Shown here in pieces: positions 1 to 64,000 of a DNA stretch of 64,000 nucleotides. The notes under the pieces are model-generated. The model had not been told where the DNA came from. It saw only the letters and a list, made by a program, of their open reading frames with translations, and did no database searches. A program made the translations under genes and the position numbers. How positions within the stretch are numbered: position 1 is the first letter of the stretch; each line of letters opens with the position of its first letter. The DNA lies in the IMG/VR virus record IMGVR_UViG_3300025141_000016, positions 233,105 to 297,104 of that record; one strand, 5' to 3'.

Positions 1-2
1 TG

Positions 3-2144
3 ATTCCGGGGCGTTCTGACACATTACTGGAACTGATTGAGGGGGCGGGGTTCCAAGGACGCGCAGCACAGCGTTACGCCGACCGATTCCGTGAAACCCT
101 CGCTCAACAAAGCCGAGAGGTTGCCGCCAGCGCAAGTCGAGTCGCTGCCCGCTACCTCGTCGCAGACTGCAATCTGCGGCTTCCCTCTCATTCATGGATT
201 GACCCCAAGGGGAAGGTTCATTTGGTTCCCCTTATGCACGATGTCTGGGCCGAGGAAAAGATACGATCTACGCCCTCGATGCTGCGTTCGTTTGTGAAAC
301 GCTACAGGGAATACTATCCCGATGAACTCTATGAGATCGACCATCCGTGGACCAGTTTTCTGGTTGACCAAGGTTGGGTGAGGGTGGCGAACTTTCTGAA
401 CTTTGAGGGGAGAGATCACCTTGTTTCCCCGCACGCTTGGGAGTCAGCCGCAGACCTCATCATCAACTGTGTGGTCAAGAAGCAGCTTGACCCCGAGACT
501 ACTGTCGTGACGGTCGCTGGATATGGGAAGCAGCGATACTCGGTGTCCCAGATCGTCAGGGAATGGGGTGGGCGCAAGGCCGAGGATCGGTTGTTTGGGG
601 CACTCATGGCCCGCACCGCTGCCCGACTTTGGTATCACGGGACTGAAAAGCGTTTTGAAGAGTTCAAGACCTTTGAGAGCCACACGTTTGGGTCTGACCC
701 CTCCGAAGTGCCTCTGTTCTTCTCGCCCTCCAAGTCCTTTGCAAAGATGCACGCCCAAGGACCGAAGGGGGTCATCTACACGGCGCGGCTGAAGTGGCGC
801 AAGGTGTTTGATAGCGCCAACTTGTATCGGGAATCTCGGTACTGGCCCCCCGAACGTGACGCTCTGACCCAAGAGGGGAAGGCCCTGTACGACGACCTCG
901 TAGGGGGCAAGGTGTTTCCCGGCATTGATGAAGACGATCTGCTTGACGGGTATCCGAGTCTTTGGTCGCAGGTGCTCCGTATGGATTACGATGTGATTGA
1001 AACGACGGAGTTCAAGCGGTGGCTCAAAAAGAACGGTTACGACGCGGCTTATGTCACGGGAGATGGTGAGCAGAACGTGTTTGTCTTCTCCCCGAGACAG
1101 GTCGAGGTTGTGGGCGTGCAAAGGGCCTCCGCATCCGTTTCTGCTTCCCGTGTCGCTGCTCGCCATCCCGTCGTGGACATTGACCCCAGCAAAGTAAAGT
1201 TCAAGATCCGATCCAGTAGCGATGCTGTGGCTGTGGAAATGCGGTATGGCGGTAAGCGCATTGGCGGCATGAACGCCCACAAGGTCCGTTATCCAGAAGA
1301 GAAGGACTGCCCTCGGGACGTTACCGCGTTGGCTGAACGCTTCCCCGAGTTGGTGACGGGAGAATGGAAGCGCAGCGATGGTGAGGTGTGGCGATACATC
1401 ACCGCGCTGGCCGTCTTCAAAGCGTTCATCACCGAGGAGGAGTTTCGGGGGTATGGGCTCGGCAAGAAGATGTATAAGGCACTGATGGGGGCTTGGTTCA
1501 AGAAGGTCGGACCATTTCTTTTCATGCCCTATAAGTGTGACGGGGGTTCGGGCACGTCACCAGACGCGATGCGGGTTTGGCACTCTTTAGCCAAGGAGTT
1601 TCCATCAAGTGGCGACGTGGTTGCGGTGATGAAGAATCCGCGTGTGGCTCGGGGGCAGTTACCCCAGTACCGAAAGAGGGCACACACCCCCGACTCCAGC
1701 GAGGAGGTCGAGAACTGGGTGGATGACTTTGGGCGGGAAAACAACTACACGCCTGGAACCTGTGACCTCAACCGTGGCGACTGCGACATGATGTCAAACG
1801 TCTTCGCGGACTGGTTTGAGGACCAGACTGGCGTGGGGCTTCAGATATGGGCCGGTCAGGGGTTCATCCCTCCTCTCGGGAAGGATGCCAATGACCTCTG
1901 GGTCATGCTTTCGGGGGACAAAGCCCACAAGAAAGGCGAGAAACCCCTCTCCCATGTGGTCGTCGTCTGGGGGGATTGGGTCATTGACCTTACAGGTCGT
2001 CAGTTCGGTTCCAAGTACAAGGCCCCTGTGTACTCTCTTTCGGAGTTCAAGAAGCGGTGGGCCACCGTTGGGAAGGCCCGTCGGGCTGACCGAGGGATCA
2101 ACAACCTCCGACGGATGATGCTCCAGAACTCCAGCGATTGGTAG
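3..2144 (+). CDS. Tag-B polyprotein, 5'-truncated: unknown domain + ART-like + GNAT + transglutaminase/papain-like domain
   Basis: Frame of ORF 222..2144 is open back to the window start and includes ASASRVAARYL (129-158). ART-like: WYHGT..FFSPS..GYDA..VFSPRQV. GNAT: EFRGYGLGKKMY. C-H-D triad: GDCDMMS..SHVVV..IDLTGRQF. Confidence 0.75.
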   Translation: MPGRSDTLLELIEGAGFQGRAAQRYADRFRETLAQQSREVAASASRVAARYLVADCNLRLPSHSWIDPKGKVHLVPLMHDVWAEEKIRSTPSMLRSFVKRYREYYPDELYEIDHPWTSFLVDQGWVRVANFLNFEGRDHLVSPHAWESAADLIINCVVKKQLDPETTVVTVAGYGKQRYSVSQIVREWGGRKAEDRLFGALMARTAARLWYHGTEKRFEEFKTFESHTFGSDPSEVPLFFSPSKSFAKMHAQGPKGVIYTARLKWRKVFDSANLYRESRYWPPERDALTQEGKALYDDLVGGKVFPGIDEDDLLDGYPSLWSQVLRMDYDVIETTEFKRWLKKNGYDAAYVTGDGEQNVFVFSPRQVEVVGVQRASASVSASRVAARHPVVDIDPSKVKFKIRSSSDAVAVEMRYGGKRIGGMNAHKVRYPEEKDCPRDVTALAERFPELVTGEWKRSDGEVWRYITALAVFKAFITEEEFRGYGLGKKMYKALMGAWFKKVGPFLFMPYKCDGGSGTSPDAMRVWHSLAKEFPSSGDVVAVMKNPRVARGQLPQYRKRAHTPDSSEEVENWVDDFGRENNYTPGTCDLNRGDCDMMSNVFADWFEDQTGVGLQIWAGQGFIPPLGKDANDLWVMLSGDKAHKKGEKPLSHVVVVWGDWVIDLTGRQFGSKYKAPVYSLSEFKKRWATVGKARRADRGINNLRRMMLQNSSDW

Positions 2145-2366
2145 CTACCGTTTGAGGAAGGCGGCGGCGACACCCCATCCCTTCGACGTGAGCCGACGGG
2201 GCTCTTTCTTGGTGATCCAGCCCTTTGTCAGTGCATGGTGGTGGTAGGGGCAAGGCCCCGAAACCGGGATGGAACCCAGAGGGTTTTTCAAGCAGTGGTC
2301 GGCCCACTTGATCATCACCTTCCGAGTCATCTGGTTGATGAACGCCTCTTCGCCTTTCGATCTCAT
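2145..2366 (-). CDS. Small hypothetical protein
   Basis: ATG at 2366 preceded by AGGAG; stop abuts the stop of the convergent gene. Confidence 0.55.
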   Translation of the reverse strand: MRSKGEEAFINQMTRKVMIKWADHCLKNPLGSIPVSGPCPYHHHALTKGWITKKEPRRLTSKGWGVAAAFLKR

Positions 2367-2416
2367 AGGTATCTCCTGCCCCACTATACCGAGGGGGTGC
2401 GCTTCATCTGTACCCC

Positions 2417-2431
2417 CGGTACTCATGCTAT
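2417..2431 (+). promoter_or_regulatory. Class I (late-type) motif, variant
   Basis: CGGTAC-tcatg-CTAT, before ATG 2461. Confidence 0.6.
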
Positions 2432-2460
2432 GGGCACACGAGAATGAGAGAGCACCGCCT

Positions 2461-3474
2461 ATGTCCGAACTTCACCTGTATGACTTCGACGGAACACTGT
2501 TCCGAAGTCCCCATGAGCCTGCGGTGTGGGATGGTCAGTGGTGGAACGACGTGCGCTCCCTGATCCCCCCGTGTGTCCCACAGAAGCCGGGGGCTGATTG
2601 GTGGGTCAACCAAACTGTCAGCAGTGCCAAGCAGTCGATCTCCGACCCAGACGTGTTTGCCATGATGATCACAGGGAGGAATGCAAACTCGGGTCTTCGG
2701 TTCCGGGTGCCAGAACTCCTCAAACAGCGAGGGCTCAACTTCGATGAGGTCCATCTGACCCCCGTTAGCAGCACCCTGGGGTACAAGAAGAAGCTGCTGG
2801 GGAATACGTTGGGGCGGTATCCCCTCATCGACACCGTGCGGATGTGGGACGACAGACCCTCACACCTCCGAGCCTTCGCGCAGGTTGCGGAGAAGATGGG
2901 GATTGACCCCGAAAACATCCATGCCACCCAGGTCCGGGCCAAGTCCAAAGACCCCGAGTGCGAAGAAGACAGCCCAGCAGGGGGTGGTTTCCTGTCAGAC
3001 CCCCCTCCAATCGGAGACGTGTGCCGATATGTAGGGGTTTTTCTTGATGCTTCTTCCAAGGCAGCCCTGTCACATGCGTTCCCTTTTGCCCACAACAAGA
3101 TCAAGAACGACCATGTGACCCTCTGCCTTGGCCCCGCTCTTGGGGGAAACATAGCGGAGGGTGCCCTCGATCTCCTGGGAACGAAGGTACGCATGAAGGT
3201 GATTGGCTACGCCGAGGATGAGGATGGGCAAGCAGTAGTGGTTTCTGTTCCCCCCGGACTCATCTCGGACGCTTCCAGAATCCCTCATGTCACCTTGTCC
3301 ATCTCGGACTCGGTGCAGTCCAAGTACAGCAACACTCTCCTCCGCAAAGGGTGGGAGCGTGTTCGCGGCCCCGCCATCAGTGGGGTGATTGATATGTTTC
3401 CGCGCTCCATGCGAAGGCAAGCAAGTGCAGTTCGGGTAGCCTTCCTGCATTCTCGCTTGGGCCGTAGCGGGTAG
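2461..3474 (+). CDS. HAD-family (Swiss-army-knife type) phosphatase fused to 2H phosphoesterase; RNA end-healing enzyme; C-terminal tag B
   Basis: YDFDGTLF..ITGR..WDDR (HAD) and two HVTL motifs (2H). Start moved to ATG 2461, 30 nt after a class I motif. Confidence 0.8.
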   Translation: MSELHLYDFDGTLFRSPHEPAVWDGQWWNDVRSLIPPCVPQKPGADWWVNQTVSSAKQSISDPDVFAMMITGRNANSGLRFRVPELLKQRGLNFDEVHLTPVSSTLGYKKKLLGNTLGRYPLIDTVRMWDDRPSHLRAFAQVAEKMGIDPENIHATQVRAKSKDPECEEDSPAGGGFLSDPPPIGDVCRYVGVFLDASSKAALSHAFPFAHNKIKNDHVTLCLGPALGGNIAEGALDLLGTKVRMKVIGYAEDEDGQAVVVSVPPGLISDASRIPHVTLSISDSVQSKYSNTLLRKGWERVRGPAISGVIDMFPRSMRRQASAVRVAFLHSRLGRSG

Positions 3475-3483
3475 CCTCTCTAT
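3469..3483 (+). promoter_or_regulatory. Class I motif
   Basis: GGGTAG-cctct-CTAT, before 3513. Confidence 0.7.
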
Positions 3484-3512
3484 CAAGGCTCCCACCGTAG
3501 AGGTATTCGTTT

Positions 3513-4838
3513 ATGGCCCATGACGACGATGCAAAGAAAACCAGTGAGACTCCGTTTTCTCTGACGCAGAACCCCGCTCCGAACCCTGTGACGGGGTTGG
3601 CGTACAAGACCCAGAAACGGGATCTTGTAGAGAAGATCCTGGCGACGTTCCGGTCTGTGCTGCCGAGCAACTATGTCGCACAGGTCAATGGCCCCTGGTA
3701 CTCGTTGCAGTTTCAGGCGATGGCCGAGCAGTTGGCCGAGATCCAAATCTTGGGGACCGAGGTCTACAAAGACTCTGATTGGGACTTCACGCGCACAGAC
3801 TTCTTGTGGCAAGTGCTGGGGTCACTCGTTTTTCCAGGGGCGACTGACCGCTCGGGCATCCCGGCCATCGACGGGGACACCGCCTATCGGCAGTTCCTAC
3901 ATAAGATGGTGTTGTTTCTGTTGGACGGAGCCACCAAAGCCAGCCTGGAAAGAGGGTTAGAGGCCCTTGATCCCGATGTGGTGGCCACCATCACCGAGAG
4001 GTATCTGGAGTCCCCCCCTCGTGATGAAGATGGGGCCTTCACCATTGATGACCAGTTCGTCATCGACGTTTTCATCGAGGGGGCAGCACCCAACACCTTC
4101 CCTGCTGACCCCTTCGTTCTCCAGCAGAACGCGGAACTGGTGCTGGCAGCCTTGAAGCCAGCGCACGTCATCTATTCGTACTCCTACTTGTTCCGCGATG
4201 CCTTCGACAAGATCGCGGATGACAGTGGGGGCCTTTCCCTTGATCTCGACTCCTATTACTACGCCGACCTGCGGAAGTGGTGTCTGGGTGCCCAGCGCAT
4301 CACCGGATCCGGGGACACCCTCACCAACCGGATGCACTTTTCGGACCCCACCAAGTCCTTCCAGAACGTCCGGGCTGGGGCAATCCTCACCTTATCCGCT
4401 GGTGCTAACAAGGGTCGCTATCGGGTGGTGTCAAAGAGGGTTCTCCTGGGGGGCATCGACCCAACATCAGTGACCTACACCCTCTCCACGTCCCTTGTTC
4501 TCACAGGGACTCTGACCGCTCCTGGCGTGGATACGGTGACATTGAGCGCGGCCCCTGATTGGAGCCTCATCCCAGTGGACACCACCATCACCATTGGAAG
4601 TGGGATCAACGCTGGGACGTATCGCTTGGACACAGTGCTGGGGCCAACGGGAGGACCAGTGGGAACTGTTGGGATCAGTGGCGCACAGGTGCGCCTGTCC
4701 CCCAGCATCCTTCAGGTGGAACGCCGAATGTTGAGCACGTTGAATGCTCAAGCCTATGAGGTCGGTGTGGATCGACTCGGGGTACAACTCCCCCACGTTG
4801 TTGCTGGTGAGAACGTCTCCACCCAGTTCCTTTTGTGA
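3513..4838 (+). CDS. Probable baseplate wedge / tail-formation protein
   Basis: DTAYRQFL..GATKASLE..ALKPAHV pattern typical of baseplate protein I-like proteins; beta-rich C-terminus; class I promoter. Confidence 0.6.
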   Translation: MAHDDDAKKTSETPFSLTQNPAPNPVTGLAYKTQKRDLVEKILATFRSVLPSNYVAQVNGPWYSLQFQAMAEQLAEIQILGTEVYKDSDWDFTRTDFLWQVLGSLVFPGATDRSGIPAIDGDTAYRQFLHKMVLFLLDGATKASLERGLEALDPDVVATITERYLESPPRDEDGAFTIDDQFVIDVFIEGAAPNTFPADPFVLQQNAELVLAALKPAHVIYSYSYLFRDAFDKIADDSGGLSLDLDSYYYADLRKWCLGAQRITGSGDTLTNRMHFSDPTKSFQNVRAGAILTLSAGANKGRYRVVSKRVLLGGIDPTSVTYTLSTSLVLTGTLTAPGVDTVTLSAAPDWSLIPVDTTITIGSGINAGTYRLDTVLGPTGGPVGTVGISGAQVRLSPSILQVERRMLSTLNAQAYEVGVDRLGVQLPHVVAGENVSTQFLL

Positions 4839-4845
4839 GGCGGCG

Positions 4846-5667
4846 ATGACCCCTTCAAGCCAACGTGTAGCTTCCCGGTGGGCGAAGTCCCAAGCCAACT
4901 GGACGCTGCCCTATCTGGAAAAACTCATCAAGGCAGCCGAGGGTGACCCCACAGGGTGGGGGGAGAGTAGTCCTGCCGCCCGCGTCCTGCGGCAGATGAT
5001 CAAGTCCTCCGGGTTCGGGAACCTTGACCCGTTCCCAGTAGGTGAACTGTGGGACTACTTGACCTCATACGATGTGGACTCCGACGAGATCGCGGTGTTG
5101 AAGAAAGTTCGACCCCCCCGAGCACGGAAAAGGAAGGTAGGTCCGACATTCTACGAAGCACTACGCGCCTTTGAGCAGGCAACGGGGAAACACACGACCA
5201 CATCCCGCATTGACTGGGACAACGACCACCACTTGGCCCCGGCATTGTTGGCGATCACCAAAGCCGTCTCCAAGTTGCCCAAGCGGGCTGCCCGCCTCTG
5301 GCAGTCGGAAGTCAAGGAGGTGATGCTGGTCGGGCGCAACAAGAGCACCGAGGATGCCTCTTGGCGGGCCGGTGGCGTGATGCGTTTAGTGCTCGGAAAG
5401 AGTGGTTTCCACTCTGTGTCCCAAAGCGTTCCCCCCTGGCGCTCCCACATTGTCCATGAACTCGGGCACGCACTGGAGGACAAGTTGAATCTGGTGGTGA
5501 CCGCTTGGTCCTCGGACCCCTACGGCCATGAACCATACATTTCGGCATACGCGGACACGAACGCCTCGGAGGACTTTGCCGAGACGTTTCAGGCTTTGGA
5601 GATGGAGCCGAGCCGCCTACGACGAGTAGCCCCTGCCAAGTATGAGGACATGAAGGCTCGCTTTTGA
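4846..5667 (+). CDS. Tag-B protein with zincin metallopeptidase domain
   Basis: HELGH followed by SAYADTNASEDFAE; N-terminal SSQRVASRW; start moved to ATG 4846. Confidence 0.75.
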   Translation: MTPSSQRVASRWAKSQANWTLPYLEKLIKAAEGDPTGWGESSPAARVLRQMIKSSGFGNLDPFPVGELWDYLTSYDVDSDEIAVLKKVRPPRARKRKVGPTFYEALRAFEQATGKHTTTSRIDWDNDHHLAPALLAITKAVSKLPKRAARLWQSEVKEVMLVGRNKSTEDASWRAGGVMRLVLGKSGFHSVSQSVPPWRSHIVHELGHALEDKLNLVVTAWSSDPYGHEPYISAYADTNASEDFAETFQALEMEPSRLRRVAPAKYEDMKARF

Positions 5668-5673
5668 GGGGTG

Positions 5674-5688
5674 CGGTAAGTCCTCTAT
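5674..5688 (+). promoter_or_regulatory. Class I motif
   Basis: CGGTAA-gtcct-CTAT, before 5720. Confidence 0.75.
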
Positions 5689-5719
5689 TGATTGGTGTGG
5701 CGTAGAGGAGACTTCTCGT

Positions 5720-6097
5720 ATGTCTGACCAACCCAGTACCCGGCGAGTGGCCCGTGCGTTCCAAGCGGCACGAAACACCCGCCGCCTCAAAGAAGCCCTG
5801 GAGGCATACCTCCACTCCATCCAAATCGAATCCGAGCAGATGATGGATGACCCCAAGTGGGGGAAGGGGGGCAAGTATGACCCCGTAGCGGATGCCGGTG
5901 TTTGGATCGGGGACCGGGCCAAGGACGAAGCGGGGGCCGATGTGGTGCTCCACTTTGATGGGGCTGGGTATGACTATTTCTACTACGGGTCACGCATGGC
6001 TGAACCTCACCGCAAGGCGGTGAGGGCCATCGCCAAGAAGCTGGGCTACGAGATGGAAGACAACACCAACTGGAACATCGGCTTCTACCCGAGATAA
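5720..6097 (+). CDS. Tag-B hypothetical protein
   Basis: N-terminal STRRVARAF; RBS and class I motif upstream. Confidence 0.7.
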   Translation: MSDQPSTRRVARAFQAARNTRRLKEALEAYLHSIQIESEQMMDDPKWGKGGKYDPVADAGVWIGDRAKDEAGADVVLHFDGAGYDYFYYGSRMAEPHRKAVRAIAKKLGYEMEDNTNWNIGFYPR

Positions 6098-6134
6098 CCG
6101 CTAAAGGAGAGGCCAATGCCCACCAACGACGGAC

Positions 6135-6527
6135 CTACGCCGAGTCAGATACAGCGGGGGTAGCCAGCGCACCCACCCGAACCAGAACTTCCTCACACGC
6201 CGCATCTATGAAGGTGTCGGTCATCCGAAGTAGTCGTAGTCGGACTCGTTCGGCCAAGTCCTTCCGGTCCAGGGGCTCTGCGGATCCATTCTCCCGCTCG
6301 GAAATCGTGACGAGAGCCAAGAGATAGGCTTCATGCCGAAGCATCTCCACGAACAGAGAATGACCTGCTTGGGCCAGACCCCCAGAGGGCCACCCCCCCA
6401 TCACTTCTGCATCAGTGTCCGAGGCTGGGCGATGTGAGGTCTGGAGGGAACCGTCGTTGAGGTTGTGCCTCATCTCCAAGATGAGACGCACGACTTCCAC
6501 ATCAGCTTCGGGGGTTTTGTTTTCCAT
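6135..6527 (-). CDS. Hypothetical protein
   Basis: ORF; start moved to ATG 6527, just downstream of a class II motif. Confidence 0.65.
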   Translation of the reverse strand: MENKTPEADVEVVRLILEMRHNLNDGSLQTSHRPASDTDAEVMGGWPSGGLAQAGHSLFVEMLRHEAYLLALVTISERENGSAEPLDRKDLAERVRLRLLRMTDTFIDAACEEVLVRVGALATPAVSDSA

Positions 6528-6536
6528 GCTGCACCT

Positions 6537-6564
6537 TACCCGGAGGGGTCGCCTTTCAGACCCC
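6537..6564 (-). promoter_or_regulatory. Class II (early/middle-type) motif
   Basis: GGGGT-N18-GGGTA, before ATG 6527. Confidence 0.6.
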
Positions 6565-6600
6565 TGTGGCCGCTCGCGCAATCATCACGGACACCGCTGT

Positions 6601-8631
6601 TTAGGGGGTGCTGGCGTGGGCATCGAAGTCAATCTCGCAGGAACCCCCCATGCAAGCAAGGGTCTGTGCGCCCTGGCCCATGTCCTCTGTCTCGTAGCGG
6701 GAGAGGAGTCCGTAATCGACGGTGGGAAAGTCCTCACTCAACCGTAGGTATTCTTCCTCGGTGATCTTCGTGTAGGGGGCGAGTTCGTAGTTGCCCCCAT
6801 CGTAGGGGAGAAACGAGAGGCCGGTCACTTCATCGAAGTGCGTGTAGAGCCAGTTCCCTACCTCGTCCCACTCATGGTCACGAACGTAGACGGTGGCACT
6901 CTGGTTGTGGCCGCGCCGAGAGCACCACGTCTGCATGATGTGAAGGTAGCGTCCAAGCTGTTCCAAAGCAGTCTCATCGTCGCGGGTCATGCACCCCTTG
7001 GGGGCCTTCACGGGGAACTCGACCACCCATGTAGGACATTCATCATCAGGTCCGTCCTTGTATTTCACGTCCTTGTGGACAGGAGCACCCGAGTCGCGAA
7101 TGAGGTGGAAGAGAGGATCGGTGGCACTGACCCGCACGCGACGGATGTAGAACGGTGACCACCGTGTGTGGAACCCGCTCGCACAATCCACAGCCTGTGA
7201 ACTGTTGCCACTCGGCTTCCCACAGGCCACCGAAGCGGGCATCGGAATGTTGAGGTGAGCCGAGGCTGCGGCAGCAGTTTCCAGGGCCACGCGGTTGAAG
7301 TAGGTCATGGCCTTGGGGTCATTGGACAGGGTGGGGTTGTCACAGTGCCCGGTAATGTCCACTCCCAGGAGCCGGTCCTCATCACAGTGCTTCTTCCAAG
7401 CCGGACGGAGGTACGGGAAGTGGGTGAAGGACGCTTGAATCGCGCCGATCCAAGTAGCCACCTTGACCTTTTCAGCGAAGGAATGAACAGTGTCGTCGGC
7501 TCGCATGACAGCAGCCGAGAGATTGCAGAACTGGCCTCCACCCCCTTCGCCGGTCCAGGGGTCTTCCGCTACCGCGTAGCGGAGTAGGATCTCCCCACAC
7601 GGGTTGGAGCGCATGTCTCCACGGCGTTCTCGACGCTTGGCGCTCGGGATCATGTAAAACCCACGCTCACCGCTGCCGCTGTTCCGTAGGGCGGCCCACT
7701 CTGCATCGAAGGTCTGACGGTCAGGCTTATCGCTCCAGAATGCAGACAGGTTCGCCATGTATCGGTGCTCGGGAAACTTGCCTCGGCTCCAGTCTTTCGC
7801 GTGGCGCATCTCCTCGTCGTCAGGGTCAGAGAAGCAGATGAGAGCAGCACGACGCACACCCCCTGCCTTGACGATCTCTCCGATCATGCAGCAAATGTCG
7901 CTGACCTCCAACGAGGTCAGGTGTCGGCCCGAGGCCCCGTCGATGACCTCCTGGCAGAACTCCAAGAGAAGACGTAGAGGTTTTGGCCCGGAAGCCCTGC
8001 CCCCTTTCGTCATGCACCGTGAACCTTCAAGTCGGATCAGGGAGTAGTCGAACTCGACCGTATAGCCCTTCCACATGGAGGTGAGTCCGTGGAACACCGC
8101 GTCGGCCCAACCCTCCGTTGAGTCTGGGATCAGGTACGAGACTGTCTTCCCGTTACGGGGGGCAACCAACGGTAGATTGCTGACGAACTTCCGTTCGACG
8201 GAGTAGCCAACGCCAGTGCCCATCATCAAGATGTAGAGCATCTCCGCGAAGGCCCGCAGGTTGTCCATCGGCAGGAAGGAGCAGTTGTAGATCATCGTGT
8301 TGTCGCGCTCTGCCGCAGGACCAGCCGACCACAATGCCCGCATCGACGGCAGCGTCCCCATCTCCAGCATCCCCTCACGCACTGACTTCAACACCGCTGA
8401 TGGAATGTCCCGATTCCGGTCGATGAAATCCACATATCGGTCCACCGCTTCGGGGTAGACCTCACGCCGAGAGTCCTCTTCCCGCCATCGCAGGTAGGAG
8501 CGTGTGATCACGAACTGGGAGAGGGGGTTGGCGAAGGAGAAGGTAGGTTTGAGGTCCGCATGGAAAACCGTCCCCGGAAGCGTCTGTAGGCCATCTGTAT
8601 TGTGTGCGGCGGGGGGGCGTGGTTGGTCCAT
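6601..8631 (-). CDS. nrdJ: Class II (adenosylcobalamin-dependent) ribonucleotide reductase
   Basis: PSMR..YNC, GGVRRAA, NPCGEI, FCNL, KPSG motifs; C-terminal CxxxxC pair. Confidence 0.92.
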   Translation of the reverse strand: MDQPRPPAAHNTDGLQTLPGTVFHADLKPTFSFANPLSQFVITRSYLRWREEDSRREVYPEAVDRYVDFIDRNRDIPSAVLKSVREGMLEMGTLPSMRALWSAGPAAERDNTMIYNCSFLPMDNLRAFAEMLYILMMGTGVGYSVERKFVSNLPLVAPRNGKTVSYLIPDSTEGWADAVFHGLTSMWKGYTVEFDYSLIRLEGSRCMTKGGRASGPKPLRLLLEFCQEVIDGASGRHLTSLEVSDICCMIGEIVKAGGVRRAALICFSDPDDEEMRHAKDWSRGKFPEHRYMANLSAFWSDKPDRQTFDAEWAALRNSGSGERGFYMIPSAKRRERRGDMRSNPCGEILLRYAVAEDPWTGEGGGGQFCNLSAAVMRADDTVHSFAEKVKVATWIGAIQASFTHFPYLRPAWKKHCDEDRLLGVDITGHCDNPTLSNDPKAMTYFNRVALETAAAASAHLNIPMPASVACGKPSGNSSQAVDCASGFHTRWSPFYIRRVRVSATDPLFHLIRDSGAPVHKDVKYKDGPDDECPTWVVEFPVKAPKGCMTRDDETALEQLGRYLHIMQTWCSRRGHNQSATVYVRDHEWDEVGNWLYTHFDEVTGLSFLPYDGGNYELAPYTKITEEEYLRLSEDFPTVDYGLLSRYETEDMGQGAQTLACMGGSCEIDFDAHASTP

Positions 8632-8688
8632 GTGGTTCCTCTCGGCAGAGCGTGGAGATGATAGGGATTCAGTGCATAAGGGTAAGGG

Positions 8689-9690
8689 CTATCGACCCGT
8701 TACCGAACGGCAACCTTGAAGGAGAGAGGCTACACAAGCCACCCATGGGGCAGGGATGCCTTTGAGTAGCCCTCGGTCGGTGAAGGCAAGATTTCTTACG
8801 AGTTGCTGGAGGGATTTTACCCCCCATTTTCTCGCAGCGGGGATGTGGTCACGACGAACGGCCCATTCGGGCACACCAATGCCGGAGGCGATCCTTTGCC
8901 CATCCCAACCTCGGGCCAGGAGCAGGGACACGCGGAGCCATTGATAAGCCAGATCAGCGGGGCCACCCCGAGCCCGCAATAGGAGCATCGTGGGGTCAGT
9001 GACACTCTTTGCTCGGATCTTGGCGAGGGCTTTCGCAACCCTTACCTCGTCTGCGTTGGCCAATGCTTCCCGTAAGGGTTGCATGTCGGCATCGGGGGAT
9101 CCCCGAACGGTAGCGCGTACATGCTCCACTGTGATGGTGGGTGTTCCCTCTGACCTTGCCAGTGCAGATGCCTTGGCCACTTCAAACGCCAACGTCCCGA
9201 GATCGGTGCCCACCGCTTCGACCCAGCGTTCCCCGAGACGTGGATCGATAGCGTTCTTCTGGCCCATCAGACGTGCCGATTCGGCCACCATAAAACGACC
9301 TGCCAACTTACGTTGGTCCTTACGTTGGGTGGGCCATTTGAAGATGGTCTGGTAAGCCCCGTGGATGGGGGCTGTGGCGGGAAGTTTCTTCTCATCCACG
9401 GCCCCCCTTGCGGTGAGGAGCAAGCATGTCTGGGAAGGCTTCCCCTCGACTTGGACTTTGACCGTCTCGGGGTTCGCGTTCTTGGCCTCGGCTACGACAA
9501 AGGTGGGGAGTCCAAAGGTTGCCCCCATGGAGAGCGCAGCACAGATTTCATCGTCGTCAGCGGCATGAACCACCTCAAACCCGGCGACATGCGCTCCGAG
9601 TATCGCCTCGCGAACCCAGCGCCGTCGCACAAAAGCATTGTCCCCTCCCACAACCATGGCTGCGGGAGGCTTGGCCCAAGACAGCTTCAC
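8689..9690 (-). CDS. holA: DNA polymerase III delta (HolA)-like clamp-loader subunit
   Basis: VVGGDNAF N-terminus, VGTDLGTLAFEVAK, ITVEHV, DRGLLKG; adjacent to a delta-prime-like gene. Confidence 0.65.
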   Translation of the reverse strand: MKLSWAKPPAAMVVGGDNAFVRRRWVREAILGAHVAGFEVVHAADDDEICAALSMGATFGLPTFVVAEAKNANPETVKVQVEGKPSQTCLLLTARGAVDEKKLPATAPIHGAYQTIFKWPTQRKDQRKLAGRFMVAESARLMGQKNAIDPRLGERWVEAVGTDLGTLAFEVAKASALARSEGTPTITVEHVRATVRGSPDADMQPLREALANADEVRVAKALAKIRAKSVTDPTMLLLRARGGPADLAYQWLRVSLLLARGWDGQRIASGIGVPEWAVRRDHIPAARKWGVKSLQQLVRNLAFTDRGLLKGIPAPWVACVASLLQGCRSVTGR

Positions 9691-10301
9691 GGCATGGCCT
9701 CCATCAACGCGGAGGCTGCCACCAAGTGTGATCCCTTGCCGTCGAGGAGAGGGCGGATTGCAACCCAGGCACGCACCATCGCAGCATCTTCCGTGCCTCG
9801 TCTGGCCATGACCTCACTGAACCCCACCAAGAGGCCACCCCACTCTTTCTTGCGGTCATGCAGGATTTCCAGACAAGTAGCTGCGTCCCCTGCTTGGAAC
9901 GCATCGAACAATCGCTCGGCGTGCTCATCGAGGAAGGGTGAAGCCCACTTTGCGTCTGGGGGGCACCATCGAGGGAGGGTGCGGGATTGGATGGTGCCCG
10001 TGACCCCGCCCAGGTAGTCAGCCCAGAGAATGACCCCCAGAGGTCCGTCTGCCAGATCCTCCAGGGTCTTCAAGAGAGCGTCGGAAGCCTCGGGGGTGGC
10101 ACGGTCGATGGGACCAAGCACTACTACGGGAGGTCGGTCCCCAACCCCAGAGTTCCCAGCCAGTTCCACAACCCGTCGGGAGTCATCCACTTTGAGCCCA
10201 TCGTCTCCGATGGGGTCGAGGATCATCCGTCCTGTCTCCCGTGCATGGGAGATGGCGAGCCCTCTGGCGAGGGGTCCATGAAACAAGATCGGAGTGCTCA
10301 T
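9687..10301 (-). CDS. holB: Degenerate DNA polymerase III delta-prime (HolB)-like subunit
   Basis: ILFHGP, LKVDDSR, EASDALLKTLED, TIQSR motifs; Walker A lysine absent. Confidence 0.7.
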   Translation of the reverse strand: MSTPILFHGPLARGLAISHARETGRMILDPIGDDGLKVDDSRRVVELAGNSGVGDRPPVVVLGPIDRATPEASDALLKTLEDLADGPLGVILWADYLGGVTGTIQSRTLPRWCPPDAKWASPFLDEHAERLFDAFQAGDAATCLEILHDRKKEWGGLLVGFSEVMARRGTEDAAMVRAWVAIRPLLDGKGSHLVAASALMEAMP

Positions 10302-10483
10302 CAGAACACAATCTGGAAGAGGCGCTTACACGTCAAGCACCGATAGCGGAGGGTCATCGGATTGATGCCCTTGGGGGGCTTGAAGACTTGGATGAGTTCT
10401 GATTGTCGGCCTTCACACGCTGCAACCGCTCGACAAGCGATCCATTCCACCTTGCCTACTACTGGTCCTTTGCGCTGTGCCAT
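10301..10483 (-). CDS. Small zinc-ribbon protein
   Basis: CxxxxxC..CLTC; RBS and class II motif upstream. Confidence 0.6.
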   Translation of the reverse strand: MAQRKGPVVGKVEWIACRAVAACEGRQSELIQVFKPPKGINPMTLRYRCLTCKRLFQIVF

Positions 10484-10505
10484 TTGCCATCCTCGTGAGC
10501 ACTAC

Positions 10506-10532
10506 TACCCAGATGCGGTGCGGGCCAACCCC
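10506..10532 (-). promoter_or_regulatory. Class II motif
   Basis: GGGGT-N17-GGGTA, heading the Zn-ribbon/holB/holA operon. Confidence 0.7.
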
Positions 10533-10534
10533 CC

Positions 10535-11071
10535 TCAATAGCCCGCGTTTTCAGCTACGACCTGAATGATGCCAGCCATCGCCTCGATGTACTCTTTTGA
10601 TGCGTACAAGGGGGATGGCAGTTGGCGGGAGACGCGGGCCATTCCTGCATCGTCTCCCTCGGAGTAGACAACCTCTCCGTCAGGACCGACCACATCATTG
10701 GGGAGAGGCAACGGCTGACCCCATCCGCCGTCAGGTGAACTCACAACCACCCCATCGGTGACAGTGCGGGGAGAGAACTGCTTTGCCCACTGGAGAGTCC
10801 TCGCGTCAGACATGATGGGAACAACGACGTTCTCCCACTGGGTCCAGTGGACCCATATCGGGAGTGCCGACTCCAACGACTGTAGGGCTGGGGGCAGTTC
10901 CGCCAAAGGGATGACCTTCACCGCCAAGGAAGGAGCAGGTCGCCCGTTATTGGGAAACAACGGGCCAGCAAGACCTGTGGCTAACAGGTAGATGGTTCCA
11001 GGGAGGAGTTCTGCCAGTTCTGTGGCAGAACGGATCGGAGCCCTGCCCTTACGGTAGTCAGCCCTGCCCAT
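10535..11071 (-). CDS. Hypothetical protein
   Basis: ORF with strong AGGAGG RBS. Confidence 0.65.
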   Translation of the reverse strand: MGRADYRKGRAPIRSATELAELLPGTIYLLATGLAGPLFPNNGRPAPSLAVKVIPLAELPPALQSLESALPIWVHWTQWENVVVPIMSDARTLQWAKQFSPRTVTDGVVVSSPDGGWGQPLPLPNDVVGPDGEVVYSEGDDAGMARVSRQLPSPLYASKEYIEAMAGIIQVVAENAGY

Positions 11072-11719
11072 GGTGAACCTCCTTTACAGGAGGGGACGAT
11101 AGACGATCTACGGAACGAAGGCGCAGTTGGACCCGGACAGCGAGTCCGTGATCGGAAAAGCGGAGTGGGATGGATAGGTGTAGGTGTATGGGTGGTGTTG
11201 CTACTACTACGGGAAGGAGTCTTTTGATGAAGGATCGGAGGATCATTATTGAGTGTCTGATTTATTTTGAATCGGTCAACCTAACGGTTTCCCTCTCCTA
11301 AACAGAGTCTATTGAGTCTGTCGTCCCCCTCCTGCGCCAGTGAGGGGGTAGAGGATGCCGAAGGTGAAGGATCCGATTTCCGAGCAGCACGCCTTTTGAC
11401 TCCCTCTCTCCTTTCCCGAGGTGAGAGGGGTGGTGTCAAAAGGGCCGAGCGAAGACTGATCCCGAGAACCCGTCCCCTTTACAGGGGGGTGGGTCAACCC
11501 TTGAAGTTCCGAATGGGAAAGAGCGAGCAAGCGGGGGTGTTCCTTACCCCTCGGGTTTCCCCGATCAAACAACCCAAAGATTCAGTCAAGCACCGATCTG
11601 GCGACCGGCCTAAATGTCCCGTGAGTTTCTGACACCCCCTCCGAAGAGGGGGACTTACCGGGTAGGGTCTACTCGGATCGGGGGGTCTTCGCAACCCCCC
11701 TTCTCCGGGGAGGGGCGCT

Positions 11720-12031
11720 GTGTACCGATTATGGATTGTGGACCGGGATCTGAAACCGACCGTGCTGAGTGCGGCTTACCTGACCGTCCATGAGGCGATG
11801 GGGTCGGCAGCGCGTTTGATGAAGGGGTTTGGTGCCCCGGCGTTGGATGCCAGGAACATTCTGATGTGGGCAGGGAAGCCCAGCCTTGTGGTCTTTGACC
11901 CCACCTTTTCGGTCGTTGTGTCGGCGGTCATCGAGGGAGGTCAACTGGTGTCGAGTGGTGACGATCCTGTCCCCCTTGATCCTGACGACAACGTGGGTCC
12001 ATGCCAGACGACCCCTTCAATCTCCGAGTAG
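11720..12031 (+). CDS. Hypothetical protein
   Basis: GTG start with GGAGG RBS. Confidence 0.5.
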   Translation: MYRLWIVDRDLKPTVLSAAYLTVHEAMGSAARLMKGFGAPALDARNILMWAGKPSLVVFDPTFSVVVSAVIEGGQLVSSGDDPVPLDPDDNVGPCQTTPSISE

Positions 12032-12046
12032 CGGTAGGAGCCCTAT
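12032..12046 (+). promoter_or_regulatory. Class I motif
   Basis: CGGTAG-gagcc-CTAT, before 12075. Confidence 0.75.
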
Positions 12047-12074
12047 AGGTTCCGAGGGGTCAGGAGCCCTCATC

Positions 12075-13097
12075 GTGAATCACCCGGACCCCAAACGAGT
12101 TGCTATCGCTGTGTCTCCGCAGCATCAGGCGGCTCGGGTAGCGGCTCGCTACGCCTCCTCCCCTCTGATAAAGGAGTTGGAGGAAGACTACCATTCCCTC
12201 TGGCATGACAAGCATGAAAGGGAGGACGGAAAGCCTCGGCTGTGCCCACTGAAAGCTGGGGTGCCCGATTGTGAGAAGATGACCCTCAAAGAGTTCGTTG
12301 CCAAGTGGAAGAGGCACGGGCTGAAGGCGGTAAAGGTCCAACGGCTTCCTACCACCTACTCCTACTATGACTGTGGGAGCCACGCCACGCTGCGGACGGA
12401 ACAGATCCATGGCAGCCGACTTTACCCCCAAGGCGACATCACGGTTGACTTGAACACCCCCATTCCTTGGAGCAAGGCGAAGAAAGGCGACTGGGTTCAA
12501 TGGCCATGGCACCACGGAGTGGTGATTGATCCCAAGCGCAAGATTGTGGAGAGTTGTTGGGGGGTAGACGGATGGGTGTTTCAACACCCCGTAGACCTTT
12601 CTACTTATGGGGCGAAGCCTACGGTTCATTCCGTGCATCCAAAAGAGAAGACCAAGACCGCCAGTTCTGATGGTCAGTGTATCGTCGGAGGCCAGTGCTT
12701 CCGCTACGCTGTCATGTGGGATGGCAAAGGCCCAGGATCATCCCCTGACGACATTGTTGTTCACGGGAACGTGCATGGCTTGGTCGGTCCTCACGCCTGG
12801 GTCGAGCGGAAGGACGGTCGCGTATTTGACTGGCAGACGGTTGAGGGGATCTGGGAGACGCTTGGCCGTCAACCTGACCCCAGCTACACCAAGCGCGGCT
12901 GGCCGAAGCGTGAGTTCTACGCGGAGTTCAAGCCGCGCAAGATGAAGCGGTACACCGCCGAAGACGCGCTGATCAACGGGATACGGAACCGGCACTACGG
13001 TCCCTGGGACGCGGATGAGGAGTACCGTCCTCCAATCCGATCAGCATCGCGGGTTGCCGCTCGCTACTTGATGGCTTCTCGGCGGCAACGCCGGTAG
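12075..13097 (+). CDS. Tag-B polyprotein: NlpC/P60-papain-like domain + transglutaminase-like domain
   Basis: YDC..HHGVV..ESCWG..HP..YG domain; KTAS linker; QCFRYA..HAWVE..FDWQ domain; tag B at both ends. Start GTG 12075 after AGGAG. Confidence 0.7.
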   Translation: MNHPDPKRVAIAVSPQHQAARVAARYASSPLIKELEEDYHSLWHDKHEREDGKPRLCPLKAGVPDCEKMTLKEFVAKWKRHGLKAVKVQRLPTTYSYYDCGSHATLRTEQIHGSRLYPQGDITVDLNTPIPWSKAKKGDWVQWPWHHGVVIDPKRKIVESCWGVDGWVFQHPVDLSTYGAKPTVHSVHPKEKTKTASSDGQCIVGGQCFRYAVMWDGKGPGSSPDDIVVHGNVHGLVGPHAWVERKDGRVFDWQTVEGIWETLGRQPDPSYTKRGWPKREFYAEFKPRKMKRYTAEDALINGIRNRHYGPWDADEEYRPPIRSASRVAARYLMASRRQRR

Positions 13098-13106
13098 CTT
13101 CTTTAT
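13092..13106 (+). promoter_or_regulatory. Class I motif, variant
   Basis: CGGTAG-cttct-TTAT, before 13140. Confidence 0.65.
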
Positions 13107-13139
13107 CTCTCCGATAAGGTCAAGTACCGGAGACAACCC

Positions 13140-13589
13140 ATGTCCAAGACCCTTACTGGATCTGACCGTAAACGCCTCATCCGCCTTGCTTCTACCCTCC
13201 CCACGGGGTCAGATGAGCGGAAGGCTATCCTTGCTGGGCTTCACCATGTCGCCGTCCACAAGACCGCCTCCAAGAAGACCACCCTCTCGGCAGATTTGAA
13301 GTTGAAGGACGGGACCGTGTACGCGAAGGGATCGCGTGCAGAGGTGTTCTTCTCGGAGCGCAACCCCTCCATGTCCGAGGTGGAGATTGAGGGTAGGAAG
13401 ATCAAACTCCGCACGGTCAGTCTCCACAAGTACCTCCGTGGTTTTCCAAAGCCCCCCTCCACGAGAGCCTTGCAGAAGATGGACAGTGAGGCTTCCGGGC
13501 CAACGGTCAGTGGGGTACGCAACGTCGAGATGGACGGCTATGGTCCCGATGGGTCACCCTCGTGGATGCTGGCCATGGGGCTCATCTGA
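13140..13589 (+). CDS. Tag-A protein, unknown cargo domain
   Basis: N-terminal LIRLASTLPTGSDERKAILAGL, then KTAS. Confidence 0.75.
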   Translation: MSKTLTGSDRKRLIRLASTLPTGSDERKAILAGLHHVAVHKTASKKTTLSADLKLKDGTVYAKGSRAEVFFSERNPSMSEVEIEGRKIKLRTVSLHKYLRGFPKPPSTRALQKMDSEASGPTVSGVRNVEMDGYGPDGSPSWMLAMGLI

Positions 13590-13621
13590 CCCTGTGCGCC
13601 TCGGTGGTCGCTCCGTGAAGG

Positions 13622-13636
13622 GGGTCAACCACCTAC
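13622..13636 (+). promoter_or_regulatory. Class I motif, degenerate
   Basis: GGGTCA-accac-CTAC, before 13670. Confidence 0.35.
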
Positions 13637-13669
13637 CGAATGTCCGTAGAGGGCACAACGGAGAATGGT

Positions 13670-14125
13670 ATGAGCGCATCCCCCCAGAAAGTAGCCGAGC
13701 GGTGGGCCTCCGAAGCCAAGTTCTTCCGTGGCCTCCACAGTCGCAACAAGGGCATCTTCTTTCGTGGGGCCAAGAACCCCGGTGCCGGTGGCGGGGCTGG
13801 CTTTGGTGCTCTGGGACGTGGCCTTTATCTCGCGTGGGACAAGGGGATCGCCCAGTTCTTTGCTGACCGAGCCGGGGGTCAGGTATACGCCTACAAGATT
13901 CCGTCCAGCCTCAAACTGCTCGATGCCCAGAGCAGCGAGATGGCGACGATCAAGGAAGGGATGGGATTCAAGCCCTGGCAGTATTCAGACGATCCCATGT
14001 ACGCCGCTGTCGTCACAGCCGAGGTAAAAGACCTTGGATACGACGGGGTGATCTCCGACAAAGCGGCAGATGGCCTTGTCTTGTTCGATCCCCGTAAAGC
14101 GAAGCTGGTGGACCTACCGGAGTGA
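13670..14125 (+). CDS. Tag-B protein with ADP-ribosyltransferase-like domain
   Basis: FFRG..LGRGLYLA..AQFFA..GYDGVI..VLFDP; N-terminal SPQKVAERW. Confidence 0.65.
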   Translation: MSASPQKVAERWASEAKFFRGLHSRNKGIFFRGAKNPGAGGGAGFGALGRGLYLAWDKGIAQFFADRAGGQVYAYKIPSSLKLLDAQSSEMATIKEGMGFKPWQYSDDPMYAAVVTAEVKDLGYDGVISDKAADGLVLFDPRKAKLVDLPE

Positions 14126-15280
14126 TGCAGCGACGGCGTAGGACTCGCCGGGAGCCTCGTCCAGAAGCCCCTGCTCACAGAGGTATGCGATTGCGCGGCG
14201 GGTGTCGGCAGCGTCGAGCCGGAGGTCTGACTGGATTTCCTCGCGGGTTGACCATGGCTCATCGGCCACGAGCCGCAGGATGCGTTCGGCGTTTCCAACG
14301 GTGACTGGACCGTCACGAAGAGACTTGCGAACTCGTCCGGCAAGGTGGGCTGCTCGGAGGGTGGAGACACCTTCGCTGGCAGCGATCTCATCGCGGGTAG
14401 CCCCAGCGATCAAAGCGTCGTAGACCCGCTGATAACGCTCGGCGGCTCCTCGGTGGGCAGCACGGACGAGAGCACGACCGCCTGTGGTCTGGATTGTGTC
14501 TTCGTCGGTGAGGATGAGCATATCTTCCGGGCTCGGGCTCCGAGAGATGATCACCTCATGGAGATCATCCTCGTCTCCCTCGTAGGCGACTTCCCACTCG
14601 GTCCCCTGGTTGGCCCGCTGGCAAACGTACTCGGGGGATTCTGTCTCGACGCGAACTCGGATCTCGTGCTGGGTCCGTGCCCCACGCATCCGAGCGAGGG
14701 GTTCTGCGCCTCGGACGAAGACGCTGGAGAAGTGCTTGCGCTTCAGAAACTTGTAGAGCGTGGAGAGCGATACGGTGCCTTTCTCGGCCAGTGCCTTGTC
14801 GAAGGTGCCACCTGCGGCCCATTTGGCGATCCAGAGCCCCGTCAACGAGAGACATTCGGCGTAGTCTTCGGAGGGGTAGTCGCGGGAGAGCAGCGCGGCG
14901 AGTCGGCGGTCCAGGGCGCGGTCGCGCAGTTGGGCTTCCAGCCATTCTGATGAGGTCAGCGGTGCGGCTTCATCGACCAGGGAGGAGAGGTGGGTCGTCA
15001 CCGTCTCGTGGTCGTCTGACCGGAGGTGGGAGAGCAGCCCAGCCGCGTCACCCTGGAGAGCAGACCAGAGGTCAGCGCAGAGGAGGGCTTGTGAGCCGGT
15101 GCCCCGGTAGCCGTTCTGGTTCACGGAGTCGCGTCGAACGATACTCCGTTTGCGGGCCGTGGCTTTGGCGAGGTCGGTGATCCCGGCTGCGACCAGCGAT
15201 TCAACTTCGCTGGGAGTCTGGGGGGAAGCACCGTGGATGAGATCGAGCAGGGAGAGCAGGTATGAGAGTCGTCGGGTCAT
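14114..15280 (-). CDS. Sigma-like / HTH transcription factor with C-terminal winged helix
   Basis: SPEDML..GATRDEIAASEGVS..RVRKSLR (region 4-like), then RILRLV..TREEI..LCEQGLL (wHTH). Confidence 0.55.
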   Translation of the reverse strand: MTRRLSYLLSLLDLIHGASPQTPSEVESLVAAGITDLAKATARKRSIVRRDSVNQNGYRGTGSQALLCADLWSALQGDAAGLLSHLRSDDHETVTTHLSSLVDEAAPLTSSEWLEAQLRDRALDRRLAALLSRDYPSEDYAECLSLTGLWIAKWAAGGTFDKALAEKGTVSLSTLYKFLKRKHFSSVFVRGAEPLARMRGARTQHEIRVRVETESPEYVCQRANQGTEWEVAYEGDEDDLHEVIISRSPSPEDMLILTDEDTIQTTGGRALVRAAHRGAAERYQRVYDALIAGATRDEIAASEGVSTLRAAHLAGRVRKSLRDGPVTVGNAERILRLVADEPWSTREEIQSDLRLDAADTRRAIAYLCEQGLLDEAPGESYAVAASLR

Positions 15281-15521
15281 GGGATTCCTTGGAGTTCCGA
15301 TGCCAGCAAGCTGGACAGGATGGGTGAGTGGTTTTTGGTCGAGGACGGGGACGGTGCTCTTACCGAGCGGGTCAAGGTCTGCGACTTCTCAACATCCTAT
15401 CCGCCGTGACCCTATGGGTCAACCCCACCTTGGCCATCAAGTGGATCGAAGTGGGCCAGATGCGGCCCCGTGCCCCATGCTTATTTTTTGGCGGGGGGAT
15501 CACCCCTGATCAGGGTGGTGT

Positions 15522-15536
15522 CGGTAGGTCGTCTAT
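15522..15536 (+). promoter_or_regulatory. Class I motif
   Basis: CGGTAG-gtcgt-CTAT, before 15581. Confidence 0.75.
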
Positions 15537-15580
15537 CTGGGTAGTGGGGGTAGAAGAGAAGTCCCTTTGGAGAGATCCCC

Positions 15581-17017
15581 ATGAATCGCTACGCTGCCGC
15601 TTTGGTTCGTTTGGCGGTATCCCTGCCGTCAGGGAGCCGTGACCGCCGAGTGATCCTTGCTTTGATCAAAGAGGCGGGAGCCCGTGAGGATTTTCTGGCT
15701 CGCTACGAGTTCCTTGGGGGGCTCACCGGCAAGTCGGGTGATCGGGTCAAGAGTGATCTGAAGCAGGGCGACTACGAGCCGTATGTGAAGGCACTTGCCG
15801 CTAATGGCTGGGACGAGGGCACCGCACAGCGCCCCGGAGAGGCCCTTACGTTCGTTGACCCCACGGCCAACATGGGGCTGTGGACGGCTTTGGTGAGGGG
15901 CGGAAACTCGGCCTTGGGCCGTGCCGTGGACGAGGTGGCCAAGTGGCAACCTGCCCTGTCAGGAATCTCTGGTGAGGATGTTGCCCAGGTACTCTCACAC
16001 GGGGGTCAACACTGGCCTGGGATGCGCTTCGACTCTCGCGTGAAGAATGAGAAAGGTGGCTTTGGTGATTATGTCGAGCGCGTGAGCGGCGAGGAGCCCT
16101 ACGCGACTGGAGACAACATCTTCCGGTCTGTCGGGAAGGAACTGAAGTCCAAGAAGTTCAACCTCGCTTTCATTATCAAGAGGTTGATGGGGATTGCCCG
16201 CAACAAGACGAAGGATTGGGTCCGCTCGGTGGATGCCGGGAAGTGGGAGGGACCATTCCCCGAAACCGAGGAAGGCCAGCAGATTGTCCCGAGGGGATAC
16301 ACACCCCCGGACCCTGCTGACATGCTCACCAAGGAGTTGTATCTGAAAGCCATCGATCCCGTGATGAAGCGGGTGTTGGCTGATGCCCCTGCACAGGCTC
16401 GGATTTGGGAGGCTCTGTTGGCTTCCGTCCAGGCCAACAAGAACTTTCTTGGGGTATCCGCGAGAGGAAAGGGGGAGGGTGATGTGACCCTGGAGGGCAC
16501 GAAGTTCCGTCCCTTCATGGAGAAGTATTTTGAGGGGCAGACGGATGAAGACGACAACCCCATCCGAATCCCCACCACCCAGAAGATCGCCGCAAACTTC
16601 CAGAAACTCCTGAAGAAGATGAGGGCTGCGTTGGCGGGTCTTTCCGACGCAGAGTTGGCCAAGGGGCTCCCGAGACAAGACCGTGAGATCCTGAAAGACC
16701 GTGACATAGCGAGTGTCTACTGGTCGGAGGTCCATCGTCGCCGTCGGGCTTTGCTCATTCGTATGGCTTCCACGTTCCCCGTGGGGTCAGAACACCGCAA
16801 GGTGTTGCTCCGGCAGGCATCGGATGTGGGGGCGAAGGACGTGTTGACCGAGAAATCGCTCATCAAGTATTTGAAGGCGACGGGGGATACTGTCTCGGCT
16901 TCAACGCTGGCCTACGGCTTTGGGGGCAACCCCCAGCAACACACGAAGTTCCTTCAGCGGCTTGTGGCCAAGGGTGTGCTTGATAAGGACGGCAAAGAGT
17001 ACAGCCTCGCCCTCTGA
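15581..17017 (+). CDS. Tag-A polyprotein: ECF-sigma-like domain + winged-helix domain
   Basis: Two tag-A copies; GEDVAQ and LMGIARNKTKDWVR resemble ECF region 2; C-terminal wHTH LQRLVAKGVL..YSL. Confidence 0.5.
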   Translation: MNRYAAALVRLAVSLPSGSRDRRVILALIKEAGAREDFLARYEFLGGLTGKSGDRVKSDLKQGDYEPYVKALAANGWDEGTAQRPGEALTFVDPTANMGLWTALVRGGNSALGRAVDEVAKWQPALSGISGEDVAQVLSHGGQHWPGMRFDSRVKNEKGGFGDYVERVSGEEPYATGDNIFRSVGKELKSKKFNLAFIIKRLMGIARNKTKDWVRSVDAGKWEGPFPETEEGQQIVPRGYTPPDPADMLTKELYLKAIDPVMKRVLADAPAQARIWEALLASVQANKNFLGVSARGKGEGDVTLEGTKFRPFMEKYFEGQTDEDDNPIRIPTTQKIAANFQKLLKKMRAALAGLSDAELAKGLPRQDREILKDRDIASVYWSEVHRRRRALLIRMASTFPVGSEHRKVLLRQASDVGAKDVLTEKSLIKYLKATGDTVSASTLAYGFGGNPQQHTKFLQRLVAKGVLDKDGKEYSLAL

Positions 17018-17057
17018 CCTTCCCGTGGGTAGGGTGGGGGAGCCAGGAGCCCTGTGT

Positions 17058-17438
17058 ATGCCCACCTACGAATACCGCTGCGATGCCTGTGAGGAGCACT
17101 TTGAAAAGCTGCTCCCGATAGCACGCTACCGAGAACCCCAAGATTGTCCGGCGTGTGGGCACACCCCCGCTACGAAGTTGGTTTCGGGAGGATCAGGATT
17201 TATCCTGCGGGGTGATGGATGGGCTGGGAAGAACAACCGGGTCCGGGGTCAGATGAGAGCGAAGAATCGTCGTCTGGATGCGGCCCAAGCTGAACGAGGC
17301 CAAGACGCGGGGGGCAAGCTGGCCCCGAATGTTGAGGGCGAGAGGGTGGGGTCATGGAGCGAGGCAACCAAACTGGCGAGGTCCAAGGGCAAGGACACCT
17401 CTGGCTACGAGGCGCGGGCGCGGAAGGAAAAGAAGTGA
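17058..17438 (+). CDS. FmdB-family zinc-ribbon protein
   Basis: MPTYEYRCDAC..CPACG..FILRGDGW. Confidence 0.85.
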   Translation: MPTYEYRCDACEEHFEKLLPIARYREPQDCPACGHTPATKLVSGGSGFILRGDGWAGKNNRVRGQMRAKNRRLDAAQAERGQDAGGKLAPNVEGERVGSWSEATKLARSKGKDTSGYEARARKEKK

Positions 17439-17650
17439 AACGCCTGCCTCCTCCCGATGAGGAGCAGCCGCTCTCCGCGCAGTTCGCAGGCAACTTTCAG
17501 AGGGCGTTCACGTTTACCTTCGTGCTGACCGTTACGACGCTCGCTGTGCTCGGGGTCGTTTTCGTCCGGGCGGCACGGCGATTGCGTCTCCAGAAAGAGC
17601 GAGGGAAGAACATCATCGACGTAGAGGTAGTGGAAGTGGACCCTCAATAG
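17435..17650 (+). CDS. Small single-pass membrane protein
   Basis: GTGA overlap with the upstream stop; hydrophobic segment followed by basic residues. Confidence 0.55.
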   Translation: MKRLPPPDEEQPLSAQFAGNFQRAFTFTFVLTVTTLAVLGVVFVRAARRLRLQKERGKNIIDVEVVEVDPQ

Positions 17651-17659
17651 GTCGCCTAT
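17645..17659 (+). promoter_or_regulatory. Class I motif, variant
   Basis: CAATAG-gtcgc-CTAT, before 17687. Confidence 0.6.
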
Positions 17660-17686
17660 CGGCAGCGCCCCGGTAGGAGAACAAGC

Positions 17687-18370
17687 ATGGTCATTCCGAA
17701 TCTGATTGGACGATCTCGCGGGCTGATTGATTTCAGCCTTCGGTCTGATCCCTTGGTCGCGGCATACCAGTTCCGTGCTGCCATGACGCTAACGGCAGCC
17801 TTCGCTGGAGGGACCACCGCGTTCACGGTTGGCAGGGGCCGCACCCTGGAGTCTCCGACTATCCAGCGGACGGGTCGAGGACGAGATGAGTCTTCCCTCC
17901 GTGGGCTGACCCGAGTGTCCATTGATCTCAATGACTACTCCAACGCCACCATCCCTGGTGATGCGGCTATGTCCTTTTGGCGTATCCGAGAGATAGACGC
18001 GGCAGGGACAGTCTTACCGGCAGGTCCGGTGCTGGTTGTTCCCCCCACACAGACCGAAGGGTTCCTTACTCTGTCGGGTGCGGCTCCCGCCGTGGCTGCC
18101 ACGGCCACCGGGCTCCCCCCACTCGGGGCAGTGGCGATTGCTTTTCCCCGTGAGGTCACCTCTCTGACGATCCACAACGATAGCGGTGCTGACCCTATGG
18201 GGATCAGCACCTCGGCAGGTGACCCCGAAATGCTGATCCCGCCGTCAGTGGCGGGACAGTCTTCTCTGACTTTCGATCCCACCTCTCTGTCCCTGCTTTA
18301 TCTGCATGGGATCGGTGGAGCAGTCCCTTTCCGCATCACGGCGTTCATGCCGGGTGGACCACCTCGATAA
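17687..18370 (+). CDS. Probable virion structural protein
   Basis: Beta/Pro-rich composition; class I motif upstream. Confidence 0.55.
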   Translation: MVIPNLIGRSRGLIDFSLRSDPLVAAYQFRAAMTLTAAFAGGTTAFTVGRGRTLESPTIQRTGRGRDESSLRGLTRVSIDLNDYSNATIPGDAAMSFWRIREIDAAGTVLPAGPVLVVPPTQTEGFLTLSGAAPAVAATATGLPPLGAVAIAFPREVTSLTIHNDSGADPMGISTSAGDPEMLIPPSVAGQSSLTFDPTSLSLLYLHGIGGAVPFRITAFMPGGPPR

Positions 18371-18379
18371 TCATTCAAT
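18365..18379 (+). promoter_or_regulatory. Class I motif, variant
   Basis: CGATAA-tcatt-CAAT, before 18434. Confidence 0.5.
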
Positions 18380-18433
18380 ACCCACATCTTATGTGCAGGG
18401 TCCACCCCGCTCATCACTCTCGGAGAAACGAAC

Positions 18434-19132
18434 ATGGCTAACGAAGCATACGTCTACCGTATCCGCACTGACCTGGGCGCAGGTGCCCATCAGATCACGG
18501 ATCTACTCCCCAACACCTCCCGTCGTGCCTTTTCCTATCAGGCATACCCCCAGAGCGGGTATATCCCGGCTTACCGGGAGAACGACACCATCGTGGGCAA
18601 TACCGCTGCCAACGTGACTACCGCTGCCCTGTCGGGCCTCGGTCCTTACATCGGTGCCGTGACCAACGACGAGGCTTCTGGAAACCAGATTTCCGAGGCC
18701 AACGCAGACGCGGCTGCTCTTGCGATCATCGCTCTGCTGGATGCTGGCGCGGCGGTTACCGAAACTGCCCTCAACAACATCCTCGTGACCACGCTCGGCA
18801 TGGGCGCAAACACGATGCCATTCCCGACGAATGTGTTGGGAAGTGTGGCGGGTCAGGCTTCCATCGGAACGCAGGCCAATCTTATGAAGGTTGCGACGGG
18901 TGGTTCTTACACCCTTCCTGCTGGCTCAACCTACAACACCGCAGCCCCCATCGCTGCGGACAACGGCTCTTTTGACGATGACGGTTGGCGACAGATGTAC
19001 CAGAGCGGTTCCTTCACCATCTCGGCCACCGTGGGCGACATCGCTCACTACGCCGCTGCCACCTACACCTACGTCGCCGTGACTGGCGCAGCCGTAGCCG
19101 CTTACAACGTGGACGGAAGCGTCGTCAGTTGA
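18434..19132 (+). CDS. Probable virion structural (decoration-type) protein
   Basis: Ala/Thr/Gly-rich; class I variant upstream; hairpin downstream. Confidence 0.55.
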   Translation: MANEAYVYRIRTDLGAGAHQITDLLPNTSRRAFSYQAYPQSGYIPAYRENDTIVGNTAANVTTAALSGLGPYIGAVTNDEASGNQISEANADAAALAIIALLDAGAAVTETALNNILVTTLGMGANTMPFPTNVLGSVAGQASIGTQANLMKVATGGSYTLPAGSTYNTAAPIAADNGSFDDDGWRQMYQSGSFTISATVGDIAHYAAATYTYVAVTGAAVAAYNVDGSVVS

Positions 19133-19162
19133 TGGGTGATGTGGGGTAGTGGACCCCTCCTT

Positions 19163-19203
19163 CAACAGCCTCGGGTAGAGTCCCCTCTACTCCGAGGCTG
19201 TTG
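19163..19203 (+). terminator. Long stem-loop after the structural gene
   Basis: CAACAGCCTCGG-GTAGAG / CTCTAC-T-CCGAGGCTGTTG inverted repeat; no clear U-tract. Confidence 0.5.
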
Positions 19204-19217
19204 TGCGTGGGGATGAA

Positions 19218-19460
19218 GTGGAAGACAATCTGTATCGGACCAGCGACCTGTATTTCGCCAGCTATCTCCGGGTGGCTGGGGTCACCCTTGTAGGTACGGA
19301 GCGGGAGCGGGGCCGGGTTGTCTTCCTCTTTGAGTCCGGTGGGGTCGCAGTGATGCGTGACCTCAAGCGAGATTACTTCACGGATCGGGCGAAAGTGGCC
19401 GCCCTCTCCTTTGTCCAGATGATTCGCACGATGAAGACGCTCACCCACAAGACGGAGTAG
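19218..19460 (+). CDS. Small phage protein (DUF5659-like)
   Basis: YRTSDLYFASYL..VVFLF pattern. Confidence 0.6.
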   Translation: MEDNLYRTSDLYFASYLRVAGVTLVGTERERGRVVFLFESGGVAVMRDLKRDYFTDRAKVAALSFVQMIRTMKTLTHKTE

Positions 19461-19487
19461 GGGGTTCGCGCCCCCTCCGAGCGGGTA
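19461..19487 (+). promoter_or_regulatory. Class II motif
   Basis: GGGGT-N17-GGGTA, before 19497 and recD2. Confidence 0.7.
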
Positions 19488-19496
19488 AGGGGGGTT

Positions 19497-19976
19497 ATGT
19501 CTTCCCCCATCCTGATCTTGGAAGGGATTTTCGTCCCGGCAACGTCCTCCGGGGACTCCCTGGTCGTGTCACGGCTTGGGGATCCCGATGCGGATCTCGA
19601 TGAGATCCTTTCTGAGTACGTCGGCAGTGCCGTGGAGGTAAGTCTTCACCACTACCCTGAATCTGTGGACAAGACGCAGCCGGGAGGGGGCTCGTGTCTG
19701 TGGGGTGGCTTTTGCCCGCACGGGCACCGTGAGAACCCAGGGTGGTTGTTCCACCAGAGGCTCACCGGAGAACTGTCCCAGGAGAGTTCGGGGTGGTCCG
19801 TGGGTGGCACGGCGCTTGGGTTCTCCAAGATGCCGGGGCATCGGGGTCGGCTCGTCATCATGGACGTGCAAGCCCTTGAGAGTCCGGCCCCCGATGCTTC
19901 TCCAGACGACCTTATCTGTGAGGCAGGCGACCTTGCGGATCTGCTCACCGAACTTCAGAAGGTGGTGAAACCATGA
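19497..19976 (+). CDS. Hypothetical protein
   Basis: ORF coupled (ATGA) to recD2; class II motif upstream. Confidence 0.65.
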   Translation: MSSPILILEGIFVPATSSGDSLVVSRLGDPDADLDEILSEYVGSAVEVSLHHYPESVDKTQPGGGSCLWGGFCPHGHRENPGWLFHQRLTGELSQESSGWSVGGTALGFSKMPGHRGRLVIMDVQALESPAPDASPDDLICEAGDLADLLTELQKVVKP

Positions 19977-22228
19977 GTGAACAGACATATAGTGGTCGGG
20001 TTTCCTCGGTCATGTTCCAGCGTGAAGATTTCCGCATCGCCAAAATCCTCCTCGATGATGACAACCCCCTCCCGGTAACGGTTGCAGGACACTTCCCCGC
20101 CCAGGCTGTGGACGTGGGGTCATGGGTGTCCTTCGCAGGGAAGTGGGTGAGACACCCCCAGTATGGCAAGCAGTTGAAGGTGACGCGGAGCCCAATCTCC
20201 GTCAACTGGACCGAGGACCGGGTTCTGTCGGCGCTTGCGGCTAACGATGTTGGCCCTCGTCTCCGGCGCAACCTGCTTGATCTCGCCGCAGAAAAAGGAA
20301 CGGAACTCGCAGACCTGTTGGACGGAGGATCCCTCGATGGCCTTGCGGGGTCCGACGAGATCACTCGCCTGTACGTCATCCAACGGTGGCGGGCTTTGCG
20401 TACACAGTTGGATGCAGCCAAGTTTCTCTCGGAGGCTGGGGTTCCCGCACGGGTAATCGGCAAGGTGTGGGGAGCCCTCGGGGATGAACTGGAGGAGAAG
20501 ATCACCGAAGACCCCTGGATTCTGGTCCGTGTAGGGGGGATTTCCTTCAAGGAAGCGGATGAGGTAGCGATGAAGCTGGGGGTTTCCCTCGACAACCCCG
20601 GACGAATCAATGGCGCGGTCCTGACGGCGGTTCAAGAGGTGGCTTCCGACGGGCATGTCTATGCTTCCACGGGGCAGGTCGTGAGAGCGGTTTCACGCTT
20701 GATCCCTGGCCCTGATGTGTCCCCTGAAAAGGTAGCCTCCGCGATTGGAACCCTTGTCACCCACAAGCAGTTGGTTGTGGAGCGTGGGTTTCGCGGTGGG
20801 TTGGTGGCTCTCTACGAGCCCTGGTCGGCCTCCATGGAAAAGGGGTGTGCCGACTTGCTCCACGTTCGACAGACCGAAGCGGTGATGGGCCTTGACCCAG
20901 ATGAAGCGAAGACGGAACTGGAGAAGTGGGCCATCGGCCACAAGGTCACCCTCACCCCTACCCAGATGGATGCCGCTCTCCGCGTGTTGACGGAACCGAT
21001 CTCGGTGCTCACCGGGCTTCCGGGGACCGGGAAGACCACCACCCTACAAGCGGCGGTGGCAATCTTGCGGGAGATGGCGGTCCCCTTTCTCTTGGTGGCT
21101 CCTACGGGGATCGCTGCCAAGCGTTTGTCCACCGTCACCGGAACCAAGGCTGCGACGGTTCATCGGGCTTTCTCGGCCAAGGGGTTTGAGACTCGGGAAC
21201 GTGAAGCTACCTATGTGGGGGTGGTGGGAGACACCGCTGCCAAGGGCAGCACGAATACGAAGGGGGAGGATTGGGGCTATGGCCCGGAGAACCCCCATCC
21301 CGCGCAGGTGGTGATCGTGGATGAGTCCTCGATGCTCGACCTCCACATGCTCTACCGGGTGTTGGGCGGGACGCTGGAAACGTGTCGTCTCGTCTTTGTG
21401 GGTGACCCCTACCAGTTGCCGTCGGTGGGAGCCGGAGATGTTTTGCGTGATCTCGTGTCTTCGGGACGCTTCCCCCACACCCACCTCACCCAGATTTTCC
21501 GTCAGGAAGACACTTCCAGCATCATCACCGCAGCCCACGCTGTTCATGCAGGGAAAACCCCAGACATGGAAGACAGAGATTTCTTGCTAATCCCCGCTGA
21601 TACCGAGGATGAGGCAGCGTTCACCATTCGCGGTATCGCCCAACGCCTCTACGCCAAGCGGGCAAACTTCCAAGTGCTCTCCCCCAGGCATAAGGGTGGT
21701 GCTGGGGTCACGGCTCTGAATGAGTTGCTGCGGATGGCGCTCAACCCCCCTACCCCTGGACTTGCCGAGCGCAGGATCATGGGGGATGTGATTCGGGAAG
21801 GGGACCGCATCATGGTCGTCAGGAACGACTATGAGCATGGGGTGTTCAACGGGGACATAGGGAAGATTAGCCGCATCGACCACCGAGCCAAAGAGTTGGA
21901 GATCAAGGTGTTTGGTGGGGAGATGGACAGGATGGTGCGCTACAACGTGGCGAAGCACACACCTCCGATTCGGTTGGCATACTGTCAGACCATCCACAAG
22001 TCGCAGGGGCAGGAGTACGACGTGATCGTCGTTCCTATGTTCCCGTCATTCGGAAGGCAGCTTCAACGGAACCTGCTCTACACCGCAATCACCCGAGCGA
22101 AGAAGCGGGTGTTCATCGTTGGGTCTGCCGCTGCCGTGAGTAAGGCAGTCGCCAATGATAGGGCTGACCGGCGTAATACTCTCCTGGCTGATCGTATCGG
22201 GGCTCTCTGTGGTGCTTCCGAGGAGTGA
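19973..22228 (+). CDS. recD2: RecD2-type SF1B helicase
   Basis: N-terminal OB fold (HPQYGKQ), HhH, GLPGTGKTT, APTGIAA, VDESSM, GDPYQLPSVG, TIHKSQG, YTAITRA. Confidence 0.95.
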   Translation: MSEQTYSGRVSSVMFQREDFRIAKILLDDDNPLPVTVAGHFPAQAVDVGSWVSFAGKWVRHPQYGKQLKVTRSPISVNWTEDRVLSALAANDVGPRLRRNLLDLAAEKGTELADLLDGGSLDGLAGSDEITRLYVIQRWRALRTQLDAAKFLSEAGVPARVIGKVWGALGDELEEKITEDPWILVRVGGISFKEADEVAMKLGVSLDNPGRINGAVLTAVQEVASDGHVYASTGQVVRAVSRLIPGPDVSPEKVASAIGTLVTHKQLVVERGFRGGLVALYEPWSASMEKGCADLLHVRQTEAVMGLDPDEAKTELEKWAIGHKVTLTPTQMDAALRVLTEPISVLTGLPGTGKTTTLQAAVAILREMAVPFLLVAPTGIAAKRLSTVTGTKAATVHRAFSAKGFETREREATYVGVVGDTAAKGSTNTKGEDWGYGPENPHPAQVVIVDESSMLDLHMLYRVLGGTLETCRLVFVGDPYQLPSVGAGDVLRDLVSSGRFPHTHLTQIFRQEDTSSIITAAHAVHAGKTPDMEDRDFLLIPADTEDEAAFTIRGIAQRLYAKRANFQVLSPRHKGGAGVTALNELLRMALNPPTPGLAERRIMGDVIREGDRIMVVRNDYEHGVFNGDIGKISRIDHRAKELEIKVFGGEMDRMVRYNVAKHTPPIRLAYCQTIHKSQGQEYDVIVVPMFPSFGRQLQRNLLYTAITRAKKRVFIVGSAAAVSKAVANDRADRRNTLLADRIGALCGASEE

Positions 22229-22230
22229 GG

Positions 22231-22257
22231 GGGGTTCCCTCTGTTCCTGGGTGGGTA
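22231..22257 (+). promoter_or_regulatory. Class II motif
   Basis: GGGGT-N17-GGGTA, before 22277. Confidence 0.7.
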
Positions 22258-22276
22258 TGAGCGGGGGGAGGTTCCT

Positions 22277-22684
22277 ATGGACCGAAAGACACTCGACAGA
22301 ATCCGAGTGGCCGTCAAGGAGACACGGAGTCGGCTCCGAGTCACCAAGGTCGTGGCTACTCGGGCGGTCAAGACCTCTCGCGGCGAGTTCTTCTGTGGCA
22401 TGTCCGCAGCCTGGGACTCCGTTCAGACCGATGCGGCTGGAGCAACCGACCTTGATCTTGTCCTGGGGACCGCCGAGGAGGCAGCCTCGGGCATGACCAT
22501 CGAGGAAGCGCGGGTTTCGTACCTCCTCCTTTCACTGGAAGCCAGTATCGGAGCGTGGCGGGCCGCTTTGAGTGAGGGGGCGATCACTCCCGAGCAGTTT
22601 GAGGCGAGGGTGCGTGACCTCAAACGCAACACTGTGGCCCATCTGGAGCGCATCTTGCCCCCCGAAACCGATCCCGAGGAATAG
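22277..22684 (+). CDS. Hypothetical protein
   Basis: ORF with RBS and class II motif. Confidence 0.7.
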   Translation: MDRKTLDRIRVAVKETRSRLRVTKVVATRAVKTSRGEFFCGMSAAWDSVQTDAAGATDLDLVLGTAEEAASGMTIEEARVSYLLLSLEASIGAWRAALSEGAITPEQFEARVRDLKRNTVAHLERILPPETDPEE

Positions 22685-22692
22685 GAGCCCGT

Positions 22693-23577
22693 ATGTCGGA
22701 GACTGCACCCGAGTTGCCCCAGGTCAATGCCGAAGCCATTGATGCCGTTTTCGCTACGTTGACGCGCATGGAGGTCGAACTGGACGACGACCCGCTCCAG
22801 TTTGGACCCAAGCGTCTTCAAGGAAAGGTAGCCCAGACGCGGCGGATGCTCACCGAGTGTGAGGGTCTGTTCCTACGGGTCAGCCATTGGCTCCAGAAAT
22901 ACCGGGCTGCACACCGCACCTTGGACGTGGAACTGGACTTGGAGAAGAAAGACCTCTTTGCCAATGATCCCGAGGTCAGGGCTGGTCGGAATGTGGCAGA
23001 CCGGGAAGCCCTGGCGACGATGAAGTTGCGGGAGAAAGCCCAAGCCCTCGCCAAAGTTGCCCAGTCCCAAGCGGATTTGGAGGCGATGCTCATTGTCATC
23101 AAGGCCAAGCGTAGTGATCTCAAAGACGTTCAAGGTCGCATCAGGGACCAGATGAAGCTGTGCAACGAGGAGATCGGCCTCGGAGGATTCTGGGGGAGCA
23201 AGCCTGCCCCTGGGTCGCAGGCTCCTGACCTTGAAGCCTCGCCCGACGTGGACCGCAAGACCTTGCGTGATCTCCATGAGATGTTCACCGGGACAGGGGT
23301 GGAAGAACCGGACCTTGCCGCTGTCGCACCGCTCATTGACCCCGAGCCCGAGCCCGAGCCCGAGCCGGAGAGTTCCACGGGGGACACCCCTGCCGAGAGC
23401 GTGGGTGATCTCCTTGCTGATCCCGAGACGGAGGAAGACCCCTTTACGGTAGAGTCCCTTGGTCCTACAGGCTCGGACGAGGAGTCCGACGAGTTCCTGT
23501 CGGCCATCGGCGGGGAAGATGAGGTGGCCTTGAAGCCCCGTTCAATCGAATCTTTGCTCGATGACCTCGACATTTAG
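22693..23577 (+). CDS. Coiled-coil protein with acidic tail (possible recombination mediator)
   Basis: Helical N-terminal half, (PE)5 repeat, acidic end; precedes ssb-ruvC-recA. Confidence 0.55.
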   Translation: MSETAPELPQVNAEAIDAVFATLTRMEVELDDDPLQFGPKRLQGKVAQTRRMLTECEGLFLRVSHWLQKYRAAHRTLDVELDLEKKDLFANDPEVRAGRNVADREALATMKLREKAQALAKVAQSQADLEAMLIVIKAKRSDLKDVQGRIRDQMKLCNEEIGLGGFWGSKPAPGSQAPDLEASPDVDRKTLRDLHEMFTGTGVEEPDLAAVAPLIDPEPEPEPEPESSTGDTPAESVGDLLADPETEEDPFTVESLGPTGSDEESDEFLSAIGGEDEVALKPRSIESLLDDLDI

Positions 23578-23586
23578 TGGGGAGGG

Positions 23587-23612
23587 GGGGTGTTTCCTAT
23601 CCCCGTCGGGTA
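23587..23612 (+). promoter_or_regulatory. Class II motif
   Basis: GGGGT-N16-GGGTA, before ssb. Confidence 0.65.
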
Positions 23613-23689
23613 AGACCTCTTGGCGCACAACACCAAACACCGCCGAAACGGCATTGAAATGAACGCGCCTTCACACACTGGAGACTGAC

Positions 23690-24409
23690 ATGACAGACGG
23701 ATTTATGGACTTCACCGTTGGGTCTGGCGATGAGAACATCGGCCAGACCAGCAAGCGATTCAAGGGAGAGACGGGGCGCACCTATCGCGTTTCCTTCCCC
23801 TGGCTCACCGGACTCGATGGCGACGGGCATCCTACGGATGATTCCGCCCCTCGCTTCACTGGCTGTGAGCGGATCTACAAGCAGGGGTTGGGCTACGTCC
23901 TGATCACTGATAGCAACCGCAGTGCGGTGCTCAACTACCTTGGTGCGACCCCCAAGCAGGCGATTGCCACGGTGGTCGTCGTTTGGCCGACCAACAAGGA
24001 CGGCGAACTCGACGTGGAGTCGTTCAAGGCTGGCAAGGGCTGGTCGGTGCAGCCGTGGGTCTTTGATCCCGGCAAGTACCGCGAGATTGGTCGTAGCCAC
24101 AAGCGGTTCCCTCTCGGGAAGCACGACCTCTCGATGGCTTGCTCTGATGGGCAGTTCCAGAAGATGAGTTTCACCCCCGAGGGTGACAACCTGCTTCGCA
24201 AGCTGCTTGGGGCCAAGTCCGAGGCACTTCGGGAGGTGGGGGCACAGATCCTCCAGAAAGCCGAGCGTGTGGCCGAGGGCATCCGTCGTGATCTCGCTCG
24301 GGAACTCACCCTGGATGAGATGCGCGAAAAGCTGGGCGACGAGGTTGCCAGCCCGACTGGTAACCACTCCGCGAAGAACGTGGACGACCTGCTCGATGAC
24401 GTGATTTGA
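23690..24409 (+). CDS. Probable single-stranded DNA-binding protein (gp32-like)
   Basis: Size, aromatic-rich core, acidic C-terminus (VDDLLDDVI), context. Confidence 0.6.
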   Translation: MTDGFMDFTVGSGDENIGQTSKRFKGETGRTYRVSFPWLTGLDGDGHPTDDSAPRFTGCERIYKQGLGYVLITDSNRSAVLNYLGATPKQAIATVVVVWPTNKDGELDVESFKAGKGWSVQPWVFDPGKYREIGRSHKRFPLGKHDLSMACSDGQFQKMSFTPEGDNLLRKLLGAKSEALREVGAQILQKAERVAEGIRRDLARELTLDEMREKLGDEVASPTGNHSAKNVDDLLDDVI

Positions 24410-24412
24410 CTC

Positions 24413-25075
24413 GTGTTGGTGCTTGGCCTTGATCCGTCGCTGACGAACTACGGCTGGGCACTTCACGATACAAACGCCCCCGTCGGTGATGCCTCTCGGT
24501 GTCCCGCTCGGGGGCGTTTTCGTACATCTGCGAAGGAGGAGTTCGTCACCCGCTACATGGCCCAGCGGGAGTCCTTGCGGGCCGTGATCCGCGAGCACCG
24601 TCCAGACAGGGTGGGGATTGAGTTCCCCATCTTCGACCAAATGTGGTCCGAGGGCATGTACGGCCTGTTCCTCTATTCTTGCGAGGCTTTGAGGGCCGAG
24701 TGTATGGACGTGGTGTTCTGGTCGCCCCTCCAAGCGAAAGCACATGCTCGCGACACCCTCGACCGCCCGAAGGGGTGGAAGATGGACAAAGTGGACATGT
24801 GCGAAGCCGCGAAGCAGGACGTAGGTGGGGGACGCAACTGGAATCACAACGAAGCCGATGCGTACCTTGTGGGGGTGCTGGCCGGTCGCTTCTGGGACTT
24901 CTTTGATGGGAGGCTGGGGGAGGGGGGTCTGACCCCTACCGAGAGTCGGTACTTCACCAAGGTCCACACATTCAAGCGTGGGCGGAAGGCTGGTCGGACG
25001 GTCAAGAAAGGCGTGATCCACCGGGAACAAGACAGATTTTTCAGATGGTCCCGACTACGGGAGGAGGGTGAATAA
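24413..25075 (+). CDS. ruvC: RuvC-like Holliday junction resolvase
   Basis: VLGLDPSLTNYGWA, GIE, K..DK, HNEADA. Confidence 0.85.
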   Translation: MLVLGLDPSLTNYGWALHDTNAPVGDASRCPARGRFRTSAKEEFVTRYMAQRESLRAVIREHRPDRVGIEFPIFDQMWSEGMYGLFLYSCEALRAECMDVVFWSPLQAKAHARDTLDRPKGWKMDKVDMCEAAKQDVGGGRNWNHNEADAYLVGVLAGRFWDFFDGRLGEGGLTPTESRYFTKVHTFKRGRKAGRTVKKGVIHREQDRFFRWSRLREEGE

Positions 25076-26291
25076 GATGCCGAGAGCAAAGAAGCCGAAA
25101 TCAAGTGGAGGTGGGGTTGACCTCACGAGCCTGGGGAGTGATCCCTTGTCCAAGGTACGGGATTACCTCGTGCGGAAGAAAGGCAAGGAGTACACGAACA
25201 TCCGCGTACCTCTCGATGATGCTGCTATCCGGCGTTCTCTCCCACACATCCCAACGGGATCTGATGTGGTGGACTACCTCATCGGCGGGGAGCCGAACAG
25301 CTTTGGGGTTGCTCCGTGTCCTGGGTTCCCCCGAGGTCGAGTCACCCAGATTTGGGGCCATGAAAGTTCGGGCAAGACGACCCTGTGTCTGGAAGCAGCA
25401 TCCAAGGTCTGCCAAGCAGGAGGGTCGTGCGTTTACATCGACTGGGAAAACGACATTGTTCCCGACTACGCCGCTGCTCTTGGCGTTCCGGTCACTGACC
25501 CCACCCGGTTTGAACTGCTCCAGCCCGAGACGTTGGAGGATGGCATCAAGTACGCGATGGCTTACGCCACCGCTGGGGTTGACCTCATCATCTTCGACTC
25601 GGTGGGCGCGGGCGTTCCCCGTCGGCTTGCCGAACGCGATGCTCTCGATGTAGCGGAGCAAGGCAAGGTAGCCGAACTCCAGTCTGTGTGGAGCCAGGAA
25701 CTCCCCAACATCAAGAAGACCATCGCCCGAAGCGGCTCTGCTGTCGTGGGGATCAGTCAGGTCCGGGCCAACATGAACACTGGTCCGGGGGCCAAGAGCA
25801 AGCCGCAGGGAGGCAACGCCTGGAAGTTCTACGCATCGGCACGGTTGGAACTTCGGCGGGTGCAGAATGAAAAGGCCCGAGAGCACAATGTTCTGACCCA
25901 CAAGACCGACGAGAGGGTCGTGGGCGGGATCATCAAGGTCAAGGCTGTGAAGTGCAAGCTGTCTCGGTCGCAGGGCCGTGAGGAAATCTTCTACATCCGA
26001 TGGGGGGAGGGTATTGACAACCACCGCACCATGATGGAGATCGCCAGCGCACACGGCATCATCAAGAAAGGGGGGTCATGGCTGACCTGGGAGGGTGCCC
26101 CCAGCGGTCCCGTGAAGTTTCAGGGATCGGAGAAGATGCGGAAACACCTCTTGGACAATGATGCTGACTACCAAGCCCTTCGTGAGCGGGTGCTCCCTCT
26201 CCTTGGATCTGGAGCAGCCTCCAACTTCGTGGATGAAACAGATGAGGATGAGGTGGGTGTGGCGATGAAAGCCGCAGGCATTGACGTGTAG
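25068..26291 (+). CDS. recA: RecA recombinase
   Basis: IPTGS, GHESSGKTT, IIFDSV, ISQVR, GGNAWKFYAS, KKGGSW. Confidence 0.95.
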   Translation: MNKMPRAKKPKSSGGGVDLTSLGSDPLSKVRDYLVRKKGKEYTNIRVPLDDAAIRRSLPHIPTGSDVVDYLIGGEPNSFGVAPCPGFPRGRVTQIWGHESSGKTTLCLEAASKVCQAGGSCVYIDWENDIVPDYAAALGVPVTDPTRFELLQPETLEDGIKYAMAYATAGVDLIIFDSVGAGVPRRLAERDALDVAEQGKVAELQSVWSQELPNIKKTIARSGSAVVGISQVRANMNTGPGAKSKPQGGNAWKFYASARLELRRVQNEKAREHNVLTHKTDERVVGGIIKVKAVKCKLSRSQGREEIFYIRWGEGIDNHRTMMEIASAHGIIKKGGSWLTWEGAPSGPVKFQGSEKMRKHLLDNDADYQALRERVLPLLGSGAASNFVDETDEDEVGVAMKAAGIDV

Positions 26292-26292
26292 G

Positions 26293-26319
26293 GGGGTGGA
26301 GTTCTCTCCCTTTCCGGTA
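26293..26319 (+). promoter_or_regulatory. Class II motif
   Basis: GGGGT-N17-CGGTA, before the SbcC N-half. Confidence 0.65.
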
Positions 26320-26332
26320 GGGGGAGAGGGAG

Positions 26333-27574
26333 GTGGCGATGGCTGTCCGGGTCCGAGTCCAGAACTTTCAGTCCATTGAAGATGCCGAGGTCATTATCGA
26401 CGGCATGACCGTCGTGACTGGTCCTAACAACAGTGGCAAGACGGCTTTCATGCGGGCCATCCGAGGCGTGTTTACCAACGCCCCTGGTGGTCCGCTGGTG
26501 CGTCATGGCACCGCTCACCTGACGGTCACACTGACTTTCGATGATGGCACCGAGATCATCTGGCAGAAAGGATCGGAGAAGCCCAACGGGAAGGGCAAGA
26601 AAGTCAATCGCTACTCCATCAATGGGGTGGGGATCTCCAATGTCGGACGAGGGGTTCCACCCGAGGTCGAGGCATTGGGGGTGCGGGAGATCAGCGCGGC
26701 TTCGGATCGTCTCTGGCCCCAGATTGCCCAACAGTTCGATGGGACGTTGTTCCTCGTCAACCGTCCAGGGTCCGCTGTGGCAGAAGCCCTCTCGGATGTG
26801 GAACGAGTGGGCAAGCTGACCTCTGCTCTCAAAGCCTCGGAGAAAGACCGGCGCACCGTGACCTCGGAGTTGAAGGTCCGTCGTAAAGACGTAGATGCCC
26901 GCAAGGTTGAGGTCGCCAAGTACGACGGCCTCGACGGTGTTGTGGGCCAAGCCCGCGCACTTCAAGGGGATCAGGATGCCCTCGCTCAAACACAGGAAGA
27001 AGCGAGGGTGGTGGAGTCTTTTCTCGCTCGGCTTTCCACGGTGCGGGGTCGCGTAGAAGCCCTTGATGGTTTCGACCCTGATGGGGTTCCTGACGGAACC
27101 AGGGTGGAGAAACTGTCGGTGGGGGTGGAACGTGTCTCTGGATACCGAGATCGGTTGGTCGAGGCCCAGGGGGTATCTGATGCCCTCCGGGGGTTCCAAG
27201 AGCCTACCTTCCCTGACCCCTCCTCGATGGGGGAACTCCGAGAGCAGATTCGGGAGGCAGGGGGGCTGGCTTCTCGCCTCCGCACAGCACGGGACACCGC
27301 CCAGACGTATGCAGAGATCCCATCATTGAACCTCCCTGACCCCACTCGCACCCAGCGGACTCAAAAGGCGATTGCAACAGTCACCGCTCTCCAAGACCGC
27401 TACGCCGAAGCACATGCTGGGGTCAATAAGCTGGTCGAGGAACAGGAGCGTCTGGACAGAGAGGTGGCTGAGGCCGAAGTTGAAGTCACCAGACTGCTCG
27501 GAGATCGTGGGGTCTGCCCCACCTGCAACACTGTCCATGAAGGAGAGAGACATGGCATCGCCATCAACCATTGA
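26333..27574 (+). CDS. SbcC/Rad50 N-terminal half (Walker A, coiled coil, Zn hook)
   Basis: VQNFQS, GPNNSGKT, Q-loop, ends with CPTC; no Walker B. Confidence 0.85.
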   Translation: MAMAVRVRVQNFQSIEDAEVIIDGMTVVTGPNNSGKTAFMRAIRGVFTNAPGGPLVRHGTAHLTVTLTFDDGTEIIWQKGSEKPNGKGKKVNRYSINGVGISNVGRGVPPEVEALGVREISAASDRLWPQIAQQFDGTLFLVNRPGSAVAEALSDVERVGKLTSALKASEKDRRTVTSELKVRRKDVDARKVEVAKYDGLDGVVGQARALQGDQDALAQTQEEARVVESFLARLSTVRGRVEALDGFDPDGVPDGTRVEKLSVGVERVSGYRDRLVEAQGVSDALRGFQEPTFPDPSSMGELREQIREAGGLASRLRTARDTAQTYAEIPSLNLPDPTRTQRTQKAIATVTALQDRYAEAHAGVNKLVEEQERLDREVAEAEVEVTRLLGDRGVCPTCNTVHEGERHGIAINH

Positions 27575-27860
27575 GTGCCGCTTCTGTGGAAGGACTAACG
27601 GCAAACACGGTGATGATTGCCCCGACTGCGGGTGCCCGAAGTGCGGGTTCCCTGGAGGTTGCCATATTGGGTCTGATGGGATCGTGAGGGGGTTTTGCCC
27701 CGACTGCGGGTGGGAAGTTGCCCCCGGTGCTTACGCAGCGTGGAAGGCGAAGCAGCCCAAGCTGACGACGCACCAGATGTACCGAAAGATGATGGGGATG
27801 CTGGGAGCAGACCTGCCACCCGATGACGAGGTGGGTGCGCCCATCGTGGAGGAACTGTGA
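27552..27860 (+). CDS. Small Cys-rich zinc-binding protein
   Basis: CRFC, CPDC, CPKC, CPDC; RBS upstream; overlaps both neighbours. Confidence 0.55.
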   Translation: MASPSTIECRFCGRTNGKHGDDCPDCGCPKCGFPGGCHIGSDGIVRGFCPDCGWEVAPGAYAAWKAKQPKLTTHQMYRKMMGMLGADLPPDDEVGAPIVEEL

Positions 27861-28822
27861 GCATCAATCTTGTCTGGCGTACCGACGTTCACCTGTCCGA
27901 TAGGGCACCTGCATCCCGTACCGATGATTGGGCCGACACCGTGTTCGACAAGCTGGGTCAGGTCCGTGACCTTGCCCGTGAGGTCAACGCTGCCGCTATC
28001 CTCGATGGCGGCGACTTCTTTCATGTGAAGTCCCCAGGTCGGAACTCTCATGCTCTGGTCAACCGCACGGCAGAGCACCACAGCACCTATCCGTGTCCGG
28101 TCTACTGCACTCCGGGGAATCACGACGCGGTGTACGGAGACTATGCCTTCCTGCCCCAGCAACCTCTTGGAGTCCTGTTTTCTACGGGGGTCTACCACCG
28201 GCTCTACGATGAGCACGAGGTGGTGTTCACCCAGGATGGGGTCACCGTCCGTGTGGTGGGTATTCCTTACCATGGCACCACTTACGATATGGATCGGTTC
28301 ACCAGCATCGTGAAAGGCGACGAGGACATTCTCATCTGCGTAGCCCACGTTCTCGCCTCCAAGAAAGGCGGGACGATGTTTGAGGGGGAGGACATTGTGA
28401 AGTACAAAGACCTCCTCGATACGGCTCCCGATCTGTTCCTGTTCGGGCACTGGCACAAGGACCAGGGGGTCGCGAGCATGGGCGGCAAGCAGTTCGTGAA
28501 CATCGGATCCTTGACCCGAGGATCACTCTCCCAGGACGAGGTGGAGCGAGAACCCGCTGCGGCTGTTCTGCGGTGTTCCTCGGAAGGGGTCAAGGTCGAA
28601 GTCCATCGCATCAAGGTCAAGCCTCCAAAGGAAGTCTTCGACGTTGAGGGCCGAGCCCGTCAGGTCAAGCGACAGGTCGAGATGGATGCCTTCGTTACCA
28701 ACATCCGAGATGCCCTCCAGCCAAAGGCTGATGATGAGACGTTGGAGGATGCCTTGAAGGGGATTGAGGGGGTGCCAACGGAAGTCCGTGAACGAGCCCT
28801 CGCCTATTTGGAGGGCGCATGA
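27857..28822 (+). CDS. sbcD: SbcD/Mre11 metallophosphoesterase nuclease
   Basis: TDVH, GGDFFH, GNHD, GHWH, NIGSL. Confidence 0.9.
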   Translation: MSINLVWRTDVHLSDRAPASRTDDWADTVFDKLGQVRDLAREVNAAAILDGGDFFHVKSPGRNSHALVNRTAEHHSTYPCPVYCTPGNHDAVYGDYAFLPQQPLGVLFSTGVYHRLYDEHEVVFTQDGVTVRVVGIPYHGTTYDMDRFTSIVKGDEDILICVAHVLASKKGGTMFEGEDIVKYKDLLDTAPDLFLFGHWHKDQGVASMGGKQFVNIGSLTRGSLSQDEVEREPAAAVLRCSSEGVKVEVHRIKVKPPKEVFDVEGRARQVKRQVEMDAFVTNIRDALQPKADDETLEDALKGIEGVPTEVRERALAYLEGA

Positions 28823-29763
28823 ACCGGCAATCGACGCTCTACTGGAGCCACTTGAAGGCGTATGAGGAGTGCCCCCAACAGTTTCTTTGGTTGAAGGGAT
28901 GGGATGGGGTTGACTGTGGGAATGGTCCTGGCAATCCCAAGCCGCGCCCTCCCCAGAGATCACGGCACCATGCCGTGATGGGGATCGCTATCCAGTTCGC
29001 CATCGAGAAGATGTACAACGATGAACTCTACCGTGACCCCAAGAACCTCTCACGGGTTCTGCTCGACCTCGTGGAGCGGGAGTTCGACCGGCTGGCATCC
29101 AAGCCCCGGAACAAGATCGACTACTCCGAGGCACGGATGACCCGAGCCGACATGATCGAGGTCTGCCGTGAGGGAGTGGCCGGATACCTCCAGACGATGA
29201 AGGAGCACCGTCTCCTTGGTCCTTACGCCAAGGCGGAAGTTGACCTCCTGGGCTGGATCGACAAATGGAACCCTATCGGCGGCAGGGCTGACACCATCGT
29301 TCGTCGGGACGACACTGGGGTCACCATCATTGATGGCAAGAACACCAAGCACAAGATGAGGTTCACCGACCCGGACCAGTTGCGCTGGTACGCGCTCCTG
29401 TTCAAGCTGGCCTACAAGGTTCTCCCCGCCCGGTTGGCCTACGTCTGGTATCGCTTCCCCGCAGGGAAGGTGACCCATGACGAGAGTGGGGGTGAGGTCA
29501 TCGAGACAGGGGTGGAGTGGATCGAGTTCGATGAGGAAGACCTACGGGGTCTGGCCCAACGAGCCCTTGATGCCAAGAAAGCGATGTGGAAAGAAAAGTT
29601 CGCCCCGACCCCGACCCCTCCCGTTTGTAAGTTCTGCGCCTTTGAGGATGTGTGCGAGGAACGGAAGGTCCAGAGACAGGCCAACGCAGCGAAGCGGGGA
29701 AAGAAGACCAAAGTACAAGAGATCACCGATGCGGCTAACGGCTTCGCGGACTTCACCCTTTGA
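28819..29763 (+). CDS. PD-(D/E)XK Cas4/AddB-like exonuclease
   Basis: ECP..GRAD..IIDGK..QLRWY..CKFCAFEDVC. Confidence 0.85.
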   Translation: MNRQSTLYWSHLKAYEECPQQFLWLKGWDGVDCGNGPGNPKPRPPQRSRHHAVMGIAIQFAIEKMYNDELYRDPKNLSRVLLDLVEREFDRLASKPRNKIDYSEARMTRADMIEVCREGVAGYLQTMKEHRLLGPYAKAEVDLLGWIDKWNPIGGRADTIVRRDDTGVTIIDGKNTKHKMRFTDPDQLRWYALLFKLAYKVLPARLAYVWYRFPAGKVTHDESGGEVIETGVEWIEFDEEDLRGLAQRALDAKKAMWKEKFAPTPTPPVCKFCAFEDVCEERKVQRQANAAKRGKKTKVQEITDAANGFADFTL

Positions 29764-29766
29764 GGG

Positions 29767-29793
29767 GGGGTCAGCGACCCCTCTGGTCGGGTA
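29767..29793 (+). promoter_or_regulatory. Class II motif
   Basis: GGGGT-N17-GGGTA, before 29816 and dnaN. Confidence 0.7.
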
Positions 29794-29815
29794 CAGACCC
29801 CAACAGGAGAGTTCT

Positions 29816-30088
29816 ATGAGTAGTGGACTGGATACCCGGCTGAAGACTGCCGTGGCCTTGCGTGACCGTCTGTCTGCGGAGTCGCAGAGAATCGCTGGAC
29901 GGAAGGAGGCCGCCGAAAAGGCTCTTGCTGATGTGGAAAAGGAGATCCGAGGAAAGAAACTCGACCCGGACACCCTCGACCAGACCCTTGATACGCTCAA
30001 CGCTGCATACGAGCAGGCAGTCGAATCGTTTGAGCAAGCCCTCGATGCTGCTCGTGAAGCCCTCGCCCCCTACATGGAGAACCCCTGA
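29816..30088 (+). CDS. Small coiled-coil protein
   Basis: ATG 29816 with AGGAG RBS and class II motif. Confidence 0.7.
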   Translation: MSSGLDTRLKTAVALRDRLSAESQRIAGRKEAAEKALADVEKEIRGKKLDPDTLDQTLDTLNAAYEQAVESFEQALDAAREALAPYMENP

Positions 30089-31242
30089 TGAAGATCGAAA
30101 TCGCCAAGGACGACCTTTGTGCCGCCCTCAAAGTAGCCTCCCTCACCGTCGGCAGCGGATCAGACCTGTCGAGTCATTACCTCTTTCGCGCCCTGCCTGA
30201 TGACGGGCCGTCATTTGAGGTCTTGTCCTACGACATGCGGGTGTTCTCTCGTGCTCCTCTTGGGGGGGCCTCGGGCGACGTTCTCCCAGAGTCCCGTAAT
30301 GCCTTTACCGTAGAGGCGTGGCGGCTGGACAAGTGGGTGTCCTCGGTGGGCGATGGGGTTCTGACCTTGGCGAGTGACGGCAACGGAAGTGTGGTGGCCA
30401 AAGGGCCTCGGAGCAAGATCAAGTTGCGTTCGTTGGACCCCTCCAAGTTCCCCTATTGGGACGGGCTCCTGGGAAATGCCCAGGAAGTGGGGGCAGTAGA
30501 CCCGGACCTGTTGTCGCGTGCCCTCAATCTCTCCCAGTATTTCGTCAGCACGGACGACACGAGCCGCCCGGAAATCTGTCAGACGGAGGCTACCGAAGGG
30601 GTGCTTCAGGCTACCAACCGTCGGGCGGTGTCCTCCATCAAGGTCCGTGCGCTGCCCGCACTCAACCTCCGCATCTCGGGGAAGGATCTCCCGGCTGTGC
30701 TTCGGTTCCTCGGGGACAAGAACACCCAGGGTTCCGAGGTTGTCGTCCAAGAGGCATCGCGTTCGGAGGGGGCAGGTTCCTGCTCCATCTTCCTACGACC
30801 CGATGGCTCCTACATTGGGGTAAGCCGTCCGACTGCGACGATGCCCAAACTCGATGTGGAGCCGGAGGAGACTCCCAGCAACATCGTGCTCAACGTAGAT
30901 GAGTTCAGCGGGGCGATTGATGTGTTGCTGGCTTCTGCCCCCAAGGGCCATCAAGCTGTGACCTTCCAGGCGCAGGATGGCGCTTTGGTGCTGTCGATGC
31001 CCTCGGAAGCGGGGGGTGACGACATGTACCCCTTGGTCCAGTCCACCGAGACAGAACTCGGAGACACCTCGTTTTCCTTTGACTACGGGTACGTCCGGTC
31101 TATTGCGGACCTGTTTGACCTCGACTCCGTGACCTTTGGGGTCCATCCCCGCAAGCGTGGGGGATACGTTTCGTTCTCCCATGAGGACGCAGAGGAGAAT
31201 GACGGGAACCAGTATTACACTGTGATCGTGTGGCGAACTTGA
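30088..31242 (+). CDS. dnaN: DNA polymerase III beta sliding-clamp-like protein
   Basis: MKIEIAKDDL..ALK start, DPSKFP, VSTDDTSRPEI, ATN; about 380 aa. Confidence 0.75.
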   Translation: MKIEIAKDDLCAALKVASLTVGSGSDLSSHYLFRALPDDGPSFEVLSYDMRVFSRAPLGGASGDVLPESRNAFTVEAWRLDKWVSSVGDGVLTLASDGNGSVVAKGPRSKIKLRSLDPSKFPYWDGLLGNAQEVGAVDPDLLSRALNLSQYFVSTDDTSRPEICQTEATEGVLQATNRRAVSSIKVRALPALNLRISGKDLPAVLRFLGDKNTQGSEVVVQEASRSEGAGSCSIFLRPDGSYIGVSRPTATMPKLDVEPEETPSNIVLNVDEFSGAIDVLLASAPKGHQAVTFQAQDGALVLSMPSEAGGDDMYPLVQSTETELGDTSFSFDYGYVRSIADLFDLDSVTFGVHPRKRGGYVSFSHEDAEENDGNQYYTVIVWRT

Positions 31243-31871
31243 CCGCTTTTGAGTCCCTGTGCAGGGACGTGGACCGAACCGAAGCCCTACGGGATGCGGC
31301 GGTGCGGTCCCTCTCCGTTGTGGAGAGGCAGGTGTCATCCCTGGAGGTTGAGGGTGAGGTGTTGAGCCGGGTGGCTGACCTCTTTCGTACCCTCATCGAC
31401 CGTGAGGTGGTGGACAACGCCAAGGCGGTTGAAGCCTTGCTCACGGAAGGGCTCCAGGCCATCTTCGATGATCTGGACCTCTCTGTCAGGACCGAGATTG
31501 ATGTGCAGCGGGGTAAGGTGGCCGTGGACCTGCTCACAGTACAGAAACAGGAGGATGGGACCGTGACTGAAGGGTCCAGCACAGACGCATACGGAGGTTC
31601 AGTGTCCACAGTCCAGTCAGTGCTGCTCCGTATTGTGGTCCTCAATCGACGCGGGCTGCGGCCCCTGCTCTTGCTGGACGAGAGCCTGGGAGCCGTTGCG
31701 GAACACTATGTCCCTCGCGTGGGGCAGTTCCTTTCGCTTCTTTGCAAGCGCATGGGGCTTGACGTGCTGGCTGTGACCCACAACCCTGCTGTGGTGGAAG
31801 CCGCGCAGACGGTCTACCGACTCAAAAAGAAAGACGGGAAGGCCACCTTCCGTAAGGTGGCTGTGAAGTGA
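31230..31871 (+). CDS. SbcC/Rad50 C-terminal half (signature, Walker B, H-loop)
   Basis: Coiled coil, then YGGS, LLLLDESLG, VTH. Confidence 0.8.
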   Translation: MANLTAFESLCRDVDRTEALRDAAVRSLSVVERQVSSLEVEGEVLSRVADLFRTLIDREVVDNAKAVEALLTEGLQAIFDDLDLSVRTEIDVQRGKVAVDLLTVQKQEDGTVTEGSSTDAYGGSVSTVQSVLLRIVVLNRRGLRPLLLLDESLGAVAEHYVPRVGQFLSLLCKRMGLDVLAVTHNPAVVEAAQTVYRLKKKDGKATFRKVAVK

Positions 31872-32308
31872 GGTCCGCGAGCGCCATTCACCACAAAATC
31901 CGACAGGCGCAGTACCGTCATGTCAAGCGGGCACTACGGGCTCGGTTCCCCAAAGGGGAGGATTGGGACAAGGGTGAAGTGGCCCAGGTCAAGGCAGAGT
32001 TTCGTGAGTTCTTTGGCAAGGCCCCTCTCCATGAGATCGCTCGTGATTGCCCTGACGTGGCAGCGTTGCTCTGGGTGAGTGGAAGCCGCCAAGAGAACTT
32101 GGTGCCTGGAGGCACTTTGGTCGGGAAGATGGGAGGGGTCTTGCTGTGGGCTGACACTCCCGAGGGAGCAGACCGGGCGCGGGAGATGATTGATCTGTTG
32201 GCCGATGCGAGCAAGTCCTCCGATGAGGAGGACGCATCGCTCCCCGACAATGGGGCTGGGGTTCCCACGGCCCCCCGACAGTCGTGGTGGCAGAGGATTT
32301 TCCGATGA
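31868..32308 (+). CDS. Hypothetical protein
   Basis: Translationally coupled ORF. Confidence 0.6.
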   Translation: MRSASAIHHKIRQAQYRHVKRALRARFPKGEDWDKGEVAQVKAEFREFFGKAPLHEIARDCPDVAALLWVSGSRQENLVPGGTLVGKMGGVLLWADTPEGADRAREMIDLLADASKSSDEEDASLPDNGAGVPTAPRQSWWQRIFR

Positions 32309-32838
32309 ACGCCCACCTGCTGGGGCATGTTGAGTGTCCGGTCAAAAAAAGACCCCTGATGATCGACAATGTGCCCGCATCAACCGATCCCGATGCAGGC
32401 CCATTCTTGATCACATCGAGCAAGAGTCTGATGTGGGTGGAGCGAGCCTTTGAAACAGGGTTCCTACGGGTGGCTGTTCGTAAGGACACCCTTGACCAAC
32501 TCTACCGAGGCATTGTCGAGGAGATCGCCACAGAGGGTGTTTCCCGAGAGTGGGGAAATGTCCATCCGGGGACCAAGGATGGAGTGCTTGCTTGCATGGC
32601 GCACCTGTCGTATTACGGGCTCCCTGACCCCGTGCTTCTGTACGGCGAGGAGTTCGACATTGGGCTGGCCCCGGCTATCCAGCGTGTTCCTGCTGACTGG
32701 CTACCCCCTACCTGGGGAGTGGTCATTCCTGACGACCGTTCGTTCGTCGGGACGGCGTATGTGTTTGGTGGGGGCCACCTTGGGGCGGTGGTCCACAACT
32801 CTTCGCGGGGATTGTGCGTGATTCGGGGTGGGGCCTAA
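32305..32838 (+). CDS. Hypothetical protein
   Basis: ATGA-coupled ORF. Confidence 0.6.
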   Translation: MNAHLLGHVECPVKKRPLMIDNVPASTDPDAGPFLITSSKSLMWVERAFETGFLRVAVRKDTLDQLYRGIVEEIATEGVSREWGNVHPGTKDGVLACMAHLSYYGLPDPVLLYGEEFDIGLAPAIQRVPADWLPPTWGVVIPDDRSFVGTAYVFGGGHLGAVVHNSSRGLCVIRGGA

Positions 32839-32894
32839 ACCACCTCGGGTTTTCGCGGTTCTCACTTGTCACCTTCCCTCATGTGGGGTGGAAA

Positions 32895-33302
32895 ATGTCT
32901 CGACCGTTGATCCCGTGTGCGAAGTGCGCGTCCCTCACTACGGACCTGTACCGGGACCGCGACTTCTCTGGACAGGGCTTTCCGCGTGATGCGGTACTTC
33001 ACTGTCGGTGTTGCGGCTACCGGTTGCATGGGGCGATAGCGATTGCGTACACCGAGCGCGTTTTGAAAGAGAAGGAGAAGGCTGCAAAGGAACTTCGCTT
33101 GGGGCAACGCCGTAAGGCTGCGGAGGAGGCACGGCGCAAGGAGGAGCAGCGTCAGTTGGAGCAGTTGCAGCGATCCTGTGAGTCTCTATGTGCATGGGAA
33201 GGTTGCGAGAAGGAGGCCCGGTCCACATCGAAGTATTGTTCGCGCTCATGCTCCAACAAGAACGCTCGGGCTCGCCACAGGAAGCGGCTTCGTTGTGCGT
33301 GA
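32895..33302 (+). CDS. Zinc-finger protein (CGNR-like C-terminus)
   Basis: CAKC..CRCC; CAWEGC..KYCSRSCSNK..RHRKR. Confidence 0.65.
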   Translation: MSRPLIPCAKCASLTTDLYRDRDFSGQGFPRDAVLHCRCCGYRLHGAIAIAYTERVLKEKEKAAKELRLGQRRKAAEEARRKEEQRQLEQLQRSCESLCAWEGCEKEARSTSKYCSRSCSNKNARARHRKRLRCA

Positions 33303-33305
33303 GGG

Positions 33306-33320
33306 AGGTAATCAGTCTAT
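33306..33320 (+). promoter_or_regulatory. Class I motif
   Basis: AGGTAA-tcagt-CTAT, before 33365. Confidence 0.7.
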
Positions 33321-33364
33321 TGGATGACCTATGGGTGTAGAGGCCCCCATAGGAAGACGCGACG

Positions 33365-33772
33365 ATGACTGATGCCCTGATTTCCCAACTATTCGACTTT
33401 GGCAGTCTCGGGCTGTTTGCTGCGTTCCTTGTCTATCAGCATCTCGGGATGCAGAGGCGGCTCGATGGGCTGACCTCTGGTTTCCAGGCCCAGTTGAAAG
33501 AGATCGAGAAAGCCCATGAGGGTCGTATCGAGATCATGCGTGGTCGATATGATGTGGTGATGGATCGGGTGAGGGCAGAGGGGGCGGCGGCTCTCCAGCA
33601 CTGTATGGCCCAGCGAGATGAACTCATCGCCAAACTCGGGGAGCAGGTTGATGGGGTCGCCAAGAAGATGGATGCCTCGATGTTCAAGCAAGAGGTGGCC
33701 CTCGCAAAGATCGAGGAGGCATTGGACGAGATTCGGCGCGAGCGGGAGCGGCGTTGCTTCAGAGATCGGTAG
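33365..33772 (+). CDS. Holin-like membrane protein (N-terminal TM + coiled coil)
   Basis: FGSLGLFAAFLVY TM segment, then coiled coil; class I promoter. Confidence 0.5.
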   Translation: MTDALISQLFDFGSLGLFAAFLVYQHLGMQRRLDGLTSGFQAQLKEIEKAHEGRIEIMRGRYDVVMDRVRAEGAAALQHCMAQRDELIAKLGEQVDGVAKKMDASMFKQEVALAKIEEALDEIRRERERRCFRDR

Positions 33773-33781
33773 TTCCCCTAT
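33767..33781 (+). promoter_or_regulatory. Class I motif
   Basis: CGGTAG-ttccc-CTAT, before 33819. Confidence 0.75.
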
Positions 33782-33818
33782 GCACCAGAGAGGGTAAGTA
33801 CCCCCGTGGAGATTTCGC

Positions 33819-35057
33819 ATGGCTACCCCTACTGACCGACAACTCCTCATCCGTGTGGCCTCCACTCTCCCTGTGGGGTCAGAAGCACGTCGCGTGATCC
33901 TGGCTGGGTGCGAGAAGCTGAAGGTTCCCGCGATGCGCGAGAACTGCGAGAAGTCCAAAGAGGACGGTGTTCAACCCGGTAAGGGCAAGTCGAAGTCAAA
34001 GTCGAAGGGTGACGACAAGATGCCAGCCGAGTTGCTGGAGAAGTTCAAGGCCAAGAAGAAGGCCAAGACCGCTCGGCTGATGAAGCGGCAAGAGAAGATC
34101 CTTCGCCAGTACCTCGACTCCGCATCGAGTCCAGCGATGGACTACGACGGCCTACCCCCGCAGGTTCAGAGTGCTTTGAGGCGCGTCAAGAACCAAGAAA
34201 CCCTGCACAGTGACGTGGAACGCTGGCTCGGGGACAACGCCCAACGCTCGATGTGGGCTTCCAACCGACCAGCTTTGATTCGCCTCGCTTCCAGTCTTCC
34301 TGCTGGGTCAGATGAGCGTAGGGTCATCCTCGCAAGGATCCAGAAAGAGGCCCGAGGTGGATGGGATGAGGTCATTTCCGGTGACCTCATGCGTGCTCGC
34401 TTCGGTGGTCAGAGGGTGATGATCGAGGAGATGCCGGGGAAACCCGTCAAGCGCAAGGTCCGTCGCATCACATTTTCGACGGAGTGGGTGATGCGTGGTG
34501 GGTGGTTCCGCCCCGACGGCCCTTTCCTGATGAGCAACATCTGGAATGATGCCGGTATCACCAAGAACATGACCTATGACCGAGCAGTGGCGGCGATGAG
34601 AGGGGCTATCGAGGAGGTGGGCACCAAGGCACTGAAAGAGGCAGCCAAACTCTCCAAGAAGTATCCGGGCAACTACATGACCCCTGCCGAGATGCAGGCG
34701 CAGTTGGATAAGGTCAAGTGGCCCAAAAACTTCCTCGGGAACGAGGAAGTTGTGTCGTTCTTGGAGGTCGAGCCGCAAGACTATTCCCCGATTTCTTTCA
34801 AGGGAAAGGACTTCGCGGGAACATCGAGATGGGATGAGTTCACGTTCTACGACGAGGCAGACAAGGACGACTACATGGCCCAGATGGAAGGGATGCGGGC
34901 GTTCTACAAGTCTACGTCGAAGGGTGCCGCCCGTAAGCTGTTCAAGCTGCTGAAGGCTGACCCCGACGTGGTTCGGAACATGGACAACGGGGACTTCCTG
35001 TTGTGGCTCGGCAAGAACAAGGTCAGCCACCGATACGTCCCCACCGTCTGGCGCTGA
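33819..35057 (+). CDS. Tag-A polyprotein (two tags, unknown cargo domains)
   Basis: LIRVASTLPVGSEARRVILAG and LIRLASSLPAGSDERRVILAR; KTAR and KEAR linkers. Confidence 0.75.
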   Translation: MATPTDRQLLIRVASTLPVGSEARRVILAGCEKLKVPAMRENCEKSKEDGVQPGKGKSKSKSKGDDKMPAELLEKFKAKKKAKTARLMKRQEKILRQYLDSASSPAMDYDGLPPQVQSALRRVKNQETLHSDVERWLGDNAQRSMWASNRPALIRLASSLPAGSDERRVILARIQKEARGGWDEVISGDLMRARFGGQRVMIEEMPGKPVKRKVRRITFSTEWVMRGGWFRPDGPFLMSNIWNDAGITKNMTYDRAVAAMRGAIEEVGTKALKEAAKLSKKYPGNYMTPAEMQAQLDKVKWPKNFLGNEEVVSFLEVEPQDYSPISFKGKDFAGTSRWDEFTFYDEADKDDYMAQMEGMRAFYKSTSKGAARKLFKLLKADPDVVRNMDNGDFLLWLGKNKVSHRYVPTVWR

Positions 35058-35061
35058 CAGG

Positions 35062-35088
35062 GGGGTCTGACCCCAGCCCGAATGGGTA
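35062..35088 (+). promoter_or_regulatory. Class II motif
   Basis: GGGGT-N17-GGGTA, before the primase. Confidence 0.7.
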
Positions 35089-35097
35089 GGCCCCTCC

Positions 35098-35820
35098 ATG
35101 AGAGAGTGGTTGACCGAAGCACTGTTGTCCTCTGCCGAGGACACCCCCCAGGAAGCCGAGGGCTATGTCCTCGGTCGTGGCCTGCCGTCCAGGCTGATGG
35201 AGGAGATGCGTGTCGGTCTGTGGCGGTGTCCATCGACGCGGGCTCCAGATGGGGCCTTCGTTGATCGACACGGATCATCGGGTCACCGGGTGGACCACTG
35301 GCTTGCCATCCCCCTCTGGTCCCCTCGGGGTCGAGTTGTCGGTGTGGAGTTCCGCACCTGGGAGGGGGAGAAGAACGTCAGCAAGTACCACCTGCCCGAG
35401 TCGGCTTGGGCACCTGTGTTCGTCGGGTTGACCCCATCACACCTCGACCGCATCTGGGCCGGGGGAGATGTGTGGCTTGTTGAAGGGGTCTTTGACCTTG
35501 CCCTGGCTCATGTGACTCCCGAGCGGGATGCGGTGCTGTCTACCGGAGGGGCGAAGATCACGCCCAGGCAGGTTGCCTTCCTTCAACGGTTCATGGTTCC
35601 AAACGCTATGGTCCATGTGGTTTTCGACATGGATGAGACAGGACAGAAGATGGTCCATGGTTACACTCACCCCGAGTCAGGCCGGGAGGTCTGGGGTGTC
35701 CTTCAACGTCTGGAGAGGGCTCGCGTTCAGTGCCGCCCCGTCCAGTATCGGGGGAAAGACCCCAGCGCGGTTTGGGCAGTGGGGGGAGAGCGACACCTTC
35801 GTTCTGTCTTCGGGTTGTGA
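35098..35820 (+). CDS. DNA primase (TOPRIM domain, no N-terminal Zn finger)
   Basis: AIPL..GRVVG..R, VWLVEGVFD, FDMDETG, KDP. Confidence 0.8.
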   Translation: MREWLTEALLSSAEDTPQEAEGYVLGRGLPSRLMEEMRVGLWRCPSTRAPDGAFVDRHGSSGHRVDHWLAIPLWSPRGRVVGVEFRTWEGEKNVSKYHLPESAWAPVFVGLTPSHLDRIWAGGDVWLVEGVFDLALAHVTPERDAVLSTGGAKITPRQVAFLQRFMVPNAMVHVVFDMDETGQKMVHGYTHPESGREVWGVLQRLERARVQCRPVQYRGKDPSAVWAVGGERHLRSVFGL

Positions 35821-35823
35821 AGG

Positions 35824-35850
35824 GGGGTGCTCCCCACCCCCCGATGGGTA
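35824..35850 (+). promoter_or_regulatory. Class II motif
   Basis: GGGGT-N17-GGGTA, heading the dnaX-nusG-sigma operon. Confidence 0.7.
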
Positions 35851-35887
35851 TGGATAGGTGTTTACCACACTGAAAAGGAGAACCCTC

Positions 35888-36358
35888 ATGCCTGTGGAAA
35901 TCTGGAAAGCGAGTGACGACGTACACACTACCGTTCGTACCCTCGTCGCCAACAACCATCCCGACCTTGCCCTGGTCGTGGACGAGATCGTCGTAGTCTT
36001 CCGTGAAAGGGCCGGGAAGTCAGGGGGTCAGGTCATTCTGGGCTCCAGCAAGAAAGTCCAAGCCCTCGCCAACGCCATCGGCAACACGACCTACAAGTTC
36101 GTGGTGGAGGTGGCTGCCGACCAGTGGGAGAACGAACTCGGCTCCAAGCAGCGCGAGGCGTTGCTTGACCACCTGCTCACCGCCTGCCGGTGCGAGGAAG
36201 ACCCCAAGACGGGCGACATGAAATGCACCGTCGCCAAGCCCGACATTATGGCGTTCCGCGAGAACGTCGAGCGGTACGGGATGTGGTTCCCCCGTGATGA
36301 TCCTGATGAGTCGAGCGCACCCTCGCCTGTCGAGGAAATGTTCGGCTCCGACGAGTAG
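35888..36358 (+). CDS. Phage metallopeptidase-like protein with degenerate HExxH
   Basis: W..L..QREALLDHLLTAC..KPDI..F..VERYG pattern. Confidence 0.6.
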   Translation: MPVEIWKASDDVHTTVRTLVANNHPDLALVVDEIVVVFRERAGKSGGQVILGSSKKVQALANAIGNTTYKFVVEVAADQWENELGSKQREALLDHLLTACRCEEDPKTGDMKCTVAKPDIMAFRENVERYGMWFPRDDPDESSAPSPVEEMFGSDE

Positions 36359-36367
36359 GGGGGAGTC

Positions 36368-36724
36368 ATGTGGGGACTGGATATGATCCGCCATATCAAT
36401 GAGGAAGCCGCTACCAAGGCTCGTGGGGAGGGGGCTGTCCCTTATCGGATGGACTCTCCTGACGAACTGGGGGAGTGGCCTCCCTTCCCGTTCCCGCACA
36501 TCGGCTATGCCTGCGAGGAGGTTGATGAGACGCATGAGCGTCTGGACACCCTCTTTGTGGACTCATCGGGCTTTGGTGGGGAGGAGGAGCCAGCGTTGAC
36601 CCTGCGTGCTTTCAAGGCTCGACTGGTGGCCCTTCATAGGGAGCACGGTTCCCTCTTCCTCGCCATCGAGGAGGTAGGCCAGTTCCAAGTCTATGTCGCT
36701 ATCTGGAAGGCTGATGGCGCTTGA
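36368..36724 (+). CDS. Hypothetical protein
   Basis: ORF with GGAG RBS. Confidence 0.6.
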   Translation: MWGLDMIRHINEEAATKARGEGAVPYRMDSPDELGEWPPFPFPHIGYACEEVDETHERLDTLFVDSSGFGGEEEPALTLRAFKARLVALHREHGSLFLAIEEVGQFQVYVAIWKADGA

Positions 36725-38126
36725 TACCAAGTATCGGCCCCGGACCTATGGGGATGTGCTGGGCCAGGATGCCACCGTGGCTGTCCTTCGCCAGTTCGTG
36801 AAGGAGGGAAGGGGGCTTCACCAGTCCTACGTCTTCTGTGGGCAGCACGGATCGGGGAAGACAACCCTCGGTCGTCTTCTTGCTCGGTCGTTGCTGTGTG
36901 AGGCTCCGGTTGAGGGGGCCTCTTGCGACTCCTGTGGGTCGTGCCGGGTGCTTCTCGATGGGGGCACCCACGAGTGTTTTGAGGAACTGGATGCGGCTAC
37001 GAAGTCGGGGAAGGCAGACCTCGCCCGAATCGTTGAAGACGTGACCTACTCCACCTATTCGGGAAAGCGCAGGATCTACCTTTTCGATGAGTCCCATCGC
37101 CTGTCCAAACAGGCCCTCGACGTGCTCTTGAAGCCGATGGAGGACAACGTGTTGGGGTCAGAGGAAAAGCGGCTCGTGTGCATCTTCTGTACCACCGAGC
37201 CAGCCAAGATGGCGAGCACCATCTTCTCGCGCTGTGCCCCGGCCTTCGTGATCCGCCCCGCACCTCTCCCCGAGATTGTGGAACGGTTGACCCATGTTTG
37301 TGGGCAGGAAGGGATTGAGTACGAAGGGGATGCTCTCACTCTCCTCGTGGAGCAGAGTGAGAGCCATATCCGAGATGCCTTGAAGATGGTCGAGGGGGTT
37401 TCGATGCTCGGGGGCATCACCCGGACTAATGCAGCAGCTTACTTGCATCTGGAGGCGAACGAGGAGGTTCTGGGGCTTCTGGAGGCCCTTGGGTCGGACC
37501 TCAACCGTGTGGTGAGCGTTGCCACCTCACTCTCCGAGAGGATGAGCCCGTCGGGGGCCTATGAGCGAGTAGCGGAAGCAGCGATGCTTGTCTACCGGGT
37601 TTACTTGGGGGTTGCCTCAATCCCTACCAAGTGGGATGGTGGTCGGGTGAAGGCCCTGGCAGAGTCGGGGCCGTCTCTTCTCACCGTCGCTTCCCGTTTT
37701 GCTGCCCCACCCCACCGTCCTACGCGGCAGACCTTGATCCTTGACTCGGTTGCCTCCCATCACCTCTACGGGTCCGATGTGGGGGTTTCTGTCGGAGCCC
37801 AGATCGTTGTATCTGCCCCCGCGCCCCCCGTTGCTGCTCCCCCCACCCCCCCACTTGTTTCGGGGGCTTGCTCGGCACTTTCGGAAGGCTCGTCTCCTGA
37901 CCTTGATCCTGTGGGTAATGTCGGTCATGGATCAGACACGCCAACAGCATCAACAACCGCCAACGGGATATGGGTGGACTCCCGAGCGGTGGGTCATGGC
38001 CCTGTTTCGCGGACTGACAAGTCCCAACCCACATCCGATAAAGAATCTCTCTCGTCACCTGTTTTTCGTGAACTGGTACGTCACCATCTCCGAAGGATGA
38101 TGGGTGACCATGGACGTTCGGGATGA
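36714..38126 (+). CDS. dnaX: DNA polymerase III gamma/tau clamp-loader ATPase
   Basis: KYRP..DVLGQ, GQHGSGKTT, C-x-CxxCxxC, ELDAA, FDESH, CTTE, SRC, RDAL. Confidence 0.93.
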   Translation: MALDTKYRPRTYGDVLGQDATVAVLRQFVKEGRGLHQSYVFCGQHGSGKTTLGRLLARSLLCEAPVEGASCDSCGSCRVLLDGGTHECFEELDAATKSGKADLARIVEDVTYSTYSGKRRIYLFDESHRLSKQALDVLLKPMEDNVLGSEEKRLVCIFCTTEPAKMASTIFSRCAPAFVIRPAPLPEIVERLTHVCGQEGIEYEGDALTLLVEQSESHIRDALKMVEGVSMLGGITRTNAAAYLHLEANEEVLGLLEALGSDLNRVVSVATSLSERMSPSGAYERVAEAAMLVYRVYLGVASIPTKWDGGRVKALAESGPSLLTVASRFAAPPHRPTRQTLILDSVASHHLYGSDVGVSVGAQIVVSAPAPPVAAPPTPPLVSGACSALSEGSSPDLDPVGNVGHGSDTPTASTTANGIWVDSRAVGHGPVSRTDKSQPTSDKESLSSPVFRELVRHHLRRMMGDHGRSG

Positions 38127-38652
38127 AATCACATGGGCAGTTTTGGAACTCTCTCCACACGGAGAGCGAGTAGCCGAGGCGGGTCTGTTGGAGGAGATCC
38201 TTCGTGACTACTCCGACATGCCGGAGGGGCATCCGGTTTTCGTCCCTTATCTCACCCTCACTTACAGTGGAACGCAGTCACTCTTCTCGGTAATGGAGGG
38301 GTACGCCTTCGTGGGTTCTGGGCTTCCAGATCACTCCTACCGAGGTTTACTCAACACCCCTTATGTGCGGGGACTCCTATCGAGGGGAGGGAATGGGCAG
38401 TCGTGGGTTTTGGACACGGTGCCGGACGCATCTGTGCGCGAACTGCGCCAACGGTTGAATGAACTCGTAGCCGTTGAGATACAAGTGGATATGAAAGTTA
38501 CGGTCATTGAGGGCTCTTACTCGGGCCTGGAGGGTAAGGTAGTCAGCGTTGGGCCAAAACATGCGATGGTTTTGGTCGAGCTTCGCTCCCTACGGGCGCT
38601 GAAAAAGATGCCGCGCTTCATCCTTCGCCCCTGGGAAGAACCTAATGAGTAA
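38110..38652 (+). CDS. NusG/RfaH-like transcription elongation factor
   Basis: NGN-like (VFVP..MEGYAFV) plus KOW (VTVIEGSYSGLEGKV). Confidence 0.75.
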   Translation: MDVRDEITWAVLELSPHGERVAEAGLLEEILRDYSDMPEGHPVFVPYLTLTYSGTQSLFSVMEGYAFVGSGLPDHSYRGLLNTPYVRGLLSRGGNGQSWVLDTVPDASVRELRQRLNELVAVEIQVDMKVTVIEGSYSGLEGKVVSVGPKHAMVLVELRSLRALKKMPRFILRPWEEPNE

Positions 38653-39253
38653 CTATTGGTGCAGTCATATCGTTCTGGATCCCTCCGACATGGAGAGGAT
38701 TTTTTCAACCGAGGACACCCTCTCCAACTACCCCAGCATCTCCGAGGAGATGTCGGATGAAAGCAAGGAGGAGTTAGACCAAGTGAAGGGGGTTCTGGAG
38801 CAGATCCCCCCGCGTGAGGCTGACTTCGTGGAGTTGTACTTCTTTCAGAAACTCCGGCAGACCACCATTGCGGAGATGTTCAACATCAGCCAGCCGACGG
38901 TGTGCTACCGACTTCAACGAGCCGCAGCCAGGATCCGCTATCTCATCGACATGCCGACTTACAACGTCTGGCTGATGGAGCAGGATCTCCGAGGGGTGCT
39001 CACTGATCCCCGAGACATTGAGATCATGTTGGGGATGGTTGAGACAACCTGTCAGTCGGAAGTGGCGAAGCGGATGGGGGTGACACAGGGTTTTGTGCGG
39101 CACCGCTTCTTCCGCACTATCGACCGCCTGAAGAAGATGAGCGGCATGGATACCTATGTGCAGGTGTACGAACATGTGGCCGGGAACCTCAACATCCTCA
39201 AAGAGACACAGCGATCTCAATGGTCCGAGCCGGTGATCTACGTCGTGAACTGA
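38645..39253 (+). CDS. Sigma-70 region 4-like double-HTH protein
   Basis: IPPREADFVELYF..QTTIAEMFNISQPTV..RLQRA; second HTH QSEVAKRMGVTQGFV. Confidence 0.7.
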   Translation: MSNYWCSHIVLDPSDMERIFSTEDTLSNYPSISEEMSDESKEELDQVKGVLEQIPPREADFVELYFFQKLRQTTIAEMFNISQPTVCYRLQRAAARIRYLIDMPTYNVWLMEQDLRGVLTDPRDIEIMLGMVETTCQSEVAKRMGVTQGFVRHRFFRTIDRLKKMSGMDTYVQVYEHVAGNLNILKETQRSQWSEPVIYVVN

Positions 39254-39259
39254 TAGGGT

Positions 39260-39274
39260 CGGTAGTGCGTCTAT
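39260..39274 (+). promoter_or_regulatory. Class I motif
   Basis: CGGTAG-tgcgt-CTAT, before 39310. Confidence 0.75.
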
Positions 39275-39309
39275 CGCGAGACTTTGGTTGAGTCTTGGAG
39301 GCGCTCCCC

Positions 39310-39630
39310 ATGAAAGACCATAAGCAACTATCCGTCCGTCGGGTTGTCATGGCAAAGCGAGTTGCGACAAAGTGGCTCGCGGAACGTGCTGTGCCCGAGT
39401 ATCGCCTGCGCGTCTACCATGGCTTCGGGCGTGAGTCCCGCAACCTTCCAGGGTTGCTCCGCTCTTTCCGCGACGGAAAGGTGAAGATTGTGACCGCCAC
39501 AAGCATCCCTGACCTTGGAATCAAGCCGGGGTTCGATCATATCGACGTATGGTCCAAGGATCGCGTAGCCCTCCAAGACCTTGATGTAGCCTTGCAAAAG
39601 CTGGGCTGCGAAACAACAGGGGTGTGGTGA
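39310..39630 (+). CDS. Tag-B hypothetical protein
   Basis: MAKRVATKWL; class I motif upstream. Confidence 0.65.
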   Translation: MKDHKQLSVRRVVMAKRVATKWLAERAVPEYRLRVYHGFGRESRNLPGLLRSFRDGKVKIVTATSIPDLGIKPGFDHIDVWSKDRVALQDLDVALQKLGCETTGVW

Positions 39631-40058
39631 TGGCCGCCTCCCTCGCCCAATCGGAGTTCATTTACCGGTCTGGCACCTCGCCGGACATCTACACGTTTAC
39701 GATTGCCGTGAACTCCCAGGGCATCATCAGTGTGCAGGACATTCAAGACCCCTACGGATTCGTCCTGTCCCCTTACACCCAGATCCCGCAGAGCGTGACG
39801 ACCGACATTTCTTCTGCGATGACAACCGTGGAGACAATCTTGGCACTCACATCCGCCGTCAACGGCACCCTTACATTCACCGCATCCACTCACGAGGATG
39901 TGACCTTCGCAGAAGCGTTCTCCGACACCAACTACCGTGTCCAGATCACTGGCGACATTTTTGCCCCCTTCCGTATCACCAACAAGACCACGCTGGGATT
40001 CACCGTCCAAGCGGGGGCTACCGTCACCGGCTCGGTCGGGTACGACGTATTCGCGTAG
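39630..40058 (+). CDS. Probable virion protein (fibre/lectin-type C-terminal domain)
   Basis: VTFAEAFSDTNYRV..NKTTLGFTV pattern. Confidence 0.55.
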   Translation: MAASLAQSEFIYRSGTSPDIYTFTIAVNSQGIISVQDIQDPYGFVLSPYTQIPQSVTTDISSAMTTVETILALTSAVNGTLTFTASTHEDVTFAEAFSDTNYRVQITGDIFAPFRITNKTTLGFTVQAGATVTGSVGYDVFA

Positions 40059-40060
40059 CC

Positions 40061-40075
40061 CGGTAGCTCCTCTAT
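40061..40075 (+). promoter_or_regulatory. Class I motif
   Basis: CGGTAG-ctcct-CTAT, before 40107. Confidence 0.75.
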
Positions 40076-40106
40076 GGAGGGGGACTGGGCGACAGGAGAT
40101 TTCACC

Positions 40107-41819
40107 ATGGCTCTACTACCTATTGAACTTGCTTCCCGCACCGCCTTTGGTGAGAAGATGCAGTCGGCTACGGAGCGTGAGTACAACGCCGCCCTCGGTA
40201 ATGCCCCTCGTGCTCGTAAGGAACACATCGAGGGGGGTCCGCGCACGATGGATGTGGAGTGGAAGGACAGGGGTACTCTCGTAGCCAAGAAGACCATCCT
40301 CTATACGAGGGGCAAGGTCAGCCAGGAACTCTACATGGTCAACCCCGAATACTTGCCGGGTGGGTCGATGGCCCGACGGGCCAAGTTCCCCGAGGGGAAG
40401 AAGATGACCGTCGAGGAAGTAGCGGCTGTCGTTGGACCCGAGTTCAAGGAAATGCACGACAATCCTCCCGATTCCGTCAAGAAGATGCGGAAGGAGATGG
40501 AGGAAGCCATGGAGGCTGACCTCCTTCCGGTCGAGCGGGCATCCACACCGGGCTCGCCCTGCGGGATGAGATCAGCAGGAAGCGCCTCGGCCCCCAAGAA
40601 GTTGGAGATGCTGTCCAAGTCGAAGGCACTTGATGGATTCAAGTCCTTCATCAAGAAAGAGCGCATGAAGGCCACCTCCCCGAAAGAGATGGCTGCGGCA
40701 CTCCAGGCTTACTTTGAGTCGTTGGGGGTGTCGGACGACGACGCTGCCAAGGCTGTCGGAGGCTACTCACGCGGGGATCTCGCAGACGTGATGGGGATGG
40801 CGAAGGCCGCTTCCCAAGATGATCTTCTGCCCATCGAGCGGTACGCCTGTGGGGGCAACTGCTCCTGTGGGGGCAACTGTGAAGGGCGGTGTCAGACTGT
40901 CGGATCTCCCCCGGTTGAAAAGGCGGCGGCCTCTTGGTTCGACATGTTCTTCAAGGAGAAGAACATCCCGTCGAAGGTGTTTGAGGTCACCGACCGGCAG
41001 GGGGTCACACACAGTATCCCCAACGAGGTGGTGATCGAAGCCATCAAACAGACCCGTGGCAGCGAGAAGGCGAAGATCGAAGAAACCCTCCGCATGATCG
41101 ACTTCAAGAACGGGGACGTGAACCATTACCTCGCCCATCTGGCGAAGGGGCTGGCCGAGCAGTACAGCGGTGCTCTCCGGTTCGCTTCCGAGCAGGAAGC
41201 CGAAAAGTTGCAGGCCGAGGCCGAAGCCAACGAACAGCAAGCCGAGGCTGATCGAGCCAAGGCACAGGCAGCCCAGATGAGGGAAGGTCGGACTCGACTG
41301 ACCGGGAAGCAGAAACTCCCCGAGGAGTTGAAGAAGCACCAGTTCACCGAGGAAGACAACCCGAACCCCAAGGGCAACGATAAGGACGGCGACGGCGAGA
41401 CTAACGAGAAGAAGCCCTTTGGGGAGGAATCCAAGAAGAAGTCCTCTGGTCGGCTGGCTCTCCAGCGCAAGTGGCCCTGGTCAGTTGCGGGCTCCCTCGA
41501 TGAGTTCAACGATACGCTCGTGAAGATGGCTTTCGTTCCCGACACCCCGGATGGCGTGTTGGAGTGGGAGCAGCCTCGGGCCAAGCAGGCGGGCCGCCCG
41601 CTGCATCTGATTGCCCGTGAGATCAAATCGGACTGGGGTTCCAAGGTCAACTACGCGGCCAAGCCTTACCTCGATGCGATGCTCTCCCTGAACCGCATGA
41701 GCGATATGTACGGGCACGACAGCGCCGACATGATCGTGCGGTACTTCCTCACCAACGCCCGTTCCTGGCGGGGGCCGGTTGCCAAGGCGATCAAGGCCGA
41801 ACTGAAGCGGATGCTCTGA
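40107..41819 (+). CDS. Multi-module polyprotein with LLP[IV]E repeats
   Basis: Short modules separated by RTA/ERAS/KAAS/RFAS/KQAG; start ATG 40107 after AGGAG. Confidence 0.7.
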   Translation: MALLPIELASRTAFGEKMQSATEREYNAALGNAPRARKEHIEGGPRTMDVEWKDRGTLVAKKTILYTRGKVSQELYMVNPEYLPGGSMARRAKFPEGKKMTVEEVAAVVGPEFKEMHDNPPDSVKKMRKEMEEAMEADLLPVERASTPGSPCGMRSAGSASAPKKLEMLSKSKALDGFKSFIKKERMKATSPKEMAAALQAYFESLGVSDDDAAKAVGGYSRGDLADVMGMAKAASQDDLLPIERYACGGNCSCGGNCEGRCQTVGSPPVEKAAASWFDMFFKEKNIPSKVFEVTDRQGVTHSIPNEVVIEAIKQTRGSEKAKIEETLRMIDFKNGDVNHYLAHLAKGLAEQYSGALRFASEQEAEKLQAEAEANEQQAEADRAKAQAAQMREGRTRLTGKQKLPEELKKHQFTEEDNPNPKGNDKDGDGETNEKKPFGEESKKKSSGRLALQRKWPWSVAGSLDEFNDTLVKMAFVPDTPDGVLEWEQPRAKQAGRPLHLIAREIKSDWGSKVNYAAKPYLDAMLSLNRMSDMYGHDSADMIVRYFLTNARSWRGPVAKAIKAELKRML

Positions 41820-42244
41820 TGACCTACCGTTATTCGTGAAGCGAGGGAGAGGAGCGGTCGCTCCCCCATGAACATCCCCATCCTCCGGGCTTTGACGAGG
41901 AAGACATTGTGGTTGACGAAGAACTGAAAAAGGAAGCCTCCCAAGATCGCCGGATCCTCATCCGTCTCGCCTCCACTCTCCCTGCGGGAGATGGGATGCG
42001 CCGAGCCATCCTGGCTGGGCTCCGACGGAGAGCCGCCAAGGAACCTTGGAAGCACTGGGGGAAGACGCAAAAGGAGATGCTTGGGATAGCCAAGGCCGAG
42101 ATGAAGCGGCTCAATGTCAGGAGCCCAGATGATCTCCGCAAGGCGCGAAAGAAGCATAAGCCCAGTCTCCCGTCCGATGGGTCCAGCGGTCAATATGACG
42201 CTTGGACCGAAACGCTCGCACAGGTCTTGGAGATGGAGGAATGA
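41819..42244 (+). pseudogene. Tag-A gene interrupted by an in-frame TGA at codon 7 (or starting at GTG 41909)
   Basis: TGATG-coupled ATG 41819 is in frame with ORF 41909..42244; single TGA at 41837-41839. Confidence 0.5.
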
Positions 42245-43386
42245 ACCAGCACGAACGAGACAAGAAAGCGTACCTCACCGCGACCCCGATGCAGCGGGAC
42301 GTTGTGCGGCGGCTCTTGACCGACGTGCTTGCCTGTCTCCGTGCCCAATACCTCTCCTACCAGACGAGTCATTGGCAGGTCGTGGGGGGATCGTTCTACG
42401 GAAACCATCTGCTCTTTGATCGGCTGTATCAGTCGGTGCAGGAGCAGGTAGATCAGTTGGCCGAGAAGATCGCCGGATACCTCGGCGGGGATGCCCTTGA
42501 CCTCAACCGTCAAGTGGAGGCCATCTACAACTTTACCCTGGATTGGGGTCGGATCTCTTGCCACCACAAGCGCGGGATTCGTTCGGAGGAGGATCTTCAA
42601 GAAGCAATCAGGGTCGCCTACGAGGGGATCAAGGGTGCCAGGGCTATGACCTTGGGCCTCGATGACTGGCTCATGGCGACTGCGAACTCCCACGAGGAGA
42701 ACACCTACCTGCTTCAACAGACCCTCACGGAACCCCTCACCCAAAAGCAGGCAGGGGATCACCCGATGGTGTCCCATAAAGAGGCCCAGAAGATCGCCAA
42801 AGACCTACTGTCTCGTATCGAGGCCGTGGGGTACTTGGAAGCCTCCATCGCTGCGAAGAAGATGCGAGTGGGAGGGTTTGAGTTCGGGGATCATCGGAGC
42901 GCGATGAAGACCCTAAAGTTTCACGCGAAGGGCACCCTTCCTTTTGGGGTTGAGTCGGCTGCCGAACCACTCCACTGGATCGCCCAGGACGAACTGCAAG
43001 ATTATCAGCGGGTGTTGCGTGTGGCGGAAGGCGCGGCTCGCAAGAAGCGGAAGCGGGGGTCGGGCGCACCGACCGCCGAGGATGCCTTCTACGATGACCC
43101 CGAAAAGAAGGAAGTGCTGGAGTTCTCGCAGTCGAACGCCATCAGCAACAATCCCGAGATTGCCGAGAAAGCGTCGGAACAAGACAACATGGACGTGTCG
43201 GAAGCCAAGGCCGTAGCGGAAGCCGACGAGGCACCCCCTACCCCTGACGAGATCAAGGATGAGCCCGGTGGGGCAGCGTTCTCCACCCTCAACCGGTACG
43301 TCATTCAGACCGAAGTGCCGGGGGAAAAGAAAGTGGTCCAGATGAACAAGGACCGCATGGCACGGTGGTCCGAGGAGTTGCTCTGA
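42241..43386 (+). CDS. Dps/ferritin-like domain fused to further modules
   Basis: HWQVVGGSFYGNHLLFDRLY..DQLAEK Dps motif; KQAG linker. Confidence 0.8.
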   Translation: MNQHERDKKAYLTATPMQRDVVRRLLTDVLACLRAQYLSYQTSHWQVVGGSFYGNHLLFDRLYQSVQEQVDQLAEKIAGYLGGDALDLNRQVEAIYNFTLDWGRISCHHKRGIRSEEDLQEAIRVAYEGIKGARAMTLGLDDWLMATANSHEENTYLLQQTLTEPLTQKQAGDHPMVSHKEAQKIAKDLLSRIEAVGYLEASIAAKKMRVGGFEFGDHRSAMKTLKFHAKGTLPFGVESAAEPLHWIAQDELQDYQRVLRVAEGAARKKRKRGSGAPTAEDAFYDDPEKKEVLEFSQSNAISNNPEIAEKASEQDNMDVSEAKAVAEADEAPPTPDEIKDEPGGAAFSTLNRYVIQTEVPGEKKVVQMNKDRMARWSEELL

Positions 43387-43401
43387 CGGTAGGCCGCCTA
43401 T
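43387..43401 (+). promoter_or_regulatory. Class I motif
   Basis: CGGTAG-gccgc-CTAT, before 43448. Confidence 0.75.
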
Positions 43402-43447
43402 GAGCCAACCCCGGTAGGGTATCCTGACCCCTCCCGTCGGAGGACGC

Positions 43448-44677
43448 TTGTACGCAAATCTTACCGAGGCTTTGAAACGCCGTATGATCCAAGAGATCAG
43501 GTACTTGTGGTCGAAAGACCCGAAGTACCGGGACTCCTTGGTGCCTAACATCCAGGGGCGGTTCTCATTTCGGGAGCGCCCCCAGGAAGCCATCATCCTG
43601 AAAAGCCAGAGTGCGAGCCCCTTTCAACTGGCGGCAGATCACTTTCAGGGCACCATCATCGCGTACTGCTTCCTGACCAAAGTGTATGGGCAGAATGGAA
43701 CGAGCATCGAGTGGGTGCGTGAGAACGGTGCTGCGATCCGTGCCAATAACGGGGTCTTCCCGTCTCCCCCTGGGGTCTACTACATCGAGGTCCGCGAAGA
43801 GGTCATCACCTATCGGGGCGAGCAGACGGAAAGGCTTGTCTTCTATGTGGACCCGTTGCTGGATGTGATTGACGAGACGGCGACGATGCTTGGCCCTCGT
43901 CTATATGAGGTCGGCGCAGGGGCTTTCCACCCCGGAAGCCTTCAAGTCTACGAGATGCCGGGAAACATTCTCTTGTATGAGGGGGTCAACTACACGGCGG
44001 ATGCCACCACAGGGCAAATCACTTTGGCGGCCCCCCTCCCTTCCAACACGTCAATGTCGGTGGATTACCGCTACGCCGGGACCAGCACTGGCCCGTTCCC
44101 CCTCCCCGAGAACGGCGCTGATGTGGATGCTATCCCCGGAGTGGTTCTCGCCTTTGGGCGCAGGGCCTATGACGGGGACATTATGGCGGTGGTTGTCACG
44201 GAACGACGGGAAGATGTGGCCAAGGAGTTCGGCGGCAGGTGGGAGATGAGCATGGACATGGACATTATGGCCCGTGACGTGTACGCCCAAGGGGAGATCA
44301 CTGACCGCACCCTCATGTACCTCCACACGGAGGCACGGGAGAGGCTTTCCACCGAGGGAATCGAGATCACGTCCGTCAGCATGGGTGGTGAGGCCGAAGA
44401 AATCTACGACGAGAATGGCGACGATTACTTCTACACGGCTTCCCTATCGTTGAGCGTTATGACTGACTGGGCCATCCACGTTCCGCTCGGGAGGACCGTG
44501 ATGCGCGTGATCCCCGCCACTGTCGGACAGGAGAAGATGGCGGCAGGCTTGGACGACGCACAACTGATCGAGATGGGGTCACCTACGCGCCTCATCGCCA
44601 CAGACAACTTGGGCCTCGTGTCGATCTCGGACCCGTGGTTCCGTGATCGCACCCGCAACTACGAGGTCATTCGGTAG
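43448..44677 (+). CDS. Probable neck / tail-completion protein
   Basis: Class I promoter; DATTGQITL..VDYRY beta module also seen in the sheath. Confidence 0.5.
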   Translation: MYANLTEALKRRMIQEIRYLWSKDPKYRDSLVPNIQGRFSFRERPQEAIILKSQSASPFQLAADHFQGTIIAYCFLTKVYGQNGTSIEWVRENGAAIRANNGVFPSPPGVYYIEVREEVITYRGEQTERLVFYVDPLLDVIDETATMLGPRLYEVGAGAFHPGSLQVYEMPGNILLYEGVNYTADATTGQITLAAPLPSNTSMSVDYRYAGTSTGPFPLPENGADVDAIPGVVLAFGRRAYDGDIMAVVVTERREDVAKEFGGRWEMSMDMDIMARDVYAQGEITDRTLMYLHTEARERLSTEGIEITSVSMGGEAEEIYDENGDDYFYTASLSLSVMTDWAIHVPLGRTVMRVIPATVGQEKMAAGLDDAQLIEMGSPTRLIATDNLGLVSISDPWFRDRTRNYEVIR

Positions 44678-44686
44678 CAATCCTAT
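44672..44686 (+). promoter_or_regulatory. Class I motif
   Basis: CGGTAG-caatc-CTAT, before 44719. Confidence 0.75.
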
Positions 44687-44718
44687 GCGGAAGCCTCGAT
44701 AAAAGAAGAGAGAACCAG

Positions 44719-45543
44719 ATGCCATCTACTATCCGAAAAGGGTCCAGAGGGGCCGACGTAACGACTTGCCAAGAGAGCCTGACGAAGCACGGCTTTGACT
44801 GTGCCGCCGACGGAATCTTCGGGTCAGGGACGGAAGCCAAGGTCAAGGCGTTCCAGTCAGCCAACGGGTTGGTTTCAGATGGGATTGTGGGGCAAGCCAC
44901 CTGGGGCAAGTTGCTCTCCGATGACCCCGCGAACGCAGGAGTGGCGGCTCCGAGCCCAGTACCTCCTGTGATTCGGCAAGCCCAAGAGTTGGGCTACAAG
45001 ACGTGGGGTGATCCCTGGCGGCTCTTTCTCTTTGGGGTTCGTGCCCCGAACCGAAGTGCCAATACCTACGACGACATGTTGGGTTGCGCCTACGTCAATG
45101 ACGATGGGCTGTGGGAGGCCCATTATTGGCCCGGAACGACGGACCCAGGCACCTACTACTTGGTCAACCCGATGAACTCGGCTGGCTGCGCCGTGCTCGT
45201 GGCGGGGCAGTACCTCGACACTTGGAAGATCGATATGCACGGGGGCAAATACTTGGCTTTGTGCCAAAGGGCAGGCGAGGTGTCTGTCTATCGGGATGAT
45301 TCGGGCGACGACAAGTTGGACCTTGACCCCAGCACTATCGCGACGGGCTACTTTGGGATCAACCTCCATGCCAGCACCCGCACCCCTGACGGGGTTTCCA
45401 AGTACGTCAACAAATACAGCGCCGGATGCCAAGTCCATGCTTCGGCGGATGGATTCGCCAAGATGATGGAGTTGGCAAACGCCCAAAAGGACAAGACGGG
45501 CCGCGACACCTTCAGTTACACCCTCCTCGATCAGTGGTGGTAG
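44719..45543 (+). CDS. Endolysin-like: peptidoglycan-binding domain + L,D-transpeptidase-like domain
   Basis: PG_binding_1 (DGIFG..T..VKAFQ..GL..DGIVG..TW); GINLH..SAGCQV. Confidence 0.85.
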   Translation: MPSTIRKGSRGADVTTCQESLTKHGFDCAADGIFGSGTEAKVKAFQSANGLVSDGIVGQATWGKLLSDDPANAGVAAPSPVPPVIRQAQELGYKTWGDPWRLFLFGVRAPNRSANTYDDMLGCAYVNDDGLWEAHYWPGTTDPGTYYLVNPMNSAGCAVLVAGQYLDTWKIDMHGGKYLALCQRAGEVSVYRDDSGDDKLDLDPSTIATGYFGINLHASTRTPDGVSKYVNKYSAGCQVHASADGFAKMMELANAQKDKTGRDTFSYTLLDQWW

Positions 45544-45545
45544 AG

Positions 45546-45866
45546 ATGGACCTTCCCCTCACCACGAGGGTCGCGTTGCGGCATCAGGTCGTTCGCGATC
45601 TCCCCGTGAGTAAGGGGAAGAAGCCTCATTATGTGAGGTTGAACGTCAACATAGACCTCCCTGGCAGAGATCCTTACTTGCAGAAGATTCAGGGACTCGC
45701 TGCTCGCCAGACGAGCACCATCCCCATCATCAAGCGGGTTTCTCCCGTCACGGTCACTCTGGACCTCCCCATCGCGTTGGAGGAACGACGTGGAGTGGTT
45801 GATGCGATCCAGAAGCTACCCTTCGTGAAGGGGGTGCTCATTACGACTGGTCCACCGATTCGGTGA
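45546..45866 (+). CDS. Small tag-B-like hypothetical protein
   Basis: MDLPLTTRVALRH start immediately after the lysin stop. Confidence 0.55.
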   Translation: MDLPLTTRVALRHQVVRDLPVSKGKKPHYVRLNVNIDLPGRDPYLQKIQGLAARQTSTIPIIKRVSPVTVTLDLPIALEERRGVVDAIQKLPFVKGVLITTGPPIR

Positions 45867-46086
45867 CCTCGGCTTCCTCACCCTTGTCTTTAGGGAGGGT
45901 GCAGTGCCCGCACTCGATGAAGTGCATCGCGGTTCTTCCGAACCAGCCTTGTAGGCTCCAGGCCATGCCATTGTCGATCAAGGTCTGCCATGCAGCGAAG
46001 TAGGCGGCTTCCTTTTCTTCGTCGGTGTCGCCAGGGGGTACTTGCTCGCCCTCGCAGATGAGGACGGTATTGAGGAGAGCGGACAT
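45841..46086 (-). CDS. Small phage hypothetical protein
   Basis: WQTLIDNGMAWSLQGWFGRTA motif; RBS and class II motif upstream. Confidence 0.65.
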   Translation of the reverse strand: MSALLNTVLICEGEQVPPGDTDEEKEAAYFAAWQTLIDNGMAWSLQGWFGRTAMHFIECGHCTLPKDKGEEAEVTESVDQS

Positions 46087-46121
46087 AGGATGCTCCGTGA
46101 GGGGGTGTTCGGGGTATCTAT

Positions 46122-46148
46122 TACCGGAAGGTCTTGAAATCGTACCCC
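46122..46148 (-). promoter_or_regulatory. Class II motif
   Basis: GGGGT-N17-CGGTA, before 46086. Confidence 0.65.
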
Positions 46149-46160
46149 CTTGGGATGTCT

Positions 46161-46619
46161 ATGCCGATCTATGAGTACACCTGCCTGTCCTGTGGGGACC
46201 GCTTTGAGCATTTGTTTCGGCGCATGGTGGAAGACTCCGACACGCACCCGTGCCCCGAGTGCGGAGGGGAGGGAAAGAAGCGGGTGTCGGCCACCAACTT
46301 TGCCTTCGCCCATCCTCAAAGCCAGTTGAGAGGGGCTGCTCCCCCCAACACGGGCACCTCCGATGACTGGAACTACGACAAAGCAATCGGGCGGGATGCA
46401 GAAGCCCGTTGGGGGAAGATCCACGAGAACCGAGCCAAGAAAGCCGAGATCGTCCGCAATGAGGCCAAGAAAGGTCGTGGGATCACCATGGACCATCTCG
46501 TGAAAGAGCGAGATGGGGGATACCGCGTGGTCGAGGAAGGTGAGCGCAAGGCCATCAACCAACACCGGCAGGCGGCATTCGACATAGCCAACGCGACCAA
46601 GAAGAAGTCTGATGAGTGA
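46161..46619 (+). CDS. FmdB-family zinc-ribbon protein
   Basis: MPIYEYTCLSCG..CPECG. Confidence 0.85.
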   Translation: MPIYEYTCLSCGDRFEHLFRRMVEDSDTHPCPECGGEGKKRVSATNFAFAHPQSQLRGAAPPNTGTSDDWNYDKAIGRDAEARWGKIHENRAKKAEIVRNEAKKGRGITMDHLVKERDGGYRVVEEGERKAINQHRQAAFDIANATKKKSDE

Positions 46620-46623
46620 GGGC

Positions 46624-46638
46624 CGGTAAGTCTCCTAT
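46624..46638 (+). promoter_or_regulatory. Class I motif
   Basis: CGGTAA-gtctc-CTAT, before 46680. Confidence 0.75.
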
Positions 46639-46679
46639 CGGGAGGTTACGGGGAGAAACCCTTTTCGGAGGCAAAGACC

Positions 46680-47000
46680 ATGACTGAACCTACTCGCCGG
46701 ATGCTGATCCGATTTGCGTCCACCCTTCCTGTGGGATCAGACGAACGTCGGACCATCCTCGCTGGACTGGACAAGCAGGGTTCCGTGGAGTCCTTTGAGA
46801 AGGAACTCGCCATACAGTTACGTTTGCATACGGGCTTGGGTCCAAAGGATCAGATGGGCCTGAAGGGTCGCACCGTGTGGCTTGCCGATGGAAAGGGTGA
46901 GGTACTGATCTACGATACGACTGCCCGTGGGACGGTGCTCAACTACAAGGGCAAGGAATACAAGTCGGTAAGGGACTTGATGAAGTCCCTTTCTCGGTAG
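46680..47000 (+). CDS. Small tag-A protein
   Basis: LIRFASTLPVGSDERRTILAGL, then KQGS. Confidence 0.75.
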   Translation: MTEPTRRMLIRFASTLPVGSDERRTILAGLDKQGSVESFEKELAIQLRLHTGLGPKDQMGLKGRTVWLADGKGEVLIYDTTARGTVLNYKGKEYKSVRDLMKSLSR

Positions 47001-47009
47001 GCCGCCTAT
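46995..47009 (+). promoter_or_regulatory. Class I motif
   Basis: CGGTAG-gccgc-CTAT, before the sheath gene at 47117. Confidence 0.75.
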
Positions 47010-47116
47010 ACGACAGGGCATGATGTAAAACTCCTGCTTGTCAGGGCACCATCTCCGCGCTTGAACTACTCACGGGTAGCCCCGGTTTCCCGCTGACAAA
47101 ATAGAGGACTTCCCCC

Positions 47117-50100
47117 ATGGCTTTTCCCGGCTCCGTTTACGCACCTCCCGGTGTCTACACCCAGACTCTTTACGAAGACCCCATCCAGGGCCTCGCCGCC
47201 TCCGTTCGGCTACCCCTCATCATCGGTACAGGTTCCGAGGAACTGTTCCAGACTGCCCTGGAGTTGATCCGAGGCTCCTCCTCCTCTGTTGACCAGCGCG
47301 TCGTACAGGAAGATGAGACGGGTCGCGCAGTTGTCAGCGTCAGCGACACAGGTGTCGTGACCCTGGGCAACTTCGACGGTGACCTCACACGGTTGCAGGT
47401 GAAGAACTACCCCATCGTGAGCGGGCAGGGCACTGGCACTACCGCGACCGACGCGGCTTCGGTCAACGTGACCCTCAATGGAGCCCCGATTGTGGTCCTC
47501 GCCATTGACGGAGCCACTGGCATCTTGACCCTCTCCGTGACCCCAGAGTCCACGGACGAAGTGAAGGTGACCTACTACTTCAACAGGACCGACACCCTCA
47601 TCACCGACACCCTGTCGGACCAGATCAGCCCAGATGCCCCCGAAATCTTCGGTGCCTTGGGCGAGAACTATGTCGTCACCGCAGACGTGAATGACACCCT
47701 GGAGTTCACGGTTGACTCCGAGGACACCGTGAGTGTCACCATCACCGCTTCCCCGGTCACTGGTTGGACGGCGGCACAGGTGGCGACGTTCATCAATGCA
47801 GAGGCAACGGGCACGACCCTCATCGCTTCGACTACCGTTGACAACTTCGGCAACACTGTCCTCCACCTCACCGCAGATCGCGACATTGTGGTTGAGGACG
47901 GCACTTGCAACACCACTCTGGGCCTCACGTCTGCCTACGACACCGCTCGCAACAAGGTCTTCTACACCTTCCAGAGCCCCATCGTAGATGGAAGCGACGG
48001 CGGCGTGACCACAACTGACCCCGCTGATGTGACGGTCAAGGTCGGTGGTACGCAGGTCATCCCGACGGCTGTTGACGGCCAGACGGGTGCTATCACCCTT
48101 CCCTTCGCCCCTGAAACCGGGACAACGGTCACCTGCCAGTATTACTTCAACTCCTGGCAGGACACCTTCGATTATCTCGCGCATCGCGGGATCACCGACA
48201 TTACGCTCTGCGGCCTCACCCCTGACCGTAGCGACTACATCGACGGTGCAGACTTCATCCTGAAGGACGACAAGATCCTGTGGGGCACGAGCACCCTGAC
48301 GGCAGCGGGAACCAACACCGCTGGGTCTACCTACTTTGACGACACCCAGATCAGCACATCGCTGGTGGACACGCGGCAGTATCTCGCAGCGTGCGCGGCT
48401 GTCGTAGACACTTCGGTCACCCCTCCGGTCGAGAACCGCAAGGACTTCACCCTTCCGCTCCAGCCCACTACGGGTAACGGTCGCGACACCCCGCTTGGGG
48501 CCTCGACCTATGCCGAGGTGGCCAACGGTCGTCTGGACCTCCCGACGGATCGTCCTGACCTCGTGTACGCCTACTGGGGATACACCGTCGAGGATGCTCT
48601 CAACCGAGGGCGCGTCGAGGTGACCAAGGTGGATTCGGCCACGAGCCAGATCACCCTGCGTGAGTCGGTTCCTGTGGGAGCCAGCGTCTACGCGACGTTC
48701 TATTACAACACCCTTGTAGACGGGGACTACACCCTGACCAGCGTCACCGCTGGTGCGAGTGGTGTGGGAACCTACTCCATCATGGACGAGAACAGCGTTT
48801 CTCTCCTGACCCCCCAGTTCGGAGCCAAGTCGGCTCTCCTGGCTACGGTCACCGTGGAGTTCCCTTCCGGTTCGGAGCGCACTCCTGATTGCCGCTTTGA
48901 GCCTCCGTTCACGACCACTTCCTTCACAGGTGCGGTCGAGGAGGACGTGACCATCGAGTTCGCGGTGCAGGACGCAACCCTCGCCAAGTACGCGGTGGCA
49001 TCGGCTGGACCGTACTACCCAGTCACCGGAGCGAGCGACAACCTCCTCATCACCCTCGACGGGACTGATCGGACCATCGATCTCAACAACCCGGCACGCA
49101 CGGGGGCAACGCCAGCGTTCGCCAATCCCAAGGGCTTCCGGGCTTCCGTTGTCGGAGACGAGATCGTCTACGACGCGGCGGGCTTCGCCACGGGCACCAT
49201 CACGGTTGGCGGTACTCCCGTAGCGACTACCGCTACCCTGCTCATTGATGGTGTTACGCTCACCGAGCAAGGTGCCACTGGATGGGTCAACGACGCCACC
49301 GTTGACCTAACCGCCACAGCTATTGCTACGGCTATCAATACCTTCGTGACCACAGTGAGTGCGGTCGCCATCGGAAGTGTTGTACACATCACGGCAGCTA
49401 CGGCGGGTACGGCAGGCAACGCCATCGCCACCTCGTCACCGTCTGGTGATCCGGCATTTACGTTCTCGGCTGCCACCCTGGCTGGCGGGACCGTTCTCGG
49501 AACGGCGCTGGCGATCACTGCGGCTACCAATGCCATCGACATGGAACTTGACGGTGGTCTGGGGTCAGCGAAGCTGGTCCAGGCACAGGTCAACGCGGGT
49601 GCAGGCCAGAAAGCCGAGCACATCGTCGCGGCCATCAACCGTGCTGCCCATGGTGAGTTCGGAGCAGCCCTCGGTGGAGGAGCCGCGACCATCATCCTGG
49701 CGGCAGATGCCTCGGACGTAGACGACTACTACGTCGATTGGGAAATCAAGGTCACGGCTGGTCTTGCCGCTGGTGAGAAGAACACCATTACTGCCTACAA
49801 CGGTACGACGAAGGTTGCGACCGTTACAGCTTGGGCTGGTGGTGCCCCGGTCATCACTGACACCTACTATGTCTACGATCCCGACACCTGCCCGAGCATG
49901 ACGGGTGCGACTCGGTTCCTCAATGCCGTTACCATTGGTACGGGCGGCTTTGACGACATTATCCTGTCGTATGTGGGTGCAATCTCTGGTGTGACTGCCA
50001 TCACTACGGCTGCTGTGCCTATCGCGGCGGCTACCTACAACACGGTGGCTGATCTCGTTACCGCTGCCCAGACTGCCATGGACGCAGCCATCACGGCAGC

Positions 50101-52606
50101 GGGCTTCGCAGCGGACACCCTGGAGATCGACGTAAGTGCGGACACCAGTGGTCGGCTTGTCCTGACCATGAAACAGGCACCAGTTGATACCACAGGTGCC
50201 ACGCTGGAAGTCGTGAACAACGCGACTCCCGCCGATGACTTCATGGTTCTGGCGGGTTTCGATGCTGATGCAGTAGGAAACGACCAGACGATTCTGGTGA
50301 GTGGTCCTATCGCTACGGAGATCACCAACCTCACGGCAACCACGACGGGCGTGACCCCATACGACCGGATCTGGATCAGGAACCGTATCTGTCCGGGCAA
50401 CGCCCAGACGGCGACTCACCTGACCGATTCCGAGTTCTGTTTGAGTCAGTGTCAGTTGAAGATGCTGGGCGGAACCGGTGCTGGATTCGCGGGCCTGACG
50501 GCCAACGAGCAGGGCTACGCTGGGATCACCGGCACCATGCAGGCACCCACCCTCTTTGGTGAGGTTGGTCTGGCTGGTGGGCAGGACGCATCTGATGATG
50601 TGGTGGTCGAGTTGTTCGCGGACGGTGGAACGACCGATCAGAACAACATCTTCAAGATGACCTTTGAGGGTGAGCCCATCACCATCGAGTTCACTGACGG
50701 CGCTGGAGCGGCGATTGCTGCTGGCGGTTCGGCTGATGTTCCTCTGGGACCGCTCACTGACGCGAACAGTATCCTCGGCCAGATCGACGCTGCCATGACG
50801 ACTGCGGGAGTCACTGGCACCGTTGCCCAGGAAGGGTGCGGTATCCGTTTCCGTGGTGGGAGCACGGCTGCTGCCGCTTCCATCGTGATCGGAGATGCGA
50901 ACGCCAACGACGTTCTCGGATTCACCGAGGGCGATGTGGCCTACCGGACTGTTGTTGAGACTGAAGTGGTCGTATCCGCCATGATGGCGGCTTTCGACAA
51001 CTGGACGAACGTCGGTGGTATCGCCAAGACGGTCAACGACGAGGCCAACGCCAAGTACCTGTTCATCGAGAGCATGGGTACGGCAGGGCTCGGGACGCTT
51101 TCCTCTGTGGCCTTTGACGACGCGGCTACGGATTCCGCACTCCGTCCGGGTGTTGGGCTCGGTGTGGCTGTGGGAGACGGTAACGCGGGAGAGGCGGCCA
51201 TCGACGGCTTCTTCGTCACTTCGACGGATACCGTCAATGGTTCGGGAACGGCGAACACCTCCATTCTCAACGCTGGCACGGGCCAGGATGGAAATGTGGG
51301 TGAAACCTACCGTGATCTCGTCACTGGGTTCACAGTCTCCGTCCTTCCACGGGCTGGTGGCGGCTCCTACCCCACTGGTGGAACCATCACCTTCACGGTC
51401 AGGGAGAATGTGACCACCGACAGCAACCTGCCGGTGAACACGATTCCTGGCCTGGAACTGACGGTCAGCAACACGTCCGGGGTTGTCGCCGGAGATACGG
51501 CGGTTGTCTCTACCTACGAAAAGGGTGGAAATCAGCCGAGCGTTGGGGATGTGTACTACGTCTCCTACGACTACGCGAAGCAGGATTTCAGTGCTGCGCT
51601 GTTCACCAAGTTGTCCTCCATTCAGGCGGCCTACGGGGCGAACAGTCCGAATAACCCTGTCTCGTTGGCATCGTACTTTGCGGTCCTCAACGGTGCTGTT
51701 CTCCTCTCGGTCAAGCAGGTCCAGAAGGACACTGACTCGACGGGAGATGGGGCTTACGACACAGCCAGTGAAACCGCCTTCATCGCGGCCATTGACGACG
51801 TGGAAGGAACGCTTCCGGGCGGTCTGTACCCCGACATGTTGGTGCCCTTGAAGGGAGATAGCCTGACTCTGTTCCAGTATGTCGCCATGCACTGTGACAT
51901 TCAGTCGAGCATCCGCTACCGCGCAGAGCGTACCGCTATCTGCGGATACGGTGCCGGTACGCAGCCTCGGGACGCGGGAACCATCGCGCAGGCGGTGGGT
52001 CGTTCTCGGTTGCGCCTCATGTACCCGGACATCGCCACGTTGAGCCTTTCTCGGGCTGACGGGACGACCGACTCCTACCTTGTGGATGGCACCTACCTCG
52101 CCGCTGCATGGTCTGGAAATCGGGCTTCCCCGAACATCGACGTTGCTACTCCGTGGACGCGGGGACGCATCTTCGGGTTCGATGAACTCGCTCGGACGCT
52201 CGATGCGGTTCAGCAGAATCAGGTCGCTGTGCGCGGTGTGACGATCTTTGGCCAGCGCCAGAGCATCATCGAGTGCCGTCATGGTCTGACCACTGACATG
52301 ACCAACGTGTTGACGAAGACCCCGACCGTGGTGACCATCGCGGATGAGGTTCAGCGTCAGGCGCGGGCGACTCTCGACAAGTTCATTGGAACGAAGTTCC
52401 TGCCGAGTGTCACGGGTCAGATCGAGGGGCAGTTGGCCAACACCTTGAAGAAGCTGGTCCAGGCATCCATCATCAACGCCTTCACGGGAGTTTCTGCGGC
52501 AGTGTCAGCAGATGACCCCACGGTGGCGGAAGTGGAAGCCTACTACCAGCCCATCTTCCCGCTGCTCTACATCGTCGTGACCTTCAATCTGCGAAGCACA
52601 CTGTAG
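47117..52606 (+). CDS. Contractile tail sheath protein with large insertions
   Basis: N-terminal YAPPGVY; C-terminal sheath domain ending YQPIFPLLYIVVTF; 1829 aa. Confidence 0.88.
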   Translation: MAFPGSVYAPPGVYTQTLYEDPIQGLAASVRLPLIIGTGSEELFQTALELIRGSSSSVDQRVVQEDETGRAVVSVSDTGVVTLGNFDGDLTRLQVKNYPIVSGQGTGTTATDAASVNVTLNGAPIVVLAIDGATGILTLSVTPESTDEVKVTYYFNRTDTLITDTLSDQISPDAPEIFGALGENYVVTADVNDTLEFTVDSEDTVSVTITASPVTGWTAAQVATFINAEATGTTLIASTTVDNFGNTVLHLTADRDIVVEDGTCNTTLGLTSAYDTARNKVFYTFQSPIVDGSDGGVTTTDPADVTVKVGGTQVIPTAVDGQTGAITLPFAPETGTTVTCQYYFNSWQDTFDYLAHRGITDITLCGLTPDRSDYIDGADFILKDDKILWGTSTLTAAGTNTAGSTYFDDTQISTSLVDTRQYLAACAAVVDTSVTPPVENRKDFTLPLQPTTGNGRDTPLGASTYAEVANGRLDLPTDRPDLVYAYWGYTVEDALNRGRVEVTKVDSATSQITLRESVPVGASVYATFYYNTLVDGDYTLTSVTAGASGVGTYSIMDENSVSLLTPQFGAKSALLATVTVEFPSGSERTPDCRFEPPFTTTSFTGAVEEDVTIEFAVQDATLAKYAVASAGPYYPVTGASDNLLITLDGTDRTIDLNNPARTGATPAFANPKGFRASVVGDEIVYDAAGFATGTITVGGTPVATTATLLIDGVTLTEQGATGWVNDATVDLTATAIATAINTFVTTVSAVAIGSVVHITAATAGTAGNAIATSSPSGDPAFTFSAATLAGGTVLGTALAITAATNAIDMELDGGLGSAKLVQAQVNAGAGQKAEHIVAAINRAAHGEFGAALGGGAATIILAADASDVDDYYVDWEIKVTAGLAAGEKNTITAYNGTTKVATVTAWAGGAPVITDTYYVYDPDTCPSMTGATRFLNAVTIGTGGFDDIILSYVGAISGVTAITTAAVPIAAATYNTVADLVTAAQTAMDAAITAAGFAADTLEIDVSADTSGRLVLTMKQAPVDTTGATLEVVNNATPADDFMVLAGFDADAVGNDQTILVSGPIATEITNLTATTTGVTPYDRIWIRNRICPGNAQTATHLTDSEFCLSQCQLKMLGGTGAGFAGLTANEQGYAGITGTMQAPTLFGEVGLAGGQDASDDVVVELFADGGTTDQNNIFKMTFEGEPITIEFTDGAGAAIAAGGSADVPLGPLTDANSILGQIDAAMTTAGVTGTVAQEGCGIRFRGGSTAAAASIVIGDANANDVLGFTEGDVAYRTVVETEVVVSAMMAAFDNWTNVGGIAKTVNDEANAKYLFIESMGTAGLGTLSSVAFDDAATDSALRPGVGLGVAVGDGNAGEAAIDGFFVTSTDTVNGSGTANTSILNAGTGQDGNVGETYRDLVTGFTVSVLPRAGGGSYPTGGTITFTVRENVTTDSNLPVNTIPGLELTVSNTSGVVAGDTAVVSTYEKGGNQPSVGDVYYVSYDYAKQDFSAALFTKLSSIQAAYGANSPNNPVSLASYFAVLNGAVLLSVKQVQKDTDSTGDGAYDTASETAFIAAIDDVEGTLPGGLYPDMLVPLKGDSLTLFQYVAMHCDIQSSIRYRAERTAICGYGAGTQPRDAGTIAQAVGRSRLRLMYPDIATLSLSRADGTTDSYLVDGTYLAAAWSGNRASPNIDVATPWTRGRIFGFDELARTLDAVQQNQVAVRGVTIFGQRQSIIECRHGLTTDMTNVLTKTPTVVTIADEVQRQARATLDKFIGTKFLPSVTGQIEGQLANTLKKLVQASIINAFTGVSAAVSADDPTVAEVEAYYQPIFPLLYIVVTFNLRSTL

Positions 52607-52625
52607 GGTCAACCCAGCAGGCAAA

Positions 52626-52666
52626 CCGAGTGCCCCTTCCCGTAAGTGTCGGGAAGGGGCTCTCGG
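52626..52666 (+). terminator. GC-rich stem-loop after the sheath gene
   Basis: CCGAG-T-GCCCCTTCCCG / CGGGAAGGGGC-T-CTCGG; no U-tract. Confidence 0.55.
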
Positions 52667-52678
52667 TAGGTCGCCTAT
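52664..52678 (+). promoter_or_regulatory. Class I motif
   Basis: CGGTAG-gtcgc-CTAT, before 52720. Confidence 0.75.
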
Positions 52679-52719
52679 CTACCGCCCGTAGGTGACACAC
52701 CTTTGGCCGGAGACTCTAT

Positions 52720-54150
52720 ATGCCTACCTTCACCTCTGATGATCGCAAGATTCTGGTCCGGTACGCCTCGACGCTGCCCTCCGGGTCGCCGGAGCGGAAG
52801 GCTGTTTTGGCGGGTCTTTCCCTGACTGGTTCCGGTTCCGGTGCTGCAAACGCGAAGTATCTGGACAGCCTGCCCTCTGGCACGAAGGCCAAGATTCTGA
52901 AGAACGTGGCCAAGCATTATGGTGTCTCCGTCTCCGAGATCGAGGACGAACTGACAGATCGGGATGCAGAAGCCCTGTATGAGTACATCGCAAACGACAA
53001 TGCCTTGCGGATGCAGGTTTACCGCGACTTCAAGCAGCAGCGGTTGGCTGCAAGCAAGAACGCTGCCGGATACGCCCGTAAGTCCATGCGTGGGGGAGAC
53101 TACGGAGGGGCTGGGAGCAGCAAGCAGTTGGTGAAGGACATGATTGCCAACATGCGACGGGTGAAGACCAACGCTGAACGAAGCCATGCCGTTGAGCAGG
53201 TGCAGCACGCGGAAGCTGCGAAGTCCATCACCTCCCAACAGGCCAAAGAGGTCATGGGAGCCATTGGTAAGACCGCATCGGCCCGTACCGCCGAGGACTG
53301 GATGGAAGACGCGGTGAAGCGCCCTGGTCGCCTTCACAAGTTCTTCGGTATCCCCGAGGACGAGACGATCCCCATGTCGAAGATCGACGGTGAGATCGCC
53401 AAGTTGAAGAAGAAAGACGACCGCACGAAGGACGAGGAGTCCCTGCTCGATGCCCTCAACCTGGGCAAGACCTTCAAGGAAATGAAGAAGTCGGCTGCGG
53501 GAGAGGAACACTACATCGGGGACGAGGAAGCGGGGGTGTACTGGAGCGTCGATGAAACCCCTCGCGGATGGTTCGTCCAGGCTTGGGTGGATGGTGGTCA
53601 CTTCACACATGACTTCCCGAAGGATGGTCCTTACCCCACCGAAGGGGAAGCCATGGAAGCTGGATGGTCACAAGGGCTTGAATGGGTGGTGACCAACGAT
53701 GTGAGCCTTGCGGGCGAACCCAAGACCTTCCCCGCCTGGGCTCGCAGGAACAGATGGCAGCCTCGCACAGCCTCCTCCGATGATCGCATCGCTCTCATCC
53801 GCTACGCCTCTACCCTTCCTGTGGGGTCAGATGAGCGCAAAGCCATCCTGTCGGGGTTGAAGACTGCTGCCCTTGATTCCGTGTCTCTCGGTGAGATGAT
53901 GGTGTCGGCGGCAGCCCAGGCTCGGCTGTTCTATCGCCTTGACATGAAGCGGTTTGTGGGTGTGTACGAGGAAGTGGGTCAGAATCTTATCCGAATCGGG
54001 CATACCTCTGACCCCGATGACCGTGCGTTCCTTGTCAGCGAGGTCGATAAGGGGCTGGCCGATTTGAAGAAGCACAACATCACCGCTATGTCGGAGGCGT
54101 TGGAGCACATGACCCGTGCCTACGCACTCGTTTCCAAAGCGTATCGCTGA
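52720..54150 (+). CDS. Tag-A polyprotein with about five small modules
   Basis: Two tag-A copies; RLAA, KTAS-ARTA, KSAA, RTAS, KTAA linkers. Confidence 0.75.
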   Translation: MPTFTSDDRKILVRYASTLPSGSPERKAVLAGLSLTGSGSGAANAKYLDSLPSGTKAKILKNVAKHYGVSVSEIEDELTDRDAEALYEYIANDNALRMQVYRDFKQQRLAASKNAAGYARKSMRGGDYGGAGSSKQLVKDMIANMRRVKTNAERSHAVEQVQHAEAAKSITSQQAKEVMGAIGKTASARTAEDWMEDAVKRPGRLHKFFGIPEDETIPMSKIDGEIAKLKKKDDRTKDEESLLDALNLGKTFKEMKKSAAGEEHYIGDEEAGVYWSVDETPRGWFVQAWVDGGHFTHDFPKDGPYPTEGEAMEAGWSQGLEWVVTNDVSLAGEPKTFPAWARRNRWQPRTASSDDRIALIRYASTLPVGSDERKAILSGLKTAALDSVSLGEMMVSAAAQARLFYRLDMKRFVGVYEEVGQNLIRIGHTSDPDDRAFLVSEVDKGLADLKKHNITAMSEALEHMTRAYALVSKAYR

Positions 54151-55403
54151 TGGCTCGACGTACTGCCAAGGCTGATGTGACCCCGGTTCGACAGCGGACC
54201 CAGTACACCTGCATGAGCACCTCCCTGATGATGTGCCTCCAGGCCCTTGGGTACGACGTTGACGAGGATGAGGTCAACAAGGTCATGGGCGCACGTCCCA
54301 TGAAGGGTGCAGCGTGGGAGCAGGCTCTTGCCGCTGCCCAGCACTTCGGAGTCCGAGGAACACTCGTGACCCCTTCGACTGTGCGGCAGTTGAAGGAATG
54401 GACCGACGCGGGCAAGCCCGTGATGATCGCCTGGAATCCCGAGGGTCGAGAGTGGTCACACGCCAGCGTCGTCTTCGACGTGACCCCGTGCAAGGAACAT
54501 GGGTTCGACGTTCATGTCGCTGACCCCAACATCCCTGACCCCGACGAGACAGTCCGGGTCATGCCCAAGTCCGAGTTCTACAAGAAGTGGTACGAGAAGT
54601 GGCCGAACTACTTGGTTCGCCGTCCCGCTCTCATGCTGGACCGGGAGATCACTCCTGATGGTCGTCAGGTGATGGCCTTCAAGAAAGCATCCTCTCGTGG
54701 CTGGGAGAAAACCATCGCTTCTTGGAGCAAGGAGTACAAGACCCCAGAGGGGAAGGTTTTAGGGACCGTGGTTATCGACCGGGGCAAGGTCAACTGGAGG
54801 CCGAACCAGTTGATTGAGGGTTTCGTTCGTCCGCAGGTCATCAGTCGTTCCCGAAGTGGGGAAGAAATCCCCAGTAACGAGAAACTGACCTCTGTGGCAG
54901 ATGCCTGGGTGCGGAAGAACCATGGGAGACAAGTCATGGCTTCCGGTTCCGCTGACCCCAGCCGGGTGGCGGCCAGATATGCCTCGCGCTGTGCCAGTGG
55001 GGATAAAGCCCTCTGGGCGGGTCGGCGCAAGCCCACTTCCGGGGAAGTGGAATGGGCGAAGAATGCCAAGTGGCAGGATTGGGAGCCGCACCCACTCCCC
55101 GATGACCTCACCAAGTTTTTCAAGCGCACCCCAGATACGATTGAGGTGGGTCTTTCCGAGATCACCCCAATCCGGGCTCGGGAGAAAGGCATCGCTAACG
55201 CCAACCGATTCATGTGGTTGGCGTACTGGGGGAAGATGCCCCGGCGAAAGCCCATTTCGTTGAGAGAAAACGATGACGGCACCTACACCATCCTTGATGG
55301 GAACTCGACCTATGCCAACGCCAAGATGAGTGGGTGGAGACACATGTGGGGTCGAGTTGAAGAGTCCCCCTCTACAACGCGGCTATCGCGGAGGATCCCA
55401 TGA
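54150..55403 (+). CDS. Tag-B polyprotein: C39-like peptidase + unknown + ParB/Srx-like domain
   Basis: RQRTQYTC..SHASVV..VADP; KPI..YTILDGNSTY..GW; ADPSRVAARY. Confidence 0.72.
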   Translation: MARRTAKADVTPVRQRTQYTCMSTSLMMCLQALGYDVDEDEVNKVMGARPMKGAAWEQALAAAQHFGVRGTLVTPSTVRQLKEWTDAGKPVMIAWNPEGREWSHASVVFDVTPCKEHGFDVHVADPNIPDPDETVRVMPKSEFYKKWYEKWPNYLVRRPALMLDREITPDGRQVMAFKKASSRGWEKTIASWSKEYKTPEGKVLGTVVIDRGKVNWRPNQLIEGFVRPQVISRSRSGEEIPSNEKLTSVADAWVRKNHGRQVMASGSADPSRVAARYASRCASGDKALWAGRRKPTSGEVEWAKNAKWQDWEPHPLPDDLTKFFKRTPDTIEVGLSEITPIRAREKGIANANRFMWLAYWGKMPRRKPISLRENDDGTYTILDGNSTYANAKMSGWRHMWGRVEESPSTTRLSRRIP

Positions 55404-56911
55404 ACTTTACTGCCTCTACCTTACGTCTTGCGTCCCTGCGGGTTGCCTTTCACCACCTCAATGCTGAATGGCACCGCATCGCGAAGCCCAAATACTTGAA
55501 GACGCTTGATTGGATGCTGGGGTTGATCCGGTCCTTCGACAAGGACGGCTACCAGATTTCTGCCGACCTCTCCAATAGGAACATGCTGCGCCGGGTCATT
55601 CGTATGAGGCAAGCGGTTCAGGATGGGTTCGATCTTGCCCTGCTCATCGAAAATGACGAGATCATGGAGGGGGCTGGAGCCAAGGCTATGGGGCGGCTCC
55701 AGAAAGCTGTGAAGGAGCAGGCTCAACTCCAGCCCACCGATACCGATCTTGCTGCGTTTGTGAAGACCTACGCAGACAAGGAGGACGGTGCGCGGCGTAC
55801 CCAAGGGGAGTTTTTCAAGAAGCTGATTGCCAAAGAACTGGAACTTGGGAAAGAGGAAGTCGCCAACATGGATACGCTCGTGATGAGCGACAGGCCATTC
55901 TTTGATGCGTGCTTCAATGTCGTCAACCAGTACGTCAATGCACGGAAGAACAGGGTGGCTTCAGCCCTGTCGTCGGCTCCCGGTGAGTTCAAGATGCGGG
56001 ACAAGGCAAACACCTCAACGTGGAACAAGAGTCGGAGGGGGAAGAAACCACGCGCTTTCTACTATCTGGGTGACCTCTTGGGGTGTATGTCCGTCACCAC
56101 TTCTATCCCTGACATGGCTCATGCGTGTGAGGTGGCACAGTCTTCCATCAAGATCATCGCCAAGGACAATAAGTACCTCGATACGCAGGGTGGCTACAAC
56201 GCCGTCCACTACGCGCTCCTCGTTGACAAACTCGTCGTGGAGTATCAGGTGAAGGCGAAGGTGAGTGCCATGGAGGCTGCTATCTCCCATGATCTTGTCC
56301 ATGACGACGACAAGTTCCGGGCGAAGTTCAAGCCTACAACGAGCGCCCCCGAGGGTCGTATCCCTCTGTCTTCCGCCGAGAAAGACATGGTAAAGCGTGT
56401 GATAGACATTTCCACGCAACTCACCATGCGGGACTTTGAGCAGGCGTTTGACCTCGGGCTGATGACAGGGGGGCAGCCTATTGACCCCACCGATCTCCTT
56501 TATGGTGAAGGCTTGTCTCCCGAAGAACTCAAAGAGCGCATCCACATGGCCAGCCTCCGCATGGCTCGGTACTACCGTTTCTGGGAACCCCGGTTCGGTG
56601 GGGCCAAGGTGGGCGGCCATGACCCCTACGAGTTCTACGAGGGGATCTCTCCGCAACACCCGCCCCCAGGTGGCTGGGCGAAGTGGGAGGCCGAGGAGAA
56701 ACGGGAGGCCGAGCGGAAGGAGAAGAAGCTGCACAAGGACGTGGCCCAGTGGATGCGTCGGAACGCGAGGGGCAAGAACATCTACGAACTCATCGACGCA
56801 GCGGTCATGCACTTCGGCCTCCGTCGGCCCGATGGCTATGCCTACGATGGCGGCGAAGGCCCGAGGTGGGTCCACGTCCTGGCCGACAAATACCACAGAC
56901 CCTACGACTGA
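55400..56911 (+). CDS. RelA/SpoT-like nucleotidyltransferase (small alarmone synthetase-like) with tag-B-like leader
   Basis: RDKANTSTWNK (RxKxxxSxxxK), DLLG, GYNAVH, EYQVK, AAISH. Confidence 0.7.
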   Translation: MNFTASTLRLASLRVAFHHLNAEWHRIAKPKYLKTLDWMLGLIRSFDKDGYQISADLSNRNMLRRVIRMRQAVQDGFDLALLIENDEIMEGAGAKAMGRLQKAVKEQAQLQPTDTDLAAFVKTYADKEDGARRTQGEFFKKLIAKELELGKEEVANMDTLVMSDRPFFDACFNVVNQYVNARKNRVASALSSAPGEFKMRDKANTSTWNKSRRGKKPRAFYYLGDLLGCMSVTTSIPDMAHACEVAQSSIKIIAKDNKYLDTQGGYNAVHYALLVDKLVVEYQVKAKVSAMEAAISHDLVHDDDKFRAKFKPTTSAPEGRIPLSSAEKDMVKRVIDISTQLTMRDFEQAFDLGLMTGGQPIDPTDLLYGEGLSPEELKERIHMASLRMARYYRFWEPRFGGAKVGGHDPYEFYEGISPQHPPPGGWAKWEAEEKREAERKEKKLHKDVAQWMRRNARGKNIYELIDAAVMHFGLRRPDGYAYDGGEGPRWVHVLADKYHRPYD

Positions 56912-56936
56912 CTTGAAGACCCCCGTAGGGTTAGGT

Positions 56937-56951
56937 CGGTAGGGAGGCTAT
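56937..56951 (+). promoter_or_regulatory. Class I motif
   Basis: CGGTAG-ggagg-CTAT, before 56977. Confidence 0.75.
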
Positions 56952-56976
56952 GATCTCACAGGGATAGAGGTGTTGT

Positions 56977-57558
56977 ATGTCCAAAGTCGTTTCAGCCCAG
57001 GCCCCCTTCACGATGATTGTGGCCACTCTCACGCAGGGTAGCGACCCTTCATTGGGGCCTGCGGGCAACCCGAATGTCTCCCGGCAGACTGTCACCATGC
57101 AGTATTTCCCCGAGATCCCTGTCCCTGGTGGTCCGAACACCAACAACATCCCGTCTGCGAAGGGGGTCACTACCCATCTGGGGAACCTTGCGTACCCTGG
57201 TGCTGGGGGTGCTGTCCGAGCAACGGGAACGATTACGGTTGCGAGTGCCACCTTTCAGGGGCCGACCTCGATTCTCTTGGGGGAGTACATCATCACCTCG
57301 GATGAGCACTACACGGTTGATCCTGTCAGCGTGAACAACACGGCCACTGCGCTTGCCGCAGCCATCGACGCACTCCCAGAATACGCGGCTACCCCAGCGG
57401 GAGCCGTTGTGTCGATCAGTGGGCTTATCGGACCCCAGGGGAACATGGAAGTCTTCCGGTCAGTTGGTGTGAGTCCTGCCAACTTCACCCTGGCTCCGAC
57501 GGGTGGGGTCATGTCTGGAGCCGAGCCGGTTATCGGACCTATCACTTCAACGCCGTAG
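56977..57558 (+). CDS. Probable virion protein sharing a module with the tail sheath
   Basis: ATGTITV..TATALAAAI..GAVVSI matches a sheath insert; class I promoter. Confidence 0.6.
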   Translation: MSKVVSAQAPFTMIVATLTQGSDPSLGPAGNPNVSRQTVTMQYFPEIPVPGGPNTNNIPSAKGVTTHLGNLAYPGAGGAVRATGTITVASATFQGPTSILLGEYIITSDEHYTVDPVSVNNTATALAAAIDALPEYAATPAGAVVSISGLIGPQGNMEVFRSVGVSPANFTLAPTGGVMSGAEPVIGPITSTP

Positions 57559-57566
57559 GGGGGACC

Positions 57567-58256
57567 ATGGGAGCGAAGATGCGCCAGAGCAGGGCCGACC
57601 GTGAGTATATCCTTGGCGCTCTCCCCTCTGGGGTTCGGCGGGTTCAGGTTATCGACGGGTCGGGAAAGCAGGTTTACAAGCGGCCTGATGACGTGGACCT
57701 CATGGCTGATGAGATCGTCCTTTCCAATGACGGCTCCCCCATCGTCATGCGAGGCAAGCCAGGACGGAAGCCCAAGTCACAGTTGGTTCCTGTGAGCCCA
57801 CAGGTTGCGGAAGTGAGCAAGGCTCGGGGCGAACACATCGACCATGACCTCCTGCGTCGTGAGGCCGAGAAAGACGCGGAAGGCGATGGGGTCATCAACC
57901 GTTTGATCCTGGCGATGGCCGAGGAAGCGGCTGCCATCGAGTTTGAGCGAGAGGAAGCTGGTCGTCATGGCCAGGACACCACGAACCACTCCGCGAAAAG
58001 GGCTCGTATCCTCAAAGGGATGGCAGACACTTGGTTGAAGCGCAAGCAAACCATGGAAGGGGGTATTGTCGATCTGGACAGCCCTGCTTTCCAGGGCTTG
58101 TTCTCCTTCATCTTGGAGACATTCAAGGAAGCGATGACCGAGGTTGGCTCGCGTCCCGAGTTCGTTGAGACAGTTTTTACGAAGTTGGTCGTTGTGCTGG
58201 CAGATGATCCCTGGAAACAGGAGGCCAAGGCCCGGATGCGGGATAAACTCCGGTGA
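57567..58256 (+). CDS. Hypothetical helical protein
   Basis: ORF in the late operon. Confidence 0.65.
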   Translation: MGAKMRQSRADREYILGALPSGVRRVQVIDGSGKQVYKRPDDVDLMADEIVLSNDGSPIVMRGKPGRKPKSQLVPVSPQVAEVSKARGEHIDHDLLRREAEKDAEGDGVINRLILAMAEEAAAIEFEREEAGRHGQDTTNHSAKRARILKGMADTWLKRKQTMEGGIVDLDSPAFQGLFSFILETFKEAMTEVGSRPEFVETVFTKLVVVLADDPWKQEAKARMRDKLR

Positions 58257-58264
58257 GGTGAACG

Positions 58265-59671
58265 GTGCCAACCAATGTAGTCAAGACACCAGCCGATGAG
58301 AAGAAGTGGGAGAAGGCCAAGGCCCGTGCGAAAGAGCAGGGGAAGGCCGAGAACTATGCCTACATCATGGGCATCTACAAGCAGATGAACCCCGAGAGGT
58401 TCAAGTCAGCCCAGCGGGTCACCGCCCGGTTTCGCGATGAGGACTATGTAGACCTGCTCCAGAGGAAAATCTCCCTAAAGGAGTTCCTCAAAAAGCACCC
58501 CAAGATCAAAGCAGTTGACACCCAACGACTCGATGCCCTGCCGGAAAGCGGATTGTCCAGAGGGTACGACTACGATTGCTTTGTCCATGCAGAACTGCGA
58601 GCCGTCCAGTTGAGCGAAGCCAAATCCTACCGAGAGGTAGACTGGGAACCCATCGGACTCGACGGTGCCGGGGCCAACCCACCCAGAGGAGCCGGGATCC
58701 CGTGGAGTGAGGCCAAGAAAGGGGACTGGGTTCGGTGGCCCGGACTCGGAGGCCATCACGGCGTGGTCATTGACCCCAACCGGAAGATTGTAGAGAGTTG
58801 TTGGGGCTACAAAGGCACCGTGTTCCAGCACCCGGTTGACTACCATCCCTACGGAGGCGGTGGTGAGGTTTTCCCCGTGCGCCCCAAAGTATCAGCCCAG
58901 CGGGTCGCCGCCAGATACGCAGCACAGCTTCCTTTGATGGACCCCCTCTACAACCTGCGGGAAGCCGCCAAGGAACTGCTCTTGCTGGAGGACCATCTGG
59001 GTCATGCCCAGAAGCACTGTCCTGACTGCATCCGTAAACATCTGCTCACCACGGAGGCACTGCTTGAAGAAGCAGTGCGCCTCGACACAGAAGGGGAGAT
59101 GTTGGGGTTGCTCTCACCGCTTCCGGCACAGGTACGGGAACTGTGGACAGCCTATCAAGATGGTCGCCCGGAGCATGAGATCGGGCAAGCCGCCCGTGTT
59201 TTGCGTAAGGGACTCGTAGAGGCTTCCGCCGATGTTCGTGTGGCTGCCCAGGCTGCAAAGCAGGGGAAGTATGCCTACATCATGGGGATCTACAAGGGCA
59301 TGAACCCCAAGGCTTCTGCTTCTAAGGTTGCTGTACGGTACTTGACGGCTCGGATGTCTTCAAAGATACGAAGAGCCATAGCGAAGTGGTACAAGAAAGA
59401 GAAATACACTTCGGAGCTTTATCCTGGATCCTACAAGCACAAGTGGAACAAGGAAAACCACCCGGATGTCTTGGAGAAGCGATTCAACAAGATGTATCGG
59501 GGTTTCGGAGGGGACCAGAGAGAACACTTCGCAACCAAGGTGTTGGACTACTACGAACACCCAAGCTGGGCTCGGGGGTACGAAATCTTGGCGCAAGCGT
59601 GGGAAGATACGGATCGCTACTTCAACGAACCGGTGGAAGATCCAGACCCTTACGACGAGGAGGACTACTAA
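58265..59671 (+). CDS. Tag-B polyprotein including an NlpC/P60-papain-like domain
   Basis: Three tag-B copies, duplicated YAYIMGIYKxMNP, domain paralogous to 12075..13097. Confidence 0.75.
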   Translation: MPTNVVKTPADEKKWEKAKARAKEQGKAENYAYIMGIYKQMNPERFKSAQRVTARFRDEDYVDLLQRKISLKEFLKKHPKIKAVDTQRLDALPESGLSRGYDYDCFVHAELRAVQLSEAKSYREVDWEPIGLDGAGANPPRGAGIPWSEAKKGDWVRWPGLGGHHGVVIDPNRKIVESCWGYKGTVFQHPVDYHPYGGGGEVFPVRPKVSAQRVAARYAAQLPLMDPLYNLREAAKELLLLEDHLGHAQKHCPDCIRKHLLTTEALLEEAVRLDTEGEMLGLLSPLPAQVRELWTAYQDGRPEHEIGQAARVLRKGLVEASADVRVAAQAAKQGKYAYIMGIYKGMNPKASASKVAVRYLTARMSSKIRRAIAKWYKKEKYTSELYPGSYKHKWNKENHPDVLEKRFNKMYRGFGGDQREHFATKVLDYYEHPSWARGYEILAQAWEDTDRYFNEPVEDPDPYDEEDY

Positions 59672-60033
59672 TGGCTGCAACCCCCTATGCCTACAACGCC
59701 TATGTCGTATCGGTTTACGATGGTGACACCATCACCGTCATTCTCGATATGGGAATGGGGGTGCAGAAGAAAGCCAAATGTCGAATGTACGGCATCGACA
59801 CCCCGGAAATCCGTGGCAAGACGGTTCGAGAAAAGACCGCAGCCAAAGTCGCCAGGGATCGCTTGCGAGAGCTCGTCAACGAGAAGACGGTACTCATCCA
59901 GTCCCTTACCAAGCCCGACAAGTACGGAAGGCTGCTGGTAAAAGTGTGGATCGATGACACCTACATCAACGACCTTCTAATCGAAGAAGGGTTGGCGAGA
60001 GCCTACGATGGTGGAAAGAAGAGTCCTTGGTAG
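59671..60033 (+). CDS. Thermonuclease (SNase-like)
   Basis: VYDGDTI, RMYGIDTPE, DKYGRLL, EGLA; TAATG-coupled start. Confidence 0.9.
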   Translation: MAATPYAYNAYVVSVYDGDTITVILDMGMGVQKKAKCRMYGIDTPEIRGKTVREKTAAKVARDRLRELVNEKTVLIQSLTKPDKYGRLLVKVWIDDTYINDLLIEEGLARAYDGGKKSPW

Positions 60034-60326
60034 ACCCTAATGGATACCTGGAACTCGAATCCAAAAGCGCGGATGTGCAACCAGTGCAACCCACAATCCT
60101 TCGGGAATAGTCGCGCCGCGACCAAGTGCGATTAAGACGGACAAGTAAGTAAACGCCTCATCTTCATCGAGCCTGAGGTTCCGTTTTTCCATCCATGTTT
60201 GAGCGGTAGAATCCATGAGAAGGCAAGCCCCTCCCATAAATCTAACACAAAACCCCCCTGTTTGCGAAACAGTTTCCTGTTCGCACAAACTAAGGGGCAA
60301 AGTTTCCCCCAAAAGGGGCAAAAGTT

Positions 60327-60509
60327 TTAGCTGTTTCGGGCTTCCAAAACACCTTTCCGTACACCGTCCATCGACTTCTTGATGGTCATGGCGACTTTAC
60401 GGATACGTGTGCCGGGAGCTCCGGCCATACCCTTGTCCACCTTTTCGGCATCGGCCTTCAATGCTTGAAGGGCTTCGATGGCAGCCTCGATTTGTTCTGA
60501 AACATTCAT
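60327..60509 (-). CDS. Histone H1/Hc1-like small nucleoid protein
   Basis: DAEK..KG..A.GTRIRK pattern; GGAGGAG RBS; class II motif upstream. Confidence 0.6.
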   Translation of the reverse strand: MNVSEQIEAAIEALQALKADAEKVDKGMAGAPGTRIRKVAMTIKKSMDGVRKGVLEARNS

Positions 60510-60550
60510 GTCTATTCTCCTCCCCAATGGGGTTTGGTTATGGTTGATAA

Positions 60551-60577
60551 TACCGAACGATGAAGCATAGGAACCCC
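60551..60577 (-). promoter_or_regulatory. Class II motif
   Basis: GGGGT-N17-CGGTA, before 60509. Confidence 0.65.
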
Positions 60578-60871
60578 CTATGCTTCCCCAATGGCTTCTT
60601 CGTTAAGAACACACCCGATAAAGGTGTCCAACAATTCTCGGAGTCGAACCATCTCGGTCAAGGGCATCCGTCGGAGATCATGCACCGTATTTTCGGGCAA
60701 GACCAAGAAGTGAACCCCAGCTTCATCTGCGTTTTCTTCCAGGACATGTTGAAGAAATGCACGTCGCTCATCGGAAAGTCCTTCACACACCTCAACAAGC
60801 ACCAAATCTCCTTCCTGAACCTTGACAGGAAGAATGTTGGATACCTCATTGACTCGTGTGGGTGGGCTCAT
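60578..60871 (-). CDS. Hypothetical protein
   Basis: ATGA-coupled to the actin-like gene. Confidence 0.6.
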   Translation of the reverse strand: MSPPTRVNEVSNILPVKVQEGDLVLVEVCEGLSDERRAFLQHVLEENADEAGVHFLVLPENTVHDLRRMPLTEMVRLRELLDTFIGCVLNEEAIGEA

Positions 60872-61872
60872 TCTTCGTACTCTTGAACAGCTTGAATGAG
60901 CAATCCTTGAGCAACCGCGTTCAATGGATCACCCGCTTGACGGATTTCTGAGATCTCAAATGGGAACTTCCGCTTCTTCTTAGCGAAGACCTTCTCAAAG
61001 AACGGTAGGAAGTTTCCAGCCATCGAAGTGCCGCCACTCACAATAATCGGGATTGGTTTGGGGAGGGCGAAACGATCCTTGATCTTGATGAATTCCTTGG
61101 CCACCTGATCAATACAGTATTCAACCAAGCTCTTGTAATAGAGCACCAGTGCTTCTTCTTCCCGATTCTGAGGGTCTATAAGGTCAATGCCTTTTTCCTT
61201 CGTAGCGCACATGCGGCTCTTTGTTGAACCCATTGCTTTAGCAGCCCCAGCATCGATCCAATCCCCACCCCGAGCCACCGAAAAGGACATACCTTCCACT
61301 CCGGAAACACTCAGGGCGATGTTGCACATACCCGAACCGAAGCTGATACCCAGACCGGAAAAGCCTTCGGCGGCTGTTTCTGAATAGATGATGGCCATCG
61401 CTTCGTTGGAAGGGTAAGCCTCATAGCCGCACTCTTCTACAATTCGTTCGAAGACCCCTTGATGGTAAACCACATCCCGATCCGCATCCACAGGAGCGGC
61501 AGGCACGCTGAAGAAGCAAATCTCGTTCGCTTCTGCCGGTTCCCCCAAAACATTCTTTACCAGGACACCAAGTACGGAAAGAGCATCCATCTCGCCGGCT
61601 GCCACCAAACCTTGTGACAGGGGGCGGCGCGCTTCACGACCGAACACATTCGCCATTTCCATAGCGGCATCGCCTACGACGATGATTCCATCATCGCCAT
61701 GGTCAATGAACTGAACCCCGCTAAGCTTCAGCATCTTTTTCGCTCCGGAGTCCAAATCCAGAAAAGCATCCCGAATACGGGAAGTTTCGACTTTGGTTCC
61801 CTTACGGCGCGCCGAAACCAAATTCATAGTTCCGACATCCAAACCTACACCTAATGTCTTTTTACCAGCCAT
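60868..61872 (-). CDS. Actin-like ATPase (MreB/MamK superfamily)
   Basis: GLDVGT (phosphate 1), NEAMA, SFGSG (phosphate 2), IIVSGGTS (adenosine), PLNAVAQG. Confidence 0.85.
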   Translation of the reverse strand: MAGKKTLGVGLDVGTMNLVSARRKGTKVETSRIRDAFLDLDSGAKKMLKLSGVQFIDHGDDGIIVVGDAAMEMANVFGREARRPLSQGLVAAGEMDALSVLGVLVKNVLGEPAEANEICFFSVPAAPVDADRDVVYHQGVFERIVEECGYEAYPSNEAMAIIYSETAAEGFSGLGISFGSGMCNIALSVSGVEGMSFSVARGGDWIDAGAAKAMGSTKSRMCATKEKGIDLIDPQNREEEALVLYYKSLVEYCIDQVAKEFIKIKDRFALPKPIPIIVSGGTSMAGNFLPFFEKVFAKKKRKFPFEISEIRQAGDPLNAVAQGLLIQAVQEYEE

Positions 61873-61882
61873 ATTGACACCC

Positions 61883-62521
61883 CTATTTCTTGGAAGACTT
61901 GCGCAACGCCTTCAAAGCTTTGGCCGCTTCATCCAAGCCTCCCGAAGAAGAAGTGGAGGAATTGATGTCCAATTCCGAAGCGTCGTCTTGAACAATACCC
62001 GTAGGAATAAAGACAGGTTCTTCCGGTCCTGCTGAAGCAAAATTGGTTCCCCCCATCCCTTGTGAAGACAATGCGGCTGCGACTGCTCGCTGAATCTTCG
62101 TTTCCAAGTCCTCCTGGGGTGCTGCGGGTGCGACTTGTTGAAGCACTTGTTGAACAACCGTGTCTGCGACCAAGGCGGCCGCCTTGGTCGCAGCTTGTGC
62201 AGCCAAGGCTTCTGCTTCTTGCGGTGACATACCACCAGCTTGGGGCTTTGGTGCCGCTTGGTTGTTGCCGAAGGGCTTTTGCATCCCTCCTTTGTTGGGG
62301 CGGCTCAAACGACCAGCCCGATAGGGAACTCTGGGGGGATCTTTAGACATGGCACACCTCTTTCCAGTTGAAACCTTCAGCTTCCCGATACGAACCAACT
62401 GTGCAAGGCACATAGATTTGCGTGCTACATCCATTTCCACCCAAGTAGGGGTGCCTGGGATAACTCTAATTTTCAGGTCTTCGATGAAGATGGGTTCGGT
62501 TGATTCAATTCTCGTTTTCAT
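61883..62521 (-). CDS. Hypothetical protein
   Basis: Coupled ORF with a low-complexity middle. Confidence 0.65.
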   Translation of the reverse strand: MKTRIESTEPIFIEDLKIRVIPGTPTWVEMDVARKSMCLAQLVRIGKLKVSTGKRCAMSKDPPRVPYRAGRLSRPNKGGMQKPFGNNQAAPKPQAGGMSPQEAEALAAQAATKAAALVADTVVQQVLQQVAPAAPQEDLETKIQRAVAAALSSQGMGGTNFASAGPEEPVFIPTGIVQDDASELDINSSTSSSGGLDEAAKALKALRKSSKK

Positions 62522-63060
62522 AAAGGACTGGTCTCCTTCAGCATCGGCAAAACAATCTCATTACGAATGATTGCGGCTGCGTTCTCACGCCCTCTTTTCA
62601 CCCCTTTAGAGAGGAAGTTGTACTTCGCAAACCCTGGGTGGATCCACGCATCTTCCGTTTGAAGGGGGGCTGTACGGAGAATGGTTTCCCCGGAAGAAGT
62701 GATGATCGGAACTATTTTTACCTTGGGCTGTTTCAACCAGGTCATTTCGTAGGGGGCTTTCCCTTCCTCAAAAGCCTTTGCGAAAGGCCAGTCGGTTTCA
62801 ATTTCCACCGTTCGTGCCCCTCGAATTTTGAACTGAAAGGACTCTATAAATTCCGGGGAAACGGGCAAAGACCTGGGACTCCCCCGACCTTTCATAGAAG
62901 CGGCAAGGGCGATTGACCGACGAATCTCGTATCGGACACCTTCCAATACGGCAACACCGAGCTTTTGCATTATCGCAGGGGTAATCTCTATCTTCTTGCC
63001 CGCTAACTTAGACCAAGGAGTTGCATACACCCCGCGCACTCGAACATATTCATCACCCAT
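62518..63060 (-). CDS. Probable neck/tail-completion-type protein
   Basis: FEEGKAPYEM..RTAP..WIHPG..FL pattern; context. Confidence 0.5.
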   Translation of the reverse strand: MGDEYVRVRGVYATPWSKLAGKKIEITPAIMQKLGVAVLEGVRYEIRRSIALAASMKGRGSPRSLPVSPEFIESFQFKIRGARTVEIETDWPFAKAFEEGKAPYEMTWLKQPKVKIVPIITSSGETILRTAPLQTEDAWIHPGFAKYNFLSKGVKRGRENAAAIIRNEIVLPMLKETSPL

Positions 63061-63400
63061 AGATCACCTCTATCGCAAACTTGATCAGGGTGACTGTGAT
63101 GCCTGTAATAGACAACCCAAGTCCTATGTTGGCTCTCGTTTGTGCTTGATCTGCCCGTTCCCCAGCAGCTTTGGCCTTTTCGAAAGCTTCCCCCAGGTTG
63201 TCCCTTTTGATCTTGTAATCAAAGTGGTCCATCGAGTGCATACCAGGAATCCGTTCAAAGAAATCCCCACACTCCCGCTCTTCCCAGACATCGGTATCTA
63301 TCAACCGAATCTGATACCAGATGCACACCCCTGCGTACTTCTTTTCATGGTGCCCATCCGGATACTGGTTCCACAACCCACAACGCCCACATCTCGCCAT
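63053..63400 (-). CDS. Small Cys-rich protein with C-terminal TM helix
   Basis: Start ATG 63400 (TAATG overlap); CGRC..C..C; hydrophobic end. Confidence 0.6.
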   Translation of the reverse strand: MARCGRCGLWNQYPDGHHEKKYAGVCIWYQIRLIDTDVWEERECGDFFERIPGMHSMDHFDYKIKRDNLGEAFEKAKAAGERADQAQTRANIGLGLSITGITVTLIKFAIEVIYG

Positions 63401-63999
63401 TAGCCGCTCCCCGTTCCGGGACCCTTCCCTCCGTACATGATGTTGGCCCATACCGGAGTGCGACCCCGCTGTTCCCTTCCTTCCGGAATCTTAGGAACTT
63501 CGGTGCCCATAGGGGTGGCCTGGTAATCAAAGCCTACGGGATGTGGGTCTGACTCCACACAAGGGGAATCTTCCGGGCGCGTATAACGGGTCTCGGGCCA
63601 CGCCAAGCTTTCCAGGTTGCCCAAAGGAACCTGATACCGAATGTCCTGTGAATCCAAGTAGCCGATTTGGAAGGCTTGTTGGAGTGTCACCCCTCGCACT
63701 CCCGTTCTACGAACCGGGCCAATGGAATACCGTTCCCCATTCTGCTTCACAATGAAGTCTCGTTGGCTGAGCATAGGGCTGGGACTGGTCCACACTTCAT
63801 AGGTGTGCTCCAACCTCCGGCCGTTAACCGTCTGGGCAACCCTGCGTTCTGCATCATCCGGACCAACGATCAAGTCAATCGGACCCTCGTAGCCCCCAAG
63901 GAAACCAGTACCGAAACAAGACACACACTGGTTCACAGGCTGCTTGGTGTAGGTCAACAACCGTTCATCCCAAGAACAGTTGCACACCGTTCCCGTTAC
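63400..63999 (-). CDS. Probable head-closure/neck protein, 5'-truncated
   Basis: Frame open to the window end; CNC..CVSCFGTGF.GGY..P..SQRDFIV..RY pattern. Confidence 0.55.
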   Translation of the reverse strand, partial: VTGTVCNCSWDERLLTYTKQPVNQCVSCFGTGFLGGYEGPIDLIVGPDDAERRVAQTVNGRRLEHTYEVWTSPSPMLSQRDFIVKQNGERYSIGPVRRTGVRGVTLQQAFQIGYLDSQDIRYQVPLGNLESLAWPETRYTRPEDSPCVESDPHPVGFDYQATPMGTEVPKIPEGREQRGRTPVWANIMYGGKGPGTGSG

Positions 64000-64000
64000 T

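What the first reader, a model, noticed from the sequence alone, without database searches (positions are those of the whole stretch)
6537..60577. Second promoter class GGGGT-N17-(G/C)GGTA ahead of replication and accessory genes
Eleven sites on both strands, always oriented with the downstream gene; the spacer is 17 nt in nine, 16 and 18 in one each. They head the recD2, ssb-ruvC-recA, sbcC/D, dnaN, primase, dnaX and holB/holA units and none heads a tagged or structural gene. The geometry is sigma-70-like, and the GGGTA -10 box resembles SigB/SigF-type promoters. Both classes share a GGTA core. Together they imply a two-stage, phage-encoded transcription programme.
Basis: partly seen in the sequence, partly recalled or inferred. 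Interest (0 to 1): 0.7.

Follow-up and report, generated by a model that had tools for sequence, protein, structure and literature searches.

The report
Replication-gene promoters of a huge phage
A two-box DNA signal (a run of G ending in T, about 17 bases, then GGTA) sits in front of the replication and recombination genes of an uncultured marine huge phage. It is almost certainly a phage-specific promoter class, probably read by the host RNA polymerase carrying the phage's own sigma factor. This is a clear new example of a known strategy, not a new kind of system.

Summary
GGGGT-N16-18-SGGTA occurs 13 times in the window (0.8 expected). In the whole 297-kb virus record it occurs 36 times, and 26 of those lie in the 7% of bases that are intergenic. 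All 26 point at the next gene.

- **Spacer:** peaks sharply at 17 nt (23 copies), then 18 nt (10); every other spacer length from 8 to 29 gives 0-9.
- **Fuller consensus:** aGGGGGGT-N16-Y(G/C)GGTA.
- **Conservation:** both boxes stay fixed while the spacer drifts at orthologous positions in related phages.
- **Leaderless primase:** in five phages the primase ATG lies exactly 9 nt after the GGTA-type -10 box (GAGTA in one), with no Shine-Dalgarno sequence.
- **Genes headed:** RecD2, RuvC-like/RecA, SbcCD, sliding clamp, primase and clamp-loader units, plus PolA, the DnaB unit and the phage sigma gene outside the window.

The record encodes one ECF/sigma-H-like sigma (306 aa, outside the window), a NusG-like factor and a tandem sigma-region-4 protein (both in the window). 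No RNA polymerase was detected.

The "two-stage" reading is too simple. A third class of 24 copies lies outside the window, and all three classes share a GTA core. The SigB/SigF likeness is limited to the -10 box. No RNA data could be found, so transcription starts and the identity of the reading factor remain inferred.

The parts
2394..2421 (+). Class B site (spacer 18). Its GGTA is also the first box of a class A motif at 2418-2431. It lies 39 nt before gene 2461-3474 (HAD_SAK_1 / tRNA-ligase CPD-like, RNA repair).
6537..6564 (-). Class B site (spacer 18). GGGTA is followed by 9 nt and then the ATG of gene 6135-6527 (130 aa, unknown function).
10506..10532 (-). Class B site (spacer 17). It heads the minus-strand unit: a 60-aa ORF at 10301-10483, a clamp-loader delta'-like fragment at 9687-10226, gene 8689-9690, and probably the gene 6601-8631, which has only weak, sub-threshold ribonucleotide-reductase domain hits.
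19461..19487 (+). Class B site (spacer 17). The ATG of gene 19497-19976 lies 9 nt after GGGTA. RecD2 (20012-22228) follows.
22231..22257 (+). Gene 22693-23577 follows.
23587..23612 (+). Class B site (spacer 16, or 17 counted from the preceding G). It heads gene 23690-24409 and the RuvC-like resolvase 24413-25075.
24924..24951 (+). Class B site (spacer 18) inside the 3' end of the RuvC-like gene, 125 nt before recA (25077-26291). It has a high matrix score, and a near-identical site is present in relative G001.
26293..26319 (+). Class B site (spacer 17), 19 nt before the SbcC-like ATPase 26339-27574. SbcD-like 27857-28822 and the PD-(D/E)XK nuclease 28819-29763 follow.
29767..29793 (+). Class B site (spacer 17), 22 nt before gene 29816-30088. 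The sliding clamp 30088-31242 follows.
35062..35088 (+). Class B site (spacer 17). The first possible start codon of the Toprim primase (35098-35820) lies exactly 9 nt after GGGTA, with no Shine-Dalgarno sequence. This 9-nt distance is kept in four related phages while the 9 bases themselves differ.
35824..35850 (+). Class B site (spacer 17). It heads the metallopeptidase 35888-36358, gene 36383-36724, the DnaX-like clamp loader 36714-38126, the NusG-like gene and the tandem sigma-4 gene. Its position is conserved in four relatives.
46122..46148 (-). Class B site (spacer 17), 35 nt before the minus-strand gene 45841-46086 (DUF7417, 81 aa).
60551..60577 (-). Class B site (spacer 17), 41 nt before the minus-strand gene 60327-60509 (Hc1 histone-like, 60 aa).
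38104..38652 (+). NusG-like transcription factor (NGN + KOW, 182 aa), transcribed within the unit headed by site 35824.
38645..39253 (+). Tandem sigma-region-4 protein (202 aa). Residues 38-102 form a sigma region-4 helix-turn-helix; a second helical HTH-like domain spans 108-179. There is no region 2. The family has more than 1,100 members, almost all viral.

Best explanation
The sites are promoters of a 'middle' or replication class of an uncultured marine huge phage. The record is 297 kb and estimated two-thirds complete.

**Proposed mechanism.** The host's core RNA polymerase is directed to these sites by the phage's own single sigma factor. This is a 306-aa protein with an ECF/sigma-H-like two-domain body and a 110-aa N-terminal extension, encoded at record positions 107568-108488, outside the window. 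Its strongly conserved region-2 domain would read the (G/C)GGTA box as a -10 element. A region-4-type helix-turn-helix would read the G-run box (aGGGGGGT) about 17 nt upstream as a -35 element. Transcription would start about 9-10 nt after the A of GGTA. This makes the primase mRNA leaderless; two other genes show the same 9-nt distance.

**What the class drives.** It drives the replication and recombination genes. It also drives the genes for the sigma itself, the NusG-like factor and the tandem region-4 protein, so it also feeds the later programme.

**Shown:** the motif statistics, orientation, conservation, gene content, and the fold and family of the sigma.

**Inferred:** that the motif is a promoter (about 0.9), that the phage sigma reads it (about 0.6), the start-site position, and the temporal order.
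For: **Statistics.**
- 13 sites against 0.8 expected in the window.
- 26 of 36 in the 7% intergenic fraction, 26/26 co-oriented, and a spacer peak at 17-18 nt only.
- 34 matrix hits against 0.7 in shuffles.

**Footprints.** In four related phages (tandem sigma-4 protein 72-81% identical) the sites before the primase and metallopeptidase units keep the G run and a GTA-core -10 box while the spacer diverges. The -10 box is GGGTA or CGGTA in most; in L018 the primase site has GAGTA and a shorter G run. The primase ATG stays exactly 9 nt after this box, and it is the first start codon of its frame.

**No alternative promoters.** Sigma-70-consensus matches are depleted: 1 against 4.2 in the replication region and 33 against about 105 in the record.

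**A phage sigma exists.**
- A profile of the 306-aa family hits PDB sigma-H 3mzy across both domains, E 3.9e-5.
- All 50 best Foldseek PDB matches to the AlphaFold model (pLDDT 83) are sigma factors or sigma-containing transcription complexes.
- JGI names homologues as sigma-24 family.

**Link between sigma and motif.**
- The sigma gene has a class B site 40 nt upstream, kept in relatives down to 56% identity. Promoters for a phage's own sigma also sit upstream of that sigma's gene in phage 7-11 (PMC4331800).
- Each of five related genomes has exactly one orthologue. None has a detectable RNAP beta or beta' subunit, including two complete genomes of 436 and 536 kb.
- Region 2 of the sigma is 61-88% identical across these genomes, against 18-42% for region 4.
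- A GTA(G) core is the constant feature of every abundant upstream motif in all of them. This covers the sGGTA, CGGTAG and CGTATAG boxes here, AGTAG in G004 and CGTAG in G005. In G004, G-run...GGTAG/GTAG sites persist before three units of the syntenic replication region, one of them placed upstream of RecD2 like site 19461; the other two gene correspondences are assumed from synteny and were not tested.
- G004 also has about 22 intergenic sigma-70-like sites, so its host probably uses ordinary promoters and the GTAG-type motifs are phage-specific.
Against: - There is no transcript evidence: no RNA run was listed, so no start site is shown.
- The sigma gene has only a class B site in front of it, which leaves a bootstrap problem. 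The first sigma molecules would need injection, weak host recognition, or a promoter in the missing third of the genome.
- The host is unknown, so a host sigma with this specificity cannot be excluded.
- The G run is kept in G004 although the sigma's region 4 is only 21% identical there. This fits the much better conserved tandem region-4 protein (about 50% identical) as its reader at least as well as the sigma's own region 4.
- The three classes share the GTA core, so what separates them in time is not explained.
- RNAP absence rests on Pfam models that miss very divergent phage polymerases, and a third of this genome is missing.
Confidence: 0.6

Rival explanations
1. The sites are promoters read by a host sigma factor. 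This could be an alternative SigB/SigF-like factor or an unusual housekeeping sigma. On this reading they are the phage's early, host-dependent promoters, and the phage sigma made from them then drives another class, for example class A.
For: - The -10 box GGGTA matches the SigB/SigF-type -10 box (PMC8346170; GGTAA for cyanobacterial SigF, PMC2532724).
- The sigma, NusG-like and tandem sigma-4 genes are all inside class B units. That is what one expects if class B fires before the phage factors exist.
- The host is unidentified.
Against: - The box lacks the TAnnnT pattern of housekeeping -10 elements; there is no T enrichment 4 nt after TA.
- The -35 box and the 17-nt spacer do not fit SigB/F promoters, which have GTTT and 12-14 nt (PMC8346170).
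- The same GTA-core architecture recurs in distant relatives (sigma 36-38% identical) from other samples, one of which also carries ordinary sigma-70-like sites.
- Depending on a stress or alternative host sigma for essential replication genes would be unusual.
Confidence: 0.17
2. This is sigma appropriation. The G run is read by the tandem sigma-region-4 protein (window 38645-39253), which docks on the polymerase flap in place of a sigma's own region 4. This would resemble T4 MotA/AsiA or gp33. The -10 box is then read by whichever sigma is bound.
For: - The protein has a bona fide region-4 fold plus a second HTH-like domain and no region 2.
- It is far better conserved (72-92% among relatives, about 50% to G004/G005) than the sigma's region 4 (18-42%). 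This matches the deep conservation of the G run before replication genes.
- G runs occur in both class B and class C.
Against: - There is no direct evidence of DNA or polymerase binding; the complex prediction was not run by the tool.
- Its gene is itself inside a class B unit.
- This idea overlaps with the best explanation rather than excluding it.
Confidence: 0.1
3. The sites are promoters for a phage-encoded RNA polymerase that was not detected. It could be too divergent for the models used, or encoded in the missing third of the genome.
For: - The record is only about 67% complete.
- PhiKZ/AR9-type polymerases escape Pfam models and use short specific promoters (PMC5449584).
- Many large proteins here have no annotation.
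Against: - No beta or beta' match appears in two complete relatives either.
- Iyer and colleagues (PMC7824862) describe jumbo phages that lack an RNA polymerase but encode sigma factors, and suggest they recruit the host enzyme.
- A NusG-like factor and region-4 domains make sense only with a bacterial-type multisubunit polymerase.
- The two-box 17-nt geometry is typical of sigma factors.
Confidence: 0.06
4. The sites are not promoters. They could be an oriented intergenic signal of another kind: an RNA processing or stability element, a terminator-like hairpin, or a binding site for a replication or partition protein.
For: - About a third of the sites carry a GGGG...CCCC hairpin that begins in the G run.
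- One site lies inside a gene.
- No transcripts were seen.
Against: - The hairpin is not conserved in orthologous sites.
- The signal is two short boxes with a fixed gap and a free spacer sequence, which is how sigma factors read DNA and not how RNA elements or dyad operators look.
- Its distance to the start codon varies from 9 to 279 nt by the automatic gene calls (77 nt at most once the 60-aa ORF at 10301-10483 and the primase ATG at 35098 are used), so it is not a translation signal.
- There is no T run after the hairpins.
Confidence: 0.05

Closest known systems
Promoters of group 4 (ECF) and sigma-H-like sigma factors, e.g. B. subtilis sigma-W TGAAAC-N16-CGTA (consensus from my own knowledge, not retrieved here)
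   Same: - Two short boxes 16-18 nt apart.
- A -10 box built on a GT(A/C) core.
- A two-domain sigma (regions 2 and 4 only).
- The sigma gene preceded by its own promoter type.
   Different: - The -35 box is a G run ending in T, not the usual AAC-containing box.
- The sigma carries a 110-aa N-terminal domain and a conserved NxGKCPFD...SSFGHYVH insert-like stretch in region 2.
- Standard ECF models (TIGR02937, PF04542) do not reach their thresholds on it.
SigB/SigF-type promoters: B. subtilis and Streptomyces SigB GTTTAA-N12-14-GGG(A/T)A(A/T), PMC8346170; Synechocystis SigF TAGGC...GGTAA, PMC2532724
   Same: The -10 box GGGTA / GGTAA.
   Different: - The -35 box is GGGGGGT, not GTTT or TAGGC.
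- The spacer is 17 nt, not 12-14.
- The phage sigma lacks the region 3 of group 3 sigmas.
Phage-encoded sigma cascades on host RNA polymerase: SPO1 (PMC13401047), phiEco32 / 7-11 (PMC4331800), T4 gp55/gp33 and AsiA as summarised in PMC7824862
   Same: - Phage-specific promoter classes partition replication genes from structural genes.
- Host core polymerase is re-targeted by a phage sigma.
- Promoters for the phage sigma also sit upstream of its own gene in 7-11.
   Different: - A different consensus, and an unrelated sigma lineage found only in uncultured huge phages.
- At least three classes share one -10 core.
- The phage also carries a tandem region-4 protein and a NusG paralogue.
- No host-type early promoters are visible in the part of the genome available.
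Jumbo phages that lack an RNA polymerase but encode sigma factors ('group 2' of Iyer et al. 2021, PMC7824862)
   Same: No RNAP genes detected. Sigma and minimal HTH factors are predicted to recruit the host enzyme.
   Different: - That group is defined by family B DNA polymerase and a T4 gp23-type capsid. This phage has a family A polymerase and a DnaN/DnaX-type clamp system.
- Membership of that group was not tested.

Membership tests
Sigma-70-family two-box promoter | Two conserved boxes with a constrained 16-18 nt spacer | tested here: met
   23 copies at N17 and 10 at N18, against 0-9 at all other spacers from 8 to 29; logo.
Sigma-70-family two-box promoter | Located upstream of genes and oriented with them, including at strand switches | tested here: met
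   26/26 intergenic sites are co-oriented, 8 of them on the minus strand; 26 of 36 matches fall in the 7.2% of bases that are intergenic.
Sigma-70-family two-box promoter | Transcription starts 6-10 nt downstream of the -10 box | not testable with these tools
   No RNA run was listed. The only evidence is indirect: the primase ATG is fixed 9 nt after the GGTA-type -10 box in five phages, with no Shine-Dalgarno sequence.
Housekeeping (group 1) sigma promoter | -10 box of the form TAnnnT and -35 box like TTGACA | tested here: not met
   No T enrichment 4 nt after the TA of GGTA. Consensus matches are depleted in the region and in the record.
SigB/SigF-type promoter | -10 box GGG(T/A)A(T/A) | tested here: met
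   (G/C)GGTA is invariant by construction, with G at the first position in 16 of 26 sites; consensus from PMC8346170.
SigB/SigF-type promoter | -35 box GTTT(AA) and a spacer of 12-14 nt | tested here: not met
   The -35 box is aGGGGGGT and the spacer is 17 nt, against PMC8346170.
SigB/SigF-type promoter | A cognate group 3 sigma (regions 2, 3 and 4) available | tested here: not met
   The only complete phage sigma has regions 2 and 4 only. Host sigmas are unknown.
ECF / sigma-H-type promoter and sigma | A two-domain sigma (regions 2 and 4) encoded by the element | tested here: met
   The family profile matches PDB 3mzy sigma-H over both domains, E 3.9e-5. The 50 best structural matches are all sigma factors or sigma-containing complexes, led by ECF sigma and sigma-H entries.
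ECF / sigma-H-type promoter and sigma | The sigma gene preceded by its own promoter type | tested here: met
   A class B site lies 40 nt before the sigma gene, conserved in relatives L031-L034 and L042.
ECF / sigma-H-type promoter and sigma | -35 box containing AAC and -10 box containing CGT | tested here: not met
   The -35 box is a G run. The -10 box has GGTA, so it shares only the GT(A) part. The ECF consensus is taken from my own knowledge.
ECF / sigma-H-type promoter and sigma | Match to curated ECF sigma models at their thresholds | tested here: not met
   PF04542 reaches only E 0.037. Pfam finds nothing on the protein. TIGR02937 hits only the tandem region-4 gene.

The most novel reading that the evidence does not exclude
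A clade of uncultured huge phages (about 300-540 kb, no RNA polymerase of their own) may run a three-tier transcription programme from one modular promoter code. A constant GTA(G) -10 core would be read by the conserved region 2 of a single phage sigma. It would be combined with interchangeable second elements: a G run, a lineage-specific TTCAAC or CTTAyyT box, or a downstream CTAT. These would be read by different region-4-type modules, namely the sigma's own fast-evolving region 4 and a separate, highly conserved tandem region-4 adaptor protein. A phage NusG paralogue would act on elongation. This would be a split-sigma or adaptor mechanism for temporal class switching, not so far described for phages.
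Probability: 0.2. Interest if true: 0.75.

Novelty: new member of a known kind. Interest (0 to 1): 0.5.

Why it matters
Huge phages from metagenomes have no cultured hosts, so almost nothing is known about how they time gene expression. This work yields a clean, testable promoter code for one such clade. It has three motif classes with a shared core, conserved across genomes of 300-540 kb. It comes with the likely trans-acting parts: one divergent sigma, a tandem region-4 protein and a NusG paralogue.

The code lets genes of unknown function be sorted into temporal classes from sequence alone. It supplies orthogonal sigma-promoter candidates for synthetic biology. It also turns the question "how do RNAP-less huge phages take over host transcription" into simple in vitro experiments. 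As a category it is a familiar strategy: phage sigma plus phage-specific promoters.

Tried and rejected
- **RNA evidence.** DNA runs are marine metagenomes. No RNA run was listed for the putative capsid gene, so read laying was not used and no start sites were mapped.
- **Sigma-DNA complex.** A job was submitted (sigma residues 112-306 plus site 22231), but the tool did not fold it. It gives no evidence either way.
- **Host identification failed.**
  - No near match in GenBank phages.
  - The sigma family in genome assemblies appears only on two probably mis-binned MAG contigs.
  - The only GenBank relative is an uncultured 485-kb phage, LR745208.1.
  - The record carries no tRNA genes.
- **Weak region-4 hits.** Hits at record 81026-81622 and 179005-179538, both behind class C elements, were examined and rejected as sigma factors; neither has any PDB or Pfam sigma similarity.
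- **Split-sigma idea.** I tested whether the gene upstream of the tandem region-4 gene supplies the missing region 2. It does not; it is NusG-like.
- **Covariation idea.** I first thought the abundant CTTA-N16-nGTAG promoters of G004 and G005 were the counterparts of class B, and that a change in the sigma's recognition helix tracked loss of the G run. I withdrew this. Those promoters are not next to the replication genes, and G-run...GTAG sites persist there in G004. They match class C in geometry instead.
- **Hairpin in the G run.** It is enriched but not conserved in orthologues.

Full report
**Context**

The window is the last 64 kb of a 297,104-bp IMG/VR virus record (about 60% GC). CheckV estimates the record to be 67% complete. 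Near-identical DNA is held only by marine metagenome runs. There is no close match among GenBank phages. My own gene calls, from a codon-usage model trained on the long ORFs, give 294 genes covering 93% of the record.

**The observation**

GGGGT-N16-18-SGGTA occurs 13 times in the window. Dinucleotide shuffles give 0.8 on average and 5 at most. The same pattern read backwards gives 2.

That site lies inside the 3' end of the RuvC-like gene, 125 nt before recA. A thirteenth site at 2394 lies just outside the range.

In the whole record there are 36 matches:
- 26 fall in the 7.2% of bases that are intergenic (P about 2e-22).
- All 26 are co-oriented with the next gene, eight of them on the minus strand.
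- The spacer profile is the cleanest internal control: 23 copies at N17 and 10 at N18, against 0-9 at every other spacer from 8 to 29.

The conserved part is longer than reported, aGGGGGGT-N16-Y(G/C)GGTA. A weight matrix finds 34 sites at a score where shuffled sequence gives 0.7, and adds none in the window.

**What the sites head**

| Gene product | Window coordinates |
|---|---|
| RecD2 | 20012-22228 |
| RecA | 25077-26291 |
| SbcC-like / SbcD-like | 26339-28822 |
| PD-(D/E)XK nuclease | 28819-29763 |
| Toprim primase | 35098-35820 |
| DnaX-like clamp loader | 36714-38126 |
| RuvC-like resolvase | 24413-25075 |
| Sliding clamp | 30088-31242 |
| Clamp-loader fragment | 9687-10226 |

Outside the window the same motif precedes family A DNA polymerase, the DnaB unit and the phage sigma gene.

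It is CGGTAG-N5-CTAT, with 41 copies of which 37 are intergenic, and a start codon 22-46 nt downstream in most. It heads the tail, baseplate and capsid-module side of the genome. The two classes do share (C/G)GGTA, and at 2394-2431 one GGTA serves both.

**Conservation**

Five related viral contigs carry the tandem region-4 gene (72-100% identical). In the four that are not identical, the motif recurs at orthologous positions. Alignments of the regions before the primase and the metallopeptidase units show a clear pattern. The G run and a GTA-core -10 box (GGGTA or CGGTA in most; GAGTA with a shorter G run before the primase in L018) stay fixed while the 17-nt spacer diverges.

In all five phages the primase ATG lies exactly 9 nt after this -10 box, although those 9 bases differ and hold no Shine-Dalgarno sequence. 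The ATG is the first start codon of its reading frame. The simplest reading is a transcription start at or next to the ATG, giving a leaderless mRNA. Two further sites (6537 and 19461) have the same 9-nt distance, though there the intervening bases could also serve as a ribosome-binding site.

Ordinary sigma-70-type promoters are depleted:
- 1 against 4.2 expected in the replication region.
- 33 against about 105 in the record, with only six weak intergenic matches.

**The phage's transcription proteins**

1. **Tandem region-4 protein (window 38645-39253, 202 aa).** It matches sigma region 4 twice and nothing else. Its best PDB sequence match is SigF region 4. The AlphaFold model (pLDDT 77) shows a region-4 domain at residues 38-102 (TM 0.86 to SigF region 4, 0.78 to sigma-E region 4 on -35 DNA) and a second helical domain. 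There is no region 2. It belongs to a family of more than 1,100 mostly viral proteins. It is not a complete sigma.
2. **NusG-like protein (window 38104-38652).** The gene just upstream has NGN and KOW domains. It is not a missing sigma half.
3. **Complete sigma (record 107568-108488, minus strand, 306 aa).** Pfam misses it: region 2 scores only E 0.037. A profile of 31 homologues matches PDB sigma-H 3mzy over both domains, E 3.9e-5. All 50 best structural matches to the model (pLDDT 83) are sigma factors or sigma-containing complexes, led by sigma-H and ECF sigma entries. JGI labels several homologues as sigma-24 family. It has regions 2 and 4 only, plus a 110-aa N-terminal beta-rich domain.

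No RNA polymerase beta, beta' or T7-type domain is detected in the record. For the T7-type model the control genomes were silent too, so that result carries no weight.

**Linking the sigma to the motif**

The sigma gene has a class B site 40 nt upstream. That site is kept in relatives down to 56% sigma identity.

Five related genomes each carry exactly one orthologue and no detectable beta or beta' subunit. This includes two complete genomes of 436 kb (G004, terminal repeats) and 536 kb (G005).

| Genome | Sigma region 2 identity | Sigma region 4 identity |
|---|---|---|
| G001 | 88% | 42% |
| G002 | 67% | 29% |
| G004 | 66% | 21% |
| G005 | 61% | 18% |

(All.)

I fetched G004, G002 and the first 400 kb of G005 and repeated the upstream-motif analysis:
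- **G002** keeps the G-run and GTATAG signals.
- **G004** has a very sharp promoter, gGGkCTTAyyT...cAGAGTAGTCTAGG. CTTA-N16-AGTAG occurs 58 times; N17 occurs 4 times and the other spacings tried (10-21) at most once each. 46 of 49 intergenic sites are co-oriented.
- **G005** has GrCTTACTT...GCGTAGAT. CTTA-N16-CGTAG occurs 67 times; the other spacings tried (10-23) at most 3 times each. 56 of 60 intergenic sites are co-oriented.

These abundant classes are not next to the replication genes. In geometry they match this phage's third class, described below.

Before three units of the syntenic replication region of G004, G-run...GGTAG/GTAG sites persist. One of them sits upstream of RecD2, like site 19461; the correspondence of the other two genes to window genes is assumed from synteny and was not tested. 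In G005 the GGGTA(G) box persists there too.

So a GTA(G) core is the constant of every abundant upstream motif in the clade, in step with the conserved region 2. The second boxes vary. G004 also has about 22 intergenic sigma-70-like sites. This suggests that its host uses ordinary promoters and that the GTAG-type motifs are phage-specific.

It remains inference.

**Who reads the G run**

This is open. The G run is conserved down to G004, where the sigma's region 4 is only 21% identical. The tandem region-4 protein is about 50% identical there. An attempt to model sigma on promoter DNA was not run by the tool and says nothing.

**A third class**

Outside the window, between 38 and 211 kb of the record, there are 24 copies of a 38-bp element: GGGGGGTTCAACTCsCCCCyCTATCTCCGTATAGgaGTG. 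All intergenic copies point at the next gene. Most have a T-rich tract upstream and a small gene 50-110 nt downstream. The element shares the G run with class B and a GTA core with both other classes. The T-to-GTA distance is 21 nt, against 19 nt in class B. So the programme has at least three classes, not two. The order C, then B, then A is plausible from gene content but is not shown.

**Comparison with known systems**

- **SigB/SigF-type promoters.** The -10 box looks like the SigB/SigF type (GTTTAA-N12-14-GGG(A/T)A(A/T), PMC8346170; GGTAA for cyanobacterial SigF, PMC2532724). The -35 box, the spacer and the domain make-up of the phage sigma do not fit.
- **ECF / sigma-H systems.** The two-domain sigma, the 16-18-nt spacer, a -10 box on a GT(A/C) core and a sigma gene behind its own promoter type fit better. 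The usual AAC -35 box is absent, and curated ECF models do not reach threshold.
- **Phage sigma cascades.** Functionally this belongs with SPO1, phiEco32/7-11 and T4 (PMC13401047, PMC4331800, PMC7824862). It also resembles the RNAP-less, sigma-bearing jumbo phages discussed by Iyer and colleagues (PMC7824862).
- **Cultured relatives.** I found none. The only GenBank hit is an uncultured 485-kb phage.

**Limits**

- There are no transcripts, so start sites and timing are inferred.
- The host is unknown.
- A third of the genome is missing.
- The sigma gene has only a class B site in front of it, so how the first sigma is made is unexplained.
- Gene calls are my own and approximate.

**Verdict**

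It is very likely (about 0.9) a promoter class for replication and recombination genes, and probably (about 0.6) dependent on the phage's own sigma acting on host polymerase. It is a new member of a known kind, of moderate interest. The interest rises if the modular three-class code and the tandem region-4 adaptor idea prove right.

Noticed in passing
record G000 38,695-211,130 (outside the window; e.g. loci L023:966-1005, L024:11449-11490): A third motif class: 24 copies of a 38-bp element, GGGGGGTTCAACTCsCCCCyCTATCTCCGTATAGgaGTG. All intergenic copies are oriented with the next (mostly small) gene and usually follow a T-rich tract. The G run and C run can pair around TTCAACT, like a tRNA T-arm. 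Many of the downstream leaders carry a second conserved hairpin, GCCCGACTGACGGGCCAA, just before the ribosome-binding site.
   Followed up: partly
window 2418, 3470, 5675, 12033, 15523, 33307, 33768, 39261, 40062, 43388, 44673, 46625, 46996, 52665, 56938 (start positions, + strand): Class A motif, CGGTAG-N5-CTAT: 41 copies in the record, 37 intergenic, with a start codon 22-46 nt downstream in most. It heads the structural-looking units and shares (C/G)GGTA with class B.
   Followed up: partly
record G000 212,650-213,220 (L029:12650-13220): A non-coding stretch of more than 500 bp with AAACGTAACAGT-type repeats about 21 nt apart and a 15-nt direct repeat (CGGTCACAGGTGTCC, twice). It is flanked by class B sites at 212372 and 213165. 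This is a possible replication origin.
   Followed up: partly
record G000 108,489-108,620 (L024:8489-8620, minus strand): Two copies of ACCACTATC flank the class B site in front of the sigma gene. They may form an operator for control of sigma expression.
   Followed up: no
window 24924-24940, 29767-29785, 35062-35076, 6545-6564 and others: About a third of class B sites have a GGGG...CCCC hairpin that starts in the G run. This is enriched about three-fold over chance but is not conserved in orthologous sites of relatives.
   Followed up: partly
relatives G004 (436 kb, complete) and G005 (536 kb, complete): Each has its own very sharp two-box promoter at a single spacing: CTTA-N16-AGTAG 58 times in G004, and CTTA-N16-CGTAG 67 times in the first 400 kb of G005. 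G004 also has about 22 intergenic sigma-70-like sites. The replication gene order (RecD2 ... RecA, SbcCD, clamp, primase, DnaX, NusG-like, tandem sigma-4) is syntenic with the window.
   Followed up: partly
window 60327-60509 (-): A 60-aa Hc1 histone-H1-like protein gene with its own class B site. This may be a phage nucleoid-associated protein.
   Followed up: no
window 2461-3474 (+) and record G000 14816-18583: Two proteins carry the HAD domain of 'Swiss Army Knife' RNA-repair proteins. One also has a weak tRNA-ligase phosphodiesterase hit. The other is fused to a eukaryotic-type topoisomerase IB core in a 1,255-aa protein.
   Followed up: no
window 60000-64000: The last 4 kb of the record has GC 0.52 against about 0.59 elsewhere, negative GC skew, and a run of minus-strand genes of unknown function.
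   Followed up: no
window 17058-17438 and 46161-46619: Two small proteins carry an N-terminal FmdB-type zinc ribbon (Zn_ribbon_8). A similar ribbon is inserted in the family A DNA polymerase (record 84891-87671).
   Followed up: no

What the first reader, a model, noticed from the sequence alone, without database searches (positions are those of the whole stretch)
12279..58855. Same papain/NlpC-like cassette in two different polyproteins 46 kb apart
12279-12611 and 58469-58855 share LKEF..KAV..QRL..YDC..HA.LR..IPWS.AKKGDWV.WP..HHGVVIDP.RKIVESCWG..G.VFQHPVD..YG, while the flanking domains differ completely. This is direct evidence that cargo modules are duplicated and shuffled between tagged genes. 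A Cys-His catalytic pair is retained in both.
Basis: seen in the sequence. Interest (0 to 1): 0.65.

Follow-up and report, generated by a model that had tools for sequence, protein, structure and literature searches.

The report
Shuffled NlpC/P60 module in megaphage proteins
Two otherwise unrelated multi-part proteins of a giant marine phage carry old copies of one rare cysteine-hydrolase module, bounded by a short peptide tag at which related phages have swapped the neighbouring parts; this is a clear but not unprecedented case of phages mixing enzyme modules.

Summary
ORF A (12075-13097) and ORF B (58265-59671) share one module of about 125-143 residues (50% identity, E 5e-31). Apart from a 9-residue tag (S-A-S-R-V-A-A-R-Y), nothing else in them is alike.

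The module is a rare, divergent member of the NlpC/P60 (papain-like) superfamily. Cys, His and Glu are kept in both copies. They align with the catalytic Cys and His of E. coli MepS, although Pfam's own NlpC/P60 model does not detect the module.

The copies are old: synonymous sites are near saturation. Each type recurs in related metagenomic phages in at least ten other architectures.

In one relative a single gene joins the ORF B leader (80% nt) to the ORF A cassette (83% nt), with the crossover inside the tag. A second relative's homology starts at the same base.

The window is the last 64 kb of a 297-kb phage-G-like megaphage contig. The contig carries 26 such tags in 17 proteins (0.8 expected). 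Several of these hold polyvalent-protein enzymes such as ART and topoisomerase IB.

So module shuffling between tagged genes is supported. "Polyprotein" (cleavage) and "cargo" (packaging) remain untested labels, and the function of the tag is unknown.

The parts
12075..13097 (+). ORF A, 340 aa (GTG start with a GGAG ribosome-binding site about 9 nt upstream). Order of parts: tag, NlpC/P60-like cassette (A type), K-T-A-S linker, second Cys/His/Asp module, C-terminal tag.
   Evidence: (identical to database protein P0010).
12129..12152 (+). Tag 1 copy (A-A-R-V-A-A-R-Y) in front of cassette A. Homology to two relatives begins here (12128/12129).
12276..12644 (+). Cassette A, the part shared with ORF B. 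The family profile extends it upstream to about 12171. Putative triad: Cys100 at 12372-12374, His146 at 12510-12512, Glu159 at 12549-12551. Also invariant: His171 at 12585-12587.
12654..12687 (+). Linker (K-T-A-S-S-D-G-Q-C region). In relative L017 this 34-nt stretch occurs twice as a direct repeat flanking a 611-nt extra module.
   Evidence: L017 6142-6691 and 7303-8486 both reach into window 12654-12687.
12681..13040 (+). ORF A second module. Invariant Cys208 (12696-12698), His240 (12792-12794) and Asp252 (12828-12830). Its fold is not assigned. It is itself mobile: in relatives it follows an N-terminal tag or an ART-PolyVal domain.
13041..13067 (+). C-terminal tag 1 copy (S-A-S-R-V-A-A-R-Y), 9 residues before the stop codon.
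58265..59671 (+). ORF B, 468 aa (GTG start, GAGGTG ribosome-binding site). Order of parts: leader, tag, NlpC/P60-like cassette (B type), tag, helical module, repeat of the leader motif plus tag, C-terminal module.
58265..58405 (+). N-terminal leader with the Y-A-Y-I-M-G-I-Y-K-x-M-N-P motif. In relatives L017/P0011 and P0012 the same leader (80% nt identity) precedes the A-type cassette.
58406..58432 (+). Tag 1 copy (S-A-Q-R-V-T-A-R-F) immediately before cassette B.
58466..58888 (+). Cassette B, the part shared with ORF A. The family profile covers 58433-58897. Putative triad: Cys105 at 58577-58579, His164 at 58754-58756, Glu177 at 58793-58795. Also invariant: His189 at 58829-58831.
58892..58918 (+). 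Tag 1 copy (S-A-Q-R-V-A-A-R-Y) immediately after cassette B. Relative P0006 is near-identical up to this tag and unrelated after it.
59267..59341 (+). Second copy of the leader motif (Y-A-Y-I-M-G-I-Y-K-G-M-N-P) followed by a tag 1 copy (S-A-S-K-V-A-V-R-Y).

Best explanation
ORF A and ORF B are two different multi-module proteins of a phage-G-like marine megaphage. Each contains an anciently diverged copy of one rare module: a divergent NlpC/P60-superfamily cysteine hydrolase with an intact Cys-His-Glu triad. The module is an exchangeable unit bounded by a short conserved peptide tag (consensus A-S-A-S-R-V-A-A-R-Y). Related phages carry the same module joined to other partners, and the joints lie in or next to the tag. 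All of this is shown by sequence comparison. The rest is inferred. (a) The module most likely hydrolyses an amide or peptide bond of the host cell wall, as NlpC/P60 and CHAP domains do in phage tail and virion lysins. It may instead act on another host amide substrate. (b) The tagged proteins are most likely a set of effector enzymes of the 'polyvalent protein' kind. (c) The tag is most likely a short amphipathic helix read by a phage-encoded partner as an address and/or processing signal. It stays with each module because a module without it would not be delivered. This would explain why viable recombinants have their joints at tags.
For: Shared module and unrelated flanks. NlpC/P60 assignment with catalytic residues in register. 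Supporting AF2 model (pLDDT 78, Cys at the N-terminus of a helix, His on a strand) and homogeneous NlpC/P60/CHAP structural hits (MepS Z 5.9, rmsd 3.2 over 96 residues; 23 chains at Z>=5). Old divergence. Mosaic relatives: L017 joins the ORF B leader (80% nt, window 58266-58402), the A cassette (83%, 12129-12687), a 611-nt insert and domain 2 (98%, 12654-13837); L018 homology also starts at 12128. At least twelve architectures hold the cassette, including fusions to ParB_N and a PolyA_pol nucleotidyltransferase. The tag is real: 26 strict matches in 17 ORFs against 0.8 in shuffles (maximum 5), unselected flanking positions are conserved (S at -3 and A at -2, 18/26 each), wobble positions vary, and a DNA pattern gives 11 forward, 0 reverse and 0 control hits. 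Tags also sit at the N-termini of single-module proteins and at C-termini. Tagged proteins hold ART-PolyVal (twice), topoisomerase IB with HAD, GNAT, NUDIX and a C39-like peptidase, and several lie between the portal and protease/MCP genes. Five further module pairs are shared among tagged proteins, often starting at a tag.
Against: Pfam NLPC_P60 (PF00877), PHROGs and NCBIfam do not detect the cassette. Foldseek E-values are weak (0.16 and above against PDB, 0.014 against viral models). Z 5.9 is below the level at which a fold match stands on its own. No activity, substrate, packaging or cleavage has been shown. ORF A and ORF B are not in the head module: ORF B follows a probable tail region and ORF A lies among unknown genes. 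The complex prediction of a tag peptide with MCP and protease gave no answer. The closest complete relative by MCP (LR745208.1, 83%) has essentially no tag 1. So the tag system is confined to a narrow clade and its partner is unidentified. The A/B sister relationship is unresolved.
Confidence: 0.7

Rival explanations
1. Simple whole-gene duplication followed by divergence: ORF A and ORF B are paralogous along their whole length.
For: None beyond the shared cassette and tags.
Against: BLASTP finds no similarity outside the cassette and the 9-residue tags. The flanking modules have their own separate homologues and architectures.
Confidence: 0.02
2. The two copies were not duplicated within this genome. 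They were acquired separately from a pool of module variants circulating among related phages, so they are xenologues rather than paralogues.
For: Synonymous sites are near saturation. Both types occur in other phages in other contexts. In the tree the A and B clades are each supported but do not resolve as sisters, and the A type sits on a short branch near P0015.
Against: A and B are more alike (50-55%) than either is to most other family members (31-39%). Both carry the same lineage-specific tag.
Confidence: 0.4
3. The cassette is the processing protease of the system: a papain-like peptidase that cuts the multi-module proteins at or near the tags, in cis or in trans.
For: It has a papain-like fold with an intact triad. 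Tags lie directly on both sides of cassette B. Polyvalent proteins are proposed to carry self-processing peptidases (PMC5512222).
Against: Only 2 of 17 tagged proteins carry it. NlpC/P60 enzymes characteristically cut gamma-glutamyl or amide bonds of cell-wall peptides, not protein backbones (general knowledge). Tags within 4-9 residues of protein termini make poor cleavage sites. Distant homologues of the cassette carry a different border motif.
Confidence: 0.12
4. The tags are cleavage sites of the head-maturation protease, so ORF A and ORF B are true polyproteins cut into single modules inside the procapsid, as in phiKZ or SPN3US head proteins.
For: A head-maturation protease is encoded at genome 19549-21045. 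Tags lie between modules. The small residues S-A-S before R-V-A-A-R-Y recall the Ala|Ser sites of assemblin-type proteases (from memory, a lead only). Extensive head-protein proteolysis is known in giant phages (PMC10052503 abstract; PMC13282480).
Against: The acidic scaffold and the MCP have no tag. Many tags are 4-9 residues from a terminus. Nine conserved residues is long for such a site. The complex prediction gave no answer.
Confidence: 0.25
5. The cassette is a catalytically dead binding module, like the non-catalytic NlpC/P60 protein RipD.
For: RipD appears among the structural matches.
Against: Cys, Glu and the GD and VES motifs are invariant, and the His is nearly invariant, across 19 diverse members.
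Confidence: 0.05

Closest known systems
NlpC/P60 superfamily cysteine hydrolases (E. coli MepS/Spr, mycobacterial RipA/RipB, phage CHAP and tail lysins)
   Same: The order Cys, then His, then a polar third residue. The D-C motif at the start of a helix and the G-D...H-x-G-V-V strand align with the MepS catalytic Cys and His. The best structural matches are all of this family.
   Different: Not detected by Pfam PF00877, PHROGs or NCBIfam. It has its own invariant motifs (I-P-W-x-x-A-K-x-G-D-W and V-E-S-C-W-G...F-Q-H-P). It is very rare: 25 cluster representatives among 1.84 billion proteins. It always sits in phage-like multi-module proteins without a signal peptide or cell-wall-binding domain.
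Polyvalent proteins of phages and conjugative elements (Iyer, Burroughs, Anantharaman, Aravind 2017, PMC5512222)
   Same: Several unrelated enzymatic modules lie in one polypeptide. Hallmark domains (ART-PolyVal, ParB_N) occur in the same tag set or fused to the cassette in relatives. Several such genes sit next to head genes. Domains combine freely.
   Different: No MuF anchor was found, and no zincin-like metallopeptidase appeared in the scanned proteins (Pfam). ORF A and ORF B themselves carry no Pfam hallmark domain. A conserved peptide tag at module borders was not found in that paper (searched for 'linker' and 'cleave') or anywhere in the searchable literature.
Capsid-targeting sequences and processed head proteins (T4 internal proteins and Alt; phiKZ/SPN3US head proteins cut by the prohead protease)
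   Same: A short shared peptide on many otherwise unrelated proteins, including ADP-ribosyltransferases, in a phage with a head protease. The tag lies at the N-terminus of single-module proteins.
   Different: The tag here is 9-10 residues, basic and aromatic, lacks the Glu of the T4 and phiKZ sites (from memory), also occurs internally and at C-termini, and has no shown link to packaging or cleavage.
Polymorphic toxin and effector cassettes marked by conserved junction motifs
   Same: Exchangeable enzymatic cassettes sit behind a conserved junction, and recombination joints lie at the conserved element.
   Different: Those are bacterial secreted toxins with immunity genes. No immunity gene or secretion domain is seen here.

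Membership tests
NlpC/P60 superfamily (papain-like clan) | Catalytic Cys at the N-terminus of a helix, followed by a His on a beta-strand and a polar third residue about 12 residues later | tested here: met
   Cys, His and Glu are invariant or nearly so in 19 members. They align with the MepS D-C and H-V-G motifs. In the AF2 model the Cys starts helix 50-62 and the His lies on strand 110-115.
NlpC/P60 superfamily (papain-like clan) | Alpha+beta papain-like fold similar to solved NlpC/P60 structures | tested here: inconclusive
   All top matches are NlpC/P60 or CHAP, but they are weak: Foldseek E 0.16 and above; VIA Z 5.9, rmsd 3.2, 96 residues; viral library E 0.014. The model pLDDT is 78.
Pfam NLPC_P60 (PF00877) family proper | Score above the curated threshold of the family model | tested here: not met
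   No Pfam hit at E<=1 for either ORF. PF00877 finds nothing in the whole contig at E<=1, although the control genomes respond.
NlpC/P60 superfamily (papain-like clan) | Hydrolysis of cell-wall peptide or amide bonds | not testable with these tools
   No biochemical data. The host is unknown. A peptidoglycan-binding endolysin-like gene at 44719-45543 suggests a bacterial host.
Polyvalent proteins (Iyer et al. 2017) | Two or more unrelated effector-type domains in one phage polypeptide | tested here: met
   ORF A has the cassette plus a second Cys/His/Asp module. ORF B has the cassette plus two other modules.
Polyvalent proteins (Iyer et al. 2017) | Hallmark domains (ART-PolyVal, DdrB-like ParB, MuF, metallopeptidase, etc.) | tested here: inconclusive
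   ORF A and ORF B have none. ART-PolyVal is present in two other tag-1 proteins. ParB_N is fused to the cassette in P0007, below the Pfam cut-off. An ART-PolyVal plus ParB_N protein neighbours the cassette gene in L018. MuF is absent.
Polyvalent proteins (Iyer et al. 2017) | Packaged in the virion and delivered to the host | not testable with these tools
   There is only positional support: several tagged genes lie between the portal and protease/MCP genes.
Viral polyprotein | Proteolytic cleavage into separate mature products at defined sites | not testable with these tools
   No proteomic data. The complex prediction with the protease gave no answer.

The most novel reading that the evidence does not exclude
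The 9-residue tag, and a second longer tag in the same genome, are the address labels of an undescribed loading or processing system in a clade of marine phage-G-like megaphages. Every tag-plus-module unit would be recognised by one phage-encoded partner (scaffold, protease or another hub) and delivered with the genome. Because the label is the only part that must be kept, it would double as the joint at which enzyme modules such as this NlpC/P60 cassette are exchanged between genes and between phages. That would amount to a plug-and-play effector system, comparable in logic to encapsulin cargo peptides or polymorphic-toxin junctions.
Probability: 0.3. Interest if true: 0.8.

Novelty: new variant of a known kind. 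Interest (0 to 1): 0.55.

Why it matters
Domain shuffling in phage multi-enzyme (polyvalent) proteins is known. Here the joints can be read to within a few bases, and they coincide with a conserved peptide tag shared by 17 proteins of one megaphage. If the tag proves to be a loading or processing signal, it would give a sequence rule for predicting which proteins such uncultured giant phages deliver into cells. It could also offer a handle for loading foreign proteins into large capsids. The cassette itself adds a rare, phage-restricted branch to the NlpC/P60 superfamily that standard family models miss.

Tried and rejected
- Pfam, PHROGs and NCBIfam scans of both ORFs and of the bare cassettes found no family.
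- PF00877 and MuF (PF04233) searches of the whole contig found nothing.
- tblastn of the cassette against 50,697 cultured or deposited phage records gave no match. A scan of IMG/VR returned only a second assembly of the same phage, L019.
- Complex prediction with MCP, the protease domain and a 40-residue tag peptide gave no answer (score 0.00). This is no evidence either way.
- ORF A's second module could not be assigned to a fold. The AF2 model has pLDDT 51, too poor for a fold search. Sequence and profile searches of the PDB returned only chance-level rows. The atlas look-alikes scored below 0.9, with YunG-like leads only. Its G-x-C-F-x-Y, P-H-A-W-V-E and R-V-F-D motifs recall transglutaminase-like thiol peptidases, but only from memory.
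- Literature searches for the tag strings, the leader motif and capsid-targeting tags in huge phages found nothing relevant.
- The idea that the tag is a conserved DNA element promoting recombination was rejected as the main explanation. Wobble positions differ among copies.
- A recent intragenomic duplication was rejected.
- The tree could not resolve whether the A and B types are sisters.
- No reads tools were used. No alternative genetic code was needed.


Full report
**Setting**

The window is the last 64 kb of a 297,104-bp IMG/VR viral contig, estimated 67% complete. By inference the genome is roughly 440 kb.

The contig carries a head module:
- large terminase (genome 122-2050)
- portal (2986-4707)
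- head-maturation protease (19549-21045)
- a very acidic scaffold-like protein (21055-22431)
- a 294-residue HK97-type major capsid protein (23342-24226)

The capsid protein is 83% identical to that of the uncultured 485-kb phage LR745208.1. It is 50% identical to that of Tunturiibacter phage Tunturi_5 and 41% to that of Bacillus phage G. The phage therefore belongs to the phage-G-like megaphage lineage. Relatives carrying the cassette come from marine metagenomes, including a Tara Oceans assembly.

**The observation**

The genes are:
- ORF A, 12075-13097, 340 aa. It has a GTG start behind a GGAG ribosome-binding site and is identical to a database protein.
- ORF B, 58265-59671, 468 aa.

BLASTP gives one significant alignment: 71/143 identical, E 5e-31. 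Otherwise only the short tag segments match. The whole contig holds exactly two copies.

At DNA level only about 100 nt are recognisably similar (76%). Third-codon identity at identical residues is 33/69, close to saturation at this GC3. The copies are therefore old. They are not an assembly artefact and not a recent duplication.

**What the cassette is**

Family libraries are silent. An exhaustive profile search of 1.84 billion representatives finds only 25 clusters.

An alignment of 19 members shows these invariant residues: Asp-Cys, Trp, Ala, Gly-Asp, Val-Glu-Ser, Trp-Gly and a late His. Two further His are nearly invariant.

Several lines tie the cassette to NlpC/P60:
- The family profile finds E. 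coli MepS/Spr and an Enterococcus NlpC/P60 domain as its three best PDB sequences (E 0.006-0.025). The family's D-C motif falls on the catalytic Cys, and H-x-G-V-V falls on the catalytic His.
- hhalign against MepS taken from the E. coli K-12 record gives probability 81% and E 1.2e-5 in the same register.
- An AF2 model (pLDDT 78, pTM 0.79) puts the Cys at the start of a helix and the His on a strand.
- The model's best matches are uniformly NlpC/P60 or CHAP. Foldseek against PDB gives RipB, MAP1204, RipA and MepS at E 0.16 and above. VIA-align gives MepS Z 5.9, rmsd 3.2 over 96 residues, with 23 chains at Z>=5. BFVD gives a CHAP protein at E 0.014, then NlpC/P60 endopeptidases and tail lysins.

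Each line is modest, but they agree. I file the cassette as a divergent branch of the NlpC/P60 superfamily, not as a member of the Pfam family proper.

Both window copies keep the triad:
- ORF A: Cys100, His146, Glu159
- ORF B: Cys105, His164, Glu177

**Breakpoints and relatives**

In ORF B the cassette lies exactly between two tags (residues 48-56 and 210-218). In ORF A a tag (residues 19-26) precedes the cassette. A K-T-A-S linker and a second Cys/His/Asp module follow it, and a tag ends the protein.

Relatives show the exchange directly.
- Contig L017 matches the window in three blocks of very different identity. Its bases 6002-6138 match the ORF B leader (58266-58402) at 80%. Bases 6142-6691 match ORF A (12129-12687) at 83%. 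Bases 7303-8486 match 12654-13837 at 98%.
- The switch from B-like to A-like sequence falls inside the tag.
- Between the second and third blocks L017 has 611 nt that the window lacks. This insert is flanked by a 34-nt direct repeat equal to window 12654-12687. That fits either insertion at the linker or deletion between the repeats.
- In the Tara contig L018 homology again begins at 12128. There it follows an unrelated N-terminal module and two tandem tags.

B-type cassettes occur in several other settings:
- P0006 is near-identical up to the second tag and unrelated after it.
- P0007 has the cassette between two tags and fused to a ParB_N-like domain.
- P0009 has it at the N-terminus, followed by a PolyA_pol nucleotidyltransferase.

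More distant members carry the cassette in further architectures. One (P0018) has ORF A's second module upstream of the cassette, which is the reverse order. These distant members have [KR]-[KR]-N-P at module borders instead of tag 1.

A maximum-likelihood tree supports the A and B clades separately but leaves their relationship unresolved. I therefore cannot say whether the two copies arose by duplication in this lineage or were acquired separately.

**The tag system**

A strict pattern for tag 1 matches 26 times in 17 ORFs of the contig. Shuffled proteomes give 0.8 on average and at most 5.

Positions outside the pattern are also conserved: Ser at -3 and Ala at -2 in 18 of 26 copies, and Ser at -1 in 12 of 26. 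Codon wobble positions vary among copies. A degenerate DNA pattern hits 11 times on the coding strand, never on the reverse strand and never in the control. The tag is therefore a protein-level motif.

It occurs between modules, within the first ten residues of several proteins, and within 5-9 residues of some C-termini. Single-module relatives of ORF A's second module begin with it.

Tagged proteins contain:
- topoisomerase IB with a HAD domain
- two ART-PolyVal domains
- GNAT
- NUDIX
- a C39-like peptidase

Several tagged genes lie between the portal and protease genes. Five other module pairs are shared among tagged proteins, often starting at a tag. This domain repertoire and genome position match the polyvalent proteins of Iyer et al. 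(PMC5512222). That paper, and the rest of the searchable literature, does not describe such a tag.

LR745208.1, the nearest complete genome, has essentially no tag 1. Its protease is only 43% identical.

**Mechanism**

Shown:
- one exchangeable NlpC/P60-like module with an intact triad in two unrelated proteins
- recombination joints at the tag

Inferred, with my estimates:
- The module is an active thiol hydrolase (about 0.8). It most likely acts on cell-wall peptide or amide bonds during entry (about 0.4), by analogy with phage CHAP and NlpC/P60 virion lysins.
- The tag is a recognition peptide (about 0.5 overall). It could be an address for loading, a protease site, or both. I lean to an address, because copies a few residues from a terminus make poor cleavage sites, and because neither the scaffold nor the MCP carries one.

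The single complex prediction gave no answer and is not evidence.

**Verdict**

The reading as shuffled NlpC/P60-like modules between tagged genes is supported. "Polyprotein", "cargo" and "duplicated" remain hypotheses.

The case is a new variant of a known kind: polyvalent-type modular phage proteins, here with a conserved junction tag. The cassette itself is a new, rare branch of a known superfamily.

Noticed in passing
window 13140-13589, 15581-17017 (C-terminal part, about 16754), 33819-35057 (two copies), 41909-42244, 46680-47000, 52720-54150 (two copies); also genome 4734-5834 next to the portal gene: A second, longer tag of about 30 residues (D-R-x-x-L-I-R-L-A-S-x-L-P-x-G-S-x-E-R-K-A-I-L-A-G-L, often followed by K-T-A-S) occurs in at least 12 ORFs, mostly at the N-terminus. 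A variant (L-I-R-L-A-H-x-x-P-x-L-R-P-x-L-L-P-L-L) heads ORFs next to the MCP in LR745208.1. No Pfam family and no literature were found.
   Followed up: partly
window 60000-64000, e.g. 60868-61872 (-): GC content falls from about 60% to about 50% and the genes switch to the minus strand. ORF 60868-61872 matches Pfam Volactin, an actin homologue first described in haloarchaea, at E 1.7e-76. An actin-like gene at the end of a megaphage contig may bear on host identity or phage cell biology.
   Followed up: no
window 3-2144 (continues upstream to genome 231505): A 1247-residue protein with three tag-1 copies and an ART-PolyVal domain straddles the window start. It shares modules with three other tagged proteins.
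   Followed up: partly
window 54150-55403: A tag-1 protein with an N-terminal Peptidase_C39-like domain (E 2.3e-8). It lies after a 1829-residue ORF (47117-52606) with a weak DUF2460 (tail-related) hit. This is a second papain-like peptidase in the tag set and a candidate processing enzyme.
   Followed up: no
window 42202-43386: A 394-residue protein with a ferritin-like/Dps-type domain (Pfam E 2.8e-6; PHROG 'DNA binding protein') in a phage late-looking region.
   Followed up: no
L017 6692-7302 and its flanks; window 12654-12687: Relative L017 has a 611-nt extra module between the cassette and the second module. It is flanked by a 34-nt direct repeat that is present once in the window. This is a footprint of module insertion at the linker or of deletion between the repeats.
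   Followed up: partly
proteins P0017, P0018, P0020, P0022, P0026 (distant cassette homologues): Module borders carry [KR]-[KR]-N-P instead of tag 1. In the window, N-P or H-P also precedes several tag-1 copies by 3-6 residues. This was seen by eye only; no statistics were done.
   Followed up: no
genome 9068-9748 (outside the window) and L029 118-798: A conserved 226-residue head-module protein has a tag-like N-terminal segment (S-R-V-A-G...V-R-F) in both this phage and LR745208.1. In this phage it also has a C-terminal tag 1. It could be the evolutionary source of the tag or part of its reader.
   Followed up: no
genome 4734-5834 (outside the window): The protein after the portal gene carries the 22-residue unit beginning G-L-K-T-A-S-T-R-T-R twice and a third G-L-K-T-A-S-T start. 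K-T-A-[SA] is enriched genome-wide: 13 observed against 3.7 in shuffles.
   Followed up: partly

What the first reader, a model, noticed from the sequence alone, without database searches (positions are those of the whole stretch)
13164..53859. Tag A: 22-aa motif LIRLASTLPxGSxERRAILAGL, nine copies in six proteins
Approximate copy positions: 13164-13241, 15602-15667, 16751-16810, 33834-33911, 34275-34340, 41945-42022, 46704-46769, 52741-52818 and 53779-53859. The pattern fits helix-turn(PxGS)-helix. Most copies are followed within about ten residues by KTA, KEA, RQA, RRA or KQG, then an unrelated domain. Five of the six proteins start with it, and three have a second internal copy before a further domain. 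I do not recognise it as a named family.
Basis: seen in the sequence. Interest (0 to 1): 0.9.

Follow-up and report, generated by a model that had tools for sequence, protein, structure and literature searches.

The report
Portable helix-turn-helix tag, huge phages
A conserved ~34-residue helix-turn-helix peptide is attached to many unrelated proteins of an uncultivated huge phage and its relatives; it most likely directs them into the virus particle, so the packaged proteins might be readable from sequence alone.

Summary
All nine copies are on the + strand in six ORFs. A profile of them finds exactly nine hits in the six-frame translation (E about 1e-10 or lower); the next best is E about 0.1. 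Third codon positions are near saturation, so selection acts on the protein. The unit is really about 34 residues: (M-x3-4)-LTASDRsALIRLASTLPxGSxERkAILAGLxKxA. AlphaFold2 models all four tested copies as helix-loop(LPxGS)-helix.

It matches nothing in Pfam, PHROGs, NCBIfam or PDB sequences, and nothing in 50,697 GenBank phage records or the literature searched. It does match 1,501 protein clusters (50% identity) from metagenomes. These sit on contigs of huge phages whose sheath and capsid proteins resemble phage G, Tunturi_5 and LR745208.

In the 150 best clusters the tag is N-terminal 131 times, internal 74 times and C-terminal 32 times, joined to more than 100 unrelated sequence families. 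Tagged genes carry a phage-specific promoter-like motif that they share with the tail sheath and endolysin genes. Several lie inside virion modules. In one relative, a small protein with a tag at each end is encoded directly after the major capsid gene.

Best reading, about 0.5 confidence: a docking tag that loads cargo into the virion, probably the capsid interior. The binding partner is unknown and no proteomic evidence exists.

The parts
13140..13589 (+). Tagged ORF 1, 149 aa: N-terminal tag, then 112 aa of unknown cargo.
   Evidence: Exact sequence is present in metagenome protein clusters.
13155..13250 (+). Tag copy 1 (32-column profile span).
13092..13106 (+). Promoter-like motif CGGTAGCTTCTTTAT, 33 nt before the ATG of ORF 1.
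15581..17017 (+). Tagged ORF 2, 478 aa: tag, 352-aa domain (family F1), tag, 62 aa. Its orthologue in relatives is fused to further tagged modules (P0011/P0154, 691 aa).
15581..15676 (+). Tag copy 2, the most divergent copy (LVRLAVSLPSGSRDRRVILALI).
16733..16828 (+). Tag copy 3 (internal).
15522..15536 (+). Promoter-like motif, 44 nt before the ATG of ORF 2.
33819..35057 (+). Tagged ORF 3, 412 aa: tag, Cys motif CEKL..MRENCEK plus a Lys-rich helical stretch, tag, 235-aa domain.
33825..33920 (+). Tag copy 4.
34254..34349 (+). Tag copy 5 (internal). AlphaFold2 pLDDT 93-96, helix-loop-helix.
33767..33781 (+). Promoter-like motif, 37 nt before the ATG of ORF 3.
41909..42244 (+). Tagged ORF 4, 111 aa, GTG start. 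Its stop overlaps (ATGA) the start of a ferritin/Dps-like gene at 42241-43386.
41936..42031 (+). Tag copy 6 (GD in place of GS).
40061..40075 (+). Promoter-like motif before the gene that starts at about 40107. Tagged ORF 4 follows that gene without a motif of its own.
46680..47000 (+). Tagged ORF 5, 106 aa, inserted between a Tunturi_5 gp325-like gene and the tail sheath gene. Its 73-aa cargo also occurs inside the multi-tag proteins P0012 and P0013.
46683..46778 (+). Tag copy 7.
46624..46638 (+). Promoter-like motif, 41 nt before the ATG of ORF 5.
52720..54150 (+). Tagged ORF 6, 476 aa, directly after the sheath gene: tag, 315 aa including a fusellovirus VP2-like domain (aa 192-257), tag, 93 aa.
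52732..52827 (+). Tag copy 8.
53773..53868 (+). Tag copy 9 (internal).
52664..52678 (+). Promoter-like motif, 41 nt before the ATG of ORF 6.
46995..47009 (+). The same promoter-like motif before the tail sheath gene (47117-52606). Together with the sites at 43387 (tail-terminator-like gene) and 44672 (endolysin), it is the basis for calling the motif a virion/lysis-class promoter.

Best explanation
Tag A is a self-contained, ~34-residue helix-turn-helix docking module. It works at the N-terminus, internally or at the C-terminus. A clade of uncultivated huge phages related to phage G attaches it to many unrelated proteins. I propose that it loads those proteins into the assembling virion, most probably the capsid interior, so that they travel with the DNA into the next host.

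Proposed mechanism (inferred):
- The two amphipathic helices expose a conserved hydrophobic face together with R10, E21, R22 and K/R23.
- This surface binds a repeated site in the procapsid. The site could be on the coat protein's inner surface or on a scaffold/core protein.
- Proteins with two or three tags act as scaffold-like hubs. In the window these are 15581, 33819 and 52720; in relatives they include the tag-F1-tag-F0-tag family and a 201-aa protein with a tag at each end, encoded next to the capsid gene.
- Single-tag proteins ride along as cargo.
- Release could occur by prohead-protease cleavage. The conserved S19-x-E21 at the start of helix 2 resembles the S/A/G-x-E sites of other giant-phage head proteases. 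This step is pure speculation.

Shown here: the tag's existence, portability, predicted fold, phage restriction, selection at the protein level, a shared promoter-like motif, and its gene neighbourhoods.

Inferred: virion incorporation, the binding partner, and cleavage.
For: 1. Portability.
- The profile hits 1,501 clusters among 1.84 billion representatives.
- In the best 150, tags are N-terminal 131 times, internal 74 times and C-terminal 32 times.
- N-terminal tags begin 4-5 residues after the Met.
- Flanking segments form 125 families, 102 of them singletons.
- Fusion and fission occur at tag boundaries. Homologues of the 15581 and 33819 proteins are joined in P0011/P0154 at the syntenic locus, and the 46680 cargo sits inside P0012/P0013.

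2. Cargo swap with the tag kept. In a Tara relative, the slot after the sheath gene holds a 169-aa tagged protein whose cargo is unrelated to that of window ORF 52720 (E = 1.7).

3. Fold. All four modelled tags are helix-loop-helix. A 30-residue helix-turn-helix is what anchors the P22 scaffolding protein to the inner procapsid surface (PMC9965877).

4. Co-regulation with virion and lysis genes.
- CGGTAR-N5-YTAT occurs 13 times in the window, all on the + strand, against 0.06 expected.
- Twelve sites lie 24-46 nt before a start codon; the sheath site lies 107 nt before it.
- The motif precedes 5 of the 6 tagged genes, the sheath, a tail-terminator-like gene and the endolysin.
- No site lies just upstream of the RecD, RecA, SbcC-like, clamp-loader or primase-like genes.
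- In the window and four relatives together, 12 of 15 tagged genes carry it against 20 of 115 untagged genes. Gene counts are approximate; Fisher p = 2e-6.

5. Position in virion modules.
- Tagged genes flank the sheath gene (46680, 52720).
- P0249 precedes a homologue of Tunturi_5 gp322, annotated 'minor tail protein'.
- In 80 capsid-gene loci, tag hits occur in 5 distinct phages. In 4 of them the tagged gene lies within 3 kb downstream of the capsid gene on the same strand.
- One of these (L123:11196-11801) is a 201-aa K/E-rich protein with a tag at each end. The gene order there is protease, a 249-aa gene, capsid gene, tagged protein.
- That protein is homologous to the C-terminal module of hub protein P0012, whose F1 domain matches window ORF 15581.
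- The capsid protein is only ~290 aa with no delta domain, so a separate scaffold is expected (inference).

6. Cargo types. Most have no known family. The few that do include the following:
- an Alt-like / exoenzyme-type ADP-ribosyltransferase;
- pentapeptide repeats;
- VP2-like and ParB-like DNA binders;
- a WGR domain.
T4 Alt and the T4 internal proteins are packaged through a short targeting sequence and injected, and those loci vary in cargo while keeping the tag (PMC9026906).

7. Restriction to phages.
- Only 1 true hit in 185,579 species-representative genomes, on a 15.5-kb MAG contig.
- None in GenBank phages.
Against: - No virion proteome, structure or genetics exists for any phage that carries the tag. 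Every link to the particle is by gene position, shared promoter motif or analogy.
- Three window genes (13140, 15581, 33819) lie among replication and recombination genes, not structural ones.
- The time at which the promoter-like motif acts is inferred only from the sheath, terminator-like and lysin genes. It also precedes five genes of unknown function.
- The capsid protein is 87-94% identical across the 80 best-matching loci, yet some of those loci carry other tag types. This argues against the coat protein itself being the receptor.
- Tag-only products exist: a 35-aa ORF in L030 and an 87-aa tag-tag protein, P0058. They have no obvious use as cargo.
- The capsid locus of this phage itself was not retrieved.
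- The overall AlphaFold2 models are poor (pTM 0.25 and 0.42), and three of the four tags have pLDDT of about 40-79.
Confidence: 0.5

Rival explanations
1. The tag is a general association module. Tags bind each other or a non-virion hub, and gather tagged proteins into an intracellular assembly such as a replication factory, a compartment or a condensate. They are not packaged.
For: - Multi-tag proteins and tag-only products look like cross-linkers.
- More than 100 cargo families share one tag.
- Three window genes sit among replication genes.
- Relatives encode actin-like (Volactin) proteins near tagged genes.
- Sister lineages use a coiled-coil-like N-terminal tag, RTASEV..L..RVARLE, which suggests helix-helix co-assembly.
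Against: - The tagged genes share their promoter-like motif with the sheath and lysin genes, and the recognised replication genes lack it.
- Tagged genes are embedded in tail and head modules, and a doubly tagged protein is encoded directly after the capsid gene.
- Tag-tag association would not exclude packaging: it could be how cargo joins a scaffold core.
Confidence: 0.17
2. The tag loads cargo onto or into the contractile tail rather than the head. The comparison is with the N-terminal packing signals of extracellular contractile injection systems, or with a surface decoration of the unusually large sheath.
For: - Tagged genes lie directly on both sides of the 1,829-aa sheath gene, and the position after the sheath is conserved in a marine relative.
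- P0249 precedes a minor-tail-protein homologue.
- The comparison with contractile-injection-system packing signals is from my own knowledge and was not checked here.
Against: - In a phage the tube lumen is normally occupied by the tape measure protein (general knowledge).
- Tagged proteins also lie next to the capsid gene and protease in relatives.
- Cargo with DNA-binding or ADP-ribosyltransferase domains fits head-packaged, injected proteins better.
Confidence: 0.12
3. The tag is a leader or recognition sequence for a protease or exporter. One version is a double-glycine-type leader cut by the C39-like peptidase encoded next to tagged ORF 6. Another is simply a prohead-protease recognition element in polyproteins.
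For: - A Peptidase_C39_2 domain protein (54150-55403, E = 2.3e-8) follows tagged ORF 6. It is also found after the post-sheath tagged gene in the Tara relative, one 80-aa ORF further on.
- A27-G28 preceded by I25 and E21 partly resembles a double-glycine leader.
- Domain-tag-domain layouts and fission at tags resemble polyproteins.
Against: - G28 is present in only 77% of N-terminal, 66% of internal and 19% of C-terminal tags.
- Tags also sit at the extreme C-terminus, and cargo reaches more than 400 aa.
- The C39-like protein shows no ABC-transporter domain. It lies in the tail module and may be a tail lysin.
- 34 conserved residues with a defined fold is far more than a cleavage site needs.
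Confidence: 0.08
4. The tag is a minimal DNA-binding helix-turn-helix that tethers proteins to phage DNA.
For: - Helix-turn-helix shape with invariant Arg residues and net positive charge.
- Several cargos bind DNA (VP2-like, ParB-like, WGR).
Against: - A Pro in the turn and an LPxGS loop are unlike classical DNA-binding helix-turn-helix turns (my own knowledge).
- No Pfam helix-turn-helix family is hit even at E <= 1.
- A two-helix unit without a third stabilising helix is unlikely to bind DNA specifically.
- Cargo that already binds DNA would not need it.
Confidence: 0.06

Closest known systems
T4 capsid targeting sequence (CTS) of internal proteins IPI-III and Alt
   Same: - A short shared peptide on otherwise unrelated, fast-evolving, often small and basic proteins.
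- Cargo varies between relatives while the tag is kept.
- One cargo class is an Alt-like ADP-ribosyltransferase.
- The CTS targets proteins to the scaffold core before DNA packaging (PMC9026906).
   Different: - The CTS is about 10 residues, strictly N-terminal, and removed at an L/I-x-E site by gp21.
- Tag A is about 34 residues with a predicted helix-turn-helix fold.
- Tag A also occurs internally and at C-termini, often 2-3 times per protein.
- No cleavage is shown for Tag A.
C-terminal helix-turn-helix of the P22 scaffolding protein (gp8 residues 271-300), also used to load foreign cargo into P22 particles
   Same: - A ~30-residue U-shaped helix-turn-helix, which in P22 docks on the inner procapsid surface, one per coat subunit (PMC9965877). 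For Tag A only the size and shape are established; docking is my hypothesis.
- It works as a transplantable cargo-loading handle (PMC9962691, title and abstract only).
- The hub family carries Tag A at its extreme C-terminus, and a doubly tagged member lies next to the capsid gene.
   Different: - No sequence similarity (hhalign probability 0.2%).
- In P22 only the scaffold has the motif. Here many different proteins carry it (at least seven in this genome, seven ORFs within 20 kb of a relative).
- Binding to coat protein is untested for Tag A.
Encapsulin cargo-loading peptides and microcompartment encapsulation peptides
   Same: Short portable peptides, at either terminus or between domains and joined by poorly conserved linkers, that load varied cargo into a protein shell. 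Encapsulin shells have the HK97 capsid fold. This comparison is from my own knowledge.
   Different: - Those peptides are shorter: a ~10-residue extended peptide or a single ~18-residue amphipathic helix.
- They are unrelated in sequence to Tag A and belong to cellular compartments.
- Tag A is a two-helix unit found in phages only.
Double-glycine leader peptides cut by C39 peptidases
   Same: - A conserved N-terminal leader on many variable products.
- A C39-like domain gene lies beside one tagged gene.
- There is a partial E(-8), I(-4), A-G pattern.
   Different: - Internal and C-terminal copies exist, and cargo is large.
- The Gly is not conserved in C-terminal copies.
- No transporter domain is present, and the C39-like gene lies in a tail module.

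Membership tests
Any named protein family (Pfam-A, PHROGs v4, NCBIfam 20.0, PDB chains) | A significant profile or sequence match that covers the tag. | tested here: not met
   - Pfam: nothing on the tag at E <= 1.
- PHROGs: none on the tag.
- NCBIfam: none at E <= 0.1.
- PDB with the tag profile: best E = 0.4, antibody light chains, which is chance.
T4-type capsid targeting sequence | About 10 residues, at the N-terminus only. | tested here: not met
   The conserved unit is about 34 residues. In 150 representatives, 74 copies are internal and 32 are C-terminal.
T4-type capsid targeting sequence | Followed by a prohead-protease site (L/I-x-E) and removed on maturation. | tested here: inconclusive
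   - No L/I-x-E follows the tag.
- A conserved S19-x-E21 lies inside it (S 80-91%, E 72-79%).
- A head maturation protease homologue exists in relatives.
- There are no cleavage data.
T4-type capsid targeting sequence | Directs cargo into the prohead core. | not testable with these tools
   Needs virion proteomics or a packaging assay.
P22-type scaffolding protein coat-binding domain | A ~30-residue helix-turn-helix. | tested here: met
   AlphaFold2 gives helix-loop-helix at all four tags modelled: residues 4-15/22-28 and up to 159/165-186 in the 33819 protein, and 3-14/20-49 and 365-397/404-413 in the 15581 protein. The best pLDDT is 93-96.
P22-type scaffolding protein coat-binding domain | Sequence homology to gp8 residues ~260-303. 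| tested here: not met
   hhalign of the tag profile against the P22 gp8 C-terminus: probability 0.2%, one aligned column.
P22-type scaffolding protein coat-binding domain | Located at the C-terminus of a helical, charged protein encoded beside the capsid gene. | tested here: inconclusive
   - Met in a relative: L123:11196-11801 is a 201-aa K/E-rich protein with a tag at each end, 329 nt after the capsid gene.
- Not seen in the window, which lacks the capsid gene.
P22-type scaffolding protein coat-binding domain | Binds the inner surface of the coat protein shell. | not testable with these tools
   No multimer prediction or experiment was available.
Double-glycine leader / C39 peptidase substrates | N-terminal leader that ends in GG, GA or GS. 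| tested here: not met
   - The tag has A27-G28-L29.
- G28 is at 77% in N-terminal, 66% in internal and 19% in C-terminal copies.
- Three of the nine window copies lack it.
Double-glycine leader / C39 peptidase substrates | C39 domain fused to an ABC exporter in the same locus. | tested here: not met
   The neighbouring protein (54150-55403) matches only Peptidase_C39_2 at residues 9-126 and has no transporter domain.
Encapsulin cargo-loading peptide | A short C-terminal peptide on cargo encoded beside an encapsulin shell gene in a cellular genome. | tested here: not met
   - Tags are mostly N-terminal and have two helices.
- They are essentially absent from 185,579 species genomes: one hit, on a short MAG contig.

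The most novel reading that the evidence does not exclude
Tag A is the address label for the packaged and injected proteins of a globally distributed clade of huge phages. The scaffold-like hub proteins carry the same helix-turn-helix that cargo proteins use to enter the capsid. Sister lineages have swapped in other tags (RTASEV..RVARLE; VIRLAHxxPELRP). If so, the roughly 1,500 tagged protein clusters are a ready-made catalogue of proteins that these phages deliver into cells, nearly all of unknown function.
Probability: 0.4. Interest if true: 0.85.

Novelty: new variant of a known kind. Interest (0 to 1): 0.72.

Why it matters
If the tag is a packaging signal, three things follow.

1. The set of proteins that huge phages carry in the particle and inject could be read directly from sequence. 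At present this needs purified virions and mass spectrometry, which is impossible for uncultivated phages.
2. It would flag about 1,500 protein clusters of unknown function as candidate early-acting host-takeover or counter-defence factors.
3. It would provide a compact handle, usable at either end of a protein or internally, for loading foreign proteins into very large capsids.

Even without the functional claim, this is a large undescribed sequence family with a clear modular grammar: promoter motif, tag, then variable cargo.

Tried and rejected
**Rejected**
- A DNA-level repeat or recent duplication. Third codon positions are only 35% identical, and 62% of codons that encode the same residue differ.
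- A known domain. Pfam, PHROGs, NCBIfam and PDB sequences give nothing on the tag.

**Led nowhere**
- Presence in cultured or GenBank phages: tblastn with one copy and with the family consensus gave only chance-level hits at E >= 0.4.
- Cargo function from structure: Foldseek of the 15581 model against PDB and BFVD gave no match at E <= 0.001. The 33819 model was too poor to search.
- Homology to the P22 scaffold helix-turn-helix: none.
- PHROGs and Pfam on genes around P0249, and on most head-module genes of L123.
- The capsid gene is not in the window or the first 44 loci. The capsid locus of this phage's own contig was not among the 80 loci returned.

**Technical dead ends**
- The first DNA pattern had too few fixed bases.
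- A homologue search seeded with the divergent tag of ORF 52720 returned only 4 orthologues.

**Not resolved**
- Which of the 150 representatives carries the ADP-ribosyltransferase domain, because the batch scans report counts only.

Full report
**1. The observation**

They lie in six ORFs: 13140-13589 (149 aa), 15581-17017 (478 aa, two copies), 33819-35057 (412 aa, two copies), 41909-42244 (111 aa), 46680-47000 (106 aa) and 52720-54150 (476 aa, two copies).

A profile built from the nine copies scores them at per-copy E-values of about 1e-10 or lower in the six-frame translation. The next best piece has a per-domain E of 0.11, so there are exactly nine. A degenerate back-translation matches 8 times against 0.00 expected in shuffles.

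The copies are conserved as protein, not DNA. Identity is 66% at codon positions 1+2 but 35% at position 3, and 62% of codons that encode the same residue differ. This rules out a DNA repeat or a recent duplication.

All six proteins begin with the tag. For 41909 this assumes the GTG start, which is preceded by a Shine-Dalgarno-like GAGGAAG.

**2. Where the window comes from**

The window is the last 64 kb of a 297,104-bp IMG/VR contig.

- The 1,829-aa ORF at 47117-52606 is a giant tail sheath. It is 48% identical to that of the 485-kb uncultured phage LR745208.1 and 33% identical to that of Tunturiibacter phage Tunturi_5.
- The genes before it match Tunturi_5 gp324 (annotated 'tail terminator') and gp325.
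- Elsewhere the window encodes a RecD-like helicase, RecA/UvsX, an SbcC-like ATPase, a clamp loader, a primase fragment, an endolysin, a ferritin/Dps-like protein and a C39-like peptidase domain protein.

**3. The family**

The tag matches nothing in Pfam, PHROGs, NCBIfam or PDB sequences. It matches nothing in 50,697 GenBank phage records, and no text in the paper library.

Against 1.84 billion representative proteins, the 32-column profile finds 1,501 clusters at E <= 1e-3 and 232 at E <= 1e-10.

- All members examined come from metagenomes or MAGs and are unnamed.
- A DNA-pattern scan of IMG/VR finds the tag on at least 12 other viral contigs, some of 180-288 kb.
- A scan of 185,579 species-representative genomes finds one true copy, on a 15.5-kb Terriglobia MAG contig.

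The tag therefore appears to be specific to phages.

The conserved unit is about 34 residues: (M-x3-4)-L-T-A-S-D-R-s-A-L-I-R-L-A-S-T-L-P-x-G-S-x-E-R-k-A-I-L-A-G-L-x-K-x-A. A12, P16, G18 and R22 are at 96-100%, and R10 is at 87-94%.

**4. Portability**

- In the 150 best clusters the tag is N-terminal 131 times, internal 74 times and C-terminal 32 times. N-terminal copies start almost always 4-5 residues after the Met.
- The 218 segments between or beside tags fall into 125 BLAST families, 102 of them singletons.
- Units are shuffled at tag boundaries. The 691-aa protein P0154 occupies the position of window ORF 15581, upstream of the same RecD and RecA genes. It joins homologues of ORF 15581 and ORF 33819. 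The 73-aa cargo of ORF 46680 occurs inside P0012 and P0013.
- In a Tara Oceans relative, the slot after the sheath gene again holds a tagged gene, followed after an 80-aa ORF by the C39-like gene. Its cargo is unrelated to that of ORF 52720.
- One 20-kb stretch of another relative holds seven tagged ORFs, one of which is only the tag (35 aa).
- The same genome as the window has at least a seventh tagged protein, P0249.

**5. Fold**

AlphaFold2 models of ORF 33819 (mean pLDDT 59.7) and ORF 15581 (66.8) are poor overall. They nevertheless place helix, LPxGS loop, helix at all four tags. pLDDT is 93-96 at the second tag of ORF 33819 and about 40-79 at the other three. The 352-aa domain of ORF 15581 has no structural match in PDB or BFVD.

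**6. A shared promoter-like motif**

While reading the upstream regions I found CGGTAR-N5-YTAT. It occurs 13 times in the window, all on the + strand, against 0.06 expected. Twelve sites lie 24-46 nt before a start codon; the sheath site lies 107 nt before it.

- It precedes five of the six tagged genes. The sixth follows a gene that has it.
- It also precedes the sheath, the terminator-like gene, the endolysin and five unknown genes.
- No site lies just upstream of the RecD, RecA, SbcC-like, clamp-loader or primase-like genes.
- It is conserved at the same spacing in freshwater and marine relatives.

Over the window and four relatives, 12 of 15 tagged genes have the motif against 20 of 115 untagged genes. 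Gene counts are approximate; Fisher p = 2e-6. I infer a promoter class for virion and lysis genes, with each tagged gene an independent promoter-tag-cargo cassette. The timing is an inference.

**7. Links to the particle**

- Four of the seven tagged genes of this phage lie in or beside tail genes. ORF 46680 lies before the sheath gene and ORF 52720 after it. ORF 41909 lies 1.2 kb before the terminator-like gene. P0249 precedes a homologue of Tunturi_5 gp322, annotated 'minor tail protein'.
- The capsid protein of the clade is a ~290-aa relative of phage G gp27. It has more than 580 close relatives in IMG/VR and no delta domain.
- In the 80 capsid loci returned (933 kb), tag hits occur in five distinct phages. 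In four of them the tagged gene lies within 3 kb downstream of the capsid gene on the same strand.
- The clearest case is L123. The gene order there is head maturation protease, a 249-aa gene, the capsid gene, then a 201-aa K/E-rich protein with a tag at each end.
- That protein is homologous to the C-terminal module of hub protein P0012, whose N-terminal domain matches window ORF 15581.
- A charged protein beside the capsid gene, ending in a 30-residue helix-turn-helix, resembles the P22 scaffolding protein. Its C-terminal helix-turn-helix (residues 271-300) docks on each coat subunit inside the procapsid (PMC9965877). There is no sequence homology between the two.

**8. Cargo**

About 95% of the tagged proteins listed have no Pfam domain. 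The exceptions are:

- fusellovirus VP2-like domains, including window ORF 52720;
- pentapeptide repeats;
- beta-solenoids;
- a WGR domain;
- a ParB-like protein;
- L5 gp82-like proteins;
- one ADP-ribosyltransferase that matches the exoenzyme and Alt-like families.

T4 Alt and the internal proteins are packaged through a short capsid targeting sequence and injected. [quoted passage not shown]

**9. Interpretation**

The most likely function is a docking tag that loads proteins into the virion, probably the capsid interior, with multi-tag proteins acting as scaffold-like hubs (confidence about 0.5).

The receptor is unknown. The capsid protein is 87-94% identical across the 80 returned loci, yet some of those loci use other N-terminal tags near the capsid gene: RTASEV..L..RVARLE and VIRLAHxxPELRPxLLPLL. 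For that reason I lean towards a scaffold or core partner, or tag-tag co-assembly, rather than the coat protein itself.

The rivals are:

- a non-virion assembly module (0.17);
- loading onto or into the tail (0.12);
- a protease or export leader linked to the C39-like gene (0.08);
- DNA binding (0.06).

**10. Novelty**

The sequence family and its grammar are undescribed in the libraries searched. The concept of a capsid targeting or cargo-loading peptide is known. I rate it a new variant of a known kind. What is new is a two-helix tag that works in any position, occurs many times per genome, and defines a very large set of unknown phage proteins.

Noticed in passing
window 5674, 12032, 13092, 15522, 33767, 39260, 40061, 43387, 44672, 46624, 46995, 52664, 56937 (+ strand): Phage-specific promoter-like motif CGGTAR-N5-YTAT. 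It has 13 sites against 0.06 expected, all on the + strand; twelve lie 24-46 nt before a start codon and the sheath site 107 nt. It precedes the sheath, terminator-like and endolysin genes and most tagged genes, and no site lies just upstream of the recognised replication genes. It is conserved in freshwater and marine relatives.
   Followed up: yes
window 47117-52606: Giant tail sheath protein of 1,829 aa. Only its two ends align with ordinary sheaths, so about 800 aa in the middle are extra.
   Followed up: partly
window 42241-43386: Ferritin/Dps-like protein of 381 aa. Its ATG overlaps the stop (ATGA) of tagged ORF 41909-42244, which suggests translational coupling of a tagged small protein with an untagged Dps-like one.
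   Followed up: partly
window 54150-55403; L035:10795-12474: A Peptidase_C39_2-like domain protein in the tail module. It follows the post-sheath tagged gene both here (directly) and in a Tara Oceans relative (after an 80-aa ORF). It could be a tail lysin or a processing protease.
   Followed up: partly
window 222-2141: A 640-aa protein with an ART-PolyVal ADP-ribosyltransferase domain (polyvalent-protein type). It has no tag.
   Followed up: no
window 33909-33959; relatives P0006, P0008, P0011, P0012, P0020; L123:11196-11801: Directly after some tags comes a Cys pair motif, CEKLPxGPMRxNCEKxKxxG, and Lys-rich stretches. In relatives these are followed by LKKHQFTSEDNPNPKGNDKDGDGKTNEP, which resembles a calcium-binding site, and by YPWDxCI...CGKIRAESQG before a C-terminal tag.
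   Followed up: partly
window 52720-54150, residues 192-257: A domain matching the fusellovirus (archaeal virus) virion protein VP2 family (Pfam PF25632, E = 1e-7) in a bacterial huge phage. It is also present in tagged relatives.
   Followed up: no
L068, L070, L072, L075, L083 and other capsid loci; L049, L050, L056, L058, L008: Sister lineages with the same capsid protein carry other conserved N-terminal tags on small ORFs near the capsid gene. One is MRR[TS]ASE[VI]..L..R[VI]ARLE, with 20 copies in 10 loci and up to 4 per locus. The other is LRSxVIRLAHxxPELRPxLLPLLK. Neither is in the window.
   Followed up: partly
L030:13058-14071; L036:6519-7523: Relatives encode actin-like proteins (Pfam Volactin) close to tagged genes.
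   Followed up: no
L030:8836-8943; P0058: Products made only of tag: a 35-aa ORF with its own promoter motif, and an 87-aa protein made of two tags.
   Followed up: no
P0021, P0031, P0034, P0035, P0048, P0057, P0061: In 7 of 150 representatives a second conserved block, MEHASEEARKKYLKEHPxADPxKHTV, directly follows the N-terminal tag. It is not present in the window.
   Followed up: no
P0223 (NCBI MAG 'Planctomycetaceae bacterium'); L041 (Terriglobia MAG); Tunturi_5 host Tunturiibacter: Weak host hints: tag-bearing contigs were binned with Planctomycetota and Acidobacteriota, and the nearest cultured relative by sheath and capsid proteins infects an acidobacterium.
   Followed up: no
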